DNA from: Candidatus Curtissbacteria bacterium RIFCSPLOWO2_12_FULL_41_16
GTDB taxonomy: Bacteria > Patescibacteriota > Microgenomatia > Curtissbacterales > GWA2-41-24
Direction: 5' to 3'
Length of the DNA: 54,574 nucleotides
Assembly (NCBI GenBank): GCA_001776545.1
Contig: MFBZ01000020.1
Coordinates: forward strand, 1 to 54,574
Shown here: positions 1-54,574 of the stretch, piece after piece
How the letters are laid out: each line of letters begins with the position of its first letter
Numbering within the stretch: the stretch's first letter is position 1
Notes under the pieces: model-generated
Database searches by the model: none
Told to the model about the DNA's origin: nothing
What the model saw: the letters and a program-made list of their open reading frames with translations, nothing else
Translations under genes and position numbers: made by a program

Positions 1-2
1 TA

Positions 3-1199
3 ATTGCTTTCAAAGATCCGCTAAAATCTTCTGTCATCGTCACTCACAGAATAACCGGCCAAAAAATCCAAAACGACCAAATACTCTACCAAACAAAAGG
101 CGATACCAATGAAGAAGCAGATTTTTCTTTAGTCCCTAAAGAAAACGTAATCGGCAGGGCAGACATTTCCATAAGGGGAGTGGGTAAACTGCTTGCTTTT
201 ACCAAAACTAGGGATGGCTTTTTGGCGTTGGCGATTGGCCCGGCGATTTTGGTAATTTTGTTGGAAATTAACAATATTATAAAGGAAGTAAGAAAAGGCA
301 AAAAATCTTCTGCTGTCATTCCCGCGAAAGCGGGAATCCAGATCGCAAATCTTGTTCAGGATGACATCAGAAGAGTTCAGCATGACATAAGGACAGACTT
401 GAAAAAAGTAAAAAGCCTTTACGAACACTACGGCAAACCCATGGGTCTTCCGCACCCCAACGCCAGTTTCAGGAGCCTTTTCTATATTATTCTTCGAGCG
501 AAGTCGAGAAGTCACCTTAAAAATTACTATAATTTTAGTGGCAAGTTCTCAACAAGTTCGAACAATACGTCAATTATCTGCCGGTCCATTTTCCCTATTA
601 TGGCAGCCTTTTTACTAATCGGCAACACCTTCTCCTTTTTCTCCGATACCGAAACTTCAACAGGCAACACCTTCCAAGCATCAGAAACTTTCCCTCACGT
701 TGTGATTAACGAGGTCTATTATAATCCTGAAGATCCTCATAGATTACCAGGACATACAGAAGAAAAATCAGAGTGGGTAGAACTTTATAACCCCACCTCC
801 CAAGCAATAAGTTTGGCTGGTTGGTCAATAACTGACAATCATGAGTGTGATGTTTTGCCGGGAAGTCCTTCCATCCCAGCGAATAGTTTCGCTATTCTCT
901 CACCAGCTACCGAAGTAGAATTGAGGAGCGTTTGGACAATACCATCAGGCATTCTTTTTGTCGCCAACTCAGACAGCAAAATTGGTAACGGATTAAGGAA
1001 TAACGGAGATAGGTTAACTCTCAAAAGTGGCGGATGCGATGGATCCACAGTGGACCAGATGAGTTATGGTGATGATCCATACTTTTTCACACTTACCCCA
1101 GTACACTCAGATCATTCTTGGGAACGTAATCCTGATGGAATTGATACTAACACAGCCGCCGATTTTGTAGATAGAACAACACCGACGCCAGGAACTTGA
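3..1199 (+). CDS. sipW: Signal peptidase I (SipW/archaeal-ER type S26B), 5'-truncated by the window edge, fused to a SipW-type signal peptide and a lamin-tail domain (LTD)
   Basis: The frame of ORF 180..1199 is open back to base 3 and reads IAFKDPLKSSVIVTHRI...YQTKGDTNEEAD...ENVIG (S26B THR and KGD-N-D boxes). A TM helix and linker follow, then a hydrophobic segment ending in TFSFFSDTETSTGNTFQA (SipW-cognate motif) and an LTD (VVINEVYYNP...EWVELYNPT...PTPG). Confidence 0.85.
   Translation: MAFKDPLKSSVIVTHRITGQKIQNDQILYQTKGDTNEEADFSLVPKENVIGRADISIRGVGKLLAFTKTRDGFLALAIGPAILVILLEINNIIKEVRKGKKSSAVIPAKAGIQIANLVQDDIRRVQHDIRTDLKKVKSLYEHYGKPMGLPHPNASFRSLFYIILRAKSRSHLKNYYNFSGKFSTSSNNTSIICRSIFPIMAAFLLIGNTFSFFSDTETSTGNTFQASETFPHVVINEVYYNPEDPHRLPGHTEEKSEWVELYNPTSQAISLAGWSITDNHECDVLPGSPSIPANSFAILSPATEVELRSVWTIPSGILFVANSDSKIGNGLRNNGDRLTLKSGGCDGSTVDQMSYGDDPYFFTLTPVHSDHSWERNPDGIDTNTAADFVDRTTPTPGT
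314..387. repeat. REP-like palindrome TGTCATTCCCGCGAAAGCGGGAATCCAG plus two GTTCAG(G/C)ATGACA copies, in frame inside sipW
   Basis: Hairpin ATTCCCGC-GAAA-GCGGGAAT (translated VIPAKAGIQ). 13-nt repeats at 354-366 and 375-387 (12/13 identical). Confidence 0.75.
491..566. repeat. Two-armed REP-like element, copy 1 (TCTTCGAGCGAAGTCGAGAA ... AAGTTCTCAACAAGTTCGAACAAT)
   Basis: Arms are partly complementary; a second copy lies at 35038-35121. Confidence 0.7.
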
Positions 1200-1206
1200 T
1201 TTTGTG

Positions 1207-1253
1207 GAGGTCCGACCTCTGAAAAAACTTAAATCTTTTGGAGGTCGGACCTC
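1207..1253. repeat. REP doublet (REPIN-like): GAGGTCCGACCTC - 21 nt - GAGGTCGGACCTC
   Basis: Two 13-nt hairpins that are exact reverse complements of each other; intergenic. Confidence 0.8.
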
Positions 1254-1269
1254 AGAAAAGAAACAGGTT

Positions 1270-2598
1270 ATGAAAACTAAATTAAAATTCAGAATAGTAA
1301 AGATTTTTGTAATAGGAATCGTTACTGCCTTAATCTTTAATCTCGCCTCGCCTAATTTTCTTGAGAATTCCACTATCGGGGCAAATGGTGATTTGGATGT
1401 TGTCTGGGATGGGGTACCGGACGGCAGTCCCATTTTTGTGGTCAATAACATGTTGCCCGGTGACATGGAAGACCGAGATGTCTTTGTCACCAATGGTGGC
1501 ACCGTTGCCAGATTTGTTTCAGTTAATGGTGTCCGAACCGGTCCTGAAGGTGAAAGTGATCCGAAACTGGAAACAGTACTTGATATGGTAATCTCCAATG
1601 GTGTAGTTGATCTTTACGGCGGCACGAGTGCGGGCGGAGCAAAAACAGTGCAGGACTTTTTTGATGACAGTTTAGATCCGAACGGCATTTTACTTTCGAT
1701 TCTGAATCCAGGTGACACAACAACTTACAATTTTAAAGTCACTTTCCCGGAATCTGCCGGCAACGAATTTCAGGCAAAAAGCGTAATCTTTGACATCATA
1801 ATCGGAGTTGTAATCAGCAACAATATCGTTATTAACGAAGTTTATTACGAGGTCGATTCAGGCCATGGCGTAGATTCACCAAAAGACAGGGGAGTCGGGC
1901 AGGGTGCATCAATTATCATCCAAGGCAATGGCGCCGGCTCGGTTAATAGCGCGGTTATTGACATCGAGAACAGTTGTACGATTATTCAAAACAACAACGC
2001 CCAAGTCAATAATAATGTAGGAATCAACGTCAATACCGGCAACAACTCCTCATCGGGAAATACCGGCGGCAATTCCAAAATCAAATCGGGTAATGCTAAT
2101 GTCAATATCAATATCAACAATAATGTCAATCAAAACAATTCTGCCGGCTGTCTCAAAAAACCCGTCCAAAATCACGAATGGATCGAGCTTTTCAATCCCA
2201 CGGATCAGGAAGTTTCTCTTAAAAACTGGACCATTACCGATAGCTCCGGTATTTCGCGAAAAATTCCCGGCAACCGCAAATTAAAACCAAATCAATTTGC
2301 CTTAATTTCGCGCGATAATTCAACTTGGCGGTTCTGGAATGAAGATCCGGATGCCCTCAAAATTCCACTTGGTAAGCAAATCGGTGATGGGTTGGATAAT
2401 GCCGGTGACAGATTAATCCTTAGGGATGCGTCCGGGTCGACAGTCGATCAGCTAAGTTATGGTGGTGACACTTCTATTTTTGACCCTTCCGTCCCGCTTG
2501 TTACGCTTGGTGCTTCATTTGAAAGATTAGTTCCCGGCTTTGACACCGATGCCGCTTCTGATTTTGAAGAACGCAACCCCCCAACTCCCGGAAACTGA
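1270..2598 (+). CDS. Secreted TasA/CalY-like + lamin-tail-domain protein with Asn/Gly-rich insert
   Basis: ATG at 1270 gives a basic-hydrophobic signal (MKTKLKFRIVKIFVIGIVTALIF). NNMLPGDMEDRDVFVTN...FPESAGNEFQAKSVIFDI resembles TasA/camelysin domains. LTD motifs INEVYY, EWIELFNPT, PTPG. Confidence 0.65.
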   Translation: MKTKLKFRIVKIFVIGIVTALIFNLASPNFLENSTIGANGDLDVVWDGVPDGSPIFVVNNMLPGDMEDRDVFVTNGGTVARFVSVNGVRTGPEGESDPKLETVLDMVISNGVVDLYGGTSAGGAKTVQDFFDDSLDPNGILLSILNPGDTTTYNFKVTFPESAGNEFQAKSVIFDIIIGVVISNNIVINEVYYEVDSGHGVDSPKDRGVGQGASIIIQGNGAGSVNSAVIDIENSCTIIQNNNAQVNNNVGINVNTGNNSSSGNTGGNSKIKSGNANVNININNNVNQNNSAGCLKKPVQNHEWIELFNPTDQEVSLKNWTITDSSGISRKIPGNRKLKPNQFALISRDNSTWRFWNEDPDALKIPLGKQIGDGLDNAGDRLILRDASGSTVDQLSYGGDTSIFDPSVPLVTLGASFERLVPGFDTDAASDFEERNPPTPGN

Positions 2599-2604
2599 CC
2601 GCCC

Positions 2605-5217
2605 ATGAACCGTCTGATTGTTTTTCGACATCTTGACTCAAAATTTTTCATATGGTTTGTAAAATATACGTTGAAAATTGCCTATCTAACTTTAACTATC
2701 CTAATAGGTCTATCACTTGTCAAAAACGCTAATGCCCAAAGTAATAATTTCGTCCCAATATCTTTGGCACCTATTGCCGCCAGGTCCCTTGCCGAACTAT
2801 ACTATGATTTTCCAACAGGCAATGTTACCTTCTTGGATATTCCATTTACAATTCCCCCCATATACAACATGGTAGCCTCAAACCCTAATTCTCCGGGTTT
2901 AGGAACATTTACTTTTGAAGCCAATGTACAGACACCAAAATCAGCCTATTTCCTAATTAACTCTTTCAACACAGCCTATTATTTTGATGGGGAAAAATTG
3001 GGAGAAATCGTATTTGATTTTACGGACGGGTCAAATCAGACCATAGATCTGGTTGTTGGACAAAATATCAGAGAATGGCGCCAGGCCAACGATTCCCTAA
3101 TCACCGTCAATTGGGTGACAGACCCCAACTCACAGCCAGTTTTTAACGGAGCAACTCCACACGGGAGGGGTCCGGCCATACTCGATATGCTTAAAATTAA
3201 TGTCCCCCAAAATATGCAGGGCAAAACCTTATCCCAAATAACGGTCTCCGACCAGCACATCGACAACCCCGGCCTTTTCTTTGTCGGAATTACAGTAGAT
3301 GCTTCCGGTTCAGCTCCTTCACCAAGCCCCTCCCCATCACCATCGCCTTCACCCACCCCATCTCCGACCCCAACCCCCTTTTTGGACCTGCCGTGGGATT
3401 ATGAGGGGAAGGGGTTGAGTTTTGAGCAAGCCGCCTTAAACCCACATTCATGGTTTGATCACAAATATCCCTTGCAGAATGTAGCTTGTTGTGTCGAAAA
3501 AGTCTTTTACTTTAGGGGTAAAGAAATTGACGATTTTTATCGCTCACATAACGGTTATGATTATGCATCAAAAAATGGTATTGTTCTGGACACGCCTGTC
3601 TTAGCAGCCGCTTCTGGTTGGGCAACATTTAAATCCTGGCAAAACAGCAATGGAGCGGGCAATGTTATTAAGATAGATCATGAAAATGGTTATCAAACAT
3701 GGTATGAACATCTAGCAAGTGATGGCTTGATAGTTTCAGCCGAAGGCCAAAAAATACATGTAAATAAAGGCCAGCCTATCGGCAAAGTAGGTATGACCGG
3801 CAATACCACTGGTCCTCATATCCATTTTTCTGTTGTTAAAAACATGAATGGCAACAGGTCATTTGACGATGACTATCCATATGGAGTAAACGATCCGCTA
3901 GGATGGGAAGGTACTGATCCAGACCCGTGGCCAGCCGATAAAAATGGCGCTCCAAGTTATAACCTGTTTATTGCCAGAGCTGCTCCTCAAACTATTGCCA
4001 TTAACCAAGGAGGGGGTAGTTTTACCCTCAACAACCTTGAAGTAACCGTTCCACCAGACACCGTCACTGCTCTTTCCAAACTAACTAATAAATGGGGTCC
4101 ATTTGAATCAATCTCCGATTCCATAAAAAGTATTATCCCGTCATTCTTTCTTGATTTTACCGATAATCTTGGCCAAAAGGTTACGCAGTTCACCAAACCC
4201 GTCCAAATATCCTATGATTATTCCAACGCAGATTTATCAAACATTAACGAAGATAGCCTCAAACTTTATTCTTTCAATGAAGAAACCCAACAATGGGATC
4301 CAATCCCTACAATTCTGGATAAAATCAACAATATTGCCTCAGGAGAAACGCTTCATTTTTCGCAGTTTGCTTTAATGGGTGAGGCGAAAGACCTGGTAGC
4401 GCCGACAACAGAAGTCATAATCAACAGCGATGAAGGCCAGGACAACTGGTACAGATCAAATGTTATAGTCAAGTTGAATGGGAAGGATAACGATGGGGGA
4501 ATCGGGCTTCAATACACTCTTTACACATTAAATGACAATGACTGGTTTGAATATGAAGAACCTTTAATTTTTGAACAGGAAGGATCATATAAAATCATCT
4601 ATCAATCATTCGATAAAGCGGAAAACAAAGAAGACCGTAAAACGATTGAATTTAGTATCGACAAAACTGCCCCAATAGTTGGCGCCAGCACAGATCGTCT
4701 ATCGGACAATAATAACTGGTACAACCATCCGGTTACGATTTCCTTTACAGGATTTGATACGGGCTCCGGAATAGATTCCTGTGTCAACCCGATTATTTAC
4801 AGTGGTCCCGACGACATCAACGCTCAAGTGTCAGGAACCTGTGCTGACAAAGCTGGCAATATTGGCTCCGCATCATTTAATTTTCAGTATGATGCGACTC
4901 CGCCGGAAGTTTACATTGACGCAGACCCAAAATACATCTGGCCTCCCAATGGTAAAATGGTGAATGTTCAAATAAGAGGTAGCGTCAAAGATGATTATCT
5001 AAAAGACACCCAATTTACTGTAGAAGATGAGTATGATCAGATTGAACCGGCAATCACCGATTTTGGACAAATAGTCAAACTTGAAGCTGGAAGAGATGGT
5101 AGTGATCTGGATGGAAGAGTGTATATAATTAAAGTAGTTGCGGAAGACTTAGCGGGGAATAAAAAAGATTCGCAGGTACAAGTAGTCGTCCCTCATGATC
5201 AGAGAGATAAAAAATAA
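2605..5217 (+). CDS. Secreted M23-family peptidase with Pro/Ser/Thr linker and C-terminal Ig-like repeats
   Basis: Signal ending NANAQ; PSPSPSPSPSPTPSPTPTP linker; M23 zinc motifs HNGYD and GNTTGPHIHF; repeated D..AP / NWY / DKAGN Ig-like units; terminal WPPNGKM module. Confidence 0.8.
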   Translation: MNRLIVFRHLDSKFFIWFVKYTLKIAYLTLTILIGLSLVKNANAQSNNFVPISLAPIAARSLAELYYDFPTGNVTFLDIPFTIPPIYNMVASNPNSPGLGTFTFEANVQTPKSAYFLINSFNTAYYFDGEKLGEIVFDFTDGSNQTIDLVVGQNIREWRQANDSLITVNWVTDPNSQPVFNGATPHGRGPAILDMLKINVPQNMQGKTLSQITVSDQHIDNPGLFFVGITVDASGSAPSPSPSPSPSPSPTPSPTPTPFLDLPWDYEGKGLSFEQAALNPHSWFDHKYPLQNVACCVEKVFYFRGKEIDDFYRSHNGYDYASKNGIVLDTPVLAAASGWATFKSWQNSNGAGNVIKIDHENGYQTWYEHLASDGLIVSAEGQKIHVNKGQPIGKVGMTGNTTGPHIHFSVVKNMNGNRSFDDDYPYGVNDPLGWEGTDPDPWPADKNGAPSYNLFIARAAPQTIAINQGGGSFTLNNLEVTVPPDTVTALSKLTNKWGPFESISDSIKSIIPSFFLDFTDNLGQKVTQFTKPVQISYDYSNADLSNINEDSLKLYSFNEETQQWDPIPTILDKINNIASGETLHFSQFALMGEAKDLVAPTTEVIINSDEGQDNWYRSNVIVKLNGKDNDGGIGLQYTLYTLNDNDWFEYEEPLIFEQEGSYKIIYQSFDKAENKEDRKTIEFSIDKTAPIVGASTDRLSDNNNWYNHPVTISFTGFDTGSGIDSCVNPIIYSGPDDINAQVSGTCADKAGNIGSASFNFQYDATPPEVYIDADPKYIWPPNGKMVNVQIRGSVKDDYLKDTQFTVEDEYDQIEPAITDFGQIVKLEAGRDGSDLDGRVYIIKVVAEDLAGNKKDSQVQVVVPHDQRDKK

Positions 5218-5819
5218 TGAATAAAAAGGGAAATACCTCAATAATTCTGATAATCATTGCAGTCTTAACAATAGGCATATTATTTTACTTCAAAATAAAC
5301 AAAGGAACCTTTATGCAGTTAAAACAAAATCCCGTCCCAACTGTTCAGCCGTCCGAACAAAAAAAGATTATTAGGGAAGACCAACTAAAATCATATACCA
5401 GCCAAGATCTCAAAATTTCATTTCGGTATCAGAATGGATGGTATATAGAGGAAGAATATCCATTTGTACTAATTTCAAATTTTGAAAGTAGCCTTCATAG
5501 AAATATAGACCTTCAAAATAACCAGGTAGAGATTATGATTAAAGAATTTTCTGGCTGCTTCCAGACACTAGAGGAAGATTTGATTGATCCCGCTTGTGGG
5601 CAAGGCAAAGTTAAAAATAAGATTATCTCAAAAGACGTAAGGCAAACACCTGGTGGGGAATTTCTCAAATATACACTTGAATCATATGACGAAAATCAAC
5701 GAACCCAATATTTTTTCCGCAAAGGTGACAAAATTTTAGATATCGAAAAACACCCCGACCCATCACAATTTGAAAAAGAATTTGAAGATCTAGTAAATTC
5801 AATCCAATTTTTACCTTGA
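5217..5819 (+). CDS. Membrane-anchored hypothetical protein (possibly PsbP/Mog1-like fold)
   Basis: N-terminal TM helix; YTSQDLKISFRYQNGW and C-terminal FEDLVNSIQF patterns; start overlaps the upstream stop (TAATG). Confidence 0.6.
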   Translation: MNKKGNTSIILIIIAVLTIGILFYFKINKGTFMQLKQNPVPTVQPSEQKKIIREDQLKSYTSQDLKISFRYQNGWYIEEEYPFVLISNFESSLHRNIDLQNNQVEIMIKEFSGCFQTLEEDLIDPACGQGKVKNKIISKDVRQTPGGEFLKYTLESYDENQRTQYFFRKGDKILDIEKHPDPSQFEKEFEDLVNSIQFLP

Positions 5820-5949
5820 CCAAATCGCCCGATCCTTCCGCTACACTCCATAGAAATCTATATCACATATCCGCATATAAGCATACTTATTAATCATACA
5901 AACTTATTAATCCATACATATTAATTAACTAAAACTGTACCTTATAATT

Positions 5950-5979
5950 TTACTCTAATGATCTAGATCAATAGAGTAA
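5950..5979. repeat. 30-bp near-perfect palindrome TTACTCTAATGATCTAGATCAATAGAGTAA just downstream of the TrpR-like gene
   Basis: Self-complementary except for one A/A pair; 2 nt from the stop codon at 5982-5984. Confidence 0.9.
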
Positions 5980-5981
5980 GG

Positions 5982-6419
5982 TCAGACTAACGTTTTCTTT
6001 TTATGACCGAGTTTATATTTCACAGCTTCTTCTGGCAAAAATACCTTTCCGGGTGAACTCAATCTGTAGAGTAGATTTTCTATTTCTTGCCAAAATTGTT
6101 TTCCAGCTTCGGTCCTGATCAATTTGTTTATGGCCAATTGATAGCCCTTATTCATTTTCAGTATTAGCGAAATCTTTGCCACCGTCTCAGTCGACACCTT
6201 TAGAAAATCTTTTATTGTCTCATAACTATTGCCTTTTAACAGTAGAGCTGCAATAGCTAGTCTTTTAGCGATCATCACGCGTTCGATAGGCGAAAGTAAA
6301 TCGTTTAAGAAAATCTGGACATCATCCTTATCGCGAACTTGCGAAATCGCCTCCCAAAGAGTTTCAAACATCTGCTGTTCTACCTGTTTAAGTAAAATCC
6401 TTCGCGAAATCTGTGTCAC
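5982..6419 (-). CDS. TrpR-like YerC/YecD family HTH protein
   Basis: FLNDLLSPIERVMIAKRLAIAALLLKGNSYETIKDFLKVSTETVAKIS matches the TrpR/YerC pattern (DLLT..E...R......L..G.SY..I......S..TV.R). Confidence 0.85.
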   Translation of the reverse strand: MTQISRRILLKQVEQQMFETLWEAISQVRDKDDVQIFLNDLLSPIERVMIAKRLAIAALLLKGNSYETIKDFLKVSTETVAKISLILKMNKGYQLAINKLIRTEAGKQFWQEIENLLYRLSSPGKVFLPEEAVKYKLGHKKKTLV

Positions 6420-6445
6420 TCTAATTATCTAGATTAATAGAGTAA
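6416..6445. repeat. Second, more degenerate palindrome copy TCACTCTAATTATCTAGATTAATAGAGTAA overlapping the GTG start and promoter
   Basis: 27/30 identical to 5950-5979. A minus-strand TTGACA lies at 6455-6460. Confidence 0.9.
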
Positions 6446-6515
6446 CCGGAATTCTGTCAAGAAGATACCGATCAATGAAAATAAGCGGATTTGTTCGATT
6501 AAATAATGTTAATCT

Positions 6516-6755
6516 GTGTCAGAGGTCATAAGACACCCGCCTCTCGACTTCGATCAAACCCTTGATGATTATAGAAAAGTTTGCCTCCAGAATCTCGCTG
6601 TTGATATAATTAACCCAGTGTTTTTAGCTAAATTTAGATCTGTCGCTTCAATTTCGATCCCAAATTTCGAAGAAATTTGGAAAGGAGAAGTGCGAGTGCG
6701 TTCAGAGTCTGCCGGTTGGCAGACTATCAAAAGCACGAGCCATTTCGACGCATGA
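6516..6755 (+). CDS. Small hypothetical protein translationally coupled to rmlA
   Basis: 79-codon ORF whose TGA overlaps the rmlA ATG (ATGA at 6752-6755); no recognisable motif. Confidence 0.4.
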   Translation: MSEVIRHPPLDFDQTLDDYRKVCLQNLAVDIINPVFLAKFRSVASISIPNFEEIWKGEVRVRSESAGWQTIKSTSHFDA

Positions 6756-7483
6756 AAGGTGTAATTTTAGCCGGCGGTAACGCCACGCGCCTTAGACCCC
6801 TCACCTGGGTTACCAATAAGCACCTTTTGCCCATTTACAACAAGCCAATGATTTTTTATCCTCTGGAGGCTATGTCTCGTGCCGGCATTAGTGATGTTTT
6901 AGTAATTACCGGTCCAAATCATTCTGGCAGCTTTATTAATCTCCTGCGGTCCGGTAAAGATTTTGGGCTAAGGCTTTCCTACGAGATTCAGGAAGAAGCC
7001 GGTGGCATTGCTCAGGCAATCGGGCTTGCCGGCGAATTTGCGGATAATGAAAAAATTCTCGTTATCCTCGGGGATAACATATTCAACCAATCTCTCAAGA
7101 GAGATGTTGAGGAGTTTGAAAAAAAGGAAAAAGGCGCGGTTGTTTATGGTAAACGCATGGCAACCAAAAGTAAGCAATATGGGGTAATCGAGGTTAAAAA
7201 CAGTAAAGTTATCTCAATAGAAGAAAAACCGGAAAAACCGAAATCCGACATCGGCCAAACAGGAATTTATATGTACGACCATAGAGTTTTTAATTTAATT
7301 AGAAAGTTAAAACCCTCCACAAGAGGCGAACTCGAAGTTACCGACCTTAACAATTTTTACGTTAAGGAAGGAACAATGATTTGTAAAATATTAACTTCCT
7401 GGTGGGTGGACGCGGGAACGTCTTTTGATGAACTCTTGCGCGCCAACGTTCTGGTTGCTAAAGAAATCAGCAAAGAAAAATGA
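6752..7483 (+). CDS. rmlA: Glucose-1-phosphate thymidylyltransferase (short, SpsI/archaeal-like)
   Basis: MKGVILAGGNATRLRPLT...NKHLLPIYNKPMI, EEKP, RGELEVTD, WWVDAGT; first gene of the rml cluster. Confidence 0.9.
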   Translation: MKGVILAGGNATRLRPLTWVTNKHLLPIYNKPMIFYPLEAMSRAGISDVLVITGPNHSGSFINLLRSGKDFGLRLSYEIQEEAGGIAQAIGLAGEFADNEKILVILGDNIFNQSLKRDVEEFEKKEKGAVVYGKRMATKSKQYGVIEVKNSKVISIEEKPEKPKSDIGQTGIYMYDHRVFNLIRKLKPSTRGELEVTDLNNFYVKEGTMICKILTSWWVDAGTSFDELLRANVLVAKEISKEK

Positions 7484-8490
7484 GAATTCTTGTCACGGGT
7501 GGCGCCGGTTTCATTGGCTCCAACTTTATACATTATTGGCTTCAAAATCATTCGTCTGATCAAATAGTCAACTTCGATAAACTAACCTACGCGGGCAATC
7601 TGGAAAATTTGAAAAATATCCGGAATAATGAAAACTATACTTTCGTAAAAGGTGATATCGCCAGTTCCAAGGATGTCACTCAAGCAATGAAAGGTATAGA
7701 TATAGTTATCAATTTTGCCGCCGAGACTCATGTTGACAGGTCCATTCTTGATCCGGCACCATTTGTCATAACCAACGTGGTCGGCACTCAGGTTTTACTT
7801 GACGCCGCGGCAAAAGCAAAGATCAAACATTTCCATCATGTCTCAACCGATGAAGTTTTCGGCGCGCTTGATTTGGCATCCAGGCAAAAGTTTAGCGAGG
7901 AAACGAACTATAATCCCAGAAGTCCTTATGCCGCTACTAAGGCCGCCTCCGATCATCTTGTTCGTGCTTATTTTGCCACCTACAATCTGCCCGTCACCAT
8001 TAGCAATTGTTCCAATAATTTCGGGCCCTATCAATTTCCTGAAAAATTAATTTCACTTTCGATCACCAATTTACTTGAAGGCAAAAAAGTACCCGTTTAC
8101 GGTGACGGTTTATACGTTCGCGACTGGCTCTATGTAGAAGACCACGCGAGCGCCATTGATCTTGTTTTACAAAAAGGCAAAATAGGCGAAACTTATTGTA
8201 TTGGTCAAGACAACGATATCGCGAACATCGAGGTTATTAAAAAAATATTGGCGATTTTGGCCAAAGGCGAGTCGATGATCGAATACGTCAAAGACCGTCC
8301 GGGGCATGATCGGCGTTATGCCATGGATGCTACCCGTATTAAAAAAGAACTTGGTTGGCATGCTAAATATGATTTTGACATGGCTCTTGAGCTGACCATT
8401 AAATGGTATCAACAAAACACAAAGTGGTGGAAAAAGTTAAAGGACAGGAAATTTGAAGAATATTATGAAGAGCAGTATGTTAAAAGATAA
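7480..8490 (+). CDS. rmlB: dTDP-glucose 4,6-dehydratase
   Basis: GGAGFIGSNF, DKLTYAGN, FAAETHVDRSI, HVSTDEVFG, YAATK, DRPGHDRRY. Confidence 0.95.
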   Translation: MRILVTGGAGFIGSNFIHYWLQNHSSDQIVNFDKLTYAGNLENLKNIRNNENYTFVKGDIASSKDVTQAMKGIDIVINFAAETHVDRSILDPAPFVITNVVGTQVLLDAAAKAKIKHFHHVSTDEVFGALDLASRQKFSEETNYNPRSPYAATKAASDHLVRAYFATYNLPVTISNCSNNFGPYQFPEKLISLSITNLLEGKKVPVYGDGLYVRDWLYVEDHASAIDLVLQKGKIGETYCIGQDNDIANIEVIKKILAILAKGESMIEYVKDRPGHDRRYAMDATRIKKELGWHAKYDFDMALELTIKWYQQNTKWWKKLKDRKFEEYYEEQYVKR

Positions 8491-8518
8491 TTTCAAATTT
8501 CAAATTTAAAATTATTCA

Positions 8519-9040
8519 ATGAACTATCAATACATCACCTTCAAAAATCAACATAATCTTATTGAGGGCGTAGTCTTAAGAAAATTGGTCATCAATAAAG
8601 ACGAATCAGGGTCACTGGTTGAGACTTTACGTAAAGACTGGAATGACGTTTTTGACAGTCAAAATCTCCCTTTTGCCATGCAATACTTGTCAATTACCCC
8701 GCAGGGCGTTGCCCGCGACGAAGACAAATGGCATGTCCACAAAAATCAAGAAGACCGTTTTATATGTGTTTCGGGCCGGATTGTCACGGCCGTTTTTGAT
8801 CCCAGGGTTGAGTCACAAAGCTGCGGCAAGTTTAACTTATTTGTTATGGGGCCGCAAAACGAGGATGAAATGTTCATAATTGTTATTCCGCAAAAAACAT
8901 ACCATGGCTTTATGGTAATTTCCACCGAACCCGGTTATCTTATAAACTTTCCAACCCGGCTTTATAATCCTCAAGACGAAGGGAGAGTTCAAAACAGCCA
9001 GCTTGATTGGAATAAAGTCAGGGATGATTTCAAATTATGA
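8519..9040 (+). CDS. rmlC: dTDP-4-dehydrorhamnose 3,5-epimerase-like cupin
   Basis: LIEGV..., WHVHKNQEDRF, IPQKTYHGF; lies between rmlB and rmlD. Confidence 0.75.
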   Translation: MNYQYITFKNQHNLIEGVVLRKLVINKDESGSLVETLRKDWNDVFDSQNLPFAMQYLSITPQGVARDEDKWHVHKNQEDRFICVSGRIVTAVFDPRVESQSCGKFNLFVMGPQNEDEMFIIVIPQKTYHGFMVISTEPGYLINFPTRLYNPQDEGRVQNSQLDWNKVRDDFKL

Positions 9041-9936
9041 AACTCTTAGTGGTTGGTTCGAAATCTATGGTCGGCTCGCGTTTTTGCGAACTTGCCACTG
9101 CCGATTTCAATCTGGTCAAAGCCGACCTTCATGACCATGTTTCTGTAGATATTACGCGAGTTGATTCGCTAACGTCGTCTTTTAAAAATCAAAAGTTCGA
9201 GTGGCTCGTTTTATTTTCTGCCTTTACCGATGTAGACGGGGCCGAAGAACAAAGAAATGATAAAAACGGCGCTTGTTGGCAAATTAACGTCGAAGGGGTC
9301 AAAAATGTTGTAGGCGCATGCCTTAAATATCAAAGAAAATTAATTTTTATTTCAACCGACTTTGTCTTTGACGGGACTGGCGGGCCATACAGTGAAAATG
9401 ATCCCATGGGCCCTGATCTTGATAAAATTTCCTGGTATGGCATAACTAAAAAAGAAGCGGAAAAGATTATCACAAAAGCACTTTCTAAATTTATAATCCT
9501 CAGAATCTCTTATCCGTACAGAGGAAGATTTGGCAAAAAAGACGATATTGCCAAAAGAGTTTTAAGACTATATCGGGGAAATAGGCTTTATCCGATGTTT
9601 ACCGACCAGACAATTACTCCGACTTTTATTGATGATCTTTCACCCGCATTAAGTCTTCTTCTTGCGGAAAATCAGACAGGTATTTTTCATCTGGCAAGCC
9701 CAACGGCTACCACACAATATGATTTTGCCAAAGAAGTTCTCGGGGTTTTTGGTGAAGATCCTGGCCGTCTCCGCAAAGGATCGCAAGCGGAATTTTTAAA
9801 AACCGCGCAAGCCGTACCCAGACCGAAAAACACCAGTCTCAAAGTTGATAAAATTAAAGCTCTTGGCTTTGAACCAACCGACTGGAAAAGAGGAATAAAA
9901 ATAATTTATGAACAATCAAAAGGTCGATTGATTTAA
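9037..9936 (+). CDS. rmlD: dTDP-4-dehydrorhamnose reductase
   Basis: AFTDVDGAE, FISTDFVFDG, YGITK, DQTITPT, GIFHLA, PRP. Confidence 0.85.
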   Translation: MKLLVVGSKSMVGSRFCELATADFNLVKADLHDHVSVDITRVDSLTSSFKNQKFEWLVLFSAFTDVDGAEEQRNDKNGACWQINVEGVKNVVGACLKYQRKLIFISTDFVFDGTGGPYSENDPMGPDLDKISWYGITKKEAEKIITKALSKFIILRISYPYRGRFGKKDDIAKRVLRLYRGNRLYPMFTDQTITPTFIDDLSPALSLLLAENQTGIFHLASPTATTQYDFAKEVLGVFGEDPGRLRKGSQAEFLKTAQAVPRPKNTSLKVDKIKALGFEPTDWKRGIKIIYEQSKGRLI

Positions 9937-9990
9937 TTGGTCGTTTTTGGCTAGAATTACTTAAATTTTGAATTGTTAATTTAAATTATC

Positions 9991-11292
9991 ATGACTCTTA
10001 CTATTGTCGGTGCAGGTTATGTTGGTTTGGTGACAGCCGCTGTTTTTGCCGATCTCGGCAATAGGGTTTTTTGTGTTGACATTGTCAGGGAAAAAGTAGA
10101 GGGATTAAAAAAAGGCAAAGTTCCGTTTTTTGAACCGTCCCTGACAGAGTATGTTGTCAGAAATCAAGCCGCAAAAAGACTTTTTTTTACCACAAACTAT
10201 TCAGAAGCAGTACCTAAATCACAAGCGGTTTTTATCTGCGTGGGCACACCCCCCAAAAATAACGGCGAGGCAGACCTTTCTTATCTTTTTGCGGCAGTGG
10301 AGGAAACTGCCAAAAACCTTTCCGGCTATACTTTAATTGCCATTAAAAGTACAATTCCGATAGGTTTCGAAGATGATCTTGAGGCTACAGTTAAAAAATA
10401 CGCCAAAACTAAATTCGAATTTGGCGCTTGTCCGGAGTTCTTAAGAGAAGGAACGGCTATTGAGGATACTTTGCATCCGGACAGGATCGTTATCGGTGCG
10501 ACTTCTAAGAAAGCCCAAAAAGTTTTATTAGAACTTCATGCGCCGATTTCCGGCGAAAGAATCATTTGTGATGTTCGTTCCGCCCAGCTTATAAAATATG
10601 CGGCAAATGCTCTCTTGGCAACCAAAGTTTCTTTTGCCAACGCATTGGCCGCTTTGTGCGAAAAAATGGGGGCAGACGTTAAGAAAGTGCTGGCAGGAGT
10701 AGGCGCTGACCGCCGAATCGGCCACTCCTTCCTTTATCCTGGTGTTGGCTATGGAGGTTCGTGTCTTCCCAAAGATGTTTTGGCATTTATTCATCTGGCA
10801 AACCATTTTGGATACGACTTTGACCTTTTGCGCTCCGTTGATGCCGTCAATAACGGTCAGATCGAGGCCTTTATCGGCAAGGTGCGGACGGCTTTAGGCA
10901 ATGGGCATTTAAAGCGAGGACTGGCGGGTAAAAAAGTTGCAGTTTTGGGTTTGGCTTTTAAGCCAAATACTGATGATATACGGGATGCTCCGTCTGTCAA
11001 GGTCATCAATCATCTGGTTGATCTGGGCGCGGAGGTTACCGCTTATGATCCGCAGGCCATGGCAAATGCTCGAAAAATTTTTCCTAAAATCAAATACGCG
11101 CCAAACGTCTACAAGGCCATCGAAGGTCAAGATGCCATGCTTGTTGTCACCGAATGGTCCGAGTTTCGGGAAATGGACCTTTCGGTAATAAAAAAACTCC
11201 TTAAAAGGCCAATAATTATCGATGGCCGCAATATTTTTGACCCTGAGAAAGTTAAAGGTTTAGGGTTTAAATACTACGGAATCGGCCGATGA
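9991..11292 (+). CDS. ugd: UDP-glucose 6-dehydrogenase
   Basis: GAGYVGL, CVGTP, KST, PEFLREG, GYGGSCLPKD, LAFKPNTDDIR, DGRN. Confidence 0.9.
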   Translation: MTLTIVGAGYVGLVTAAVFADLGNRVFCVDIVREKVEGLKKGKVPFFEPSLTEYVVRNQAAKRLFFTTNYSEAVPKSQAVFICVGTPPKNNGEADLSYLFAAVEETAKNLSGYTLIAIKSTIPIGFEDDLEATVKKYAKTKFEFGACPEFLREGTAIEDTLHPDRIVIGATSKKAQKVLLELHAPISGERIICDVRSAQLIKYAANALLATKVSFANALAALCEKMGADVKKVLAGVGADRRIGHSFLYPGVGYGGSCLPKDVLAFIHLANHFGYDFDLLRSVDAVNNGQIEAFIGKVRTALGNGHLKRGLAGKKVAVLGLAFKPNTDDIRDAPSVKVINHLVDLGAEVTAYDPQAMANARKIFPKIKYAPNVYKAIEGQDAMLVVTEWSEFREMDLSVIKKLLKRPIIIDGRNIFDPEKVKGLGFKYYGIGR

Positions 11293-12242
11293 AAAAAGCA
11301 TTAATCACCGGCATTGCCGGCTTTGCCGGCAGCCACCTGGCAGAATATTTACTTTCTAAAAATTTTGAGATTTTTGGCTTTTACCACCCGGGCCATTCAA
11401 CACAAAATGTCGCCGGTATCAAAGATAATATTAAACTAATTGATTGCGATCTGCTTAATCAGTCCCGGCTTAGGCGAGAACTAAGGTTGATCCGGCCGGA
11501 TTACGTTTTTCACCTGGCCGCCTTTTCTTCTCCGGCCGCCAGCTTTCAAAATCCTCGCCAAACCCTGGAAAATAATATCTTCGGCCAGCTTAATCTTCTG
11601 GAAGCTTTGGCCAAAAGTAAATCAAAAGCGAAAATCCTGGTTGTCGGATCTGCTGACGAATACGGTGATATTGACCCCAAATATTTACCGGCAAAAGAGG
11701 TCACCCCTTTATCGCCGATTTCTCCATACGCGGTTTCTAAGGTCGCTCAGGATATGTTGGGTTTACAATTTTTCTTACACCATAAACTTCAGATAGTGCG
11801 CGTTAGGCCATTCAACCACATCGGACCAAGACAATCTGCAAGCTTTGTGGTTTCCGCTTTTGCTGCTCAGATTGCAGAGATGGAGTCAAAAGGTGGCCAA
11901 ACAATTATAGTTGGTGATCTTTCAAAAGTGCGTGAATTTACAGACGCCAGAGATATGGTCAAAGCTTATTTGTTGGCTTTAGAGAAATGTCTACCGGGAG
12001 AAGTTTATAATATTGGGACAGGCATCCCGGTTAAAATCGCCGATCTTTTAGAGATGTTGCTTAGTCTGGCGCGAGTTAGAATAACAGTGAAAGTTGATAA
12101 GTCCAGAATTCCGCCTGTCGATATCAAAATGATTTATTGCGATCCATCAAAGTTTCAAAAAGCCACCAGCTGGAAGCCCAGGATCCCGCTTTTAAAAACC
12201 TTATCTGATACAATTGAATACGAACGAAAAAAGTTAAGATAA
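11289..12242 (+). CDS. rmd: GDP-4-keto-6-deoxy-D-mannose reductase-like (Rmd) SDR
   Basis: ITGIAGFAGSHL, HLAA, GSADEYG, PYAVSK, RPFNHIGPRQ; adjacent to gmd. Confidence 0.7.
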   Translation: MKKALITGIAGFAGSHLAEYLLSKNFEIFGFYHPGHSTQNVAGIKDNIKLIDCDLLNQSRLRRELRLIRPDYVFHLAAFSSPAASFQNPRQTLENNIFGQLNLLEALAKSKSKAKILVVGSADEYGDIDPKYLPAKEVTPLSPISPYAVSKVAQDMLGLQFFLHHKLQIVRVRPFNHIGPRQSASFVVSAFAAQIAEMESKGGQTIIVGDLSKVREFTDARDMVKAYLLALEKCLPGEVYNIGTGIPVKIADLLEMLLSLARVRITVKVDKSRIPPVDIKMIYCDPSKFQKATSWKPRIPLLKTLSDTIEYERKKLR

Positions 12243-12342
12243 TTTTTTATTTGAAATTTAAAATGTTGAAAATTCAATGAAAATACCAAAGCGTATTTTT
12301 GATAAATTAAAAAGTAAAAATTAGAAATTGAAAATTACTGGA

Positions 12343-13320
12343 ATGGCCCAAAAAAGAGCTCTCATCACCGGCGTTACCGGACAAGACGGATCGTACTTGG
12401 CCGAATTCCTGCTTTCAAAAGGGTATAAAGTTTTCGGTCTGACCAGAAGAACATCAACTCCAAATTACGAAAGGATTAAGCATATTGAGGACAAAATTGA
12501 ACTGATCCCCGGCGACATTTTAGACCAGCAGTCGCTAACTTCAGCTGTTTCCCTCGCAAGGCCGGACGAAATTTATAACTTAGCCGCCCAAAGTTTTGTG
12601 GCAACTAGCTGGTCTCAGCCGGTTTTAACCGGTGAATTTACGGCTCTTGGAGTAACCAGAATGCTGGAAGCGGTAAGACAAGTCAAACCGGATGCCAAAT
12701 TTTATCAGGCATCATCGTCTGAAATGTTTGGCAAAGTGAAAGAGTCTCCCCAAAATGAAAAAACCCCTTTTCACCCCCGCAGCCCTTACGGCGTGGCCAA
12801 GGTTTACGGCCACTGGATTACAATCAATTACAGGGAATCTTATGGTCTTTTTACAGTTTCCGGTATCCTTTTCAATCATGAATCACCCCGTCGCGGTCTT
12901 GAGTTTGTTACCCGTAAAATCAGCCATAACGTCGCCAGGATCCATTTAGGGCAGGTCGGCCATATTGTTCTCGGCAATCTCGAAGCAAAACGCGACTGGG
13001 GGTTTTCCGGAGATTACGTGCAGGGGATGTGGTTGATGCTCCAGCAGGACAAGCCTGATGATTATGTTATCGCAACAGGCGTTAATCATTCCGTAGCGGA
13101 ATTTGTCGAAGAAGCCTTTAAAGTTATTGGAATTACTAACTGGAAAAAATACGTCAAAGTTTCCAAAGAATTTTTCAGGCCGGCTGAGGTGGATTTTTTA
13201 GTTGGCGATGCCACTCGCGCAAAAAGAGTTTTAGGCTGGAGACCGAAAATCACATTTAGCAAGCTTGTCGAAATGATGGTTAAGGCAGATATTGCCTTAC
13301 TTTCGAAAAACTCCCAATGA
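12343..13320 (+). CDS. gmd: GDP-mannose 4,6-dehydratase
   Basis: [54 protein letters not shown]. Confidence 0.95.
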
Positions 13321-14534
13321 GACTTGTTGTCAATATCCCCACCTATAACGAGAAAGAGAACATTGAAGAGATCATCAAAAAGGTATTGGCCCAGCAGAAA
13401 AATTTAAAGGGGATGGATTTGCACGTTTTAATCTCCGATAGTCATTCATTGGATGGTACAGCCGATATTGTTAAAAAAATTTCGCAAATCAATCCCCATG
13501 TCCACTATCTGGATGTAAAAGAAAGGGGCCTTGGGGTTGGTCTTATTAAAGGCCATCGATATGCCGTTGATAAGTTCAAAGCCGACATCTTGGCTCAGAT
13601 GGATGGTGATCTTTCTCATGACCCGGCAACTCTCCCCGTGATGGTCGAATATATCAAAAAAGGGTATGATCTGGTCAATGGTTCAAGATTAATGCCCGGG
13701 GGCAAAAATCTCTTGGGATGGCACAGGCGGCTTTTCACCAGGGGCTCGGCCCTCTATTGTAAATTGGCTTGGGGTACATTTGGAATTTCTGAATATACCA
13801 CTTCATACAGAGTTTTTACTAAAAAACTTTTTGAAAAAATTAATCTCTCGAAAATCCCCTGGAGATCAAAAACTTATATCATTCAGCCGGCTTTCCTGTA
13901 TGCTGCGATCGCAGCTGATGCCAAAATTTGCGAAGTGCCGGTCATTTTTACGGACAGAAAAAAAGGTTATTCAAAGGCTAAAATCGTCGCTTATACCATT
14001 GATGTTCTTAAATTCGGTCTCAAGGCCCGGCTGGTAAGGTCTAAGACTTTTCTTAAATTTTTGACCGTAGGCACCAGCAGCTATTTTTCAAATGCGATCG
14101 TCCTGGGTTTATTAAACAGAGGCCAAATTTACTCGTTTACCGTTTTTGACAAACCTCTTCTTTCAAACATCCCGACCTTTGAACAAGCGTCGAAATTGTT
14201 GTTTCTAAATTTAGATCGGCTTTTTGTCTCCTCAATCATTTCTATCGAACTCTCAATTATTTTCAATTTTATCTTCCACGATAACTGGACTTTTAAAAGC
14301 AGATCCCACGAAGGATCAGTTTTTTTAAGATTTGCCAAATTCAATTTATCCTCAATTGGCAGTCCTATAATCCAATTAGCTTCAATCTTAATTTCAGTAA
14401 GAGTGTTTAATCTTCACGAACAGATCGGTTTGGCAATAGGGGTTATTATCGGACTATTTTTTAATTACTTTGTCAACATCCTTTGGATTTGGAAAGCTAG
14501 AGAGCACCTGGCACCGGCAAAAGTTCAAGCCTAA
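13317..14534 (+). CDS. Polyprenol-phosphate glycosyltransferase (DPM1-like GT2) fused to a GtrA flippase domain
   Basis: [22 protein letters not shown]; C-terminal hydrophobic GtrA pattern (FLKFLTVG...[10 protein letters not shown]...[11 protein letters not shown]). Confidence 0.85.
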
Positions 14535-14541
14535 TTTTCCC

Positions 14542-16059
14542 ATGGATCTTATCAAATGGCTAAAAACTCAAAAGATTGAGTTTTATCTGCTTTTAATTCT
14601 CCTTTTAACAGCTGCCTTTTTCCGTTTCTGGCAAATAAAGGATTATGTTGTTTTTCTTGGAGATGAAGGCAGGGATATGTTGGTTGCCAAAAGAATGATA
14701 ATGGACGGCAAGGTTCCTTTTCTTGGGCCAACCGCTTCAGTCGGCGGTTTTTATTTAGGACCTATTTACTACTGGCTTGCCGCTCCCTTTTTAGCAATAT
14801 GGCGTCTTGATCCGGTCGGACCTTCATACATGGTAGCTCTCTTTGGCGTCGGTACGGTTTTCCTTTTATACAAATTTCTAAAAGATACGGCAGGCCTATA
14901 TCCGGCATTTTTGGCAAGTCTCCTATACGCTACCGCCCCTCTTATTGTCAGATATTCCAGGTCTTCTTGGAACCCCAATCCATTGCCCTTTTTTGCTCTT
15001 CTTTTAATCTACAGCCTCTATTTGGCAATCAGCCGCAAAAATCCGCTCTTTTTTGTCCTTGCGGGTTTGTGCTTCGGTGTCGTCATCCAGCTTCATTATT
15101 TGGCGATTATGTTGGTTCCGATTTCATTTTTAATCATAGTTTTAAATACAAACTTCCGGCATTTACCAAAAGCCTTACTTCTAATCACGGCAGGCTCGCT
15201 TCTCTCCTTTTCTCCCTTTTTGATTTTTGAAATTAAACACCATTTTCCGAACTTTAAGACAATCTATGAATTTACCACTCGCGGCTCAACACATGGTTTT
15301 AAAACCTACAACTATCTTTGGTTAACCTCAAATATGGGCAATATCCTTCTTGAGGAAATCACAAAATTAAAAGAGACAATAATAACTAAAATCTTTTTTT
15401 GGGTTTTGTCCCTTGGAGGGATATACGGTCTTGCCAAAAATTGGCAAAATAAAAAAAACAGACTAATCTTTTCAATCGGCGTTATCTGGTTTTTGGTAGG
15501 CTTGCTAAGCCTCCGTTTTTATTCTGGTCAATTATTTGATTATTATTTTGGCTTTATGTTTCCCGCCCCATTTTTGCTGACAGGTCTCGTATTCTCGGTT
15601 GTCTGGCAGAAAAATATTTTAAAAATTGCAAGCATCATATTTACGACTGCCGCACTTATTTACTTTATCGCCAACGGTTTTTACAGGTTCCCTCCAAATC
15701 AACTCATCAAACAAACTGAGGACGTTGCCAATTTTGTGGTAGAAAAATCGGAAGGTAACCCTTTCAATTTTGCGCTGATCACCGATCACAATAGCGATCA
15801 TGCCTACCGCTATTTTCTGGAAATTGCCGGACATAAACCAACGGAGTTGGAAACTATGGTTACGGACCAGCTATTAGTTGTCTGCGAATCCAAGAAATGT
15901 GCGCCCCTCGGCCATCCAACTTGGGAAATTGCCGGCTTCGGGCGCTCTGAAATAAAAGGGGAGTGGGAGCTGCCCAACATTGGCATCAGGGTCTTTCGTC
16001 TCACCCACTGGCCCGGTGTTCCAAGTCCATCCGGCAAACCGGCAGTTAAAGGAATCTGA
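14542..16059 (+). CDS. GT-C fold glycosyltransferase (ArnT/PMT-like)
   Basis: FRFW...FLGDEGRD, GPIYYW, SRSSWNPNP, QLHY; many TM segments. Confidence 0.8.
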   Translation: MDLIKWLKTQKIEFYLLLILLLTAAFFRFWQIKDYVVFLGDEGRDMLVAKRMIMDGKVPFLGPTASVGGFYLGPIYYWLAAPFLAIWRLDPVGPSYMVALFGVGTVFLLYKFLKDTAGLYPAFLASLLYATAPLIVRYSRSSWNPNPLPFFALLLIYSLYLAISRKNPLFFVLAGLCFGVVIQLHYLAIMLVPISFLIIVLNTNFRHLPKALLLITAGSLLSFSPFLIFEIKHHFPNFKTIYEFTTRGSTHGFKTYNYLWLTSNMGNILLEEITKLKETIITKIFFWVLSLGGIYGLAKNWQNKKNRLIFSIGVIWFLVGLLSLRFYSGQLFDYYFGFMFPAPFLLTGLVFSVVWQKNILKIASIIFTTAALIYFIANGFYRFPPNQLIKQTEDVANFVVEKSEGNPFNFALITDHNSDHAYRYFLEIAGHKPTELETMVTDQLLVVCESKKCAPLGHPTWEIAGFGRSEIKGEWELPNIGIRVFRLTHWPGVPSPSGKPAVKGI

Positions 16060-16084
16060 TATAAATCACAAATTAACCCAACCA

Positions 16085-16103
16085 ATTCCACCTGGGAGGT
16101 GGA
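16085..16103. repeat. REP hairpin ATTCCACCTGGGAGGTGGA upstream of RAYT
   Basis: 7-bp stem TCCACCT/AGGTGGA; inverted copy at 16842-16860 (17/19). Confidence 0.8.
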
Positions 16104-16144
16104 TTATCCTTGACACCTAGGAAAAATTTTAGTAAAACTGACAC

Positions 16145-16828
16145 ATGCCGGGTAGATTATTACCTTTGGTAACAGGCGAGATTTACCATGTCTTTAACAG
16201 GGGTATCGATCATCGTCCAACATTTACAAGTGTTGGAGAATACAAGCGAGCTCTAATTACTATTAAGTTCTATCGATTCTCCTCTCAACCAGTTAAGCTC
16301 TCCCGTTTTTTAATCCTCTCTGGAGAAGAAAAAGGAAAATTTTTTTCAGATGTAAAACGAGAAGAAAAGTTCTTGGTTGAGTTTCTTTCTTTTTGTCTTA
16401 TGCCCAATCATTTCCATTTTCTTATAAAACAAGTACAAGATGGTGGCATATCTCGCTTTATGAGCAATTTTCAAAATAGTTTCACGCGTTATTTTAATGT
16501 CAAGCATGAAAGAACCGGCCAATTGTTTCTTAATCAGTTTAAAGCAGTCAGAATCGAAACTGATGAACAATTTCTTCATGTCTCTCGTTATATTCACCTT
16601 AACCCCCACTCTTCTTTTATAGTAAAAAACTTATCAGATTTAGAAAACTACCAATGGTCATCGTTGTTCGAACATCTTGGTGATTCAAAAGATGGAATTT
16701 CCAACAGTGAAACAATCCTTTCATTTTTCAAGGACAAACAAAATTACAAGGGTTTCGTCTTTGACCAGGCAAATTACCAGAGAGAGCTTGATAAGATAAA
16801 ACACCTAGTAATTGACTCGGATACCTAG
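16145..16828 (+). mobile_element. REP-associated tyrosine transposase (RAYT / IS200-like Y1 HUH superfamily)
   Basis: IYHVFNRG, FCLMPNHFHFL (HUH), FTRYFN.KH.RTGQLF, YIHLNP, YQWSS; flanked by inverted REP hairpins. Confidence 0.9.
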
Positions 16829-16837
16829 GTGTTATAC

Positions 16838-17278
16838 CTATTTCACCTCCGAGGTGGAATATTGGTAAAGCTTATGTTCTAATGTGACACCAACCGCCAG
16901 TACGCCGACTTTTTTAAGATTACGTCTTTTGACCTCATCCAGAGCTACGTCAACAATACTCAACATTTTGCGGCCTGAAACCTCTTCTAGTTGCTTTTGA
17001 AAAAAGTGTGGGGTGTTTGAAGTGATTACCAAAAAATCAACATTAGTTCCTAATTGCCTTGCTGCACCCAAAAGTCTCAGATCTGGTTTCAGTGGTATTT
17101 GAGGAGATCCGTCTTCATTTAAAATCATTGGGGCATGGCGGAAATAATGAACGATCATGGGCGGATAACCTCGATTAACATATTGAGGAATCATTTCTTG
17201 AGATGCTTGATGAATTTGTTCTTCAAAATCCATTGTCGCCTGCGGTCCAAGTCCACCGATGACACCAATGGTTTTCAT
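16838..17278 (-). pseudogene. Aspartate/glutamate racemase family gene, C-terminally truncated at the REP
   Basis: MKTIGVIGGLGPQATMDF...VITSNTPH...KKVGVLA..T...LYQ, then YSTSEVK*, where most of the tail comes from the REP. About 146 aa from MKTIG, versus roughly 230 aa for the family; the second catalytic motif is absent. Confidence 0.7.
16842..16860. repeat. REP hairpin TTCACCTCCGAGGTGGAAT downstream of RAYT
   Basis: Reverse complement ATTCCACCTCGGAGGTGAA matches 16085-16103 at 17/19. Confidence 0.8.
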
Positions 17279-17388
17279 TCTCGGAATCTCATATTCGCCT
17301 GCGGCTCTTTCCATCCTCTGGCAGTAATGTGGACTATAATTCAAATTGCTTATATTTTACAAAGAAATCTCTTTAATTATCGTGCGAC

Positions 17389-17418
17389 TTGAATCTGGCA
17401 ACTGATTTGATATATGAT
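17389..17418 (+). promoter_or_regulatory. Putative sigma70 promoter of pyrB (leaderless type)
   Basis: TTGAAT-18 nt-TATGAT, 8 nt before the ATG. Confidence 0.5.
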
Positions 17419-17426
17419 CCCAGAAG

Positions 17427-18338
17427 ATGAAACTTCGGCATATAATTTCCGCCCGGCAATTTGATAAAAAAACCCTCGAGCAAATTTTTAACCTCACTGA
17501 TAAAATCAAATCCCAAAAATATAACAATAACCATCTTTCTGGCAAAATTATGGCGACTCTTTTTTATGAACCATCCACAAGAACTAGACTTTCATTTGAG
17601 TCGGCTATGCTTCGTCTTGGCGGAAAGGTAATTACAACCGAAAACGCTGCCGAATTTTCTTCCGCTGCCAAAGGAGAAACATTGGAAGATACAATCCGAG
17701 TTGTTAATTCTTATTGCGATGTTATAGTTATCAGACATTTTAATGAGGGAGCGTCTGAAGTTGCCTCAAGATATTCAAAGGTTCCAGTGATTAATGCCGG
17801 GGATGGTAAGGGTGAACACCCAACCCAGGCAATACTTGATCTTTACACGATTTTTTCCAGATTTAATAGGGCAGACTTTACCATTGCCATGGTTGGCGAT
17901 CTTAAAAATGGCCGAACGATCCATTCCCTTTGTCCGCTTCTTGCCCATTACCCAAAAGTTAAGATTATTTTTATCTCGCCAAAGGCTCTCGCTGCCCCCA
18001 AATCTTTAAAAGAGTACTTAAAGCAAAGAAGGGTACACTTTGAAGAGACAGAAAATTTTAAGAAAGTAGAGTTGGCAGATGTAATTTATCAGACCAGAAT
18101 CCAAAAGGAGCGTTTTAAAAATACTCGTGATTATCAAAAATATTTCGGCAAATATATCATAGACGGAAGTATTCTAAAATACTTGAGGTCAAAAGCAGTA
18201 ATCATGCATCCCTTGCCAAGGGTAAATGAAATAACCCAAGAAGTGGATAGTGATAGACGGGCGATTTACTTTGAGGAAGCCGCAAACGGTCTTTATACTA
18301 GAATGGCAATCCTTGCGTACCTCTTTGACAAATCCTAA
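17427..18338 (+). CDS. pyrB: Aspartate carbamoyltransferase catalytic subunit
   Basis: FYEPSTRTRLSFE, KGETLEDT, INAGDG..EHPTQA, VGDLKNGRT, RIQKER, MHPLPR. Confidence 0.95.
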   Translation: MKLRHIISARQFDKKTLEQIFNLTDKIKSQKYNNNHLSGKIMATLFYEPSTRTRLSFESAMLRLGGKVITTENAAEFSSAAKGETLEDTIRVVNSYCDVIVIRHFNEGASEVASRYSKVPVINAGDGKGEHPTQAILDLYTIFSRFNRADFTIAMVGDLKNGRTIHSLCPLLAHYPKVKIIFISPKALAAPKSLKEYLKQRRVHFEETENFKKVELADVIYQTRIQKERFKNTRDYQKYFGKYIIDGSILKYLRSKAVIMHPLPRVNEITQEVDSDRRAIYFEEAANGLYTRMAILAYLFDKS

Positions 18339-18354
18339 ATCTAACCTCCATAAT
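18325..18354 (+). promoter_or_regulatory. Putative sigma70 promoter (leaderless type)
   Basis: TTGACA-18 nt-CATAAT, 7 nt before ATG 18362. Confidence 0.55.
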
Positions 18355-18361
18355 AGTTTCC

Positions 18362-19186
18362 ATGATGGACAACCCTTTAGGCCCGCAATCCCGAGTTTAC
18401 CGAGGGACGAGGACCGCAAGGAAATTGACTGAAGGGAGACTTCCTTATCTTTCCGTAATTATTCCCGCTTACAATGAGGAACCCAATTTTGAAAAAGGAG
18501 TCTTAGCCCAAGTACTTACTTATCTTGGAAAACAGAATTACTCTTATGAAGTAATCATCGTCGATGACGGTTCAGATGATCAAACGGCGCGTTTAGCCGA
18601 TGATTTTGCAGCCTCTCACAAAAATGTCCGCGTCATTAAAAATCCACACCAAGGCAAAGCGGAAACCGTCAAAACCGGAGTTGCCGGAGCCAATGGAGAA
18701 CTGATCCTCTTTACAGACTTTGATCAGGCTACTCCCATATCTGAAATAGAAAAGCTCTTACCGTTTTTTCCCGAATATGACATCGTTATCGGCTCAAGGC
18801 AATTACCCGGCGCCAGGCGCGAGAAAGAGCCATTTTACAGACATTTGATGGGATTGGTATTTAACTTAGTTGTCCAAACCATTGCTGTTCGCGGAATTTG
18901 GGACACTCAAGCCGGTTTCAAATGCTTTAAAAGCCAAGTTGCCGGGGAACTCTTCGGCAAACTAAGAGTTTATGGTCAAGGGGAAAAAGTCAAAGGAGCG
19001 CGAGTTACGGCATTTGATGTCGAGCTTTTATTCATCGCCAAAAAGTCAGGATATAAAATAAAAGAAGTTCCCATAATTTGGCACCACGTAGCATCCACCA
19101 GGGTCAACCCCGTAAAAGACTCCCTGCGAATGTTCCGTGATGTTATCAGGGTCCGTTTAAATGATTTTGCCGGCGTTTACCGATAA
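18362..19186 (+). CDS. Polyprenol-phosphate glucosyltransferase-like GT2 (ALG5/DPG synthase type)
   Basis: LSVIIPAYNEE, VDDGSDD, HQGK, FTDFDQATP, DTQAGFKCF, FDVELL. Confidence 0.85.
   Translation: MMDNPLGPQSRVYRGTRTARKLTEGRLPYLSVIIPAYNEEPNFEKGVLAQVLTYLGKQNYSYEVIIVDDGSDDQTARLADDFAASHKNVRVIKNPHQGKAETVKTGVAGANGELILFTDFDQATPISEIEKLLPFFPEYDIVIGSRQLPGARREKEPFYRHLMGLVFNLVVQTIAVRGIWDTQAGFKCFKSQVAGELFGKLRVYGQGEKVKGARVTAFDVELLFIAKKSGYKIKEVPIIWHHVASTRVNPVKDSLRMFRDVIRVRLNDFAGVYR
18373..18436. repeat. Composite REP-like hairpin in the 5' coding end of the GT2
   Basis: Outer arms CCCTTTAG / CTGAAGGG enclose TCCCGAGTTTACCGAGGGA; encodes an N-terminal extension not typical of GT2. Confidence 0.5.
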
Positions 19187-20555
19187 TTTCCGCAAATTTG
19201 CCAAACTGGCGCTAATCATTATAATTGCTTTATCGTTAAGGATCTCTAAAATAGAGGCCGCCTTCCCGTTCGACTTTGATCAACAAGTACCGGCAGCAAC
19301 AGCCTACGATTTTTTTGTCAATCACAAAATTACTTTAATTGGCCAAGAACTTTCTTTCCCCGGTTTTTTTATTGGGCCACTCTACAACTGGGTTCAATTC
19401 ATTCCTTACGGTTTGTGTAATCTTGCTCCGGATTGTATTCCTTATTTCTCGATTATCCTTGGTTTACTATCCATCGGCCTATTATTCTTGGTATTAAAAA
19501 AAATATTTGACGCAAAAACCGCCCTTATCGCCAGCTCAATCTATGCGTTTTCATTTGCGGCTATCTCACATGAGATAGGTATCAACGGTAACTCCTTCTT
19601 ATTCTTATCATCAATCGGTCTTTTATTTTTTCTATGGAAATATTTTTCAGGGGAAGACAAATATTTTCTTGCTGGGGTTTTTCTTGCCGGCATCATTACA
19701 GTCAACTTCAATCCGATTTTTATCCTTTCAACCGCTGCGTTTTCCCTCTCTGGTTTAATGAGAAGGAATAAGAGCCTCCCATTGTTTTTTGTTGCTCCCT
19801 TCACTTTTCTAGTCAATTATATTCCCCTTATGATCTTTAATTCCCGCCATGATAATATTATTTTGAAGGGCTTGCAAAATTTTATAACAGAAAGCCCAAC
19901 AACATCAGATTATCTTGAGAGATCCGTTTTTCTCTTAAAAAGAGTCGCAATTCCTTTTTATTCTAATTATCTTTTTCAGTCAGTAAATTTAATCTTTATC
20001 CTAGCAACAATATTTCTTATAATTTTCGGTTTTTATGCCTTGTTAAAGACTAAAGAAAGATTTTTATTATTTTTACCTATCTGGATTGCAACTACAGTTT
20101 TAGGACTTGTATTTTATAAAGGGCATATTCCGGATTACTACTTTCAACAAACACTCCTTGCATTTATTATTCTTGTTGCGTTCGCACTAAGACAAAGTCT
20201 AGTTATTTTTGTTTTATTTACAATTGTTTTTCTATTTACAAATATAAATACGGCAGTAAATTATAAGACACCCATTAATTACCGGATTAAAAAAGAAGTC
20301 GTAAACTATATTATCAATGATTCGGCAGGGGAATCATTCAATGTTTATTATGATATGCCGCCCGGCATAAATACCGGCTACAGTTATCTTTTTAAGATCA
20401 AAGAAAAAGAACCCCAAGAGGGTGGTAAAAATCTCTATATTTTGGAATTTAGTGATCCTACGCAATTTACCAGCTATAAATACCATAAGTCATTTCCGGA
20501 CAAAAAAATTAGCGTAAAGGTTACTGGCTTTGTCCATATCGTTTCTGTAAAATAA
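19161..20555 (+). CDS. GT-C fold glycosyltransferase (ArnT-like)
   Basis: LRIS...FDFDQQ, LIGQ, IGPLYNW; polytopic; paralogous to 14542-16059. Confidence 0.7.
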   Translation: MILPAFTDNFRKFAKLALIIIIALSLRISKIEAAFPFDFDQQVPAATAYDFFVNHKITLIGQELSFPGFFIGPLYNWVQFIPYGLCNLAPDCIPYFSIILGLLSIGLLFLVLKKIFDAKTALIASSIYAFSFAAISHEIGINGNSFLFLSSIGLLFFLWKYFSGEDKYFLAGVFLAGIITVNFNPIFILSTAAFSLSGLMRRNKSLPLFFVAPFTFLVNYIPLMIFNSRHDNIILKGLQNFITESPTTSDYLERSVFLLKRVAIPFYSNYLFQSVNLIFILATIFLIIFGFYALLKTKERFLLFLPIWIATTVLGLVFYKGHIPDYYFQQTLLAFIILVAFALRQSLVIFVLFTIVFLFTNINTAVNYKTPINYRIKKEVVNYIINDSAGESFNVYYDMPPGINTGYSYLFKIKEKEPQEGGKNLYILEFSDPTQFTSYKYHKSFPDKKISVKVTGFVHIVSVK

Positions 20556-20563
20556 TACGAAAC

Positions 20564-21784
20564 ATGTCTCGCCTTGAGAAAACTCTTCTTGCCGAAAACA
20601 TCATCTTCTATGGACTTCTAAGCGTTTTCTCCTACGCTTACGTAGATCTGAACCTTACTCTTTCCCAAAATCCTATTGTTATAAACTTTGTTAATTTTAT
20701 GCAACAACTTGGTTATTTTCACAGGCCTGTCGCTACATCGATTTATGTTTTTTTTATAATTTTTGCTTTTTCGTTTTTCATTTTTAATTTGTGGCTTTTT
20801 TATAAATTAAAAATCGGCACCACTTATTTGAAGATTTCAACAGTCGTCAATACCTTAATACTGATTTTCGCTTATCCTTTCCTGTCTTCGGATCTTTTTA
20901 ATTATCTTTTTGACGCCAAAATTATTCTTGTCTATCACGCAAATCCCTACACCGTCAAACCATTGGATTTTCCCCAAGATGAGTGGTTAAGGTTTATGCG
21001 TTGGGTGCATCGATATTCCCCATATGGACCTCTTTGGCTTAGTATGTCACTAATTCCGGCAATACTGGGTTTTGGCAAATTTATTCTGAATTTTTTAACC
21101 TTTAAGATCTTTATCAGTATTTTTCACCTGATTAATGCTTATTTGGTTTTTAAAATTTTGCAAAAAATTAACCCAAAATCAGTTCTTTTTGGAACCGCTT
21201 TTTATGCTATCAATCCCTTGTTTTTAATTGAAGGAATTGTCAATGCCCACAATGATGTTGTTCTAGCTACTTTTTTAATTAGCTCAGTCTATTTTTTCGT
21301 TTGCAGAAAAACAGTTTGGTCTTATGTGGCACTACTGGCTGGTACTTTGATCAAATATATACCCGTTCTCAACTTACCCTGGTTATTGTTGACTTCCCTT
21401 TATCCAAAATTTGGCAATAGCAATAAATTGGAAAAATTTAAATGGCTAATTTGGACCAATTTAGCTGCAATGGCGGCCTTTACTTATTTATTCTCTTCAT
21501 TTCGAATCACAGTTCCTTTTGTATCCTCAGGCGCAACCCAAGTTCAATTCCAGCCATGGTATTTGTTTTGGACGATCCCTTTTATTGCTCTTGTCCCAAG
21601 AGCTTACTTTATTGTTGCAGCCACTATTATCTGCCTTGGCGCAAGTCTTAGGTACATTCCATATCTTTATTATGGAGATTGGTCCCAAAAGGGAACTGGC
21701 GGTTTTATGATGAGTCTTATGGTAATTTCACTGATTATTGCACTTATTATTATTGCTCCCAACCTAAAGTTTCAGAAAAAATGA
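20564..21784 (+). CDS. Polytopic GT-C protein resembling MptA/MptB polyprenol-phosphomannose-dependent mannosyltransferases
   Basis: LSSDLFNY, NPY..P, SPYGPLW, NP......NAHNDV, IKY, FQPWYLFW. Confidence 0.75.
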   Translation: MSRLEKTLLAENIIFYGLLSVFSYAYVDLNLTLSQNPIVINFVNFMQQLGYFHRPVATSIYVFFIIFAFSFFIFNLWLFYKLKIGTTYLKISTVVNTLILIFAYPFLSSDLFNYLFDAKIILVYHANPYTVKPLDFPQDEWLRFMRWVHRYSPYGPLWLSMSLIPAILGFGKFILNFLTFKIFISIFHLINAYLVFKILQKINPKSVLFGTAFYAINPLFLIEGIVNAHNDVVLATFLISSVYFFVCRKTVWSYVALLAGTLIKYIPVLNLPWLLLTSLYPKFGNSNKLEKFKWLIWTNLAAMAAFTYLFSSFRITVPFVSSGATQVQFQPWYLFWTIPFIALVPRAYFIVAATIICLGASLRYIPYLYYGDWSQKGTGGFMMSLMVISLIIALIIIAPNLKFQKK

Positions 21785-24213
21785 TTAAAAGACAAAACCT
21801 CGCACCAGTCGTTTTTATTTTTCTGGTTACTTGTTTAATTTTCTTCAAGATTTTTCTTAAAGGGCTTTATCCGATTCCCGCAGATCTTTTAGTTTCTTTT
21901 TATTTTCCTTGGTATTCCGGCGGTTGGGAAGGTTATAACCCATGGACCACCCACAAGGAAATGTTAGGGGCAGACAGCATCCGTCAGATTTATCTCTGGA
22001 AAGAATTTGCCGCCGAAAGTTTTAGAAGTGGCCAATTCCCGCTTTGGAATCCGTACACATTTTCCGGCCAGCCTCTTTTGGCTAACTTTCAGTCTAGCGT
22101 TTACTATCCTCTCAACGTCTTTTATTTCCTGACAGACCCCAAAAATGCCTGGATTCTTTTGATTGTTACTCAACCGTTTTTAGGCGGAATTTTTATGTAT
22201 ATGGCCCTCAGAAGCTTCAAAATCTCATCCGTCCCTTCAGTTTTTGCCGCAGTTGCCTTTATGTTCTCAAGCTATCTTGTAACCTGGATGGAAAATGGTA
22301 ATATCTCCCACGCCTATATTTGGCTGCCACTGGCCTTTTGGGCAATTAATAACTTTTTTGAAAATCGCGAGCTTTCAGGTGGATTCAGATATATTTTAAT
22401 TTTGATTCTCTCCCTTTCGTTTTCTATTCTCGCCGGACATCCTCAAACGGCTATTTATTTATACATGGTCACCTTTTTATTTTGGGTTTACAAAACCTGG
22501 GAATCCAAAAACCAAAAACTTGTCTTGGCCGCCCGCTATTTTTTAGTGGTGGCAACCACTATTTTTGTCACGGCGATTCAGTTAATTCCTGTTTATCAGT
22601 TTTATCAAAACTCGCCGATTTCCCTACCCTTTTCTAAAGAAGTTTTTGAAAAAAGTATCATGCCATACAAAAATTTGGTAACTTTTTTTGCCAGCGATTT
22701 TTTTGGCCACCCGGCTACAGGTAATTTCTGGAGCCAGACTTATGGCGATTTCACCCCTTATTTCGGCGTGATTCCCTTAGTTTTTGCAATCTGGGGAATT
22801 TTTAGATTTTGGAAAAATTCGTTTGTAAAATTTGCAACTTTTGTCTCCGTTATTTTTATTTTATCCGCCGTTCGCGGGCCGATAACTTGGTTTATTAAAA
22901 CTTTTCAGATTCCACTTCTGGATTCGACTACTCCTTCAAGGTTTATTTCAATTTCAATATTTCTTCTGATAATTCTCTCCGCCTTTGGTTTTGAAGATTT
23001 TATTCAAAATATTCACAATAAAAAGTATTTAAAAAAATTTTTCACTTTTTTAATTCCATTCTTAGTAATATACGGAATTCTTTGGTTATTCGCAATTTTT
23101 GGGCATTTCTTCCTAAAACCGCAGGACACATGGAAGATTAATCTTTCGGTCACGCGTAGAAATCTCATCCTGCCAACTTTAATGTTTATCTCAATACCTT
23201 TACTCGGTTCAATGATTCAAATCATTAAACTAAAGACTAAACTGTCGGCTTATTGGCTAAAAACCCTTTTTGTTGTAAGTATTTTAACAGTGATAGTCGT
23301 CGGAGGAATCTACTATACTAATAAGTTTTTACCAGTTGCACCAAAGAAATTTATATTTCCGGATCATCCGCTTTTTTACTGGTTGCAGCACGCTGCGGGC
23401 ATAGACAGATTCTATGGCGGGGGCACTGCTCACATAGATTTCAACTCCCCGACACATTATAAAGTTTATGGCGCTGAAGGTTATGATACTTTAAGACTGC
23501 AAAGATATGCCCAGCTTCTGGCATCTGGCTTTTTGGGGAAAGTTCCCGAATCATATTTAAGGTCAGATGGTGTATTCTCTAATGAAGAAAACGGGTATCG
23601 CCGAAGGCTTTTTGAGCTTTTAGGAGTCAAATACCTGTTAGATAAAGAGGATAACCCAAAAACTGGTGCAGACTGGCATTACGAACGGTTTCCAGGCGAC
23701 AATGTCCGGGGATTTTGGCAGTACGACAAATTTCAAGTTTACATGCGCCAACCGACATTACCAAGAGTTTTTCAAACGACAAAATATTATGTTGCCAAAA
23801 GCGATAAGGAGATTATCGAAAAAATATACGACCAAAATTTTAGTCTTCAAACACTCATTCTCGAAAAAGAACCACCGATTAAAATCTCACCCGTCGAGGA
23901 AGAAATCTTCGAACCGCAACTGGTCAAATACGAACCAAATGAAATCAAAATTACCACAAATTATGATTATAACTCGCTTTTATTTATCTCAGATGCCTTT
24001 GATCCTGACTGGCAAGTCTATCTTGACGGTAAACCCTGGCAACTTTTGAGAGCCCACTATGCTTTAAGATCAACACCAGTCCCAAAAGGCAAGCACCTAA
24101 TTATTTTTAAATATCAACCCAAATCTTTTAATATTGGCGTTTATACATCATCATTATCTTTCATTGGACTTCTAGTCTTTAGTGTTTACTTGATTATTAA
24201 AAGAAAATTTTAA
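21781..24213 (+). CDS. YfhO-family membrane glycosyltransferase-like protein
   Basis: PLWNPYTFSGQPLLAN.QS..YYP, LAGHPQ, GYD, LGVKY, LPR, C-terminal W..Y.DG...V.KG.H...F.Y.P. Confidence 0.8.
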   Translation: MIKRQNLAPVVFIFLVTCLIFFKIFLKGLYPIPADLLVSFYFPWYSGGWEGYNPWTTHKEMLGADSIRQIYLWKEFAAESFRSGQFPLWNPYTFSGQPLLANFQSSVYYPLNVFYFLTDPKNAWILLIVTQPFLGGIFMYMALRSFKISSVPSVFAAVAFMFSSYLVTWMENGNISHAYIWLPLAFWAINNFFENRELSGGFRYILILILSLSFSILAGHPQTAIYLYMVTFLFWVYKTWESKNQKLVLAARYFLVVATTIFVTAIQLIPVYQFYQNSPISLPFSKEVFEKSIMPYKNLVTFFASDFFGHPATGNFWSQTYGDFTPYFGVIPLVFAIWGIFRFWKNSFVKFATFVSVIFILSAVRGPITWFIKTFQIPLLDSTTPSRFISISIFLLIILSAFGFEDFIQNIHNKKYLKKFFTFLIPFLVIYGILWLFAIFGHFFLKPQDTWKINLSVTRRNLILPTLMFISIPLLGSMIQIIKLKTKLSAYWLKTLFVVSILTVIVVGGIYYTNKFLPVAPKKFIFPDHPLFYWLQHAAGIDRFYGGGTAHIDFNSPTHYKVYGAEGYDTLRLQRYAQLLASGFLGKVPESYLRSDGVFSNEENGYRRRLFELLGVKYLLDKEDNPKTGADWHYERFPGDNVRGFWQYDKFQVYMRQPTLPRVFQTTKYYVAKSDKEIIEKIYDQNFSLQTLILEKEPPIKISPVEEEIFEPQLVKYEPNEIKITTNYDYNSLLFISDAFDPDWQVYLDGKPWQLLRAHYALRSTPVPKGKHLIIFKYQPKSFNIGVYTSSLSFIGLLVFSVYLIIKRKF

Positions 24214-24241
24214 TAACTTTTAAACAAGGTCTAAATTAGTT

Positions 24242-25828
24242 ATGAAAAACCATCTAATCATCTTGATTCTATTATCCATAATCGCTCTCTGGCCGTTTTT
24301 TAAAAAAGGATATTTTGAAAGTCACGACGGGGAATGGATGGTTATCCGGTTTTCGGCATTTCACCAAACTTTGTCAGCCGGTCAGTTTCCGGTCAGATTT
24401 GTTGACCGCCTGAACAATAATTACGGTTATCCTGTTTTAAACTTCCTCTATCCGCTGCCATTTTATTTTGCAGAAATCCCCAAAGCCCTTGGATTTGGCT
24501 TCGTAGATAGTGTCAAAATAATATTCGTCTTCTCGACAGTGTCCTCTGTGGTTACCATGTACTGGGCACTATCCCAGGTTTTTGACAAAAGAGCCGGTTT
24601 TGCCGGAGCCGCGCTATATTTATTCGTTCCCTATCGTTTCCTTGATCTTTACGTCAGAGGCAGTCTTGGCGAAGGCGTTGCTTTTATGTTTGTACCATTA
24701 ATTCTCGGAAGCATTTTTAAAATCAAAAAAGGTCAAAAGATTTTCCTGCCAATTCTTGCGTTTGCTACTGCCGGTCTTATCCTGTCCCACAATGTCACGG
24801 CAGCAGTCTTCATCCCGTTTTTTGTATTTTTCAGCTATCTTGTGACCAAAAAACTCAGGATGTTTTTATCAGCTTATGTCCTTGGTATCGCGATGTCATC
24901 CTTCTTTATAATTCCCGCTCTTCACGATTTACGCTATGTAAAGCTCTCACAGATCAGAATCTCAGAGCTGCAAGACCACTTAGTCAGCCTTCATAAATTA
25001 ATCATCCCATCATGGGGCTATGGTCCTAATCCCAACAGTCCTGACGGACTCTCGCCTCAGCTGGGGATTGTCACCGTCGGCATTTTTGCAATCACCCTAT
25101 TTCTGGTTGTCACCCGAAAAATTAAAGACAGGCTGATCATCTATTGTTTGTTAGCCGTCGTCCTGTCGGCGGTCTTAATGACCAAAACCTCGCTACCTGT
25201 CTGGCAGGCTATACCGTCTGCTGATATTATCCAGTTTCCCTGGAGATTGCTGTCAGCAGTTGTATTTATCGCCGCCTTCCTGGCAGCTTATCAAGTCAAC
25301 ATATCTGAAAAGAAAAGTCTTCTTGCGGTACTCGTTGTTATTGCCGCCTTCGTCTCTACCATACTCTATACCAAGCCAGCCGTCTTTGTTGCCAGGGGAG
25401 ATAGTTTTTACTCCACCAACGAGGACACCACCACTGTCCGTGACGAATATTTGCCCTTATGGGTTAAAGAAAAAAAACAGAACAGGGCTTACAAGAAGAT
25501 CGAAATTATCGGTGATGGCCAAATTATACGAGAAAATATACAAGCATCAAAATACCAAGCTATTATTAGCGCAAAAGAGAATATCCAAGTAGTGGTTAAT
25601 ACTATTTATTTTCCAGGACACCAAGTAAAAGCTTATGGACTAGAAGCGCCAATCAAATACGACAATCAATATGGCCTTATCACATTTCAATTGCCAGAAG
25701 GGAATCGCACAGTTATAATCAGCTATGGTAGGTCTCCTATCCATCTAATAAGCGAAGCGATATCACTGGCAGCTTTGTTTACTGGTGGAGGCTACTTTTA
25801 TTATTTATGGCGAAAGCAAAATTCTTAG
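24242..25828 (+). CDS. Membrane protein, 6-pyruvoyl-tetrahydropterin-synthase-related / GT-C-like family
   Basis: SHDGEW, GQFPVRF, YGYPVLNFLYP, PYR..DLYVRG.LGE, LSHN, QFPWR, EYLP, YFPG. Confidence 0.75.
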   Translation: MKNHLIILILLSIIALWPFFKKGYFESHDGEWMVIRFSAFHQTLSAGQFPVRFVDRLNNNYGYPVLNFLYPLPFYFAEIPKALGFGFVDSVKIIFVFSTVSSVVTMYWALSQVFDKRAGFAGAALYLFVPYRFLDLYVRGSLGEGVAFMFVPLILGSIFKIKKGQKIFLPILAFATAGLILSHNVTAAVFIPFFVFFSYLVTKKLRMFLSAYVLGIAMSSFFIIPALHDLRYVKLSQIRISELQDHLVSLHKLIIPSWGYGPNPNSPDGLSPQLGIVTVGIFAITLFLVVTRKIKDRLIIYCLLAVVLSAVLMTKTSLPVWQAIPSADIIQFPWRLLSAVVFIAAFLAAYQVNISEKKSLLAVLVVIAAFVSTILYTKPAVFVARGDSFYSTNEDTTTVRDEYLPLWVKEKKQNRAYKKIEIIGDGQIIRENIQASKYQAIISAKENIQVVVNTIYFPGHQVKAYGLEAPIKYDNQYGLITFQLPEGNRTVIISYGRSPIHLISEAISLAALFTGGGYFYYLWRKQNS

Positions 25829-25851
25829 TAACAGGTGACGCCGGCTTTTAG
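25807..25851 (+). pseudogene. Dead 5' fragment of an NAD-dependent epimerase (MAKAKFLVTGDAGF*)
   Basis: Near-copy of the start of the next gene (SKIKFLVTGGAGFIG), with a G-to-D change and a TAG. Confidence 0.6.
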
Positions 25852-25950
25852 TCTTTTGTAGCCGTTATGGGCTTTTGTAAAAACGTCCATAATAGCGAAA
25901 AAAGCGCAAAACGGAGTGATCAGAAAGATGATTTATATGCTGGGGGACAA

Positions 25951-26928
25951 TTGAGTAAGATTAAGTTCTTAGTAACCGGCGGAGCCGGATTTATTGGTTC
26001 CGAAATTGTTAGGCAACTTTTAGACGCCGGTTATTATGTTCGCGTTGCTGACGATCTTTCTAAAAAGGATATCCAAGTCGACAGGCGGGCAGAATTTGTA
26101 AGGGTAGACTTAACCGATTATCAAAAAACCCAAAAAGTTTTTGAAAGTGTTGATATTGTTATTGCCGCTGCTGCCAAAATCGGCGGTATTGGTTACTTTC
26201 ACAAATACCCGGCTACAATTCTTTCGGAAAATAACAAAATCTACAGCAGCACCTTTGAAGCTGCAGTCAAAAACGGTATCAAAAGATTCGTTTATATTTC
26301 ATCTTCAATGGTTTTTGAATCAGCGAGCACTTTTCCATCCAAAGAGGAAGACGTCAGAGTTATCCCGCCGCCCATCACTTCTTATGGTTTCGCAAAACTC
26401 AGCGGTGAATGGTACTGTCATGCCTTTTGGGACGAGTATAAACTCCCTTTTTCGATCTGTCGCCCTTTTAATGCCTATGGCATCAATGAATTTCCCGAAA
26501 GAGAAATCGGTTATGCCCATGTGATACCGGATCTGGTCAGAAAAATTCTTAACGGACAGTACCCGCTCGAACTGTTAGGCGATGGTAATCAGACTCGCTG
26601 CTTTACCCATGTTTCAGACGTTGCGGGTGGTATCACCACAGTTGCTCTTAACCCCAAGGCCAAAAACCAGGATTTTAATATTGGGCAAGATTCAGAAATT
26701 AAAATGATTGATTTAGCAAAAAAAATCTGGGAAATAATGGAAGTTAAAAAACCATTTAAAGCGAAATTTATCCCAGGCTTTAAGTATGACATTAAAAGGC
26801 GTGTTCCGGCCGTATCAAAAGCAAAGAGACTACTTGGCTGGGAACCAAAAGTTAAATTAAAAGAAGGACTAAAGGAGGTTATTAATTGGTTAAAAGAACA
26901 AAAACTCCAGGGAAAAATCGAAAACTAA
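25951..26928 (+). CDS. NAD-dependent nucleotide-sugar epimerase/dehydratase
   Basis: VTGGAGFIGS, AAKIGGI, YISSSMVF, YGFAK, RPFNAYG, GNQTRCFT. TTG start chosen after GGGGG; the ORF track starts at 25867. Confidence 0.85.
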   Translation: MSKIKFLVTGGAGFIGSEIVRQLLDAGYYVRVADDLSKKDIQVDRRAEFVRVDLTDYQKTQKVFESVDIVIAAAAKIGGIGYFHKYPATILSENNKIYSSTFEAAVKNGIKRFVYISSSMVFESASTFPSKEEDVRVIPPPITSYGFAKLSGEWYCHAFWDEYKLPFSICRPFNAYGINEFPEREIGYAHVIPDLVRKILNGQYPLELLGDGNQTRCFTHVSDVAGGITTVALNPKAKNQDFNIGQDSEIKMIDLAKKIWEIMEVKKPFKAKFIPGFKYDIKRRVPAVSKAKRLLGWEPKVKLKEGLKEVINWLKEQKLQGKIEN

Positions 26929-28214
26929 CCATTACCGTTGTCGGAACAGGCAGAGTCGGATTGCCGCTTTCAATATTTCTTTCAACCATGGGTCATCTTG
27001 TTTACGGCATCGATACCGATCAAGCGAAGGTCGATTTTATCAACAAGGCCCGGATGCCTTTTTTAGAAGAAGGGGCAGAGCCTTTACTACAAAAATATCT
27101 TGGCCAATCACTTTTCTTCTCCACGGATTTTTCCACTATCGCCCGCGCTAAAGTCATTATTTTAACCCTGGGTACCCCCGTTGATGAAAACATGAATCCT
27201 TCTTTAGTGCAGATAGATAAGGCTCTTGATACCGCCAAACCTCATTTTAAAAAAGGACAACTTTTGATATTGCGCTCAACCGTTTCTCCGGGTACTACCG
27301 AATACGTCAGATCGTATCTTACGGAGGCGGGATTCAAAATTGGTAGCGATTTCTTCCTGGCTTTTTGTCCGGAGAGAATCGCTGAAGGCAGATCTTTGGC
27401 GGAACTTGCCGAAATCCCGCAAATCGTTGGAGGAGTCGAAAGATTAAGTACTCAAAAAGCTGCCGAGTTTTTTGGGAGTCTTAATATTGAAGTCAACCTC
27501 ACCGATAGTGTTTCTGCGGAACTTGCTAAGCTTTTTACCAATATGTATCGTTATATCAACTTTGCCATTGCCAACGAGTTTATGATTTTAGCAGGTAATT
27601 ATCACAGGGATATTTACCAAATTGTTGATCTTGTAAATCGAAACTATAAACGAGGAGGCCTTGCTTTACCTGGATTGACCGGAGGCCCATGTCTTTTTAA
27701 AGACGGATTTTTCCTGGTGGGAGATGTTCCTTTCCCGGACCTTATCGTAAACAGTTGGAAGATTAATGAATCCATTCCGCTTTTTCTAATAAAAAAAGTC
27801 AGGGAAAGGATCAGGCTTGAAGGAAAAAAAACAGTTATTCTGGGATTGGCATTTAAAGCTGAAATTGACGACATTCGCGAGTCGCTGGCTTTTAAGGTTA
27901 AAAAAGCACTGGAAAGAGAAAGGGCCAAGGTTTTCTTGCACGATCCATATGTTCCAGGCTATCAAAACAATTTAGAAGAAATCACCAAAGATGCGGATCT
28001 TATCTTCTTGGCAACCAATCACGAGTTCTACAAAAAATTAGATATTGCGCATGTCCGCAAATTGGTCTCTAAAAATTGTGTCGTTTGTGATGTTTGGAAT
28101 ATTTTCAAAACAAACAAGATTATTTTTACTATCAAATCCCTGGAGAGTCATTTGGCCAAAACCCCAATTGAGGGCTTAGGTGACATTTTTGAATCCAAAT
28201 GGCGCGATGTTTGA
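26886..28214 (+). CDS. Nucleotide-sugar 6-dehydrogenase (WecC/UDP-HexNAc type)
   Basis: GTGRVGLP, LGTP, RSTVSPGTT, CPERIAEG, AELAKLFTN, GGPCLFKD, LAFKAEIDDIRES. Confidence 0.85.
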   Translation: MVKRTKTPGKNRKLTITVVGTGRVGLPLSIFLSTMGHLVYGIDTDQAKVDFINKARMPFLEEGAEPLLQKYLGQSLFFSTDFSTIARAKVIILTLGTPVDENMNPSLVQIDKALDTAKPHFKKGQLLILRSTVSPGTTEYVRSYLTEAGFKIGSDFFLAFCPERIAEGRSLAELAEIPQIVGGVERLSTQKAAEFFGSLNIEVNLTDSVSAELAKLFTNMYRYINFAIANEFMILAGNYHRDIYQIVDLVNRNYKRGGLALPGLTGGPCLFKDGFFLVGDVPFPDLIVNSWKINESIPLFLIKKVRERIRLEGKKTVILGLAFKAEIDDIRESLAFKVKKALERERAKVFLHDPYVPGYQNNLEEITKDADLIFLATNHEFYKKLDIAHVRKLVSKNCVVCDVWNIFKTNKIIFTIKSLESHLAKTPIEGLGDIFESKWRDV

Positions 28215-28215
28215 T

Positions 28216-28912
28216 ATGAAAACTAAACCTCTTTATTATGAAGACGCTTATTTGAGGGGAATAGATTCAAAAGTTTTATCAATCGAGCCGAAAGGGAGTT
28301 TAACTAATATTGTTCTTGATCAAACTATTTTTTATCCAGAAGGTGGAGGACAGCCTTCGGACCGAGGAAAATTGGGGGCTATAAGCGTTGAATTTGTAAG
28401 ATTATCTAATGATGAAATTACTCATCAGGCAAAAGGTACATTAAAAGTTGGAAAGACTGTCCATGCGATTTTGGATTGGCATTAGCGCTACAAACATATG
28501 AAGCTACATTCTGCTGGTCATTTACTTCATGACGTTATCTCGGGCATGTTTACCAGTCTCAGACCTTTAGGTGCAAGCCATGGCAAAGAAAGCCTTTATT
28601 CATTATAAAGGCATAATTGATCATTCAAAAAAAGAAGAGATAGAAATTGAAGTAAACAGAGTAAAAGAGCAAAACTTGCCCATAGTCACAAAGTATGCCA
28701 CTTACGAGGAGATTGCCAAGGAGTCAAAATTCATGCCACCCAATCTTCCTAAGAACAAAACCTTAAGAATGCTCAAGATTGGGAATTACCCAGCGATGGC
28801 AGATGGCGGTGTTCAGGTTAAAAATACAGCTGAAATCGGCAAGATTTGGATCGCCAATATTTATGTTAATAAAGAAGAAACGATAGTCAGATACGGAGTC
28901 GTTGGGTCTTAG
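28216..28912 (+). pseudogene. alaX: AlaX-type alanyl-tRNA editing protein, disrupted
   Basis: LYYEDAYL, LDQTIFYPEGGGQPSDRG, then an in-frame TAG at 28483. The same frame continues RYKHMKLHSAGHLL, then a frameshift near 28582-28590 leads to AFIHYKG...LRMLKIG...DGGVQVKNTAEIG. Confidence 0.85.
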
Positions 28913-28931
28913 CTAATACCACTGCAGTATT

Positions 28932-28959
28932 CCAAAAATACGCAATTGCGTATTTTTGG
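28932..28959. repeat. 28-bp perfect palindrome CCAAAAATACGCAATTGCGTATTTTTGG downstream of the PaaX-like gene
   Basis: Exactly self-complementary; 7 nt from the stop codon at 28967-28969. Confidence 0.9.
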
Positions 28960-28966
28960 TAGAGGC

Positions 28967-29545
28967 TCAAAGTCCAAAATATTCCTTGTAAATTTGTTCG
29001 TTTTCCAAATTATCCGCCCGTATAATCATTACTTCATCACTAATACCAAAATATTCTCTTAAATATGCGATCTGTTCAGAACAGGGATACGGAGTTAAAT
29101 AAACACTTTTCTGCAGAGGGAAAAAGTTCATCTCGCGAATCAAGCGTCTAAACTGTTCCTGTTGGTTTTTACGGAATTTAGAAATATCATACAATACTAT
29201 CCGCCATTTACCATCCCACTTTGGAGTTCTTAATGATAATTCCTTTAATTGAAACTTCAGGAATTTTGTCTGGCCTTTAGTCGTTAATTTAATAATCTCC
29301 TCGCCATTTTTCTTTATAAACTCTACGACTTTTTGATCTCTAAGTCTTTTTAAATTTCTTCTTAAATGGGGCAAATTGAATTTTCTCCATTCTTTCTCTG
29401 CCCTTCGCCGGTCACTTTCATCCTTTGCTTTGATAATCTCTTTAGCAACAAATAGAGCTCTCGGTATCACAATACCAGCAGTAAGCAAAAAGCCCATTCC
29501 CAAAAGATAAATAATCTCTTTAGTTGTTGGGTATTTAGTCTTCAT
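28967..29545 (-). CDS. PaaX-like protein (winged HTH + Cas2/VapD-like ferredoxin domain)
   Basis: LRRNLKRL...IKLTTKG (wHTH); WDGKWRIVLYDI...FRR......F.PLQKSVY..PYPC (PaaX central/Cas2-like). ATG at 29545; the ORF track uses TTG 29560. Confidence 0.85.
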   Translation of the reverse strand: MKTKYPTTKEIIYLLGMGFLLTAGIVIPRALFVAKEIIKAKDESDRRRAEKEWRKFNLPHLRRNLKRLRDQKVVEFIKKNGEEIIKLTTKGQTKFLKFQLKELSLRTPKWDGKWRIVLYDISKFRKNQQEQFRRLIREMNFFPLQKSVYLTPYPCSEQIAYLREYFGISDEVMIIRADNLENEQIYKEYFGL

Positions 29546-29562
29546 AAATAAATTAAACAATC

Positions 29563-29596
29563 TATTACAAAAATGCGCAATAGCGTAAAAGTGGTA
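29563..29596. repeat. Degenerate second palindrome copy upstream of the PaaX-like gene
   Basis: TATTACAAAAATGCGCAATAGCGTAAAAGTGGTA vs TATTCCAAAAATACGCAATTGCGTATTTTTGGTA (28928-28961): 27/34 ungapped. Confidence 0.8.
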
Positions 29597-29648
29597 TGAG
29601 CCTGAATTTCTGATTAAAGAGTGGGTAAAGCTCCTACATGGTTAATCT

Positions 29649-29678
29649 TTGACTGATTAAGTAGTTCTCAGCTACAAT
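29649..29678 (+). promoter_or_regulatory. Putative sigma70 promoter (leaderless type)
   Basis: TTGACT-18 nt-TACAAT, 6 nt before ATG 29685. Confidence 0.6.
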
Positions 29679-29684
29679 CATTTC

Positions 29685-30398
29685 ATGAAGTTATCGATCG
29701 TCATGCCCGTTTATAACGAAGGTGAAGTTATTGACAAAACCACAAGAAGCGTCGAATCTTCTGTCAAAATTCCCCATGAGTTACTCATAATCTATGATAT
29801 GGATGAAGACACAACAGTGCCCCAAGTTTTAAAACTTCAAAAAAAGTTTCCGAATGTCAAACTCGTTAAAAATATTTATGGCAGGGGAGCCCTCAACGCG
29901 CTTAAAACCGGTCTTAAAAAAGCTCGCGGCGAAGCGGTCTGTGTGATGATGGCAGATTTAACTGACGACCCTAAAGTTTTAAACAAAATGGTAGAAAAGT
30001 TTGATCAAGGCTATGATCTGGCTGCAGCATCAAGATACATGAAAGGTGGCCGTCAAATCGGTGGGCCACTTGTTAAACAAATAATGTCAAGAGTTGCTGG
30101 GATCAGCCTGCATTATCTTGTTGGTTTGCCTACTTACGATGCCACCAATTCCTTCCGTCTCTACTCAAGGAAATTTTTAGATAAAACGAAAATCGAATCA
30201 AATGGCGGCTTTGAACTAGCTTTAGAGCTGACAGTCAAAGCCCACTTTGGCGGGTATAAAGTAACCGAAGTTCCGACGATTTGGACTTATCTTGCCAAAG
30301 AGTCAAGATTTTATATGAGAAAATGGATCCCAAAATACTTAAAATGGTATTTTTGGGCGATAGGAAAAAAACTTACGGGATACCCAAAAGTAATTTGA
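29685..30398 (+). CDS. GT2 polyprenol-phosphate glycosyltransferase-like
   Basis: LSIVMPVYNEG, MMADLTDDP, ASRYMKGG, DATNSFRLY, EVP. Confidence 0.8.
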   Translation: MKLSIVMPVYNEGEVIDKTTRSVESSVKIPHELLIIYDMDEDTTVPQVLKLQKKFPNVKLVKNIYGRGALNALKTGLKKARGEAVCVMMADLTDDPKVLNKMVEKFDQGYDLAAASRYMKGGRQIGGPLVKQIMSRVAGISLHYLVGLPTYDATNSFRLYSRKFLDKTKIESNGGFELALELTVKAHFGGYKVTEVPTIWTYLAKESRFYMRKWIPKYLKWYFWAIGKKLTGYPKVI

Positions 30399-30486
30399 AA
30401 TTTTCACTTTTCGATTTATCGAAAATACTCTTTGGTATTTTAAATTTAGAATCAATAATTAAAAATTTTAAAACACTAAAAATTCA

Positions 30487-31905
30487 TTGAAAATTAAAAA
30501 TTACAAATTAAAGATTGAAAAGCTGACACTTTTAATCTTCCCTCTAATTTTCGTTGTCACTACATTATTATTTTATCCAAGCTTCAACTATTATTTCTTC
30601 CAGGATGACTGGTTTGTTTTAAACTGGGTACAAACTGGCAATTTAGCCTCCTTTTTTAGTTTCAGACCAGATGTAATTTACTGGCGTCCAATTTCTATGC
30701 CCCTCTTTTTTAAATATAGTAGACTTCTTTTTGACTTTAATCCTTCAGGATTCCATCTGGTTGTCTTTCTATCTCATTTAGCCAACATTATTTTGATCTA
30801 TGTTTTATTTCGCCAACTCAAATTAAGCCAGAAAATTTCTCTTCTTTCGTCATTTTTATATGGTACTGCCGCTTTCCATTTTGTGCCGTTATCATGGTTG
30901 GCAACAACCTCTTATGTTCTGGGGCCAACTTTTATTCTGGCTGCTCTGACTTTATTTTTAAAAGAAAGAATCATTGGCTCTTTTATTTTATTTTTGGCCA
31001 GCCTTGCCACCAGTGAGTTCACACTGACCATCTTACCAATAGCTTTAATAGTTGGAGGAAAAGCCCGAACGAATTTCAAAAGATTACTACCCTTTGGGTT
31101 AGTTGCTGCAGTCTATTTGCTGGCCAGATTTGTAGTTGTCCCGATCCCAGCAACCGGTCAATATGAAATCAGTTTGCAACCAAAAATTTTAACTAATCTG
31201 GCTTGGTATTTTCTTTGGATTTTTAATTTTCCAGAAAAAATGGCAACAATTTTCTTTTTTGCAAACCCAGCTGCATCTCTGGCTGTTGTCTTGCCATTTG
31301 CAAGATTGTTAATCCTTCCTTTACTCTTAATCTTGATTTTTGTAGTAGTAATTTTTAAATCAAGAACTTCTTTTGAAAAATTATTCAGGGGATTTGGTTG
31401 GTTTTTAGCAGGGATTACGCCTGTAATTTTCCTGCCGAATCATGCATACCCAATGTATTTGGTAATCGCCTCACTTGGCATCTTGTACATCTTGGCAGTG
31501 GGCTTGGATAAACTTAAAATCTTCGCAAACCTGATAATTGCAGTTTTTGCCATAAGCTGGCTCCTTTCCTCATTGTTGACCATATCTTTTAGTCGGAAAA
31601 ACCACTGGATATCAAATGAACAAGCTATTTCAAGAGCATATGTGGAATATACGAGAATGAAGGTTAAAGATCCATCGGCTGGCTCCATTTTTATTTTCAA
31701 ACCCGCAGATCTCGTCTTTTCTCAAAAAAATAAGTTTACTCTAGTAGAAACCGAAGACAACGTAAAGCAAGTTTTAAATGGTGATGACGCCATGCAGGTT
31801 TTCTATAACGACTCAACCATTAAAAGTTATTATCTGACTCATCAACAAGAAATTGATTTTCCTGCTAGTCTGCCAATTTTTGTGATCGCACCCACACTGG
31901 AATGA
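30487..31905 (+). CDS. Polytopic GT-C-like membrane protein
   Basis: YFFQDDW, YWRPIS, NPSGFH; many TMs; start uncertain (AT-rich heptamer region). Confidence 0.65.
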   Translation: MKIKNYKLKIEKLTLLIFPLIFVVTTLLFYPSFNYYFFQDDWFVLNWVQTGNLASFFSFRPDVIYWRPISMPLFFKYSRLLFDFNPSGFHLVVFLSHLANIILIYVLFRQLKLSQKISLLSSFLYGTAAFHFVPLSWLATTSYVLGPTFILAALTLFLKERIIGSFILFLASLATSEFTLTILPIALIVGGKARTNFKRLLPFGLVAAVYLLARFVVVPIPATGQYEISLQPKILTNLAWYFLWIFNFPEKMATIFFFANPAASLAVVLPFARLLILPLLLILIFVVVIFKSRTSFEKLFRGFGWFLAGITPVIFLPNHAYPMYLVIASLGILYILAVGLDKLKIFANLIIAVFAISWLLSSLLTISFSRKNHWISNEQAISRAYVEYTRMKVKDPSAGSIFIFKPADLVFSQKNKFTLVETEDNVKQVLNGDDAMQVFYNDSTIKSYYLTHQQEIDFPASLPIFVIAPTLE

Positions 31906-33335
31906 TGGATCTATTTTCAAAGAAACTTCCCGCCTTATTGTTATTAGCTGCATTTTTGATTTCTTTAGCACTTTATCATTCCAGTCTTAATTATTTTTTC
32001 TTCCAGGATGATTTTTTTGAAATTAACATTTCAAAAGCGCACAATTTACATGAATATCTAGAATTTTTTAAATTTAGAAATGATATCATTGCTTATCGAC
32101 CAATAAGCCTGCAGAATTATTTTTTCTTCTCAAACTATTTTTTCGGCCTTAATCCTATGGGGTTCAGGCTTATCAGTTTTGTTTTCTTCATGTTTTCCGG
32201 TTTTTTAATAATAAAGCTGGCGACTGCAATCACCAAGAATTTTAAAATTGGCCTATTGACTTCTTTCTTCTGGCTTACATCCTCAATTCACTTCATGGCT
32301 CTTTCATGGATCGCCGCCGCCTACAATATCATTGGTACATTTTTTTGGCTTTTGACCTCTTTTATTTTTTTAAAATATTTAAAAAAACAAAAGGCAAAAT
32401 TCTATCTTTTATCTTTTATCTTTTATCTTCTGACAGTTGGCTCCTTTGAGTTTTCAATAACTTGGCCTGCCATTTTGGGTTTTTATTATTTTTACGTTTT
32501 AAAAAACACCATTGTAAAATCCATCAAAATTTTTTCTCCCTTTATTTTAATCTCAGCCTTTTATCTAATCGCTAGATTTCTTTTCATTAAAGTTCCCCAA
32601 ATCACGGAATATGCCATCAAGTTTGATTTGGATTCAACCAAAGCTTTATTTTGGTACATTCTCTGGGCACTCAACATTCCTGAAGAATTTAAAAAACAGG
32701 TTGTTACAAATCTTCTTGTATTCAACCCACAATTTCTTTCAGAATTTTGGCCGCTCATCTTCAAAACTTTCTTAGGTGCGTTTTTAGTTTTAGTATCGGC
32801 AGTTATTATCCCGATCAAAATAATAATTAAAAATGGGCCACCAATTAATTTTCGCTTGATTGGTTTTGCAATAATTTGGTTTGCCATCGCAGTCCTGCCA
32901 GTTCTTATCATTCCTAATCACACCTTCTCGATGTACCTAACACTTCCTGCACTCGGAATCTATATTTTGATCTCTTATCTTGTTGTTCAAAGCAAGAGAA
33001 CCATTTTAGTGGTACCTGTTCTTTTAATATGGTTGGCAACCTCAATAAGTACCCTCAATTTTTATAAGATAAATTCGTGGATGGTCGAAGCTCAAAGGAC
33101 TGCCCAAGAGTTCAGTTTCGACACGAAACAGCAATTCCCGCGGTTAGAGTCAAATTCAGTTGTTTTATATCCTCTTTCCGCCAAATGGCAAAGACAAGCC
33201 CTTTTAGATCAACATGCCATAAGAGCAATTTATAATGATCCTTCGCTCTCAATCTACTATAATAAAGAAAGTTTGCTAAAAGCATATAAAAATGGGTCGA
33301 TAACTGGCCCTGTCTATATTTACATCCCTAAGTGA
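31902..33335 (+). CDS. Polytopic GT-C-like membrane protein (tandem paralog of the previous gene)
   Basis: FFFQDDF, YRPIS, NPMGFR; shared WY.LW..N.PE and PNH...MYL motifs. Confidence 0.65.
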   Translation: MMDLFSKKLPALLLLAAFLISLALYHSSLNYFFFQDDFFEINISKAHNLHEYLEFFKFRNDIIAYRPISLQNYFFFSNYFFGLNPMGFRLISFVFFMFSGFLIIKLATAITKNFKIGLLTSFFWLTSSIHFMALSWIAAAYNIIGTFFWLLTSFIFLKYLKKQKAKFYLLSFIFYLLTVGSFEFSITWPAILGFYYFYVLKNTIVKSIKIFSPFILISAFYLIARFLFIKVPQITEYAIKFDLDSTKALFWYILWALNIPEEFKKQVVTNLLVFNPQFLSEFWPLIFKTFLGAFLVLVSAVIIPIKIIIKNGPPINFRLIGFAIIWFAIAVLPVLIIPNHTFSMYLTLPALGIYILISYLVVQSKRTILVVPVLLIWLATSISTLNFYKINSWMVEAQRTAQEFSFDTKQQFPRLESNSVVLYPLSAKWQRQALLDQHAIRAIYNDPSLSIYYNKESLLKAYKNGSITGPVYIYIPK

Positions 33336-35089
33336 AAAAAGATTTGATTGCAATTTTAGTTATCGCGACAGCCACACTTGCGCTTTCTCTGCCTCTTTTT
33401 GTACCTGGTTTTTACACTATCCATGACGATCAGCAAATCGCCAGACTTTTTGTTTTTGACCAAGCCATTAAAACAGGACAATTTCCAGTCCGTTGGGTAG
33501 ATGGCTTAGGTTTTGGATTTGGTTATCCGCTTTTTGTCTTCTATCCGCCATTGGTTTACATATTAGGAGAGATATTTCACACCGCAGGCTTTGGTTTTAT
33601 TGACTCTGTAAAAATAGTTTTTGGCGCAAGTATTTTATTGTCTGGGATCGCAATGTATGTTTTAACTCGCGAATTTTGGGGAAGATCTGCGGCAATCGTA
33701 TCGGCACTTTTTTATATGTTTGTTCCCTATAGAGCTTTAGATGTCTATGTCCGGGGAGCACTTGCCGAATCGTTTTCTTTTGTCTGGTTACCGCTCATCA
33801 TTTGGTCTTTTTACAAATTAACTGTCACTAAAAAACCAATCCACATTCATCTATCCGCCATTTTTCTGGCATTACTTATGATTACTCACAATCTCATCTT
33901 TCTGTCATTTATGTTGATTTTGCCGCTCTATCTCTTATTTTTAATTCTTATTTCAAAGAAAAAACTATTTACTATTTACTATTTACTATTTACTATTTTT
34001 CTGGCGCTCGGCCTCTCCGCCTTTTTCTGGCTTCCTGCACTCGCCGAAAAAAAATTTACTATTGTCGATAATCTTCTTTTGGTAAATCTCGCAAACTACA
34101 ACATTCATTTTGTTTATCCTGCTCAACTTTGGAACTGGCCCTGGGGATTCGGAGGATCGGCAGCTGGTTTGGCTGACGGCATTTCCTTCAAAATAGGCAA
34201 ACTGCATATTTTGGCAGCGGTAGCTACCTTCATTTTAGCCATAGCTCACTTGGTCTACAATAAAGGTATTAAAAATAAATTGCTTGCCCTCCGAAGCTTT
34301 AGCGTAGGAGGGTCAATTGTCAATTTCGCGCTTTTCATCTTTTCCGCCTTTATGACTACGTTTTACTCAAAATTCATTTGGACTCTGTTGCCGCCCCTTG
34401 CATATCTGCAATTTCCCTGGCGATTTTTGTTATTTACCGCCATTTTTAGCTCAATAGCGGTCGGAGCTTTAATTTACTTTTTAAGAGTACCAATTTTAAA
34501 ATTGTTTGTTGGCTTTTTCTTAATAATTTTACTTGTTATCCCTAATCTTAAATTATTCAAGCCGCAAACTTACCGAGAAAATATTACGGATGAAATCGCC
34601 ACGTCAAATGAAGTTATTAACTGGGATATTTCATCATCATCGTTTGAATATCTACCTCAAGGCACCAAACTTTTCAAAAGTGATCTTGGTACAAACATAG
34701 CCGCTATCGAGAGAAAAGACATTCCCAAGCAAAAAATAGAAATAATAAGCGGTCAAAGTAACATTGAAAATCTAAAGTCAGCTCCTCATAAAGTAACTTT
34801 TTCTGTTAATGCAAAAGATCAGACTCAAATCAAAGCCAATATTTTCAACTTTCCTGGATGGCAACTAAACATCGACGGAAACAAATCAACAATCAACGAC
34901 AATAATCGCTTAAAGTTAATTACCTTTACAGTTTCTAAAGGACTTCATCAAGTTAAAATAGAATTTAAAAACACACCAATAGGAACAACCGCTAATTCAA
35001 TTTCAGTCTTCACAATAATCATTATGATCATATTTACTCTTCGAGCGAAGACACGTTTGACGGGCCGAAGTCGAGAACTCAATATTTGA
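33332..35089 (+). CDS. Membrane protein, 6-pyruvoyl-tetrahydropterin-synthase-related / GT-C-like family
   Basis: IHDDQQ, GQFPVRW, FGYPLFVFYPP, PYR..DVYVRG.LAE, THN, QFPWR, EYLP, FPGW; paralog of 24242-25828. Confidence 0.75.
   Translation: MKKDLIAILVIATATLALSLPLFVPGFYTIHDDQQIARLFVFDQAIKTGQFPVRWVDGLGFGFGYPLFVFYPPLVYILGEIFHTAGFGFIDSVKIVFGASILLSGIAMYVLTREFWGRSAAIVSALFYMFVPYRALDVYVRGALAESFSFVWLPLIIWSFYKLTVTKKPIHIHLSAIFLALLMITHNLIFLSFMLILPLYLLFLILISKKKLFTIYYLLFTIFLALGLSAFFWLPALAEKKFTIVDNLLLVNLANYNIHFVYPAQLWNWPWGFGGSAAGLADGISFKIGKLHILAAVATFILAIAHLVYNKGIKNKLLALRSFSVGGSIVNFALFIFSAFMTTFYSKFIWTLLPPLAYLQFPWRFLLFTAIFSSIAVGALIYFLRVPILKLFVGFFLIILLVIPNLKLFKPQTYRENITDEIATSNEVINWDISSSSFEYLPQGTKLFKSDLGTNIAAIERKDIPKQKIEIISGQSNIENLKSAPHKVTFSVNAKDQTQIKANIFNFPGWQLNIDGNKSTINDNNRLKLITFTVSKGLHQVKIEFKNTPIGTTANSISVFTIIIMIIFTLRAKTRLTGRSRELNI
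33964..33998. repeat. Perfect heptamer tandem repeat (ACTATTT)x5 inside a CDS
   Basis: Read directly; encodes LFTIYYLLFTIF. Confidence 0.9.
34287..34312. repeat. REP-like imperfect palindrome CCCTCCGAAGCTTTAGCGTAGGAGGG, in frame
   Basis: CCCTCC/GGAGGG stem with internal GTAG; GC-rich island in AT-rich coding DNA (ALRSFSVGG). Confidence 0.65.
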
Positions 35090-35121
35090 ATTTAGGGAAG
35101 TTCTCGATAAACTCGAACAAT
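35038..35121. repeat. Two-armed REP-like element, copy 2
   Basis: Left arm TCTTCGAGCGAAG..TCGAGAA with a 20-nt insert; right arm AAGTTCTCGATAAACTCGAACAAT is 20/24 identical to 543-566. Confidence 0.7.
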
Positions 35122-35126
35122 TGAGA

Positions 35127-36599
35127 ATGTCAAACCCAAGTAACCAATTAGACATAGAACTAATCAAAAAAAGAGCCGTATCTGGAGTTGTCACTTTTAC
35201 TCTGCGTACCCTTTTCATCCAAATTTTTACATTCATTGCAGTTTTTGTTCTCACCATAATTTTAGATGAATCAACCTATGGCATCTACATTTTTGTATCC
35301 GCACTCATAAATATTTTTGTGTATTTTTCTGATGTCGGCCTGGCCGCCGCTTTGATCCAAAAAAGGGAAGAGTTGTCTCAAAAAGACTTGGCCACGACTT
35401 TCACCATCCAACAGGCCATTGTCTTAACACTCGTTTCAATCGGCTTAATTTTTTCAAGCAAAATCGCCAGTTTTTATAATCTTGACAGCCAAGGACTATT
35501 ACTAATTAGAGTACTTATTTTCTCTCTTCTCTTATCATCACTCAAAACCATCCCATCGATTCTTTTAGAGCGCAAGCTTAGCTTCACTCGCTTAGTCATT
35601 CCTCAGGTGACCGAAAATATCGTTTTTTACTCAACAGCGGTTGTTTTAGCCATTTCAGGATTTGGAATTGCCAGTTTCACCTGGGCGGTTTTAGCAAGAG
35701 GCGTAATCGGCTTATCAATTATCTACGTTCTCTCTCCATGGATGCCATCAATAGCCTTCAACAGACTTATTGCTAAAAAATTAACCTTATTCGGTGTACC
35801 ATTTCAGCTCAACAGCATCATCGCTCTTCTTAAGGACGATCTTTTAATAGTCTTTTTAAGTAAAATCCTCACATTCGCCCAAGTCGGTTACATCGGTTGG
35901 TCACAAAAATTTGCTTTTTTGCCCCTGCGCTTCTTTATGGACAGTGTCAACAAAGTCACTTTTCCAGCCTACTCTCGGCTTCAAGAGCACAAACAAGAAT
36001 TAGGTAAAGCAATCGAAAAATCGCTCTTTTTCGTTACTTACTTGGTTTATCCTTCTGTCTTCGGAATTGCCGCCATTGCACCCAAATTAATCGAAGTTAT
36101 CCCCAAATACCAAAAATGGGAACAAGCCTTACCGCTGCTTTATCTATTTGTCATAAACAGCATTTTTTCAGCGATTTCAACTACTTTTACGAACGCTCTC
36201 TTTGCCACAGGCAGACCTAAAATAGTTTTAAACCTTATGATCTTCTGGACAACAGCAACTTGGATTCTAACGTATCCGCTTGTTTTAAAGTTTGGATTTA
36301 TCGGTGTCGGTATTGCTTCGGCAATCGTCGCCACGACTTCTCTTGTTACAATTTATTTTGTTAAAAAGGAAATTTCAGTTTCCGTAAGCAGAAATATTTT
36401 TGGCCCACTTCTTGTTTCTGTAATTATGTTTATCATTGTTCGTGCTATCCAAAGCACATACGTTCAAAATATATTTGGATTGATAATAACCGTTGCTATA
36501 GGAGCAACGGTCTATATCATTGTTTCCTTTGCAATCTTCAAAAAACACTTAATTGAAGATGCTAGAATTATATTAACGTCGTTTTTTTCAAAGTCATGA
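35127..36599 (+). CDS. wzx: Wzx-type oligosaccharide flippase (MOP/PST family)
   Basis: YGIY, SDVGLAAALIQK, LERKLSF, VGY..W, KVTFPAYSRLQ; about 12-14 TMs. Confidence 0.85.
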   Translation: MSNPSNQLDIELIKKRAVSGVVTFTLRTLFIQIFTFIAVFVLTIILDESTYGIYIFVSALINIFVYFSDVGLAAALIQKREELSQKDLATTFTIQQAIVLTLVSIGLIFSSKIASFYNLDSQGLLLIRVLIFSLLLSSLKTIPSILLERKLSFTRLVIPQVTENIVFYSTAVVLAISGFGIASFTWAVLARGVIGLSIIYVLSPWMPSIAFNRLIAKKLTLFGVPFQLNSIIALLKDDLLIVFLSKILTFAQVGYIGWSQKFAFLPLRFFMDSVNKVTFPAYSRLQEHKQELGKAIEKSLFFVTYLVYPSVFGIAAIAPKLIEVIPKYQKWEQALPLLYLFVINSIFSAISTTFTNALFATGRPKIVLNLMIFWTTATWILTYPLVLKFGFIGVGIASAIVATTSLVTIYFVKKEISVSVSRNIFGPLLVSVIMFIIVRAIQSTYVQNIFGLIITVAIGATVYIIVSFAIFKKHLIEDARIILTSFFSKS

Positions 36600-37576
36600 A
36601 ATTAAGTGTTGTCATCTCAGCCTACAACGAAGAGAAAATGATAGAAGATTGTCTCTCTTCTGTTAAAGATTTAGCAGATGAGATAATTTTTGTTGATAAT
36701 TCTTCAACAGATAAAACTCCTCAAATTGCCAAAAAATATACTGACAAAATTTTTACAAGAGTTAATGATCCGGTGATGCTGAATAGAAACAAAAACTATG
36801 GTTTTAGCAAAGCGGCAGGGGACTGGATCTTGTCGCTCGACGCCGATGAGCGTCTCACCCCTGAATTATCTGCGGAAATCCGCAAAAAAATCGACGTTAA
36901 TCAGTATTCGGGATACGAAATTTCCAGAAAAAATATCATTTTTGGCAAATGGATTAAGCATTCAATCTGGTGGCCGGATTATAATCTTCGCCTTTTCAAA
37001 AAAGGTAAAGGAAAATTCCCGGAAAAACACGTCCACGAGAAAATAAAAGTCGATGGAGAAGTCGGCAAGTTAGAAAATTCGATGATTCATTATAACTATC
37101 AAACTGTTTCCCAATTTATCAATAAACTTAACAAAACCTATACCGAGTCAGAGACGGAGAACTTTCTCAAATCCGGTAAATCTATTAACTGGTATGATGC
37201 CATCCGCTGGCCTACAAGCGACTTTGTCAAAACTTTCTTTGCAGAATGTGGCTATAAAGACGGCCTCCATGGTTTAGTTCTTTCACTTTTCCAAGCTTTC
37301 TACGCTCTTGTCTTTTTTGCCAAAGTCTGGGAAAGAAAAGAAAATTTTAAAGATCTTTTTTACAATAGGGGTTCAACCCCCGAGAGCGAAAAAAGTGCTT
37401 TAGAGGTTGAACCCCAAAAAGGTAAACATGAAGTATCTCCCACGGAGTTCTTAAATGCAGTAATCAAAGAATTTTTGCGAGCATCCCGCGACATTCGCTA
37501 CTGGATCTATGAAACCTTGATTTCCGAGAACCCCGCCAAAAAAATTTACTATAAAATCAGAAGAAAATTGAGATGA
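36596..37576 (+). CDS. GT2 glycosyltransferase (WaaE/LgtF-like)
   Basis: SAYNEE, VDNSSTDKT, WILSLDADE, WWPDYNLRLF, VHE, GYKDGLHG. Confidence 0.85.
   Translation: MKLSVVISAYNEEKMIEDCLSSVKDLADEIIFVDNSSTDKTPQIAKKYTDKIFTRVNDPVMLNRNKNYGFSKAAGDWILSLDADERLTPELSAEIRKKIDVNQYSGYEISRKNIIFGKWIKHSIWWPDYNLRLFKKGKGKFPEKHVHEKIKVDGEVGKLENSMIHYNYQTVSQFINKLNKTYTESETENFLKSGKSINWYDAIRWPTSDFVKTFFAECGYKDGLHGLVLSLFQAFYALVFFAKVWERKENFKDLFYNRGSTPESEKSALEVEPQKGKHEVSPTEFLNAVIKEFLRASRDIRYWIYETLISENPAKKIYYKIRRKLR
37368..37415. repeat. REP doublet GGGGTTCAACCCC - 22 nt - GAGGTTGAACCCC, in frame in the GT2
   Basis: Inverted 13-mers (12/13); same geometry as 1207-1253. Confidence 0.75.
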
Positions 37577-37582
37577 TATAAT
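37574..37582 (+). promoter_or_regulatory. Extended -10 promoter (leaderless type)
   Basis: TGaTATAAT, 7 nt before ATG 37590. Confidence 0.6.
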
Positions 37583-37589
37583 TTCCTCC

Positions 37590-39278
37590 ATGCAAGAGGC
37601 GGAACCCAAGGGTCTTCATGAATCTTTTTTAACGGAAAAACGTCTTCTTGAACAAATTAGCGGAGAGAATCTTGAAAAAAGGTTACTGGAACTTGCCGAG
37701 ATCGGTGGTCTTGTCAAAGAAGTCGGTAAATACGTTGAGGTTACCCGGCTGGCATTCACAAAAGAAGACTTAGCGGCACGCAGCTATCTTGATCGCTTGA
37801 TGAAAGAATCAGGAATGGATGTGGAGCATCATCCATTTGGCTTAATCGGCGTATGCTATGGCCAAAGTCCAGAGTTACCGGCCGTAATGCTGCTTTCTCA
37901 TTTTGATTCCGTTCCCAAAGGCGGCATGTACGATGGCGCTTTAGGCACCATTGGCGCCATAGAAGTTGTCCGTTTACTTTGTGAAAACAAAATAAAATTT
38001 GCGCGAACCATTGTTGTCTTAGCGGCAACTGCCGAGGAATCTTCGCGGTTTAATAATGGGCTTGCCGGAAGCCGGGCGCTTTTTCATGGTTTGACGGATA
38101 AAGAGCTGGCCGCTAAAAGGCCCGGCGATTGTTCTTTAGGTGAAGCTCTTTGCGCTTGGGGATTTAATCTTAATGATGTAAAGACCCCAAGATTTACCAA
38201 AGACCAGATTCATGCAGCAATTGAACTTCACATTTCTCAAAATGCCTATCTCGAAGAAAGCGGGAAAGGTTTAGGGGTAGTTAAAGCAATCGCGGCACCT
38301 GATCGCCGCGAAATAATAATCGGTGAGCCAATCAACAAAACCAATGTTGGTAAAGATGGTGTTTATTTTGAGGTAAAAGTTAAAGGCCAGGCGGGCCATT
38401 CGGGAGCAACACCCATGGGTCGGCAATATCGAGCCGACGGCCTGTTGCCACTAGCAGACTTTTTAATAAAAACAACACTTTTGGCAGGGGAACTCGATGT
38501 CCAGGTAGCAGTTGACAAACTCTTGGTTGAATCGCAAGCGCTAAACAAAATTCCGGGCCATGCAAGCTGCCTTGTGGTTCTTTCCGGATCCGCCACCAGG
38601 ATTGAAAAAGCCAAAGCGATACTTAAAAACTATGGCCAGCTAAGAAACAAACAATATGCCAGGCCCCCCACGAAGTTTAGCCAACAGGCAATATCTATCG
38701 AAGAAGTAAAAGCCAACCCCCCTGATTATTTCTTTGATCCGGCTAGCATTTTGGCAAGATGCAAACTTGCTGGTCAAATAATTAGGATAGTCAATTCGGT
38801 TTCTGGCAAATACAGAGATTATCAAAAGGAAACTATTGTAGGTACGGTGACCACCTTGACGCAAAGTCAAGAGGGACAGATCATTTTAGGTGTTGACGTC
38901 AGGGGAACTGACGAGCTTGTAAGAAACCATGTTTGGCATGAAGTGCTCGCAAAAATCGAAACAGTTAACAAAACAAATGTTGACTATACCATCAACAAAT
39001 TGTCAGGAAGCAACGATCCGACAACCATGGATCAGGAGCTGGTTAGGAAAGCAGAAGCAGTAATCCAAAATCATAATCTGGGTCAATACGAGATCACATT
39101 TAGTCCCGCTGGCCATGACTCGCAAAATGCCGCCAGAGCCGGTATCCCAACCGTCATGTTTTTTATTCCAAGCAGAAACAGTGGCGCCAGCCATGTGCCC
39201 CAAGAATATTCCACCGCGCAAGACCTCGAAAGAGGGGCAAAAGCTCTTGCGGCATTAGTTGTGAGACTTACGCTATAA
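37590..39278 (+). CDS. M20-family Zn amidohydrolase (hydantoinase/carbamoylase, allantoate amidohydrolase-like), elongated
   Basis: VTRLAFT, SHFDSVPKGGMYDGALG, AEESSRF, ELHISQ, GQAGHSGATPM..R.DGL, AGHDSQ, SHVPQE. Confidence 0.8.
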   Translation: MQEAEPKGLHESFLTEKRLLEQISGENLEKRLLELAEIGGLVKEVGKYVEVTRLAFTKEDLAARSYLDRLMKESGMDVEHHPFGLIGVCYGQSPELPAVMLLSHFDSVPKGGMYDGALGTIGAIEVVRLLCENKIKFARTIVVLAATAEESSRFNNGLAGSRALFHGLTDKELAAKRPGDCSLGEALCAWGFNLNDVKTPRFTKDQIHAAIELHISQNAYLEESGKGLGVVKAIAAPDRREIIIGEPINKTNVGKDGVYFEVKVKGQAGHSGATPMGRQYRADGLLPLADFLIKTTLLAGELDVQVAVDKLLVESQALNKIPGHASCLVVLSGSATRIEKAKAILKNYGQLRNKQYARPPTKFSQQAISIEEVKANPPDYFFDPASILARCKLAGQIIRIVNSVSGKYRDYQKETIVGTVTTLTQSQEGQIILGVDVRGTDELVRNHVWHEVLAKIETVNKTNVDYTINKLSGSNDPTTMDQELVRKAEAVIQNHNLGQYEITFSPAGHDSQNAARAGIPTVMFFIPSRNSGASHVPQEYSTAQDLERGAKALAALVVRLTL

Positions 39279-39299
39279 GAAAAGTTATTTGCTAGAGAT

Positions 39300-39923
39300 T
39301 TACTCTAGCGTAATTTTTTCCATCACATCTCCAACCTGAATTTTATCAACCACATCCATGCCCCCTACAACCTGCCCGAAAATTGTGTAATTCTTTGGCA
39401 AAGTCGTCGTATCGGCAAGCATGATGAAAAATTGACTGCCGTTAGTGTTTGGTCCTGCGTTCGCCATTGCTACAATTCCTCTCTTATAATCCCGCGTCAC
39501 CTCCTCATCAGCAAAATTGTAACCAGGCCCGCCCGCCCCATTGCCATTTGGATCGCCTCCTTGAATCACAAACCCTTCTTCCCTTCGGTGAAAAGTCAGT
39601 CCATCATAGAAACCATCTTGCGACAAGAAAATAAAATTAGAAGCTGCCATTGGGCTGTCTGTAAAAAGTTCAAAAATGATATCACCCCTTGCCGTTTTAA
39701 CCCGAGCCTTTTTACCCTTTATTTGTTCTGTAGTAAGAACTGGTGGTGGCTGGCTGTAAGTCTTTTTCATACTTGTTTTTGTCGCTTCATTGTTTCTCAC
39801 TTGATTAGAAGTTGCAATTGGTGTTTTGCTGAAACTGTCTTCTTTGCTGATTCCAAAAGACCAAAAAATACCAACTACTGCAATTAGCAAAATAATTCCG
39901 AGAGACCAGACCCAACTTTTCAT
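39300..39923 (-). CDS. Membrane-anchored cyclophilin-type peptidyl-prolyl isomerase
   Basis: FYDGLTFHR, FVIQGGDP.G.G.GGPGY, AMANAGPNTNGSQFFI, YTIFGQV; N-terminal TM. ATG at 39923 preferred over TTG 39962. Confidence 0.9.
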   Translation of the reverse strand: MKSWVWSLGIILLIAVVGIFWSFGISKEDSFSKTPIATSNQVRNNEATKTSMKKTYSQPPPVLTTEQIKGKKARVKTARGDIIFELFTDSPMAASNFIFLSQDGFYDGLTFHRREEGFVIQGGDPNGNGAGGPGYNFADEEVTRDYKRGIVAMANAGPNTNGSQFFIMLADTTTLPKNYTIFGQVVGGMDVVDKIQVGDVMEKITLE

Positions 39924-39985
39924 TAGTCTTATTAGTTTATGGAAAACTTTGGAAGCTGTCAATTACTGGTATATAATTTCACAAA

Positions 39986-42900
39986 GTGATTAGAAAAATC
40001 TTTAAACATCACTGGGCAATAATAGCCATTGTAATCGGTGAGGTAATTTTAAGAATTTGGCGACTTGAAGCACTTACCACATTTGGCGGCGATCAGGGAT
40101 ACGACATTGAAAAAATCTGGCAAATTCTTCATGGGAATTTTACACTACTTGGTCCCCAAATTAGCCGTTTTGGAGGAACCACTCTTTATGTCGGGCCCCT
40201 TTATTATTATTTTATGGCGCCGTTCCTTTTTTTGGCTAATTTCGATCCGATAGGCATTTCACTCTCCGCCATTTTTGCAAGAATCATCACGACCCTTTTT
40301 ATCTATCTGGCTACCAAAAAACTTTTCAACAGCAAAGCCGCAATCTTTGCGGCTATAATCAGCGCGGTTTCTCCTTATTGGGTTAATTCTCTAGGGCCGC
40401 CGTCTCAGGCTTATTTTGTGCCTGCGACAATTGCTGCGGCTTTCTTTTTATTAATAAAGCTACACGAATCCAATAAGACAAAAATTAAGTCTCAAATTTT
40501 CATTTACTTTGCTCTCGGATTTTTAATCGGACTAAATTTAAATTTTCACTATCTCGGAGCAATTTTCGCAGTTCCTCTTTTGGTCTATATCTTTCTTTAC
40601 CAAAAATCCCAAATAATCAAAAAAAATGTGTTTTTGGGGCTAGGTTTTTTTGTAGCGATTTCCCCCATTGTTCTTTTTGAGGTAAGACATAAATTTTTTT
40701 TAATTAACCAAGCGCTTAAACAAATCTCTATTCTTTCCCAGACATCAAGCAGCCCCCCCAATTTTTTTAAAGAAAATGCAATTTCTGCTTTTCGGATTAT
40801 GGAACAAGATTCGCTTGGATTTAATTTTTCCGGCTATGCTTTTTTAATATTAGCGTTTTTAGCAATAGTCATAATAATAAATGCCATAAAAAAAAGCCTA
40901 AAACCTATGATTTATTTTTCCATAATTTTAATCTTACTAAATATTTTAGCCGCCTCTTTATATTTCGGAAAAATACAACCTCATTATCTTGGCGCCGCCT
41001 ATCCACTGGTATTTATCATGTTAGGACTGGCCATTTATTTGACCGCAAAGATCAATAGAATCGTCCCTTATTTTTTGCTAATTTTTATATCAGGTTTGCT
41101 GATCCCCAGGAATACTCTTTTCTCGTCGTCCGCCTACACCATGCCGGAAGATCTCACCTTAAAAGAAATCAGGCAAATTTCAAAAATTATAGCTTTTGAT
41201 TCCGAAAGCGGCGCTTTCAACATCGCATCCACCTTAGACGGCGATTCCAGAGCCGGTCCATATCGGTACCTTGTAAAAATTTACGGGAAAATACCCCAAG
41301 ACGTTGAACACTACGACACGCCCGATAGCCTTTATGTTATAACCAGAGACCCGGCAGTTTCGGTTCCGGCAAATCCTCTTTTCGAAATAGCCAGTTTTCA
41401 ACCGGCCAATATCTCTGGTGTTTGGGAAATAAAAGGCAACATTCGCCTGGTAAAACTTTCAAAAAAAGAGCGAACAGCTCAGCTTCAAAACCGTTTTATC
41501 ACCATCGTCAACCCCATAAGAAACAGGGATTACTGGCAAGGCAGATCAATTAACAACTTAAAACAACAGCTGGATGCTATTCAAACCAGGAATCTTCCGG
41601 CAACATGGCTTTTAGAATACGATACCCTGGAAGATCCTGAAATCTTAGCTCTTCTAAGAAAATCGAACAAAAATCAAAAAGTCGGAGCTTTTTTGGAAGT
41701 AAGCGAAAATTGGGCAACTGCTGCCGGTGTTTCTTACAAAATTGCCGATGGTGATTATTATCGACCGGACAAAGTTTTTCTCTCCGGATACTCTATCCAA
41801 GACCGCCGAAAGTTAATTAAAACTTATTTCAAAAAATACCAAGAAGTTTTTGGGACTTTCCCTCAAGTAGCCGGAGCTTGGTATATTGATGCAAGATCTC
41901 AAGCATTTCTTGCAAAATTAGGCGTAAAAGGCGTTCTTGTTGTATCTGATCAGTACGATACCGATGCCGCATCAATATGGGGTAAATATTGGAGCTTTCC
42001 CTACTATCCATCAAAATACAATTCTCTGGAACCCGCCCCAAATCAAACATCAAAAATTCCTATCGTCAACATTCAATGGGCCCAGCGTGATCCGGTTGCG
42101 GGGTTCGGAAAGACAATTAAAGACTCAAGATATAGCCTTCAAGCAAACGATTACATAAGAAACGGCTTTGATTCTTCTTTCTTCGATAAACTTCTCTGGC
42201 ATTATCTAGAAAATCCCAAATCCGATTTTATTCAAATTACAATTGGCTTAGAAGCGGGGCAGGAGGCTGTGATTTTTGCCGAGGAATTTCAAAAACAGCT
42301 TGAAAAAATCGATTCCTTAAGAAACCTCGACAAGCTGCAAGTTGTCACAATGGAAGAATTCGCCGATTGGTATCGGCGCAAATATCCCGGAATTTCCCCA
42401 TCCCATTTTGTGACCAAGAAAGATGATTTTTGGTATATGTCTCCTAAATTCAGGGCTGCCATTTTCAAAAAAGGCAATAATTATATATTAGGGGATTTGC
42501 GTTACTACACAAATTATCCAATACGTGATTATCTGTACAGCGATACGAATCACTACTTGGATAGAAAAATTCCCGCCCAGATAGACGGTATCAATCCCCA
42601 AAACCAGATCATACTTGGCCAGGCCAAAAACTTGAGTATTTTTGAAAATTTTGACCGTCTGACTTTGAAACTGGATAATAGAGAAGCACAGATTAACGCC
42701 CATGGCGTAAAGGTCAACGGGCAATATATACTCATGACAGGCGATCAACACTTAAATACTGTCCAGGATAAAGTTGTTTATTTACAACTGATGCAAGAAA
42801 TCCTGGCGATTTTAGCCAAACCCCTGGATTACTTTAAGTATTCCAAAATGGGCCATGATTTGATTTTCGGATTTTCGATATCCGACACCAAGCTTGTAGG

Positions 42901-43006
42901 TTTTAAAGGTTTTAGTCCCGGTATTTATAATTTCCAATTTCAATCTTTTTCCAAATTCCTGTCACCCGCCTTAATTGTCAGAAAGTTGCAGCCATGGATC
43001 AACTGA
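39986..43006 (+). CDS. ArnT-like GT-C glycosyltransferase fused to a large extracytoplasmic hydrolase/deacetylase-like domain
   Basis: N-half: LRIW...FGGDQGYD, LLGP, VGPLYYY, NFHY. C-half soluble: LPATWLL, GAFLEV, FLSGYS..DR, FGTFP...GAW, PYYPSK. Confidence 0.65.
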   Translation: MIRKIFKHHWAIIAIVIGEVILRIWRLEALTTFGGDQGYDIEKIWQILHGNFTLLGPQISRFGGTTLYVGPLYYYFMAPFLFLANFDPIGISLSAIFARIITTLFIYLATKKLFNSKAAIFAAIISAVSPYWVNSLGPPSQAYFVPATIAAAFFLLIKLHESNKTKIKSQIFIYFALGFLIGLNLNFHYLGAIFAVPLLVYIFLYQKSQIIKKNVFLGLGFFVAISPIVLFEVRHKFFLINQALKQISILSQTSSSPPNFFKENAISAFRIMEQDSLGFNFSGYAFLILAFLAIVIIINAIKKSLKPMIYFSIILILLNILAASLYFGKIQPHYLGAAYPLVFIMLGLAIYLTAKINRIVPYFLLIFISGLLIPRNTLFSSSAYTMPEDLTLKEIRQISKIIAFDSESGAFNIASTLDGDSRAGPYRYLVKIYGKIPQDVEHYDTPDSLYVITRDPAVSVPANPLFEIASFQPANISGVWEIKGNIRLVKLSKKERTAQLQNRFITIVNPIRNRDYWQGRSINNLKQQLDAIQTRNLPATWLLEYDTLEDPEILALLRKSNKNQKVGAFLEVSENWATAAGVSYKIADGDYYRPDKVFLSGYSIQDRRKLIKTYFKKYQEVFGTFPQVAGAWYIDARSQAFLAKLGVKGVLVVSDQYDTDAASIWGKYWSFPYYPSKYNSLEPAPNQTSKIPIVNIQWAQRDPVAGFGKTIKDSRYSLQANDYIRNGFDSSFFDKLLWHYLENPKSDFIQITIGLEAGQEAVIFAEEFQKQLEKIDSLRNLDKLQVVTMEEFADWYRRKYPGISPSHFVTKKDDFWYMSPKFRAAIFKKGNNYILGDLRYYTNYPIRDYLYSDTNHYLDRKIPAQIDGINPQNQIILGQAKNLSIFENFDRLTLKLDNREAQINAHGVKVNGQYILMTGDQHLNTVQDKVVYLQLMQEILAILAKPLDYFKYSKMGHDLIFGFSISDTKLVGFKGFSPGIYNFQFQSFSKFLSPALIVRKLQPWIN

Positions 43007-43896
43007 AAATAGCAATTATTGTTCTGAATTATAATGGCATTCGGGCAACTCTTGAATGTCTTGACTCCCTAAGAAGACTTAAAAAGGATAATTATCAAGT
43101 TGAAATAATTCTGGTGGATAATAATTCGAATGATGGCTCACATGAAGCGTTTTCAAAAATAAAAGACGTACATTTTATCCGATCAGAAGAAAACCTTGGC
43201 TATACGGGCGGCAACAATCTTGGAATCAGGCATGCCCTTAAAAGGCAAGCAAATTATATTCTTGTTTTAAATAATGATACCATTGTTGATCATTTACTTC
43301 TTGTAAATTTGTTAAAAGCCACAAAAAACGGAGATATCGTCTGTCCCAAGGTCTATTTTGCTCCCGGATTCGAATTCCACAAAGAGAGATACAAAAAACA
43401 AGAGAGGGGATCGATAATTTGGTACGCGGGTGGCAAAATTGACTGGGACAATATCATCGGCCGACACATTGGCGTTGACCAAAAAGACAAAGGCCAATTC
43501 GCCAAAAGACACCCAATCGATTTGGCGACCGGAGCTTGTATGTTGGTCAAAAGCCACGTCTTTGAAAAAATAGGTTTTTTTGACGAGAAATATTTTTTAT
43601 ACTTAGAGGATATGGATTTTTGTGTACGCGCAAAAAAAGCGGGTTTTAAAATAATTTTTGAACCAAAAGCAATCCTCTGGCACAAAAATGCCGCAACAGC
43701 CGGGGGGTCAGGCTCCCGGCTGCAAGATTATTTCATTACCAGGAATAGATTGCTTTTTGCCATAAAATACGCCAGACTAAAAACCAAATTGGCAGTTGTC
43801 AGACAAAGCATCCGTCAACTTAAAGATCCCGTCAAGAGAAGGGCCTTTTGGGATTTTTTAACAACCAATTTTGGCAAAGGCAGCTTTTTAAAATGA
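42994..43896 (+). CDS. GT2 glycosyltransferase (rhamnosyltransferase-like)
   Basis: IVLNYNG, VDNNS.DG, NLGYTGGNNLG, LNNDT, TGACMLV, YLEDMDFC.R, TRNRL. Confidence 0.85.
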   Translation: MDQLKIAIIVLNYNGIRATLECLDSLRRLKKDNYQVEIILVDNNSNDGSHEAFSKIKDVHFIRSEENLGYTGGNNLGIRHALKRQANYILVLNNDTIVDHLLLVNLLKATKNGDIVCPKVYFAPGFEFHKERYKKQERGSIIWYAGGKIDWDNIIGRHIGVDQKDKGQFAKRHPIDLATGACMLVKSHVFEKIGFFDEKYFLYLEDMDFCVRAKKAGFKIIFEPKAILWHKNAATAGGSGSRLQDYFITRNRLLFAIKYARLKTKLAVVRQSIRQLKDPVKRRAFWDFLTTNFGKGSFLK

Positions 43897-44672
43897 AAAT
43901 TTCCGCGCTGATTTTAACTCACAATGAAGAAAAAATGTTAAAGGATTGTTTAAAACAGTTAAACTTCGTTGACGAGATTATAGTTCTGGATCAAGCTTCA
44001 ACCGATCAAACCGTTGATATTGCCAAAATTTATGCCAACAAGGTTGTCAGCGCAAGTTCTGAAGATTTCGCTAAAAATCGCCAATTACTCGCCGAGTCTG
44101 CAAAAGGCAAGTGGCTCCTCTATATCGATGCGGACGAAAGATTAAACAGCGACAACGTCCAGGAGATCAAAAAAGCGCTAAAAACCAAGAAATATGCCGC
44201 CTATTTTTTTGCCAGAAAAAACATAATTCTAGGCAAATGGCTAAAGCATGGGGGTTGGTGGCCGGATTTAGCACCAAGACTTTTTCAAAAAGACAAACTT
44301 TTAGGCTGGCAGGGTTCGGTTCACGAGAGTCCAATCGTTCAGGGCGAATTTGGATATTTCACTGCCCCGATTGTCCACTTCACCGCGCAAAACATCAGCT
44401 CAATGCTTGCAAAAACTACAAAATGGGCTCAAATCGAGGCCAGACTTTTTTATTCCGGGCGAAAAAACCCCACCATTAACATTTTAAGAGTCGCAAAATC
44501 GCTGGTTTCTGAATTCACAAGTCGCTTTTTTGGGAAACTAGGATTTTTAGACGGTCAAATTGGTTTAATTGAATCTATCTATCAAGCGCTTCACAGATGT
44601 ATCATTTTAGTTTATCTTTGGGAGTTACAGAATGGCTCAGAAAAGAAATCTCGACAGGTTAAAGGAAAATAA
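43893..44672 (+). CDS. GT2 glycosyltransferase (WaaE/LgtF-like)
   Basis: LTHNEE, DQASTDQT, WLLYIDADE, GGWWPD..RLF, VHE, GFLDG; ATGA overlap with the previous gene. Confidence 0.85.
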   Translation: MKISALILTHNEEKMLKDCLKQLNFVDEIIVLDQASTDQTVDIAKIYANKVVSASSEDFAKNRQLLAESAKGKWLLYIDADERLNSDNVQEIKKALKTKKYAAYFFARKNIILGKWLKHGGWWPDLAPRLFQKDKLLGWQGSVHESPIVQGEFGYFTAPIVHFTAQNISSMLAKTTKWAQIEARLFYSGRKNPTINILRVAKSLVSEFTSRFFGKLGFLDGQIGLIESIYQALHRCIILVYLWELQNGSEKKSRQVKGK

Positions 44673-45363
44673 AAATTTGCTTTTTTACGACACCTACGAA
44701 CGCCATAGAAAGATCGCCAGCTTCATCAAAAGCAGAGAAACCGTGCTCGATGTCGGCGGTGAACTTAACCTTCTTTCAAAATTTTGCAATCCCAAAAAAA
44801 TTGTTGTCGCCAATATCGCAAGAAGTATTGAGGAAAGCGATGTTATTATAAAAAAAGATAAATTACCGTTCGCTTCGAATTCTTTTGACACAGTTTGCGC
44901 AATTGACGTTTTGGAACACCTCCCTAAAAATGACAGGTCTAAATTTATTAAAAATTTACTAGCCGTTGCTTCAAAAAAAGTCATAATATCCTTCCCGGTT
45001 GGTACAATAAGACATAACCAATATGAAAAAGAAACTAGAGATTGGCTCTTAAATTTGGGGGAAGATATTACTTATCTTAACGAACATATTAAATACAGCC
45101 TGCCCACAGTTTCAGAAATTCAAACCATCATGCATGGCTTTCATGCGCGACTTTTCTATTCCGGTAATATCATGATCAACAAACTATTGTTCCGTTTTTT
45201 AATGTTTGATCCGAAGATTAAATTTTTAAGAAAAATAATTTACTGTCTAAAGCTTATTTTCAATTTTGTAACCAACCCTCTTCTTTACCTTTTTTTGTCA
45301 AACAAAGGATTTTCTGATTCTGTCAATAGGGCCTATCTGGTAGTCGAGAAAGGGAAAAAATGA
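44632..45363 (+). CDS. Class I SAM-dependent methyltransferase (glycan-modifying candidate)
   Basis: VLDVGG, LPFASNSFDTV...DVLEHLP. Confidence 0.75.
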   Translation: MAQKRNLDRLKENKNLLFYDTYERHRKIASFIKSRETVLDVGGELNLLSKFCNPKKIVVANIARSIEESDVIIKKDKLPFASNSFDTVCAIDVLEHLPKNDRSKFIKNLLAVASKKVIISFPVGTIRHNQYEKETRDWLLNLGEDITYLNEHIKYSLPTVSEIQTIMHGFHARLFYSGNIMINKLLFRFLMFDPKIKFLRKIIYCLKLIFNFVTNPLLYLFLSNKGFSDSVNRAYLVVEKGKK

Positions 45364-46409
45364 AATTCGGGTTTTATAGTCCGTATTTGGATACTTTCGG
45401 TGGGGGAGAAAGGTACATACTTACTTTAGCTTCTCACCTTTCTAAAAATCACCTCGTTGATATTTTTTGGGACGATCCGAATATAAAGCCATCGCTTGCG
45501 CGTTTTCTCAAAATTGACCTGACTAAAATAAGATTTACTAAAAATATTTTCAAAAAAAACCTTTTTGAAAAAACCTTTTTGACTTTCGGCTATAATTTGA
45601 TATTCGTACTTTCAGACGGCAGTATCCCTCTAACTTTCGCTTCAAAAAATATTCTTCACTTTCAAGTTCCGTTTAATTTTCCACAAGTAAACTTAGCCGC
45701 AAAAATCAAGCTCAAACGGTATCGGTATGTGATTTGTAATTCTCATTTTACAAAAAGTTTTATCGATAAAAGCTTTAAAGTCGACTCACGTGTTATTTAT
45801 CCGCCGGTGGATGTTAAATCAATAACACCAGGCCAAAAAGAAAAATTAATACTTTCAGTAGGGAGATTTAGCCGTAAACAACTCCATCCCAAAAATCAGG
45901 AGGTTTTAATTGAAGTTTTTAAAGAAGTTGCCAAGAAGGCTCCCGGGTGGAAACTTGTTCTTGTCGGACAAGCTAAAAAAGAGGACTCCAAATATATTAG
46001 GAGCTTAAAAAAACAGGCCCGTGGTCATGCGATCAAAATCATTGAAAACTTAAAGGTGGATAAGTTAAGAAAGCTTTATTCCCAGGCTTCAATATATTGG
46101 CATGCGACTGGTTTTGGTGAGGATGAAAATAAAAACCCACAGATGATGGAACACTTCGGTATTTCGACGGTCGAGGCTTGCGCTGCTGGAGCGGTGCCTG
46201 TGGTTATTGGCAAAGGAGGTCAGAAGGAAATAGTCCAAGACGGCAAAAACGGTCTGCTTTGGATGACCAAGTCCGAGCTTTATGAAACATCTTTATCGCT
46301 CATAAATAATAAAGGTCAACTCCGAAGTCTCTCTCGGGCAGCCGTCAAAAACAGTAAAAGATTTTCTCAAGAGGTTTTTTTCCGTGAATATGAAAAAATC
46401 ATCTTTTAA
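45360..46409 (+). CDS. GT4 glycosyltransferase
   Basis: GGGERY, NSHFT, VIYPPV, ILSVGRF, YWHATG, EHFGISTVEA.AAG.VP. Confidence 0.9.
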   Translation: MKFGFYSPYLDTFGGGERYILTLASHLSKNHLVDIFWDDPNIKPSLARFLKIDLTKIRFTKNIFKKNLFEKTFLTFGYNLIFVLSDGSIPLTFASKNILHFQVPFNFPQVNLAAKIKLKRYRYVICNSHFTKSFIDKSFKVDSRVIYPPVDVKSITPGQKEKLILSVGRFSRKQLHPKNQEVLIEVFKEVAKKAPGWKLVLVGQAKKEDSKYIRSLKKQARGHAIKIIENLKVDKLRKLYSQASIYWHATGFGEDENKNPQMMEHFGISTVEACAAGAVPVVIGKGGQKEIVQDGKNGLLWMTKSELYETSLSLINNKGQLRSLSRAAVKNSKRFSQEVFFREYEKIIF

Positions 46410-48720
46410 CCTGATCTTTGGTCTGGTTTTAACTTGCATTTTAACGTTTCTTTTTTTCTTCCCCCATCTTTTAAAAGGTAAGATACCGATCCCGGCGGAT
46501 AGTCTTTTAGGGCTCTACCACCCGTTCAGGGATAATTCATACACTGGCTACACTCCGGGGCGGTTTCCGGTTAAAAACCCATTAATTACCGACCCGGTTC
46601 TTCAAACATATTCTTGGCGGGCTCTTACCATCGACAACATTAAGGAAGGCAATTTACCACTATGGAATCCTTATAGTTTTTCTGGCCAACCGCTTCTTGC
46701 CAATATTCAATCAGCTCCGTTTCAAGTAACTAACATTTTGTTTTTTATCTTCCCATTTAAAATCGCCTGGGGTATCCAGGTGATTTTAACCTCAATTTTG
46801 ACAAGTCTTTTTATGTTTCTCTTTTTAAAAGACTTAAAGCTTGCCAGCATTGCATCGGTTTTTGGAGCGGTTATTTTGCCTTTTACGGGATTTTTTATTG
46901 CTTGGCTTACTTGGGGTACAGTTATTGCCTCGGCAATGTGGTTGCCGCTTACCCTACTTTCTATAAATAAACTAAAAGCCAAGGTTTCCGGCTTGTGGTT
47001 TTTGATTCTAGTATTTACCCTCGTGCAATCCCTTTTATCCGGACACTGGCAAACAGCCTTTTATGTTAGTTCTTGCGCGTTTTTTTATTTTCTCTTTCTC
47101 CTTCTCAAATCAAGAAATTTAAGAGGATCTCTGGTCATTTTTGCCGCGTTTATACTTGCGGTTTTAATAGCTGGAGTACAACTTGTTCCTTCACTGGAAT
47201 TTATTAAATATTCAGCAAGAAACATCGACCAAGGATATTACCCGCAAAGACCCGATTGGTTTCTACCACCCCAGCACCTAATTCAGTTAGTTGCTCCTGA
47301 CTTCTTTGGCAATCCTGCAAAATATAATTATTGGGGAATCTGGAACTATGCGGAATTTGTTAGTTTTATTGGAATAGTTCCTTTTGTTTTTGTTCTTGTG
47401 TCATTTCTTAAAAAGGAAAGTAAAACATTTTTTTTTGTAATTCTGGCAGCAGTGTCCTTAATGCTTGCGCTTGCAAATCCAATTTCAAAAATCCCCTATG
47501 TTACCCACGTACCACTTGTATCTTCGATGCAACCGTCCCGAATCATTCTCCTTTTCGTCTTTTCCCTGACCGTTTTAGCGGCCTATGGTTTTGATTATTT
47601 CTTAAAAGAAAAATTAAAATTTAAAATATTTTTTCCTGCGATTATTGTTCTTATAGTTTTACTTGCCTTGGCACTTTACACCTTCCTCCAAAAAGACTCC
47701 TTCCCGCTTGCGGGTAATATTGACGCCAGAAGTGTTGCTTTGCGGAATTTGGTTTTGCCAATTACCTTCTCGTTGACCTTTTTATTTCTGATGGTTTTGC
47801 GATTTGCCAAAATCTCCAAGAAAATTATTATACTTGCAATATTCCTAATTACTTTAGCCGATTTGTACAGATTTGGATATAAATTCACTCCTTTTTCAAA
47901 ACTATCTCAAATTTTTCCCAAAACAGAAACGACAGCCTATTTGGCCAGTCAAGAAAAACCCTTTAGAATACTTTCAACTGACCGCCGCCTGATGCACCCC
48001 AATATCTCCGGTGTTTACCAAATTGAGTCCGCCGACGGCTATGACCCTCTATACTTGCAAAAGTATGGCCAATTGGTCTCTGTCTGGCAAACAAGCAATC
48101 CTAAAGTCGCCAGCGGTTCTTTCAACCGGATAATTACGCCCCAAAAGTACGACTCAAAACTGGTAGATCTTTTGAATGTTAAATATATTTTAAGCTTTGA
48201 TGAAATCGAAAGTCCGAATTTAATTAAAGTTTTTGAAGAGGGGGAAACAAAAGTTTACGAGAATCTACGAGTTTTGCCTCGTGCTTTTTTTGCCGAAGAG
48301 ATAGTTAAAGCAGCAAGCGACAAGGAGGAACTCGCCAAAATTTTGGATGATAGTTTTAATCTGTCAACTTCTGCCACGTCTTACAAATTCAGTTTTGAAA
48401 AGCAAAATATTTTGGCGAAAGTTAATTTTGAAAAGTACACCGACCAAGTATTGGTGCTAAAAACAGTCACCGACAAAGAATCGCCACTAATTATTTCAAA
48501 TGTATTTTATCCCGGGTGGCAAGCATATATTGATGGCAAAAAAACCGATATTCACGAAGTAGACTATATGTTTCAATCAGTCATCATCCCCGAAGGCCGG
48601 CACGAGGTTAAATTTCAGTTTAGACCAAAATCTTTTTATAATGGTCTTTATCTTTCGATCCTAGGGCTGTTCGGAGCGATTTTAATATCAATATTTTTAT
48701 GGAAAAGAAAATATCGGTAA
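46390..48720 (+). CDS. YfhO-family membrane glycosyltransferase-like protein
   Basis: IPAD, PLWNPYSFSGQPLLAN.QS, SGHWQ, PDFFGNP, DGYDPL, LNVKY, LPRAF, FYPGWQAYIDG. Confidence 0.8.
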   Translation: MKKSSFNLIFGLVLTCILTFLFFFPHLLKGKIPIPADSLLGLYHPFRDNSYTGYTPGRFPVKNPLITDPVLQTYSWRALTIDNIKEGNLPLWNPYSFSGQPLLANIQSAPFQVTNILFFIFPFKIAWGIQVILTSILTSLFMFLFLKDLKLASIASVFGAVILPFTGFFIAWLTWGTVIASAMWLPLTLLSINKLKAKVSGLWFLILVFTLVQSLLSGHWQTAFYVSSCAFFYFLFLLLKSRNLRGSLVIFAAFILAVLIAGVQLVPSLEFIKYSARNIDQGYYPQRPDWFLPPQHLIQLVAPDFFGNPAKYNYWGIWNYAEFVSFIGIVPFVFVLVSFLKKESKTFFFVILAAVSLMLALANPISKIPYVTHVPLVSSMQPSRIILLFVFSLTVLAAYGFDYFLKEKLKFKIFFPAIIVLIVLLALALYTFLQKDSFPLAGNIDARSVALRNLVLPITFSLTFLFLMVLRFAKISKKIIILAIFLITLADLYRFGYKFTPFSKLSQIFPKTETTAYLASQEKPFRILSTDRRLMHPNISGVYQIESADGYDPLYLQKYGQLVSVWQTSNPKVASGSFNRIITPQKYDSKLVDLLNVKYILSFDEIESPNLIKVFEEGETKVYENLRVLPRAFFAEEIVKAASDKEELAKILDDSFNLSTSATSYKFSFEKQNILAKVNFEKYTDQVLVLKTVTDKESPLIISNVFYPGWQAYIDGKKTDIHEVDYMFQSVIIPEGRHEVKFQFRPKSFYNGLYLSILGLFGAILISIFLWKRKYR

Positions 48721-49631
48721 TAATTCCAAATTACAACGGCAAACATCTCCTTGGAAAAAACCTGCCGAGTGTTATTAAAAACTGCTCCAACTGTCAAATT
48801 ATTGTTATCGATGATGCTTCAACTGACGAGTCGGTAGATTTTATTCGGAAAAACTTCGGTCAGATAAAGTTAATTGTAAATAAGAAAAATTCAGGTTTTG
48901 CTTGTTCGATAAACATTGCCGTAAATAAAGCGGGCGGCAATTTGGTTCTTCTTTTAAATTCGGATGTTTCTCCAAGAACTGATTTTTTAAAACCCGCTCT
49001 TGCCCGCTTTGAAAATAAATTAAAAAGGCAGCCGGTCTTTGCGGTTGGCCTTGCCGATCTTTCCCATGAGGATAGCAAGGTAGTTGTCAGGGGTAGGGGA
49101 GGCGCAGTTTTTGATAAAGGTTTTGTCAGGCATTTTGCGGTTTTGCCAGAACCCGGAGAAACCCTTTGGGTTTCCGGCGGTTCCGGCCTTTTTGACAGGC
49201 GAAAATTTTTAGAACTTGGGGGACTTGATCCCATTTTTGCACCGTTTTATTGGGAGGATATCGATTTATGCTATCGAGCTCAAAAATCCGGTCTTGCTTG
49301 TCTGTTTGAGCCGAAAGCCCGCGTTGATCACTTTCATAAAGAAGGAATAATCCGCAAAAAATACTCAAAGTTTTTCATCAAAACTGTTGCCTACAAAAAC
49401 CAATTCCTCTTTGTTTGGAAAAACATATCTGACTACTTAATGCTTACCCGGCATTTGCTCTGGCTTCCTTATCATTTTGCCAAGTCGTTAGTGATCTTTG
49501 ATTTTGCATTTTTTGCCGGTTTTTTCTGGGCAATATTAAAATTGCCAAAACTTATTCTTAATTACCAGCAGCCAGAAACCAACCACCAGCTACCAGATCG
49601 GGAGGTCTTAAAAAAATTTGCAAAACCATAA
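48699..49631 (+). CDS. GT2 glycosyltransferase (rhamnosyltransferase-like)
   Basis: VIIPNYNG, IDDASTD, NSGFA..N, LLNSDV, FYWEDIDLCYRA. Confidence 0.85.
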   Translation: MEKKISVIIPNYNGKHLLGKNLPSVIKNCSNCQIIVIDDASTDESVDFIRKNFGQIKLIVNKKNSGFACSINIAVNKAGGNLVLLLNSDVSPRTDFLKPALARFENKLKRQPVFAVGLADLSHEDSKVVVRGRGGAVFDKGFVRHFAVLPEPGETLWVSGGSGLFDRRKFLELGGLDPIFAPFYWEDIDLCYRAQKSGLACLFEPKARVDHFHKEGIIRKKYSKFFIKTVAYKNQFLFVWKNISDYLMLTRHLLWLPYHFAKSLVIFDFAFFAGFFWAILKLPKLILNYQQPETNHQLPDREVLKKFAKP

Positions 49632-50388
49632 TATCCTTTGGAATCCAAAACTTGCCCCCAAAATCATTGTTGTCATGCCGGCTTATAATGCCCAAACGAC
49701 AGTAAAAAAAACTTACGATGATTTACCCAAAGATTTAATCCAGGAAGTTATTCTTGTTGACGATGCCTCGCATGATAAAACAGCAGAACGCGCCAGAGAA
49801 ATCGGTATCACCGTTTATACCCATCGGGAAAATAAAGGTTACGGTGGTAATCAAAAAACTTGCTATGACCAAGCACTAAAGCGCAAACCTGACATTGTTG
49901 TTATGGTCCACCCCGACTATCAATATGATGCAAGACTTGTTGGTGTTTTATGCGAACCAATTGTTAATGGTCGAACCGATATTATGCTTGGGTCACGAAT
50001 CCAAACAAGAAAACAAGTATTGGCAGGAGGAATGCCACTCTGGAAATATTTTGCCAACCGTATCTTAACTTTAGTTGAAAATCTGGCAATGGGTTTAAAC
50101 CTTTCGGAGTATCATACTGGTTTTAGAGCTTTTTCAGTAAAGGTCTTTAAGACTATTCCTTATAGCCAATTCTCAAATGATTTTGTTTTTGATCAACAAA
50201 TATTAATTTCAGCCTTATCTTACGGTTTTAATATTTCCGAGATTCCCGTTCCTTGCAAATATTTCCCCGAAGCTTCCTCCATCAACTTCCGCCGCTCGGC
50301 CAAATATGGCATCTTAACTCTATGGACCGTTTTTACTTACCTTTTGCACCAGGCCGGTTTGATTAAATTTAGGATATTAAAAAAATAA
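49618..50388 (+). CDS. GT2 polyprenol-phosphate glycosyltransferase-like
   Basis: VMPAYNA, VDDASHD, GYGGNQKTCY, VHPDYQY, GSR, SEYHTGFRA, ASSI. Confidence 0.85.
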   Translation: MQNHNILWNPKLAPKIIVVMPAYNAQTTVKKTYDDLPKDLIQEVILVDDASHDKTAERAREIGITVYTHRENKGYGGNQKTCYDQALKRKPDIVVMVHPDYQYDARLVGVLCEPIVNGRTDIMLGSRIQTRKQVLAGGMPLWKYFANRILTLVENLAMGLNLSEYHTGFRAFSVKVFKTIPYSQFSNDFVFDQQILISALSYGFNISEIPVPCKYFPEASSINFRRSAKYGILTLWTVFTYLLHQAGLIKFRILKK

Positions 50389-50410
50389 AAAAATATAAAA
50401 ATCCGCTTTG

Positions 50411-51631
50411 CTAATGCAAATAGTTGAAGAAATCAAGTAGGGGATATGAATTCCAAATACTTGCCATATAAAAAGAGTCAAAGATAATGCCTGCAGTTAT
50501 AAGAACTTTAGCAGTTGATGTCAGTCCTCTCCCAAAGGCCGACAAAAGCATCAAAAACAACAAAGGCAGGAAATCTAAGCTGTATCTGTATCCGAATTGA
50601 GATGCGCCCATTCCAAAATAGACCAAAGATGGAAACAAAAGAATGGCAATTGTAATTATGGCTGAGAATGTGTAGGGTTTAATCTTTGCCATAAAAAGAT
50701 AAAAGAATAATGGCGAAGTAAACCAAATTGCCATACCGAATTGGTTTGCCCGAAAGTACGGAAAGTCTAAAATAAATTGGTAAAATTCTTTTTTGACCGG
50801 TTCCGGGGGCATCACCAAAAGAGCGTATAAATTTGCGGGAATGTGCACAGGGCTGAACCATCCGAGTTTGTAATTGTAATAATTCTTGTCCAAAACCGAG
50901 ACGTTGCGCGTGTAGCCTGTATCAAAAACTGAACCAAACCTGCGAAAATTGTAAAGTCCCGATATTGTTATTGAGAAAAATATTGGTAAAAGTAACAAAA
51001 CAAGGCTTTTTTGAAAGTTGAGTTTTGTTCTATTTCGAAAAATTTCTAGCAGAAAAAATAGTGTCATACCAAATAATGTAATTCTAGTGGCCCCGGCAGT
51101 TGCCACCAAAACCCCAATAACAAGCCACCTTCTTTTTGAGAAATATTCCAAAAGTGATAAAACTACAAATGCCGTCCCGACAGCCTGCACGATATAAGCC
51201 GAGATATTTACCAGTCCCACAAAATATAAAACAGTCCCAAAGACAAAGAAGTTTGAAAGCCAAAAAGCATCAATCCCGCTAAATTTAAATTTTCTGGTCA
51301 GCATAAAGATTGCAACATAAGTTATAACCAAAGAAATAATTGATAATGTTATTTGTGGGAAATTCTTTCCCCAAGCTGCAACTGCCGGCATCAAAAGAAT
51401 TGAAGGTATCGGTCCAAAAAACAAATATTGCTTACCTTTAAAATCAACAAAATCACCATTCGGCAAATTATTTGGTGACAGGAAAAGATCACCATTAATA
51501 AAACTTTGTGCGAGAAGTGAGAAGTGTTTGTCGATGTTGAACCATCCCGCCCGATAAGTGATAAAGCCCGCAAAAACTGCAAAGATAAAAACCGAAAGCG
51601 GGGCGGCAAAAGAAAGATTGATTTTGAACAT
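50411..51631 (-). CDS. Polytopic membrane protein, probable GT-C-like
   Basis: About 10 TMs; Y.FFGP.P, YNFRRFGS.FDTGY, QFGYRYSLDF. Confidence 0.55.
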   Translation of the reverse strand: MFKINLSFAAPLSVFIFAVFAGFITYRAGWFNIDKHFSLLAQSFINGDLFLSPNNLPNGDFVDFKGKQYLFFGPIPSILLMPAVAAWGKNFPQITLSIISLVITYVAIFMLTRKFKFSGIDAFWLSNFFVFGTVLYFVGLVNISAYIVQAVGTAFVVLSLLEYFSKRRWLVIGVLVATAGATRITLFGMTLFFLLEIFRNRTKLNFQKSLVLLLLPIFFSITISGLYNFRRFGSVFDTGYTRNVSVLDKNYYNYKLGWFSPVHIPANLYALLVMPPEPVKKEFYQFILDFPYFRANQFGMAIWFTSPLFFYLFMAKIKPYTFSAIITIAILLFPSLVYFGMGASQFGYRYSLDFLPLLFLMLLSAFGRGLTSTAKVLITAGIIFDSFYMASIWNSYPLLDFFNYLH

Positions 51632-51646
51632 AAGCTGAATGATTTA

Positions 51647-52651
51647 TTATATAATAATTTTAAATTGCCCTAAAATTTTTAAAAATTCTGCCTTTTTTTC
51701 TTCTGTGACTTTTACGCAAACTACTCCCTGGTCAGGCTGACCGTAAAAAACCGACGATCCAACCGGTGCCAAAAGCACGACAGGTAAAACTGCCAAATCT
51801 TCCTCTCCAAGTACTCTGATCGCTGCGGGTTTTACCAAGTTCTCCTGGAAAATTTTGATGATTGCCAGGATCAAAGATCTTTTGATACAACCGGCTCTAT
51901 TTATAACAGTTATTGCGGTAATTTTACGGCTAAATCCAAGCTCACTGAGGGTTCTGAATTGTTTTTTCCTGGCAATTTTGAAATCAACAATTGCCAGATT
52001 TAGCAAGATTCCCGCTTTGATAAAATTACTGGTTGTTTGGTCACCAACAGTAATAACCGTAGAATCTAATTGGCGGAATTCGATCTCATCTGTGCTTGAA
52101 AACAGCTGACCGTGTGGCCTGGCAAGCTCCAAGCGAAGTTTTTGAGGGAGATTAAATTGGCCTGTTTGTGATAAGAATTTATAAAAACTGAAACCCTCAC
52201 GGTTGATAATTCCTTCTTTAATTCGGCCTGTGGAAATTATTTTGCCATCATCTGCCACAGCCATTGGGCAGACGATTATAGGAAGCGGCAAAAGACCTGC
52301 TCTTTGACGTTTTTTATTGACGAGACGTCCACCGGCAAATGTTTCAGTGGTTAGCAGAAGACTATCGACAGTTTTATCTGAAAGCGTTGAACCGAAAATA
52401 TCATTTAATAAAACAATTTTGGCACGGGCAAGATATCCCCCTTGTTTAAGAAAAGTCTCAAGTTCACCAAGACGAATCTTTAAATCTCTGGTATCATTTT
52501 TGCCGTTTTTGTGGACCATTTGATCGGTTGTTATCCCGACAGAGACGCGAGCTGCCCGTAAAAAAGCAAACTCCAAAAACCTGCGATGTCCGCGATGCAA
52601 ATAATCAAACGTACCACCACAAGCTAAGTGTTTATATGTATATTGTTTCAC
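51647..52651 (-). CDS. coaD: Archaeal-type phosphopantetheine adenylyltransferase fused to DUF359 (GTP-dependent dephospho-CoA kinase family)
   Basis: GGTFDYLHRGH, GITTD, LND.FG, ET..G..VN..R...GL.PL, ISTGRIK; then L..P.G, VITVGD, IVDFKI.R, N.AG.I, GEEDLAVLP, YGQP. GTG 52651 follows TATAAT by 6 nt. Confidence 0.8.
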   Translation of the reverse strand: MKQYTYKHLACGGTFDYLHRGHRRFLEFAFLRAARVSVGITTDQMVHKNGKNDTRDLKIRLGELETFLKQGGYLARAKIVLLNDIFGSTLSDKTVDSLLLTTETFAGGRLVNKKRQRAGLLPLPIIVCPMAVADDGKIISTGRIKEGIINREGFSFYKFLSQTGQFNLPQKLRLELARPHGQLFSSTDEIEFRQLDSTVITVGDQTTSNFIKAGILLNLAIVDFKIARKKQFRTLSELGFSRKITAITVINRAGCIKRSLILAIIKIFQENLVKPAAIRVLGEEDLAVLPVVLLAPVGSSVFYGQPDQGVVCVKVTEEKKAEFLKILGQFKIII

Positions 52652-52657
52652 GCCTAC

Positions 52658-52688
52658 ATTATACATAGCGCAATTTGCATGTTAAAAT
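52658..52688. promoter_or_regulatory. Back-to-back divergent leaderless-type promoters for coaD and pyrC
   Basis: Minus-strand TATAAT (52663-52658) 6 nt before GTG; plus-strand TGtTAAAAT (52680-52688) 8 nt before ATG 52697. Confidence 0.55.
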
Positions 52689-52696
52689 CAAAAAAA

Positions 52697-53764
52697 ATGA
52701 AAAGTAACAAACTTATTAAATTACCGGGGCTTGTCGATGTCCATGTCCATCTTCGCGAGCCAGGTGCTACCCAAAAAGAAAATTTTGAGACCGGGACGCG
52801 CGCCGCTGTAGCCGGAGGTTACACCCAAATTTTGGACATGCCCAATAATGTTCCGCCGACTGTCACGCCTTGGTCCTTGGATGACAAGATCAAACTAACC
52901 AAAGGACGCATCTGGTGCGATTTAGGATTCAACTTTGGCGCAACAGGCAATTCAACCCAATATTTTACAAAAATTGCCAAAAGGGTTTTTGGTCTTAAAG
53001 TCTATATGAATCAGACCACCGGTCCACTTCTTATCGAAAAATTAAAGGAGCGTGAGTTAATCTTCAAATCCTGGCAAAGCCCACTTCCCATTATGGTCCA
53101 TGCCCAAGGCGTAACAGTTGAAGTTGCTATAAAACTCGCCCAAAAGTACCGAAAATCTATCCATGTATGTCACGTCACTACTGATCAAATGAAATCAATA
53201 GAAAAAGCCAAAAAAGAAGGCCTCAAAATAACTTCGGAAGTTTGTCCTCATCATCTTTTTCTTAATAAAGAAGACGTTAAACGGCTGGGTCCGTTAGGAA
53301 TCATGAAGCCGCCGCTTTTGTCAAAACGTGATTCATGTCAGCTTTGGGAAAATCTGGATAAAATAGATATGATTGCCACGGATCATGCGCCCCATACTCT
53401 TACTGAGAAGTATGATCAAGTCAGCCCAAAATTTGGAGTACCAGGACTGGAGACCTCCCTACCGTTGATGCTTCAGGCCGTAGCTTGCGGTCGCCTGACA
53501 ATTGAAAGACTTATCGAGATGACAACCACAAATCCCCGCCGAATTTTTAAATTACCGGCTCAACCTAAAACCTTTATTCTTATTGATTTTTCCAAAACTT
53601 ACAAAATCTCAAATAAAAAACTATTTACTAAGTGTGACTGGACTCCATTTGCGGGACTCGAAGGCAGGGGAGAGATAAAAAAAGTTGTCATTCGTGGAAA
53701 AACAGTTTTTCAAGACGGTAAATTTGTAGGTAAACCTACCGGCAAAGTTATTTATCCAAACTGA
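52697..53764 (+). CDS. pyrC: Dihydroorotase
   Basis: PGLVDVHVHLREPG, AAVAGG...DMPN, GLKVYM, VHA, HVCHV, EVCPHHL, KPPL, IATDHAPH, PG.ET, WTPF.G. Confidence 0.9.
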   Translation: MKSNKLIKLPGLVDVHVHLREPGATQKENFETGTRAAVAGGYTQILDMPNNVPPTVTPWSLDDKIKLTKGRIWCDLGFNFGATGNSTQYFTKIAKRVFGLKVYMNQTTGPLLIEKLKERELIFKSWQSPLPIMVHAQGVTVEVAIKLAQKYRKSIHVCHVTTDQMKSIEKAKKEGLKITSEVCPHHLFLNKEDVKRLGPLGIMKPPLLSKRDSCQLWENLDKIDMIATDHAPHTLTEKYDQVSPKFGVPGLETSLPLMLQAVACGRLTIERLIEMTTTNPRRIFKLPAQPKTFILIDFSKTYKISNKKLFTKCDWTPFAGLEGRGEIKKVVIRGKTVFQDGKFVGKPTGKVIYPN

Positions 53765-53808
53765 ACTCAACCCGCACTTAATCCGAATCCCGCTTATTTA
53801 ATTCCCCC

Positions 53809-53838
53809 TTGACTCCAGAACATATAGTCGGGTAATAT
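53809..53838 (+). promoter_or_regulatory. lexA promoter (leaderless type) with candidate operator
   Basis: TTGACT-18 nt-TAATAT, 7 nt before the ATG; dyad GACT-N11-AGTC spans the spacer. Confidence 0.5.
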
Positions 53839-53845
53839 AAATTCA

Positions 53846-54484
53846 ATGAATCTACCCATTACACCAAGACAAAAGCAAATGCTGTCCATAATATATAACT
53901 ACATTAAAAACTCAGGTTACCCCCCTACATTTGAAGAAATGAAAAATAGGCTTGGTGTTTCTTCCAATCAATCAGTTTTAGATCTCCTCAATAAACTTGA
54001 AGAAAAGAAGGCAATCAAAAGAAACGAATCTGTCGCAAGAAGCATTGCAATTTTGCCTTTAGGATATGAGATTCTTGACAATCCGCCTTTAGTTCCATTT
54101 TTGGGATTAAGCCATGCTGGTTCACCGATGGAGGCGATTCAAATCGAAGGAGAATGGCAGCCCCTTTCTTCAAATGTGGCCAAGCTTGAGGAAGAGGTGT
54201 TTTTACTTAAAGTCTCAGGCGACTCTATGATAAATGCGGGAATAGACGATGGAGATTTAGTGTTGGTTAAAAGACATAAAGAGTTTGTTTCTGGAGATAT
54301 TGTACTTGCGAGAATTGGAGATGACGTAACTATAAAGCGCTTTGTATCCGAGGATAAGCCGCCATACTTATACCTCAAACCGGAAAATCCAAGTTATGAA
54401 ATTATTCACTTCACCGAAGATGTAGTTTTAGACGGAAAAGTCATTTCAATTTTAAAAAATGGTCAATGGAGACCGATTTTGTAA
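53846..54484 (+). CDS. lexA: SOS repressor LexA
   Basis: TPRQ...GYPPT..E....LG..S HTH; Ala-Gly cleavage site (HAGSP); catalytic GDSM and TIKR. Confidence 0.92.
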   Translation: MNLPITPRQKQMLSIIYNYIKNSGYPPTFEEMKNRLGVSSNQSVLDLLNKLEEKKAIKRNESVARSIAILPLGYEILDNPPLVPFLGLSHAGSPMEAIQIEGEWQPLSSNVAKLEEEVFLLKVSGDSMINAGIDDGDLVLVKRHKEFVSGDIVLARIGDDVTIKRFVSEDKPPYLYLKPENPSYEIIHFTEDVVLDGKVISILKNGQWRPIL

Positions 54485-54488
54485 TTTC

Positions 54489-54574
54489 TTCGAAGAAAAG
54501 CTTTGCTTATTCGAAGAAAAGCTTTGCTTATTCGAAGAAAAGCTTTGCTTATTCGAAGAAAAGCTTTGCTTATT
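54489..54574. repeat. Perfect 21-bp tandem repeat (TTCGAAGAAAAGCTTTGCTTA)x4+, running off the window end
   Basis: Four identical units plus 2 nt; no spacers. Confidence 0.9.

Follow-up and report, generated by a model that had tools for sequence, protein, structure and literature searches.

Small genes that stand alone between two copies of a palindrome-like element raise the question of whether they are mobile units or regulators enclosed by their own binding sites. In the window, i.e., the whole analysed stretch of 54,574 nucleotides, a TrpR-like gene, a RAYT (REP-associated tyrosine transposase-like) gene, and a PaaX/Cas2-like gene (mini-PaaX) are each flanked by two copies of their own element, with a similarity far above chance. 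The host of all three genes is an uncultured groundwater bacterium. The earlier note on this DNA had described the palindrome pairs, and all elements were found where it had placed them. It was also right that the layout is common to unrelated genes (Trp_repressor, Y1_Tnp, and PaaX_M in Pfam) and that these are functionally unrelated to their neighbours; a Pfam search of the window confirms surface and glycan genes around them. The single layout nevertheless covers two different phenomena, the TrpR-like and mini-PaaX genes on the one hand and the RAYT gene on the other, and none of the three resembles a mobile cassette of a new kind. Members of the Patescibacteria (CPR) have not been cultured, and to our knowledge their gene regulation is almost unknown.

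Two regulator genes and a RAYT gene

The TrpR-like gene (5982..6419, minus strand), recognised from its open reading frame, translation, and Pfam PF01371, encodes 145 aa, with the TrpR domain at residues 18-99 followed by a C-terminal extension of ~45 aa. The protein belongs to the Trp_repressor family (49.3 bits versus a cut-off of 27; 5.3e-13), scores below the NCBIfam cut-off for YerC/YecD (HisR) (TIGR02531; 33.9 versus 42.2 bits), and gives weak sequence matches to solved YerC-type structures (3frw, 3g1c, 3kor). Its start region, M-[STA]-Q-[VI], is kept among homologues. A 28-bp dyad, TACTCTAATGATCTAGATCAATAGAGTA (5951..5978), lies 3 nt beyond the stop codon, and a copy identical at 25/28 positions (3 mismatches) lies upstream (6417..6444), its last 3 nt being the GTG start. 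Sites with at most 4 mismatches to the 28-mer number three in the 995,255-bp genome, and two of these form the bracket. The central CTAG of the site is reminiscent of trp operators. A -35-like hexamer, TTGACA (6455..6460, minus strand), stands 10 nt upstream of the upstream dyad and is missed by a generic promoter scan because the second hexamer is weak. The spacing from TTGAC(A/T) to the upstream dyad is kept in L031-L034 and differs slightly in L037, L059, and L060, and the TrpR group has no hexamer of this type before the downstream copy. The upstream dyad, over the -10/start region, is probably an autoregulatory operator, and the downstream dyad is probably a second one. A second TrpR-like paralogue in the genome (contig C8) has unlike end elements (17/24 only), and its downstream palindrome recurs within two conserved genes in the manner of a REP-type repeat.

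The mini-PaaX gene (28967..29560, minus strand; likely start ATG 29545), delimited by its open reading frame, PF20803, and the family alignment, encodes ~190 aa with a winged-helix region and a PaaX_M/Cas2-like domain (61.2 bits versus 24; 1.1e-16). Pfam returned no PaaX_C match at E up to 0.01, and the scores stay below those of the PaaX equivalog (NCBIfam TIGR02277; 26 versus 264.55 bits) and of Cas2 (TIGR01573; 16.8 versus 24.5 bits). The downstream copy of its element, CAAAAATACGCAATTGCGTATTTTTG (28933..28958), is a perfect 26-bp palindrome 8 nt beyond the stop; the upstream copy (29568..29593) matches it at 20/26 positions and ends ~22 nt ahead of ATG 29545. These two copies are likewise a probable second operator and a probable autoregulatory operator, respectively. 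Taken alone the upstream copy is weak, as 6 mismatches in 22 is a level matched by 28 sites genome-wide, and its position strengthens the case, as does the orthologue L233, whose upstream copy is identical at 23/30 positions (26/30 for the downstream copies). L233 is the nearest gene-carrying relative, and the only part of the 1.4-kb insert between UGDH and GT2 that it has in common with the window is the block palindrome-gene-palindrome (28928..29599, minus strand; 76% over 682 nt, blastn with window 28100-29750 as query, aligned query 829-1500), with no homology in this comparison on either side.

The RAYT gene (16145..16828, plus strand; 227 aa) encodes a Y1 (HUH) protein according to Pfam Y1_Tnp (PF01797; 35.7 bits versus 23; 1.1e-8), while its NCBIfam REP_Tyr_transpos score of 50.7 bits lies under the cut-off of 80; the genome holds six RAYT paralogues. 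Upstream stands a REP-type hairpin, CCACCTGGGAGGTGG (16088..16102; -6.1 kcal/mol), and 14 nt beyond the stop stands an inverted one, TCACCTCCGAGGTGG (16843..16857). The 14-mer CACCTCCGAGGTGG of this REP has 10 exact copies in the genome and 25 at up to 1 mismatch; the flanks are hairpins recurring genome-wide, as in the definition of REPs (PMC2817692). With its inverted REP hairpins, the RAYT gene represents the REP/RAYT arrangement already in the literature and is no third case of the regulator bracket, contrary to its earlier grouping with the other two genes.

The bracket as a family trait

Bracketed loci were defined by an upstream/downstream flank match of at least 20/24. Among the 953 genes of the genome, called by a longest-ORF heuristic, 20 have such flanks, including all three PaaX-like genes, the TrpR-like gene of the window, and three RAYTs. 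A similar partner within 2.5 kb was found for 19/583 palindromes versus 25/2915 displaced controls. In 41 related genomes, 19/28 PaaX-like loci are bracketed versus 5/300 mismatched up/down pairs; across Patescibacteria, with one Nanoarchaeota contig, the count is 48/71 versus 4/400. The TrpR-like group gives 15/24 versus 6/300 controls and 12/22 in a phylum-wide sample (27/46 in total). The mismatched controls of the PaaX-like loci reach only 1-2%. The bracket is a family trait of TrpR-like and PaaX-like genes, although about one third of the loci have no detected bracket.

As the earlier note had supposed, each paralogue has its own palindrome: the element differs for every paralogue examined, and the likeness is limited to 26-36 nt. 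At the median, the TrpR group has 12 nt between the end of the upstream window and the start codon and 2 nt between the stop codon and the downstream window; the PaaX values are 27 and 18 nt, respectively. The direction of the downstream neighbour is immaterial, since the bracket is retained at 7/11 PaaX and 8/9 TrpR convergent loci. Among the TrpR-like proteins it is confined to long ones, being present in 27/38 above 125 aa and 0/8 at or below 125 aa (Fisher p 0.0003, uncorrected for relatedness). The 41 loci of the largest set gave no sign of helical phasing in their centre-to-centre distances (Rayleigh p at least 0.118, six periods), and small sets gave only uncorrected p values of 0.017-0.039. 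The description of the downstream copy as near-perfect and the upstream copy as decayed is correct for both regulator genes of the window, but fails as a general rule: among 10 TrpR-like loci the better-folding copy is the downstream one in 4, the upstream one in 3, and neither clearly in 3.

The operon junctions that harbour the units vary. The TrpR unit follows PsbP2 in the window's genome (G000) and precedes M23 in G001, and a PaaX unit splits the otherwise contiguous UGDH-GT2 pair in one of 34 related metagenome contigs, 25 of which have the two genes <200 nt apart. In three comparisons the palindromes mark the exact limits of the conserved DNA. TrpR homology to the orthologue in G021 starts at the outer edge of the downstream dyad, homology to three orthologues stops at that of the upstream dyad (L031 position 1959-1961), and the mini-PaaX block was described above. 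Copy number is patchy, with 0-9 per ~1-Mb genome (up to 8 for TrpR-like genes).

Operators, cassettes, and hairpins

We consider it fairly probable that the TrpR-like and mini-PaaX genes encode autoregulated repressors with paired operators of their own, beside a RAYT gene that forms a known REP/RAYT unit. The encoded dimer would bind its dyad-symmetric site as double-stranded DNA, and occupation of the upstream copy, which covers the core promoter and the region of the start, would result in negative autoregulation. It may also bind one or a few more sites directly 5' of other genes, making up a small regulon, and the second copy would be maintained at the stop codon by selection. The earlier note had offered a DNA-binder with its own operator pair as an alternative, and this fits the private elements, the promoter geometry, and the extra sites. 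Extra element copies stand directly 5' of other genes, as operators do: 19 nt upstream of pgl (contig C17 position 1355), 16 nt upstream of a Sua5/TsaC-type gene (contig C2 position 31525), and between a CYTH-domain gene and hrcA (contig C16 position 66217). The two full-length copies of mini-PaaX, on contigs C20 and C22, have pgl-gnd and the Sua5/TsaC-type gene as candidate targets, and the TrpR-like protein has the CYTH/hrcA spacer. Three roles may be considered for the 3' copy, each short of even probability. The first is an auxiliary operator that would loop out the 0.45-0.65-kb gene together with the promoter site; the second in rank is a protein roadblock or insulator against RNA polymerase exit or entry, gating any co-directional downstream gene; and last comes something else, still a realistic outcome. 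The units may have been self-contained modules dropped into or shuffled among operon junctions over evolutionary time, without being mobile elements today.

A more far-reaching idea, which we regard as unlikely, is that palindrome-gene-palindrome is a portable self-insulating unit in which repressor bound at both ends loops the gene and blocks RNA polymerase on either side; in a bolder version, an insertion mechanism that copies a palindromic target left the duplicated palindrome as its scar. Bound repressor would then be a terminator and insulator made of protein, which would let the unit work wherever it is inserted. This would explain the insertion at the operon junctions UGDH|GT2, PsbP2|rmlA, and EamA|hydrolase, the exact coincidence of the palindromes with the limits of conserved DNA, and the design common to two unrelated regulator families of compact CPR genomes.

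That the palindromes are instead the ends of minimal mobile cassettes, excised and inserted by the unit's own protein or in trans (by HUH/RAYT, Xer-like, or other recombinases) with the regulator as cargo or end-marker, is improbable. The exact ends of the conserved DNA in L233, within an insert whose remainder is unrelated, and in three TrpR orthologue pairs speak for it, as do the differing TrpR junctions, the narrow UGDH-GT2 gap of most related contigs, and the patchy distribution. So do copies identical at 24/24 positions in many loci, a degree of identity that exceeds the needs of operator function alone and may point to gene conversion or recent duplication. Conserved ends, differing junctions, and the UGDH-GT2 interruption are compatible with a cassette too. 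Orthologous units hold their position across genera, however: EamA-PaaX-hydrolase is collinear in G003 and G021, EamA-PaaX is also retained in G016, and the TrpR gene adjoins rmlA in G000, G021, and G015. The closest family pair (87% protein identity) is syntenic, and no near-identical multi-copy units were found within a genome. The two copies of a locus descend separately, the likeness of orthologous copies equalling or exceeding that of the two copies within one locus (L003 versus L005, 29/30 for downstream and 26/30 for upstream copies; 24-26/30 within a locus). Empty sites with a single palindrome had been put forward as a sign of mobility, and syntenic empty sites in G001, G009, and 25 metagenome contigs contain no solo palindrome. 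In the window, the insert extends ~720 nt and ~55 nt beyond the PaaX palindromes, the conserved -35 lies outside the bracket, and the extra copies upstream of other genes resemble operators. A different element for each unit means that one trans-acting enzyme cannot serve all, and Pfam and NCBIfam show no known catalytic domain in the TrpR-like and mini-PaaX proteins. HUH enzymes require hairpin potential, and this is not conserved, as 11/20 TrpR flanks fold no better than shuffles (z above -2). We thus rejected an HUH-mobilised or transposon-like cassette for the two regulator genes on account of the syntenic pair, the hairpins, the empty sites, and the boundaries, and neither the common class of minimal cassettes nor the movement in trans suggested earlier is upheld.

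Still less probable is that the elements work as hairpins, either RNA stem-loops at mRNA 5'/3' ends (stability, termination, or translational control) or cruciforms. In the window the downstream TrpR dyad and PaaX palindrome do fold well as DNA (-6.7 kcal/mol, z -4.3, and -12.2 kcal/mol, z -8.3) directly after the stop codon, the usual place of a terminator, and the search for intrinsic terminators gave none in the vicinity of the two genes. Yet no T-run follows them, and the upstream copies have little hairpin potential (-3.6 kcal/mol for TrpR; -2.9 kcal/mol, z -1.7, for PaaX). Across the 10 TrpR-like loci, folding is unconserved, whereas the sequence match between copies, which such a function would not require, is conserved. 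With the conserved -35, transcription would start within the upstream copy and leave no transcribed 5' hairpin. Rfam gave no matches.

Least probable is a functionless 3' copy, left by a tandem duplication (operator-gene-operator-gene with one gene lost) or kept alike by gene conversion, as the growth of the families by duplication (up to 8-9 copies per genome), the mostly direct orientation, and the faster drift of downstream TrpR copies between orthologues (17-23/30 versus 23-28/30 upstream) might suggest, against the bracket in 48/71 loci with unalignable non-coding DNA around it, downstream copies kept at 29/30 and 26/30 between orthologues, and a position at the stop codon that is the same with spacers of 20 nt and of 560 nt.

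Under the reading as autoregulated repressors, a bracket of own sites pairs a regulator with its binding site from sequence alone, which makes regulon prediction possible in hundreds of genomes. That two unrelated families conserve a putative operator by the stop codon of the regulator gene itself is uncommon as a regulatory design, and it may show by what means small genes in compact genomes are shielded from transcription next to them. A misreading that comes easily is also removed, as the regulator brackets are no new class of mobile cassettes. The earlier note knew of no description of this arrangement for TrpR-like or PaaX-like genes, and our literature searches likewise found none of a regulator gene bracketed by its own operators.

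Comparison with known systems

HisR/YerC proteins of the TrpR family bind 20-bp palindromes and are often autoregulated from a site upstream of their own gene (PMC9413887). The TrpR-like protein shares with them the fold family (PF01371), dyad-symmetric putative operators, and a probable autoregulatory site upstream, whereas the conserved second site at the stop codon is unreported for HisR/TrpR in the accessible part of PMC9413887. It further differs in its length of 145 aa with the C-terminal extension (versus under ~100-120 aa), in private 26-30-bp sites instead of a shared 20-bp motif, and in multi-copy paralogues.

PaaX is a repressor of phenylacetate catabolism that binds palindromic DNA. 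Mini-PaaX shares with E. coli PaaX (8a39) the winged-helix region followed by PaaX_M (Cas2-like), although the sequence match to 8a39 reaches E 0.52 only. It differs in its small size, the lack of a detected PaaX_C, and the private bracket of putative operators, and no paa genes are found near it.

Multi-operator repressors include those of lac (O1/O2/O3), gal (OE/OI), and deo, and PurR autoregulates by sites downstream of its start. Such looping or roadblock repressors act from at least two similar sites that are separated by hundreds of bp, with one at the promoter, for cooperative repression or an elongation block. The units described here likewise offer one putative repressor two similar sites at such a distance, one of them at the promoter, but the other has a fixed place at the stop codon of the regulator gene itself and is kept over hundreds of loci in two unrelated families, even with a convergent next gene.

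An insertion sequence is a transposase gene between terminal repeats bound by the transposase. The regulator units resemble it in that the gene of a DNA-binding protein lies exactly between two probable binding sites at which conserved DNA stops; they differ in having neither a catalytic domain nor identical copies, in mostly direct repeats, in vertical inheritance, and in that no target duplication was seen.

From REP/RAYT units (PMC2817692, PMC3116915) the regulator genes differ by the absence of an HUH enzyme, by double-stranded dyads in place of conserved hairpins, and by 3-5 element copies per genome versus tens or more. The RAYT gene of the window departs from these units in its low REP copy number and in a host outside the first-described groups, and corresponds to them in the inverted REP hairpin on each side and in the recurrence of this REP in the genome.

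Flanking elements of three genes in the window

The genome under study, G000, comprises 995,255 bp in 30 contigs (about 41% G+C), with the window as contig C20. Three genes of the window have one copy of their own element at or before the start and another downstream of the stop. The TrpR-like gene (PF01371 with a C-terminal extension; 5982-6419, reverse strand) has a 28-bp dyad at 5951-5978 that recurs with 3 mismatches at 6417-6444, where it overlaps the GTG start, the RAYT gene (16145-16828, forward strand) lies between GC-rich hairpins at 16088-16102 and 16843-16857, and the PaaX_M-domain gene (28967-29560, reverse strand), hereafter PaaX-like, has a perfect 26-bp palindrome at 28933-28958 and a 20/26 copy at 29568-29593. 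The positions of genes and elements given in an earlier note were exact on re-inspection, and Pfam agrees with its family assignments for all three. Since the scores fall under the NCBIfam curated cut-offs (YerC/YecD, PaaX, Cas2, RAYT), the three proteins are distant family members. The closest named relatives of the PaaX-like gene are found in Daviesbacteria and Curtissbacteria MAGs. PHROGs gave no match for either the TrpR-like or the PaaX-like regulator, and Rfam none within window positions 5000-30500. A membrane anchor at the PaaX-like N-terminus was discarded, as the hydrophobic stretch is equally readable as the first winged-helix helices (judged by eye on the family alignment and by comparison with PaaX).

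Neighbour annotation also bore out the surface and glycan surroundings that had been claimed for all three genes: an M23 peptidase/PsbP-like pair on one side and rmlABCD on the other for the TrpR-like gene, a PMT_2 glycosyltransferase and a racemase for the RAYT gene, and UDP-glucose dehydrogenase (UGDH) and a family-2 glycosyltransferase (GT2) for the PaaX-like gene. The genome encodes 2 TrpR-like, 3 PaaX-like and 7 RAYT paralogues, the last on contigs C2, C6, C17, C19, C20, C28 and C29, and at least five of these RAYT genes have a distinct flanking hairpin pair of their own.

The earlier note had asked whether such pairs might occur at background frequency around any gene; in G000 they exceed control frequency. 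Palindromes with a partner of at least 20/26 inside 2.5 kb numbered 19/583, compared with 25/2915 in displaced control regions. Upstream and downstream flanks matched at 20/24 or better in 20 of 953 genes (called with our own longest-ORF heuristic), including all three PaaX-like paralogues, the TrpR-like gene of the window and three RAYTs; the flank match of the window's RAYT, at 19/24, lies under this threshold. The TrpR 28-mer has 3 sites genome-wide at up to 4 mismatches, two of which are the flanking pair, and the REP 14-mer occurs 10 times exactly and 25 times when up to 1 mismatch is allowed.

Other repeats were noted beside these. The second TrpR-like paralogue is followed, directly after its stop, by the palindrome GTTCAATAGTTTGAACTATTGAAC (contig C8, 14365-14388), which recurs at 23/24 within an RsmI-type methylase gene (contig C6, 29886-29909) and at 22/24 within a RuvX gene (contig C16, 36635-36658), with a 19/24 copy within the window's YfhO-like gene (23207-23230); it behaves like an in-frame REP-type repeat, not an operator. 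Identical 26-mers 428 nt apart beside a bAvd-like gene (contig C4, 28552-28577 and 28980-29005) probably belong to a diversity-generating retroelement, as its template and variable repeats. A sigma-70/ECF-like gene (contig C17, 4707-6083) carries the same promoter-like 24-mer (22/24, with TATAAT) twice, ahead of the start and past the stop, and may be an autoregulated sigma factor with a target promoter.

Paired elements across the PaaX-like and TrpR-like families

Most PaaX-like and TrpR-like loci carry paired flank elements that are private to each paralogue, as the earlier note had envisaged. In G000, contigs C22 and C19 each carry a PaaX-like paralogue with a different flank pair of its own. 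The PaaX-like gene is patchy, with 17 carriers among 41 related genomes and a maximum of 9 copies per genome. Flank matches of at least 20/24 were found at 19 of 28 analysable PaaX-like loci from these genomes (omitting L010 at a contig edge and L015 with internal stops), as opposed to 5/300 mismatched pairs. A wider set, from Microgenomates and Parcubacteria lineages of Patescibacteria plus one Nanoarchaeota contig, gave 48/71 loci versus 4/400 control pairs; the 71 are 80 loci less 8 with short flanks or N and 1 unscored, and include L105, whose ORF was miscalled.

For TrpR-like genes, the same threshold was reached at 15/24 loci and by 6/300 mismatched pairs. Excluded from the TrpR analysis were L056 and L057, which tblastn did not recover, L049, of 74 aa, L058, which lacks a start, and L036 and L050, which have short flanks. 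A phylum-wide sample, drawn by a single-protein search of low sensitivity with matches in 15/301 genomes, gave 12/22 loci. By protein length, the pair accompanies 27/38 genes encoding more than 125 aa and 0/8 encoding 125 aa or fewer, which hints at a link with the C-terminal extension (about 45 aa), though length is confounded with phylogeny.

Likeness between the two copies is sharply limited to 26-36 nt. A TTGAC(A/T) hexamer 5' of the upstream copy and the position of the start codon are both conserved in the TrpR group, which places the upstream element over the -10/start region of the promoter of the gene itself; the downstream copy has no such hexamer on its 5' side. That copy starts a median of 2 nt past the stop (IQR -2 to 7) in the TrpR group and 18 nt past it in the PaaX group, and it keeps close to the stop with intergenic spacers as different as about 20 and about 560 nt. 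The earlier impression that the downstream copy is the better palindrome does not generalise, as among TrpR flanks neither copy is consistently better.

The downstream neighbour is co-directional at 16/27 PaaX and 15/24 TrpR loci and convergent at the remainder. With a co-directional next gene the 3' copy sits right before the start of that gene, as in the related genomes G003 and G021, where it lies 14 nt before the hydrolase ATG. Because the pair persists at convergent loci (7/11 PaaX, 8/9 TrpR), serving as operator for a downstream gene does not by itself account for the 3' copy.

Synteny, homology edges and the UGDH|GT2 junction

The earlier note had entertained palindrome-gene-palindrome units as mobile cassettes, and some features do have a cassette-like flavour. 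Most relatives have UGDH and GT2 side by side, whereas in the window the PaaX unit lies between them, as it does in just one of 34 related contigs (L233, 79% protein identity). Within the 1.4-kb insert, the sole part common to G000 and L233 is 28928-29599 (76% over 682 nt), i.e., palindrome to palindrome ±5 nt, with unrelated DNA on both sides. Homology of the TrpR unit with three orthologues likewise stops at the outer edge of the upstream palindrome, and in the related genome G001 the unit lies before M23, not after PsbP2. Against such a history, synteny of orthologous units extends across genera: the EamA, PaaX and hydrolase genes are collinear in G003 and G021 (EamA-PaaX also in G016), the TrpR gene adjoins rmlA in G000, G021 and G015, and the contig C19 PaaX-like paralogue is collinear with its G017 orthologue. 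The closest family pair is 87% identical and syntenic, with no near-identical copies among the members compared. Between loci L003 and L005, downstream copies agree at 29/30 and upstream copies at 26/30, compared with 24-26/30 within a locus; between G000 and L233 the values are 26 and 23, compared with 22-23. The two copies descend separately, which marks them as old and maintained and not as recent duplications of a target.

Empty sites with a single palindrome, which the earlier note had proposed seeking, did not appear: neither PsbP2|rmlA in G001, EamA|hydrolase in G009 nor 25 metagenome contigs with UGDH and GT2 <200 nt apart carry a solo palindrome. Hairpin potential is no better than that of shuffles in 11/20 TrpR flanks, and the window's upstream copies fold poorly; this lack of conservation argues against hairpin-reading HUH enzymes and RNA stem-loop roles. 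We read the cassette-like features as the limit of selective constraint on a self-contained promoter-operator-gene-operator module at fast-changing junctions, with a cassette history as a less likely reading.

The EamA|hydrolase locus of G009 (L189/L191), where the EamA transporter gene is split across two frames and the adjoining hydrolase gene is in fragments, is decaying, and is without the PaaX-like unit present in G003, G021 and G016. The UGDH|GT2 junction is itself variable (L228-L267): the genes lie <200 nt apart in 25/34 related contigs, an unrelated ORF of 210-253 aa lies between them in 7 contigs and an orf472-like gene in 1, and the window has, alongside the PaaX unit, a 101-aa alanyl-tRNA-synthetase-type fragment and a 113-aa ORF (28180-28912). 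A conserved TTGAC(A/T)-N17/18-TA(C/A)AAT motif ends 6 nt before the ATG of the GT2 gene (window 29649-29687; also L230, L235 and L247), a closeness that hints at an mRNA with no leader or almost none; in some "empty" contigs, L235 among them, the GT2 -35 and the UGDH stop codon overlap. Two unrelated loci of different genomes, L233 (~1270-1385) and L076 (upstream of rmlA), share a stretch of about 110 nt (ttcaccat.ctgatgttgtaattattgttcgaggct...) that looks like a miniature inverted-repeat element.

Predicted regulons and the downstream copy

Each element has one or a few extra copies in G000. The C20 PaaX element recurs 19 nt before pgl, which gnd follows; the C22 element recurs across the tsaE stop, 16 nt ahead of a Sua5/TsaC-type gene; and the TrpR element recurs where a CYTH-domain gene ends (3' end), 273 nt ahead of hrcA. 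A degenerate-pattern search of three genomes with the closest named relatives of the window's PaaX-like gene (60-62% identical) returned 5, 2 and 2 sites, including both flanking copies in all three, and none with a reversed control pattern. Judged by these sites, the PaaX-like and TrpR-like proteins appear to behave as regulators with small predicted regulons.

For the 3' copy, looping and roadblock or insulation would both fit. The centre-to-centre distance of the copies is about 440-520 bp (TrpR) and 545-850 bp (PaaX); helical periodicity of this spacing was absent from the largest set (41 loci), and small sets gave uncorrected p values of 0.017-0.039. No intrinsic terminators flank the TrpR-like or PaaX-like gene. 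Absence of Rho as a reason for roadblocks is ruled out by the Rho gene present in G000.

Literature searches, thin on subscription journals, found no description of regulators flanked in this way. The TrpR-family HisR proteins are described as binding 20-bp palindromes and as often autoregulated via an upstream site (PMC9413887).
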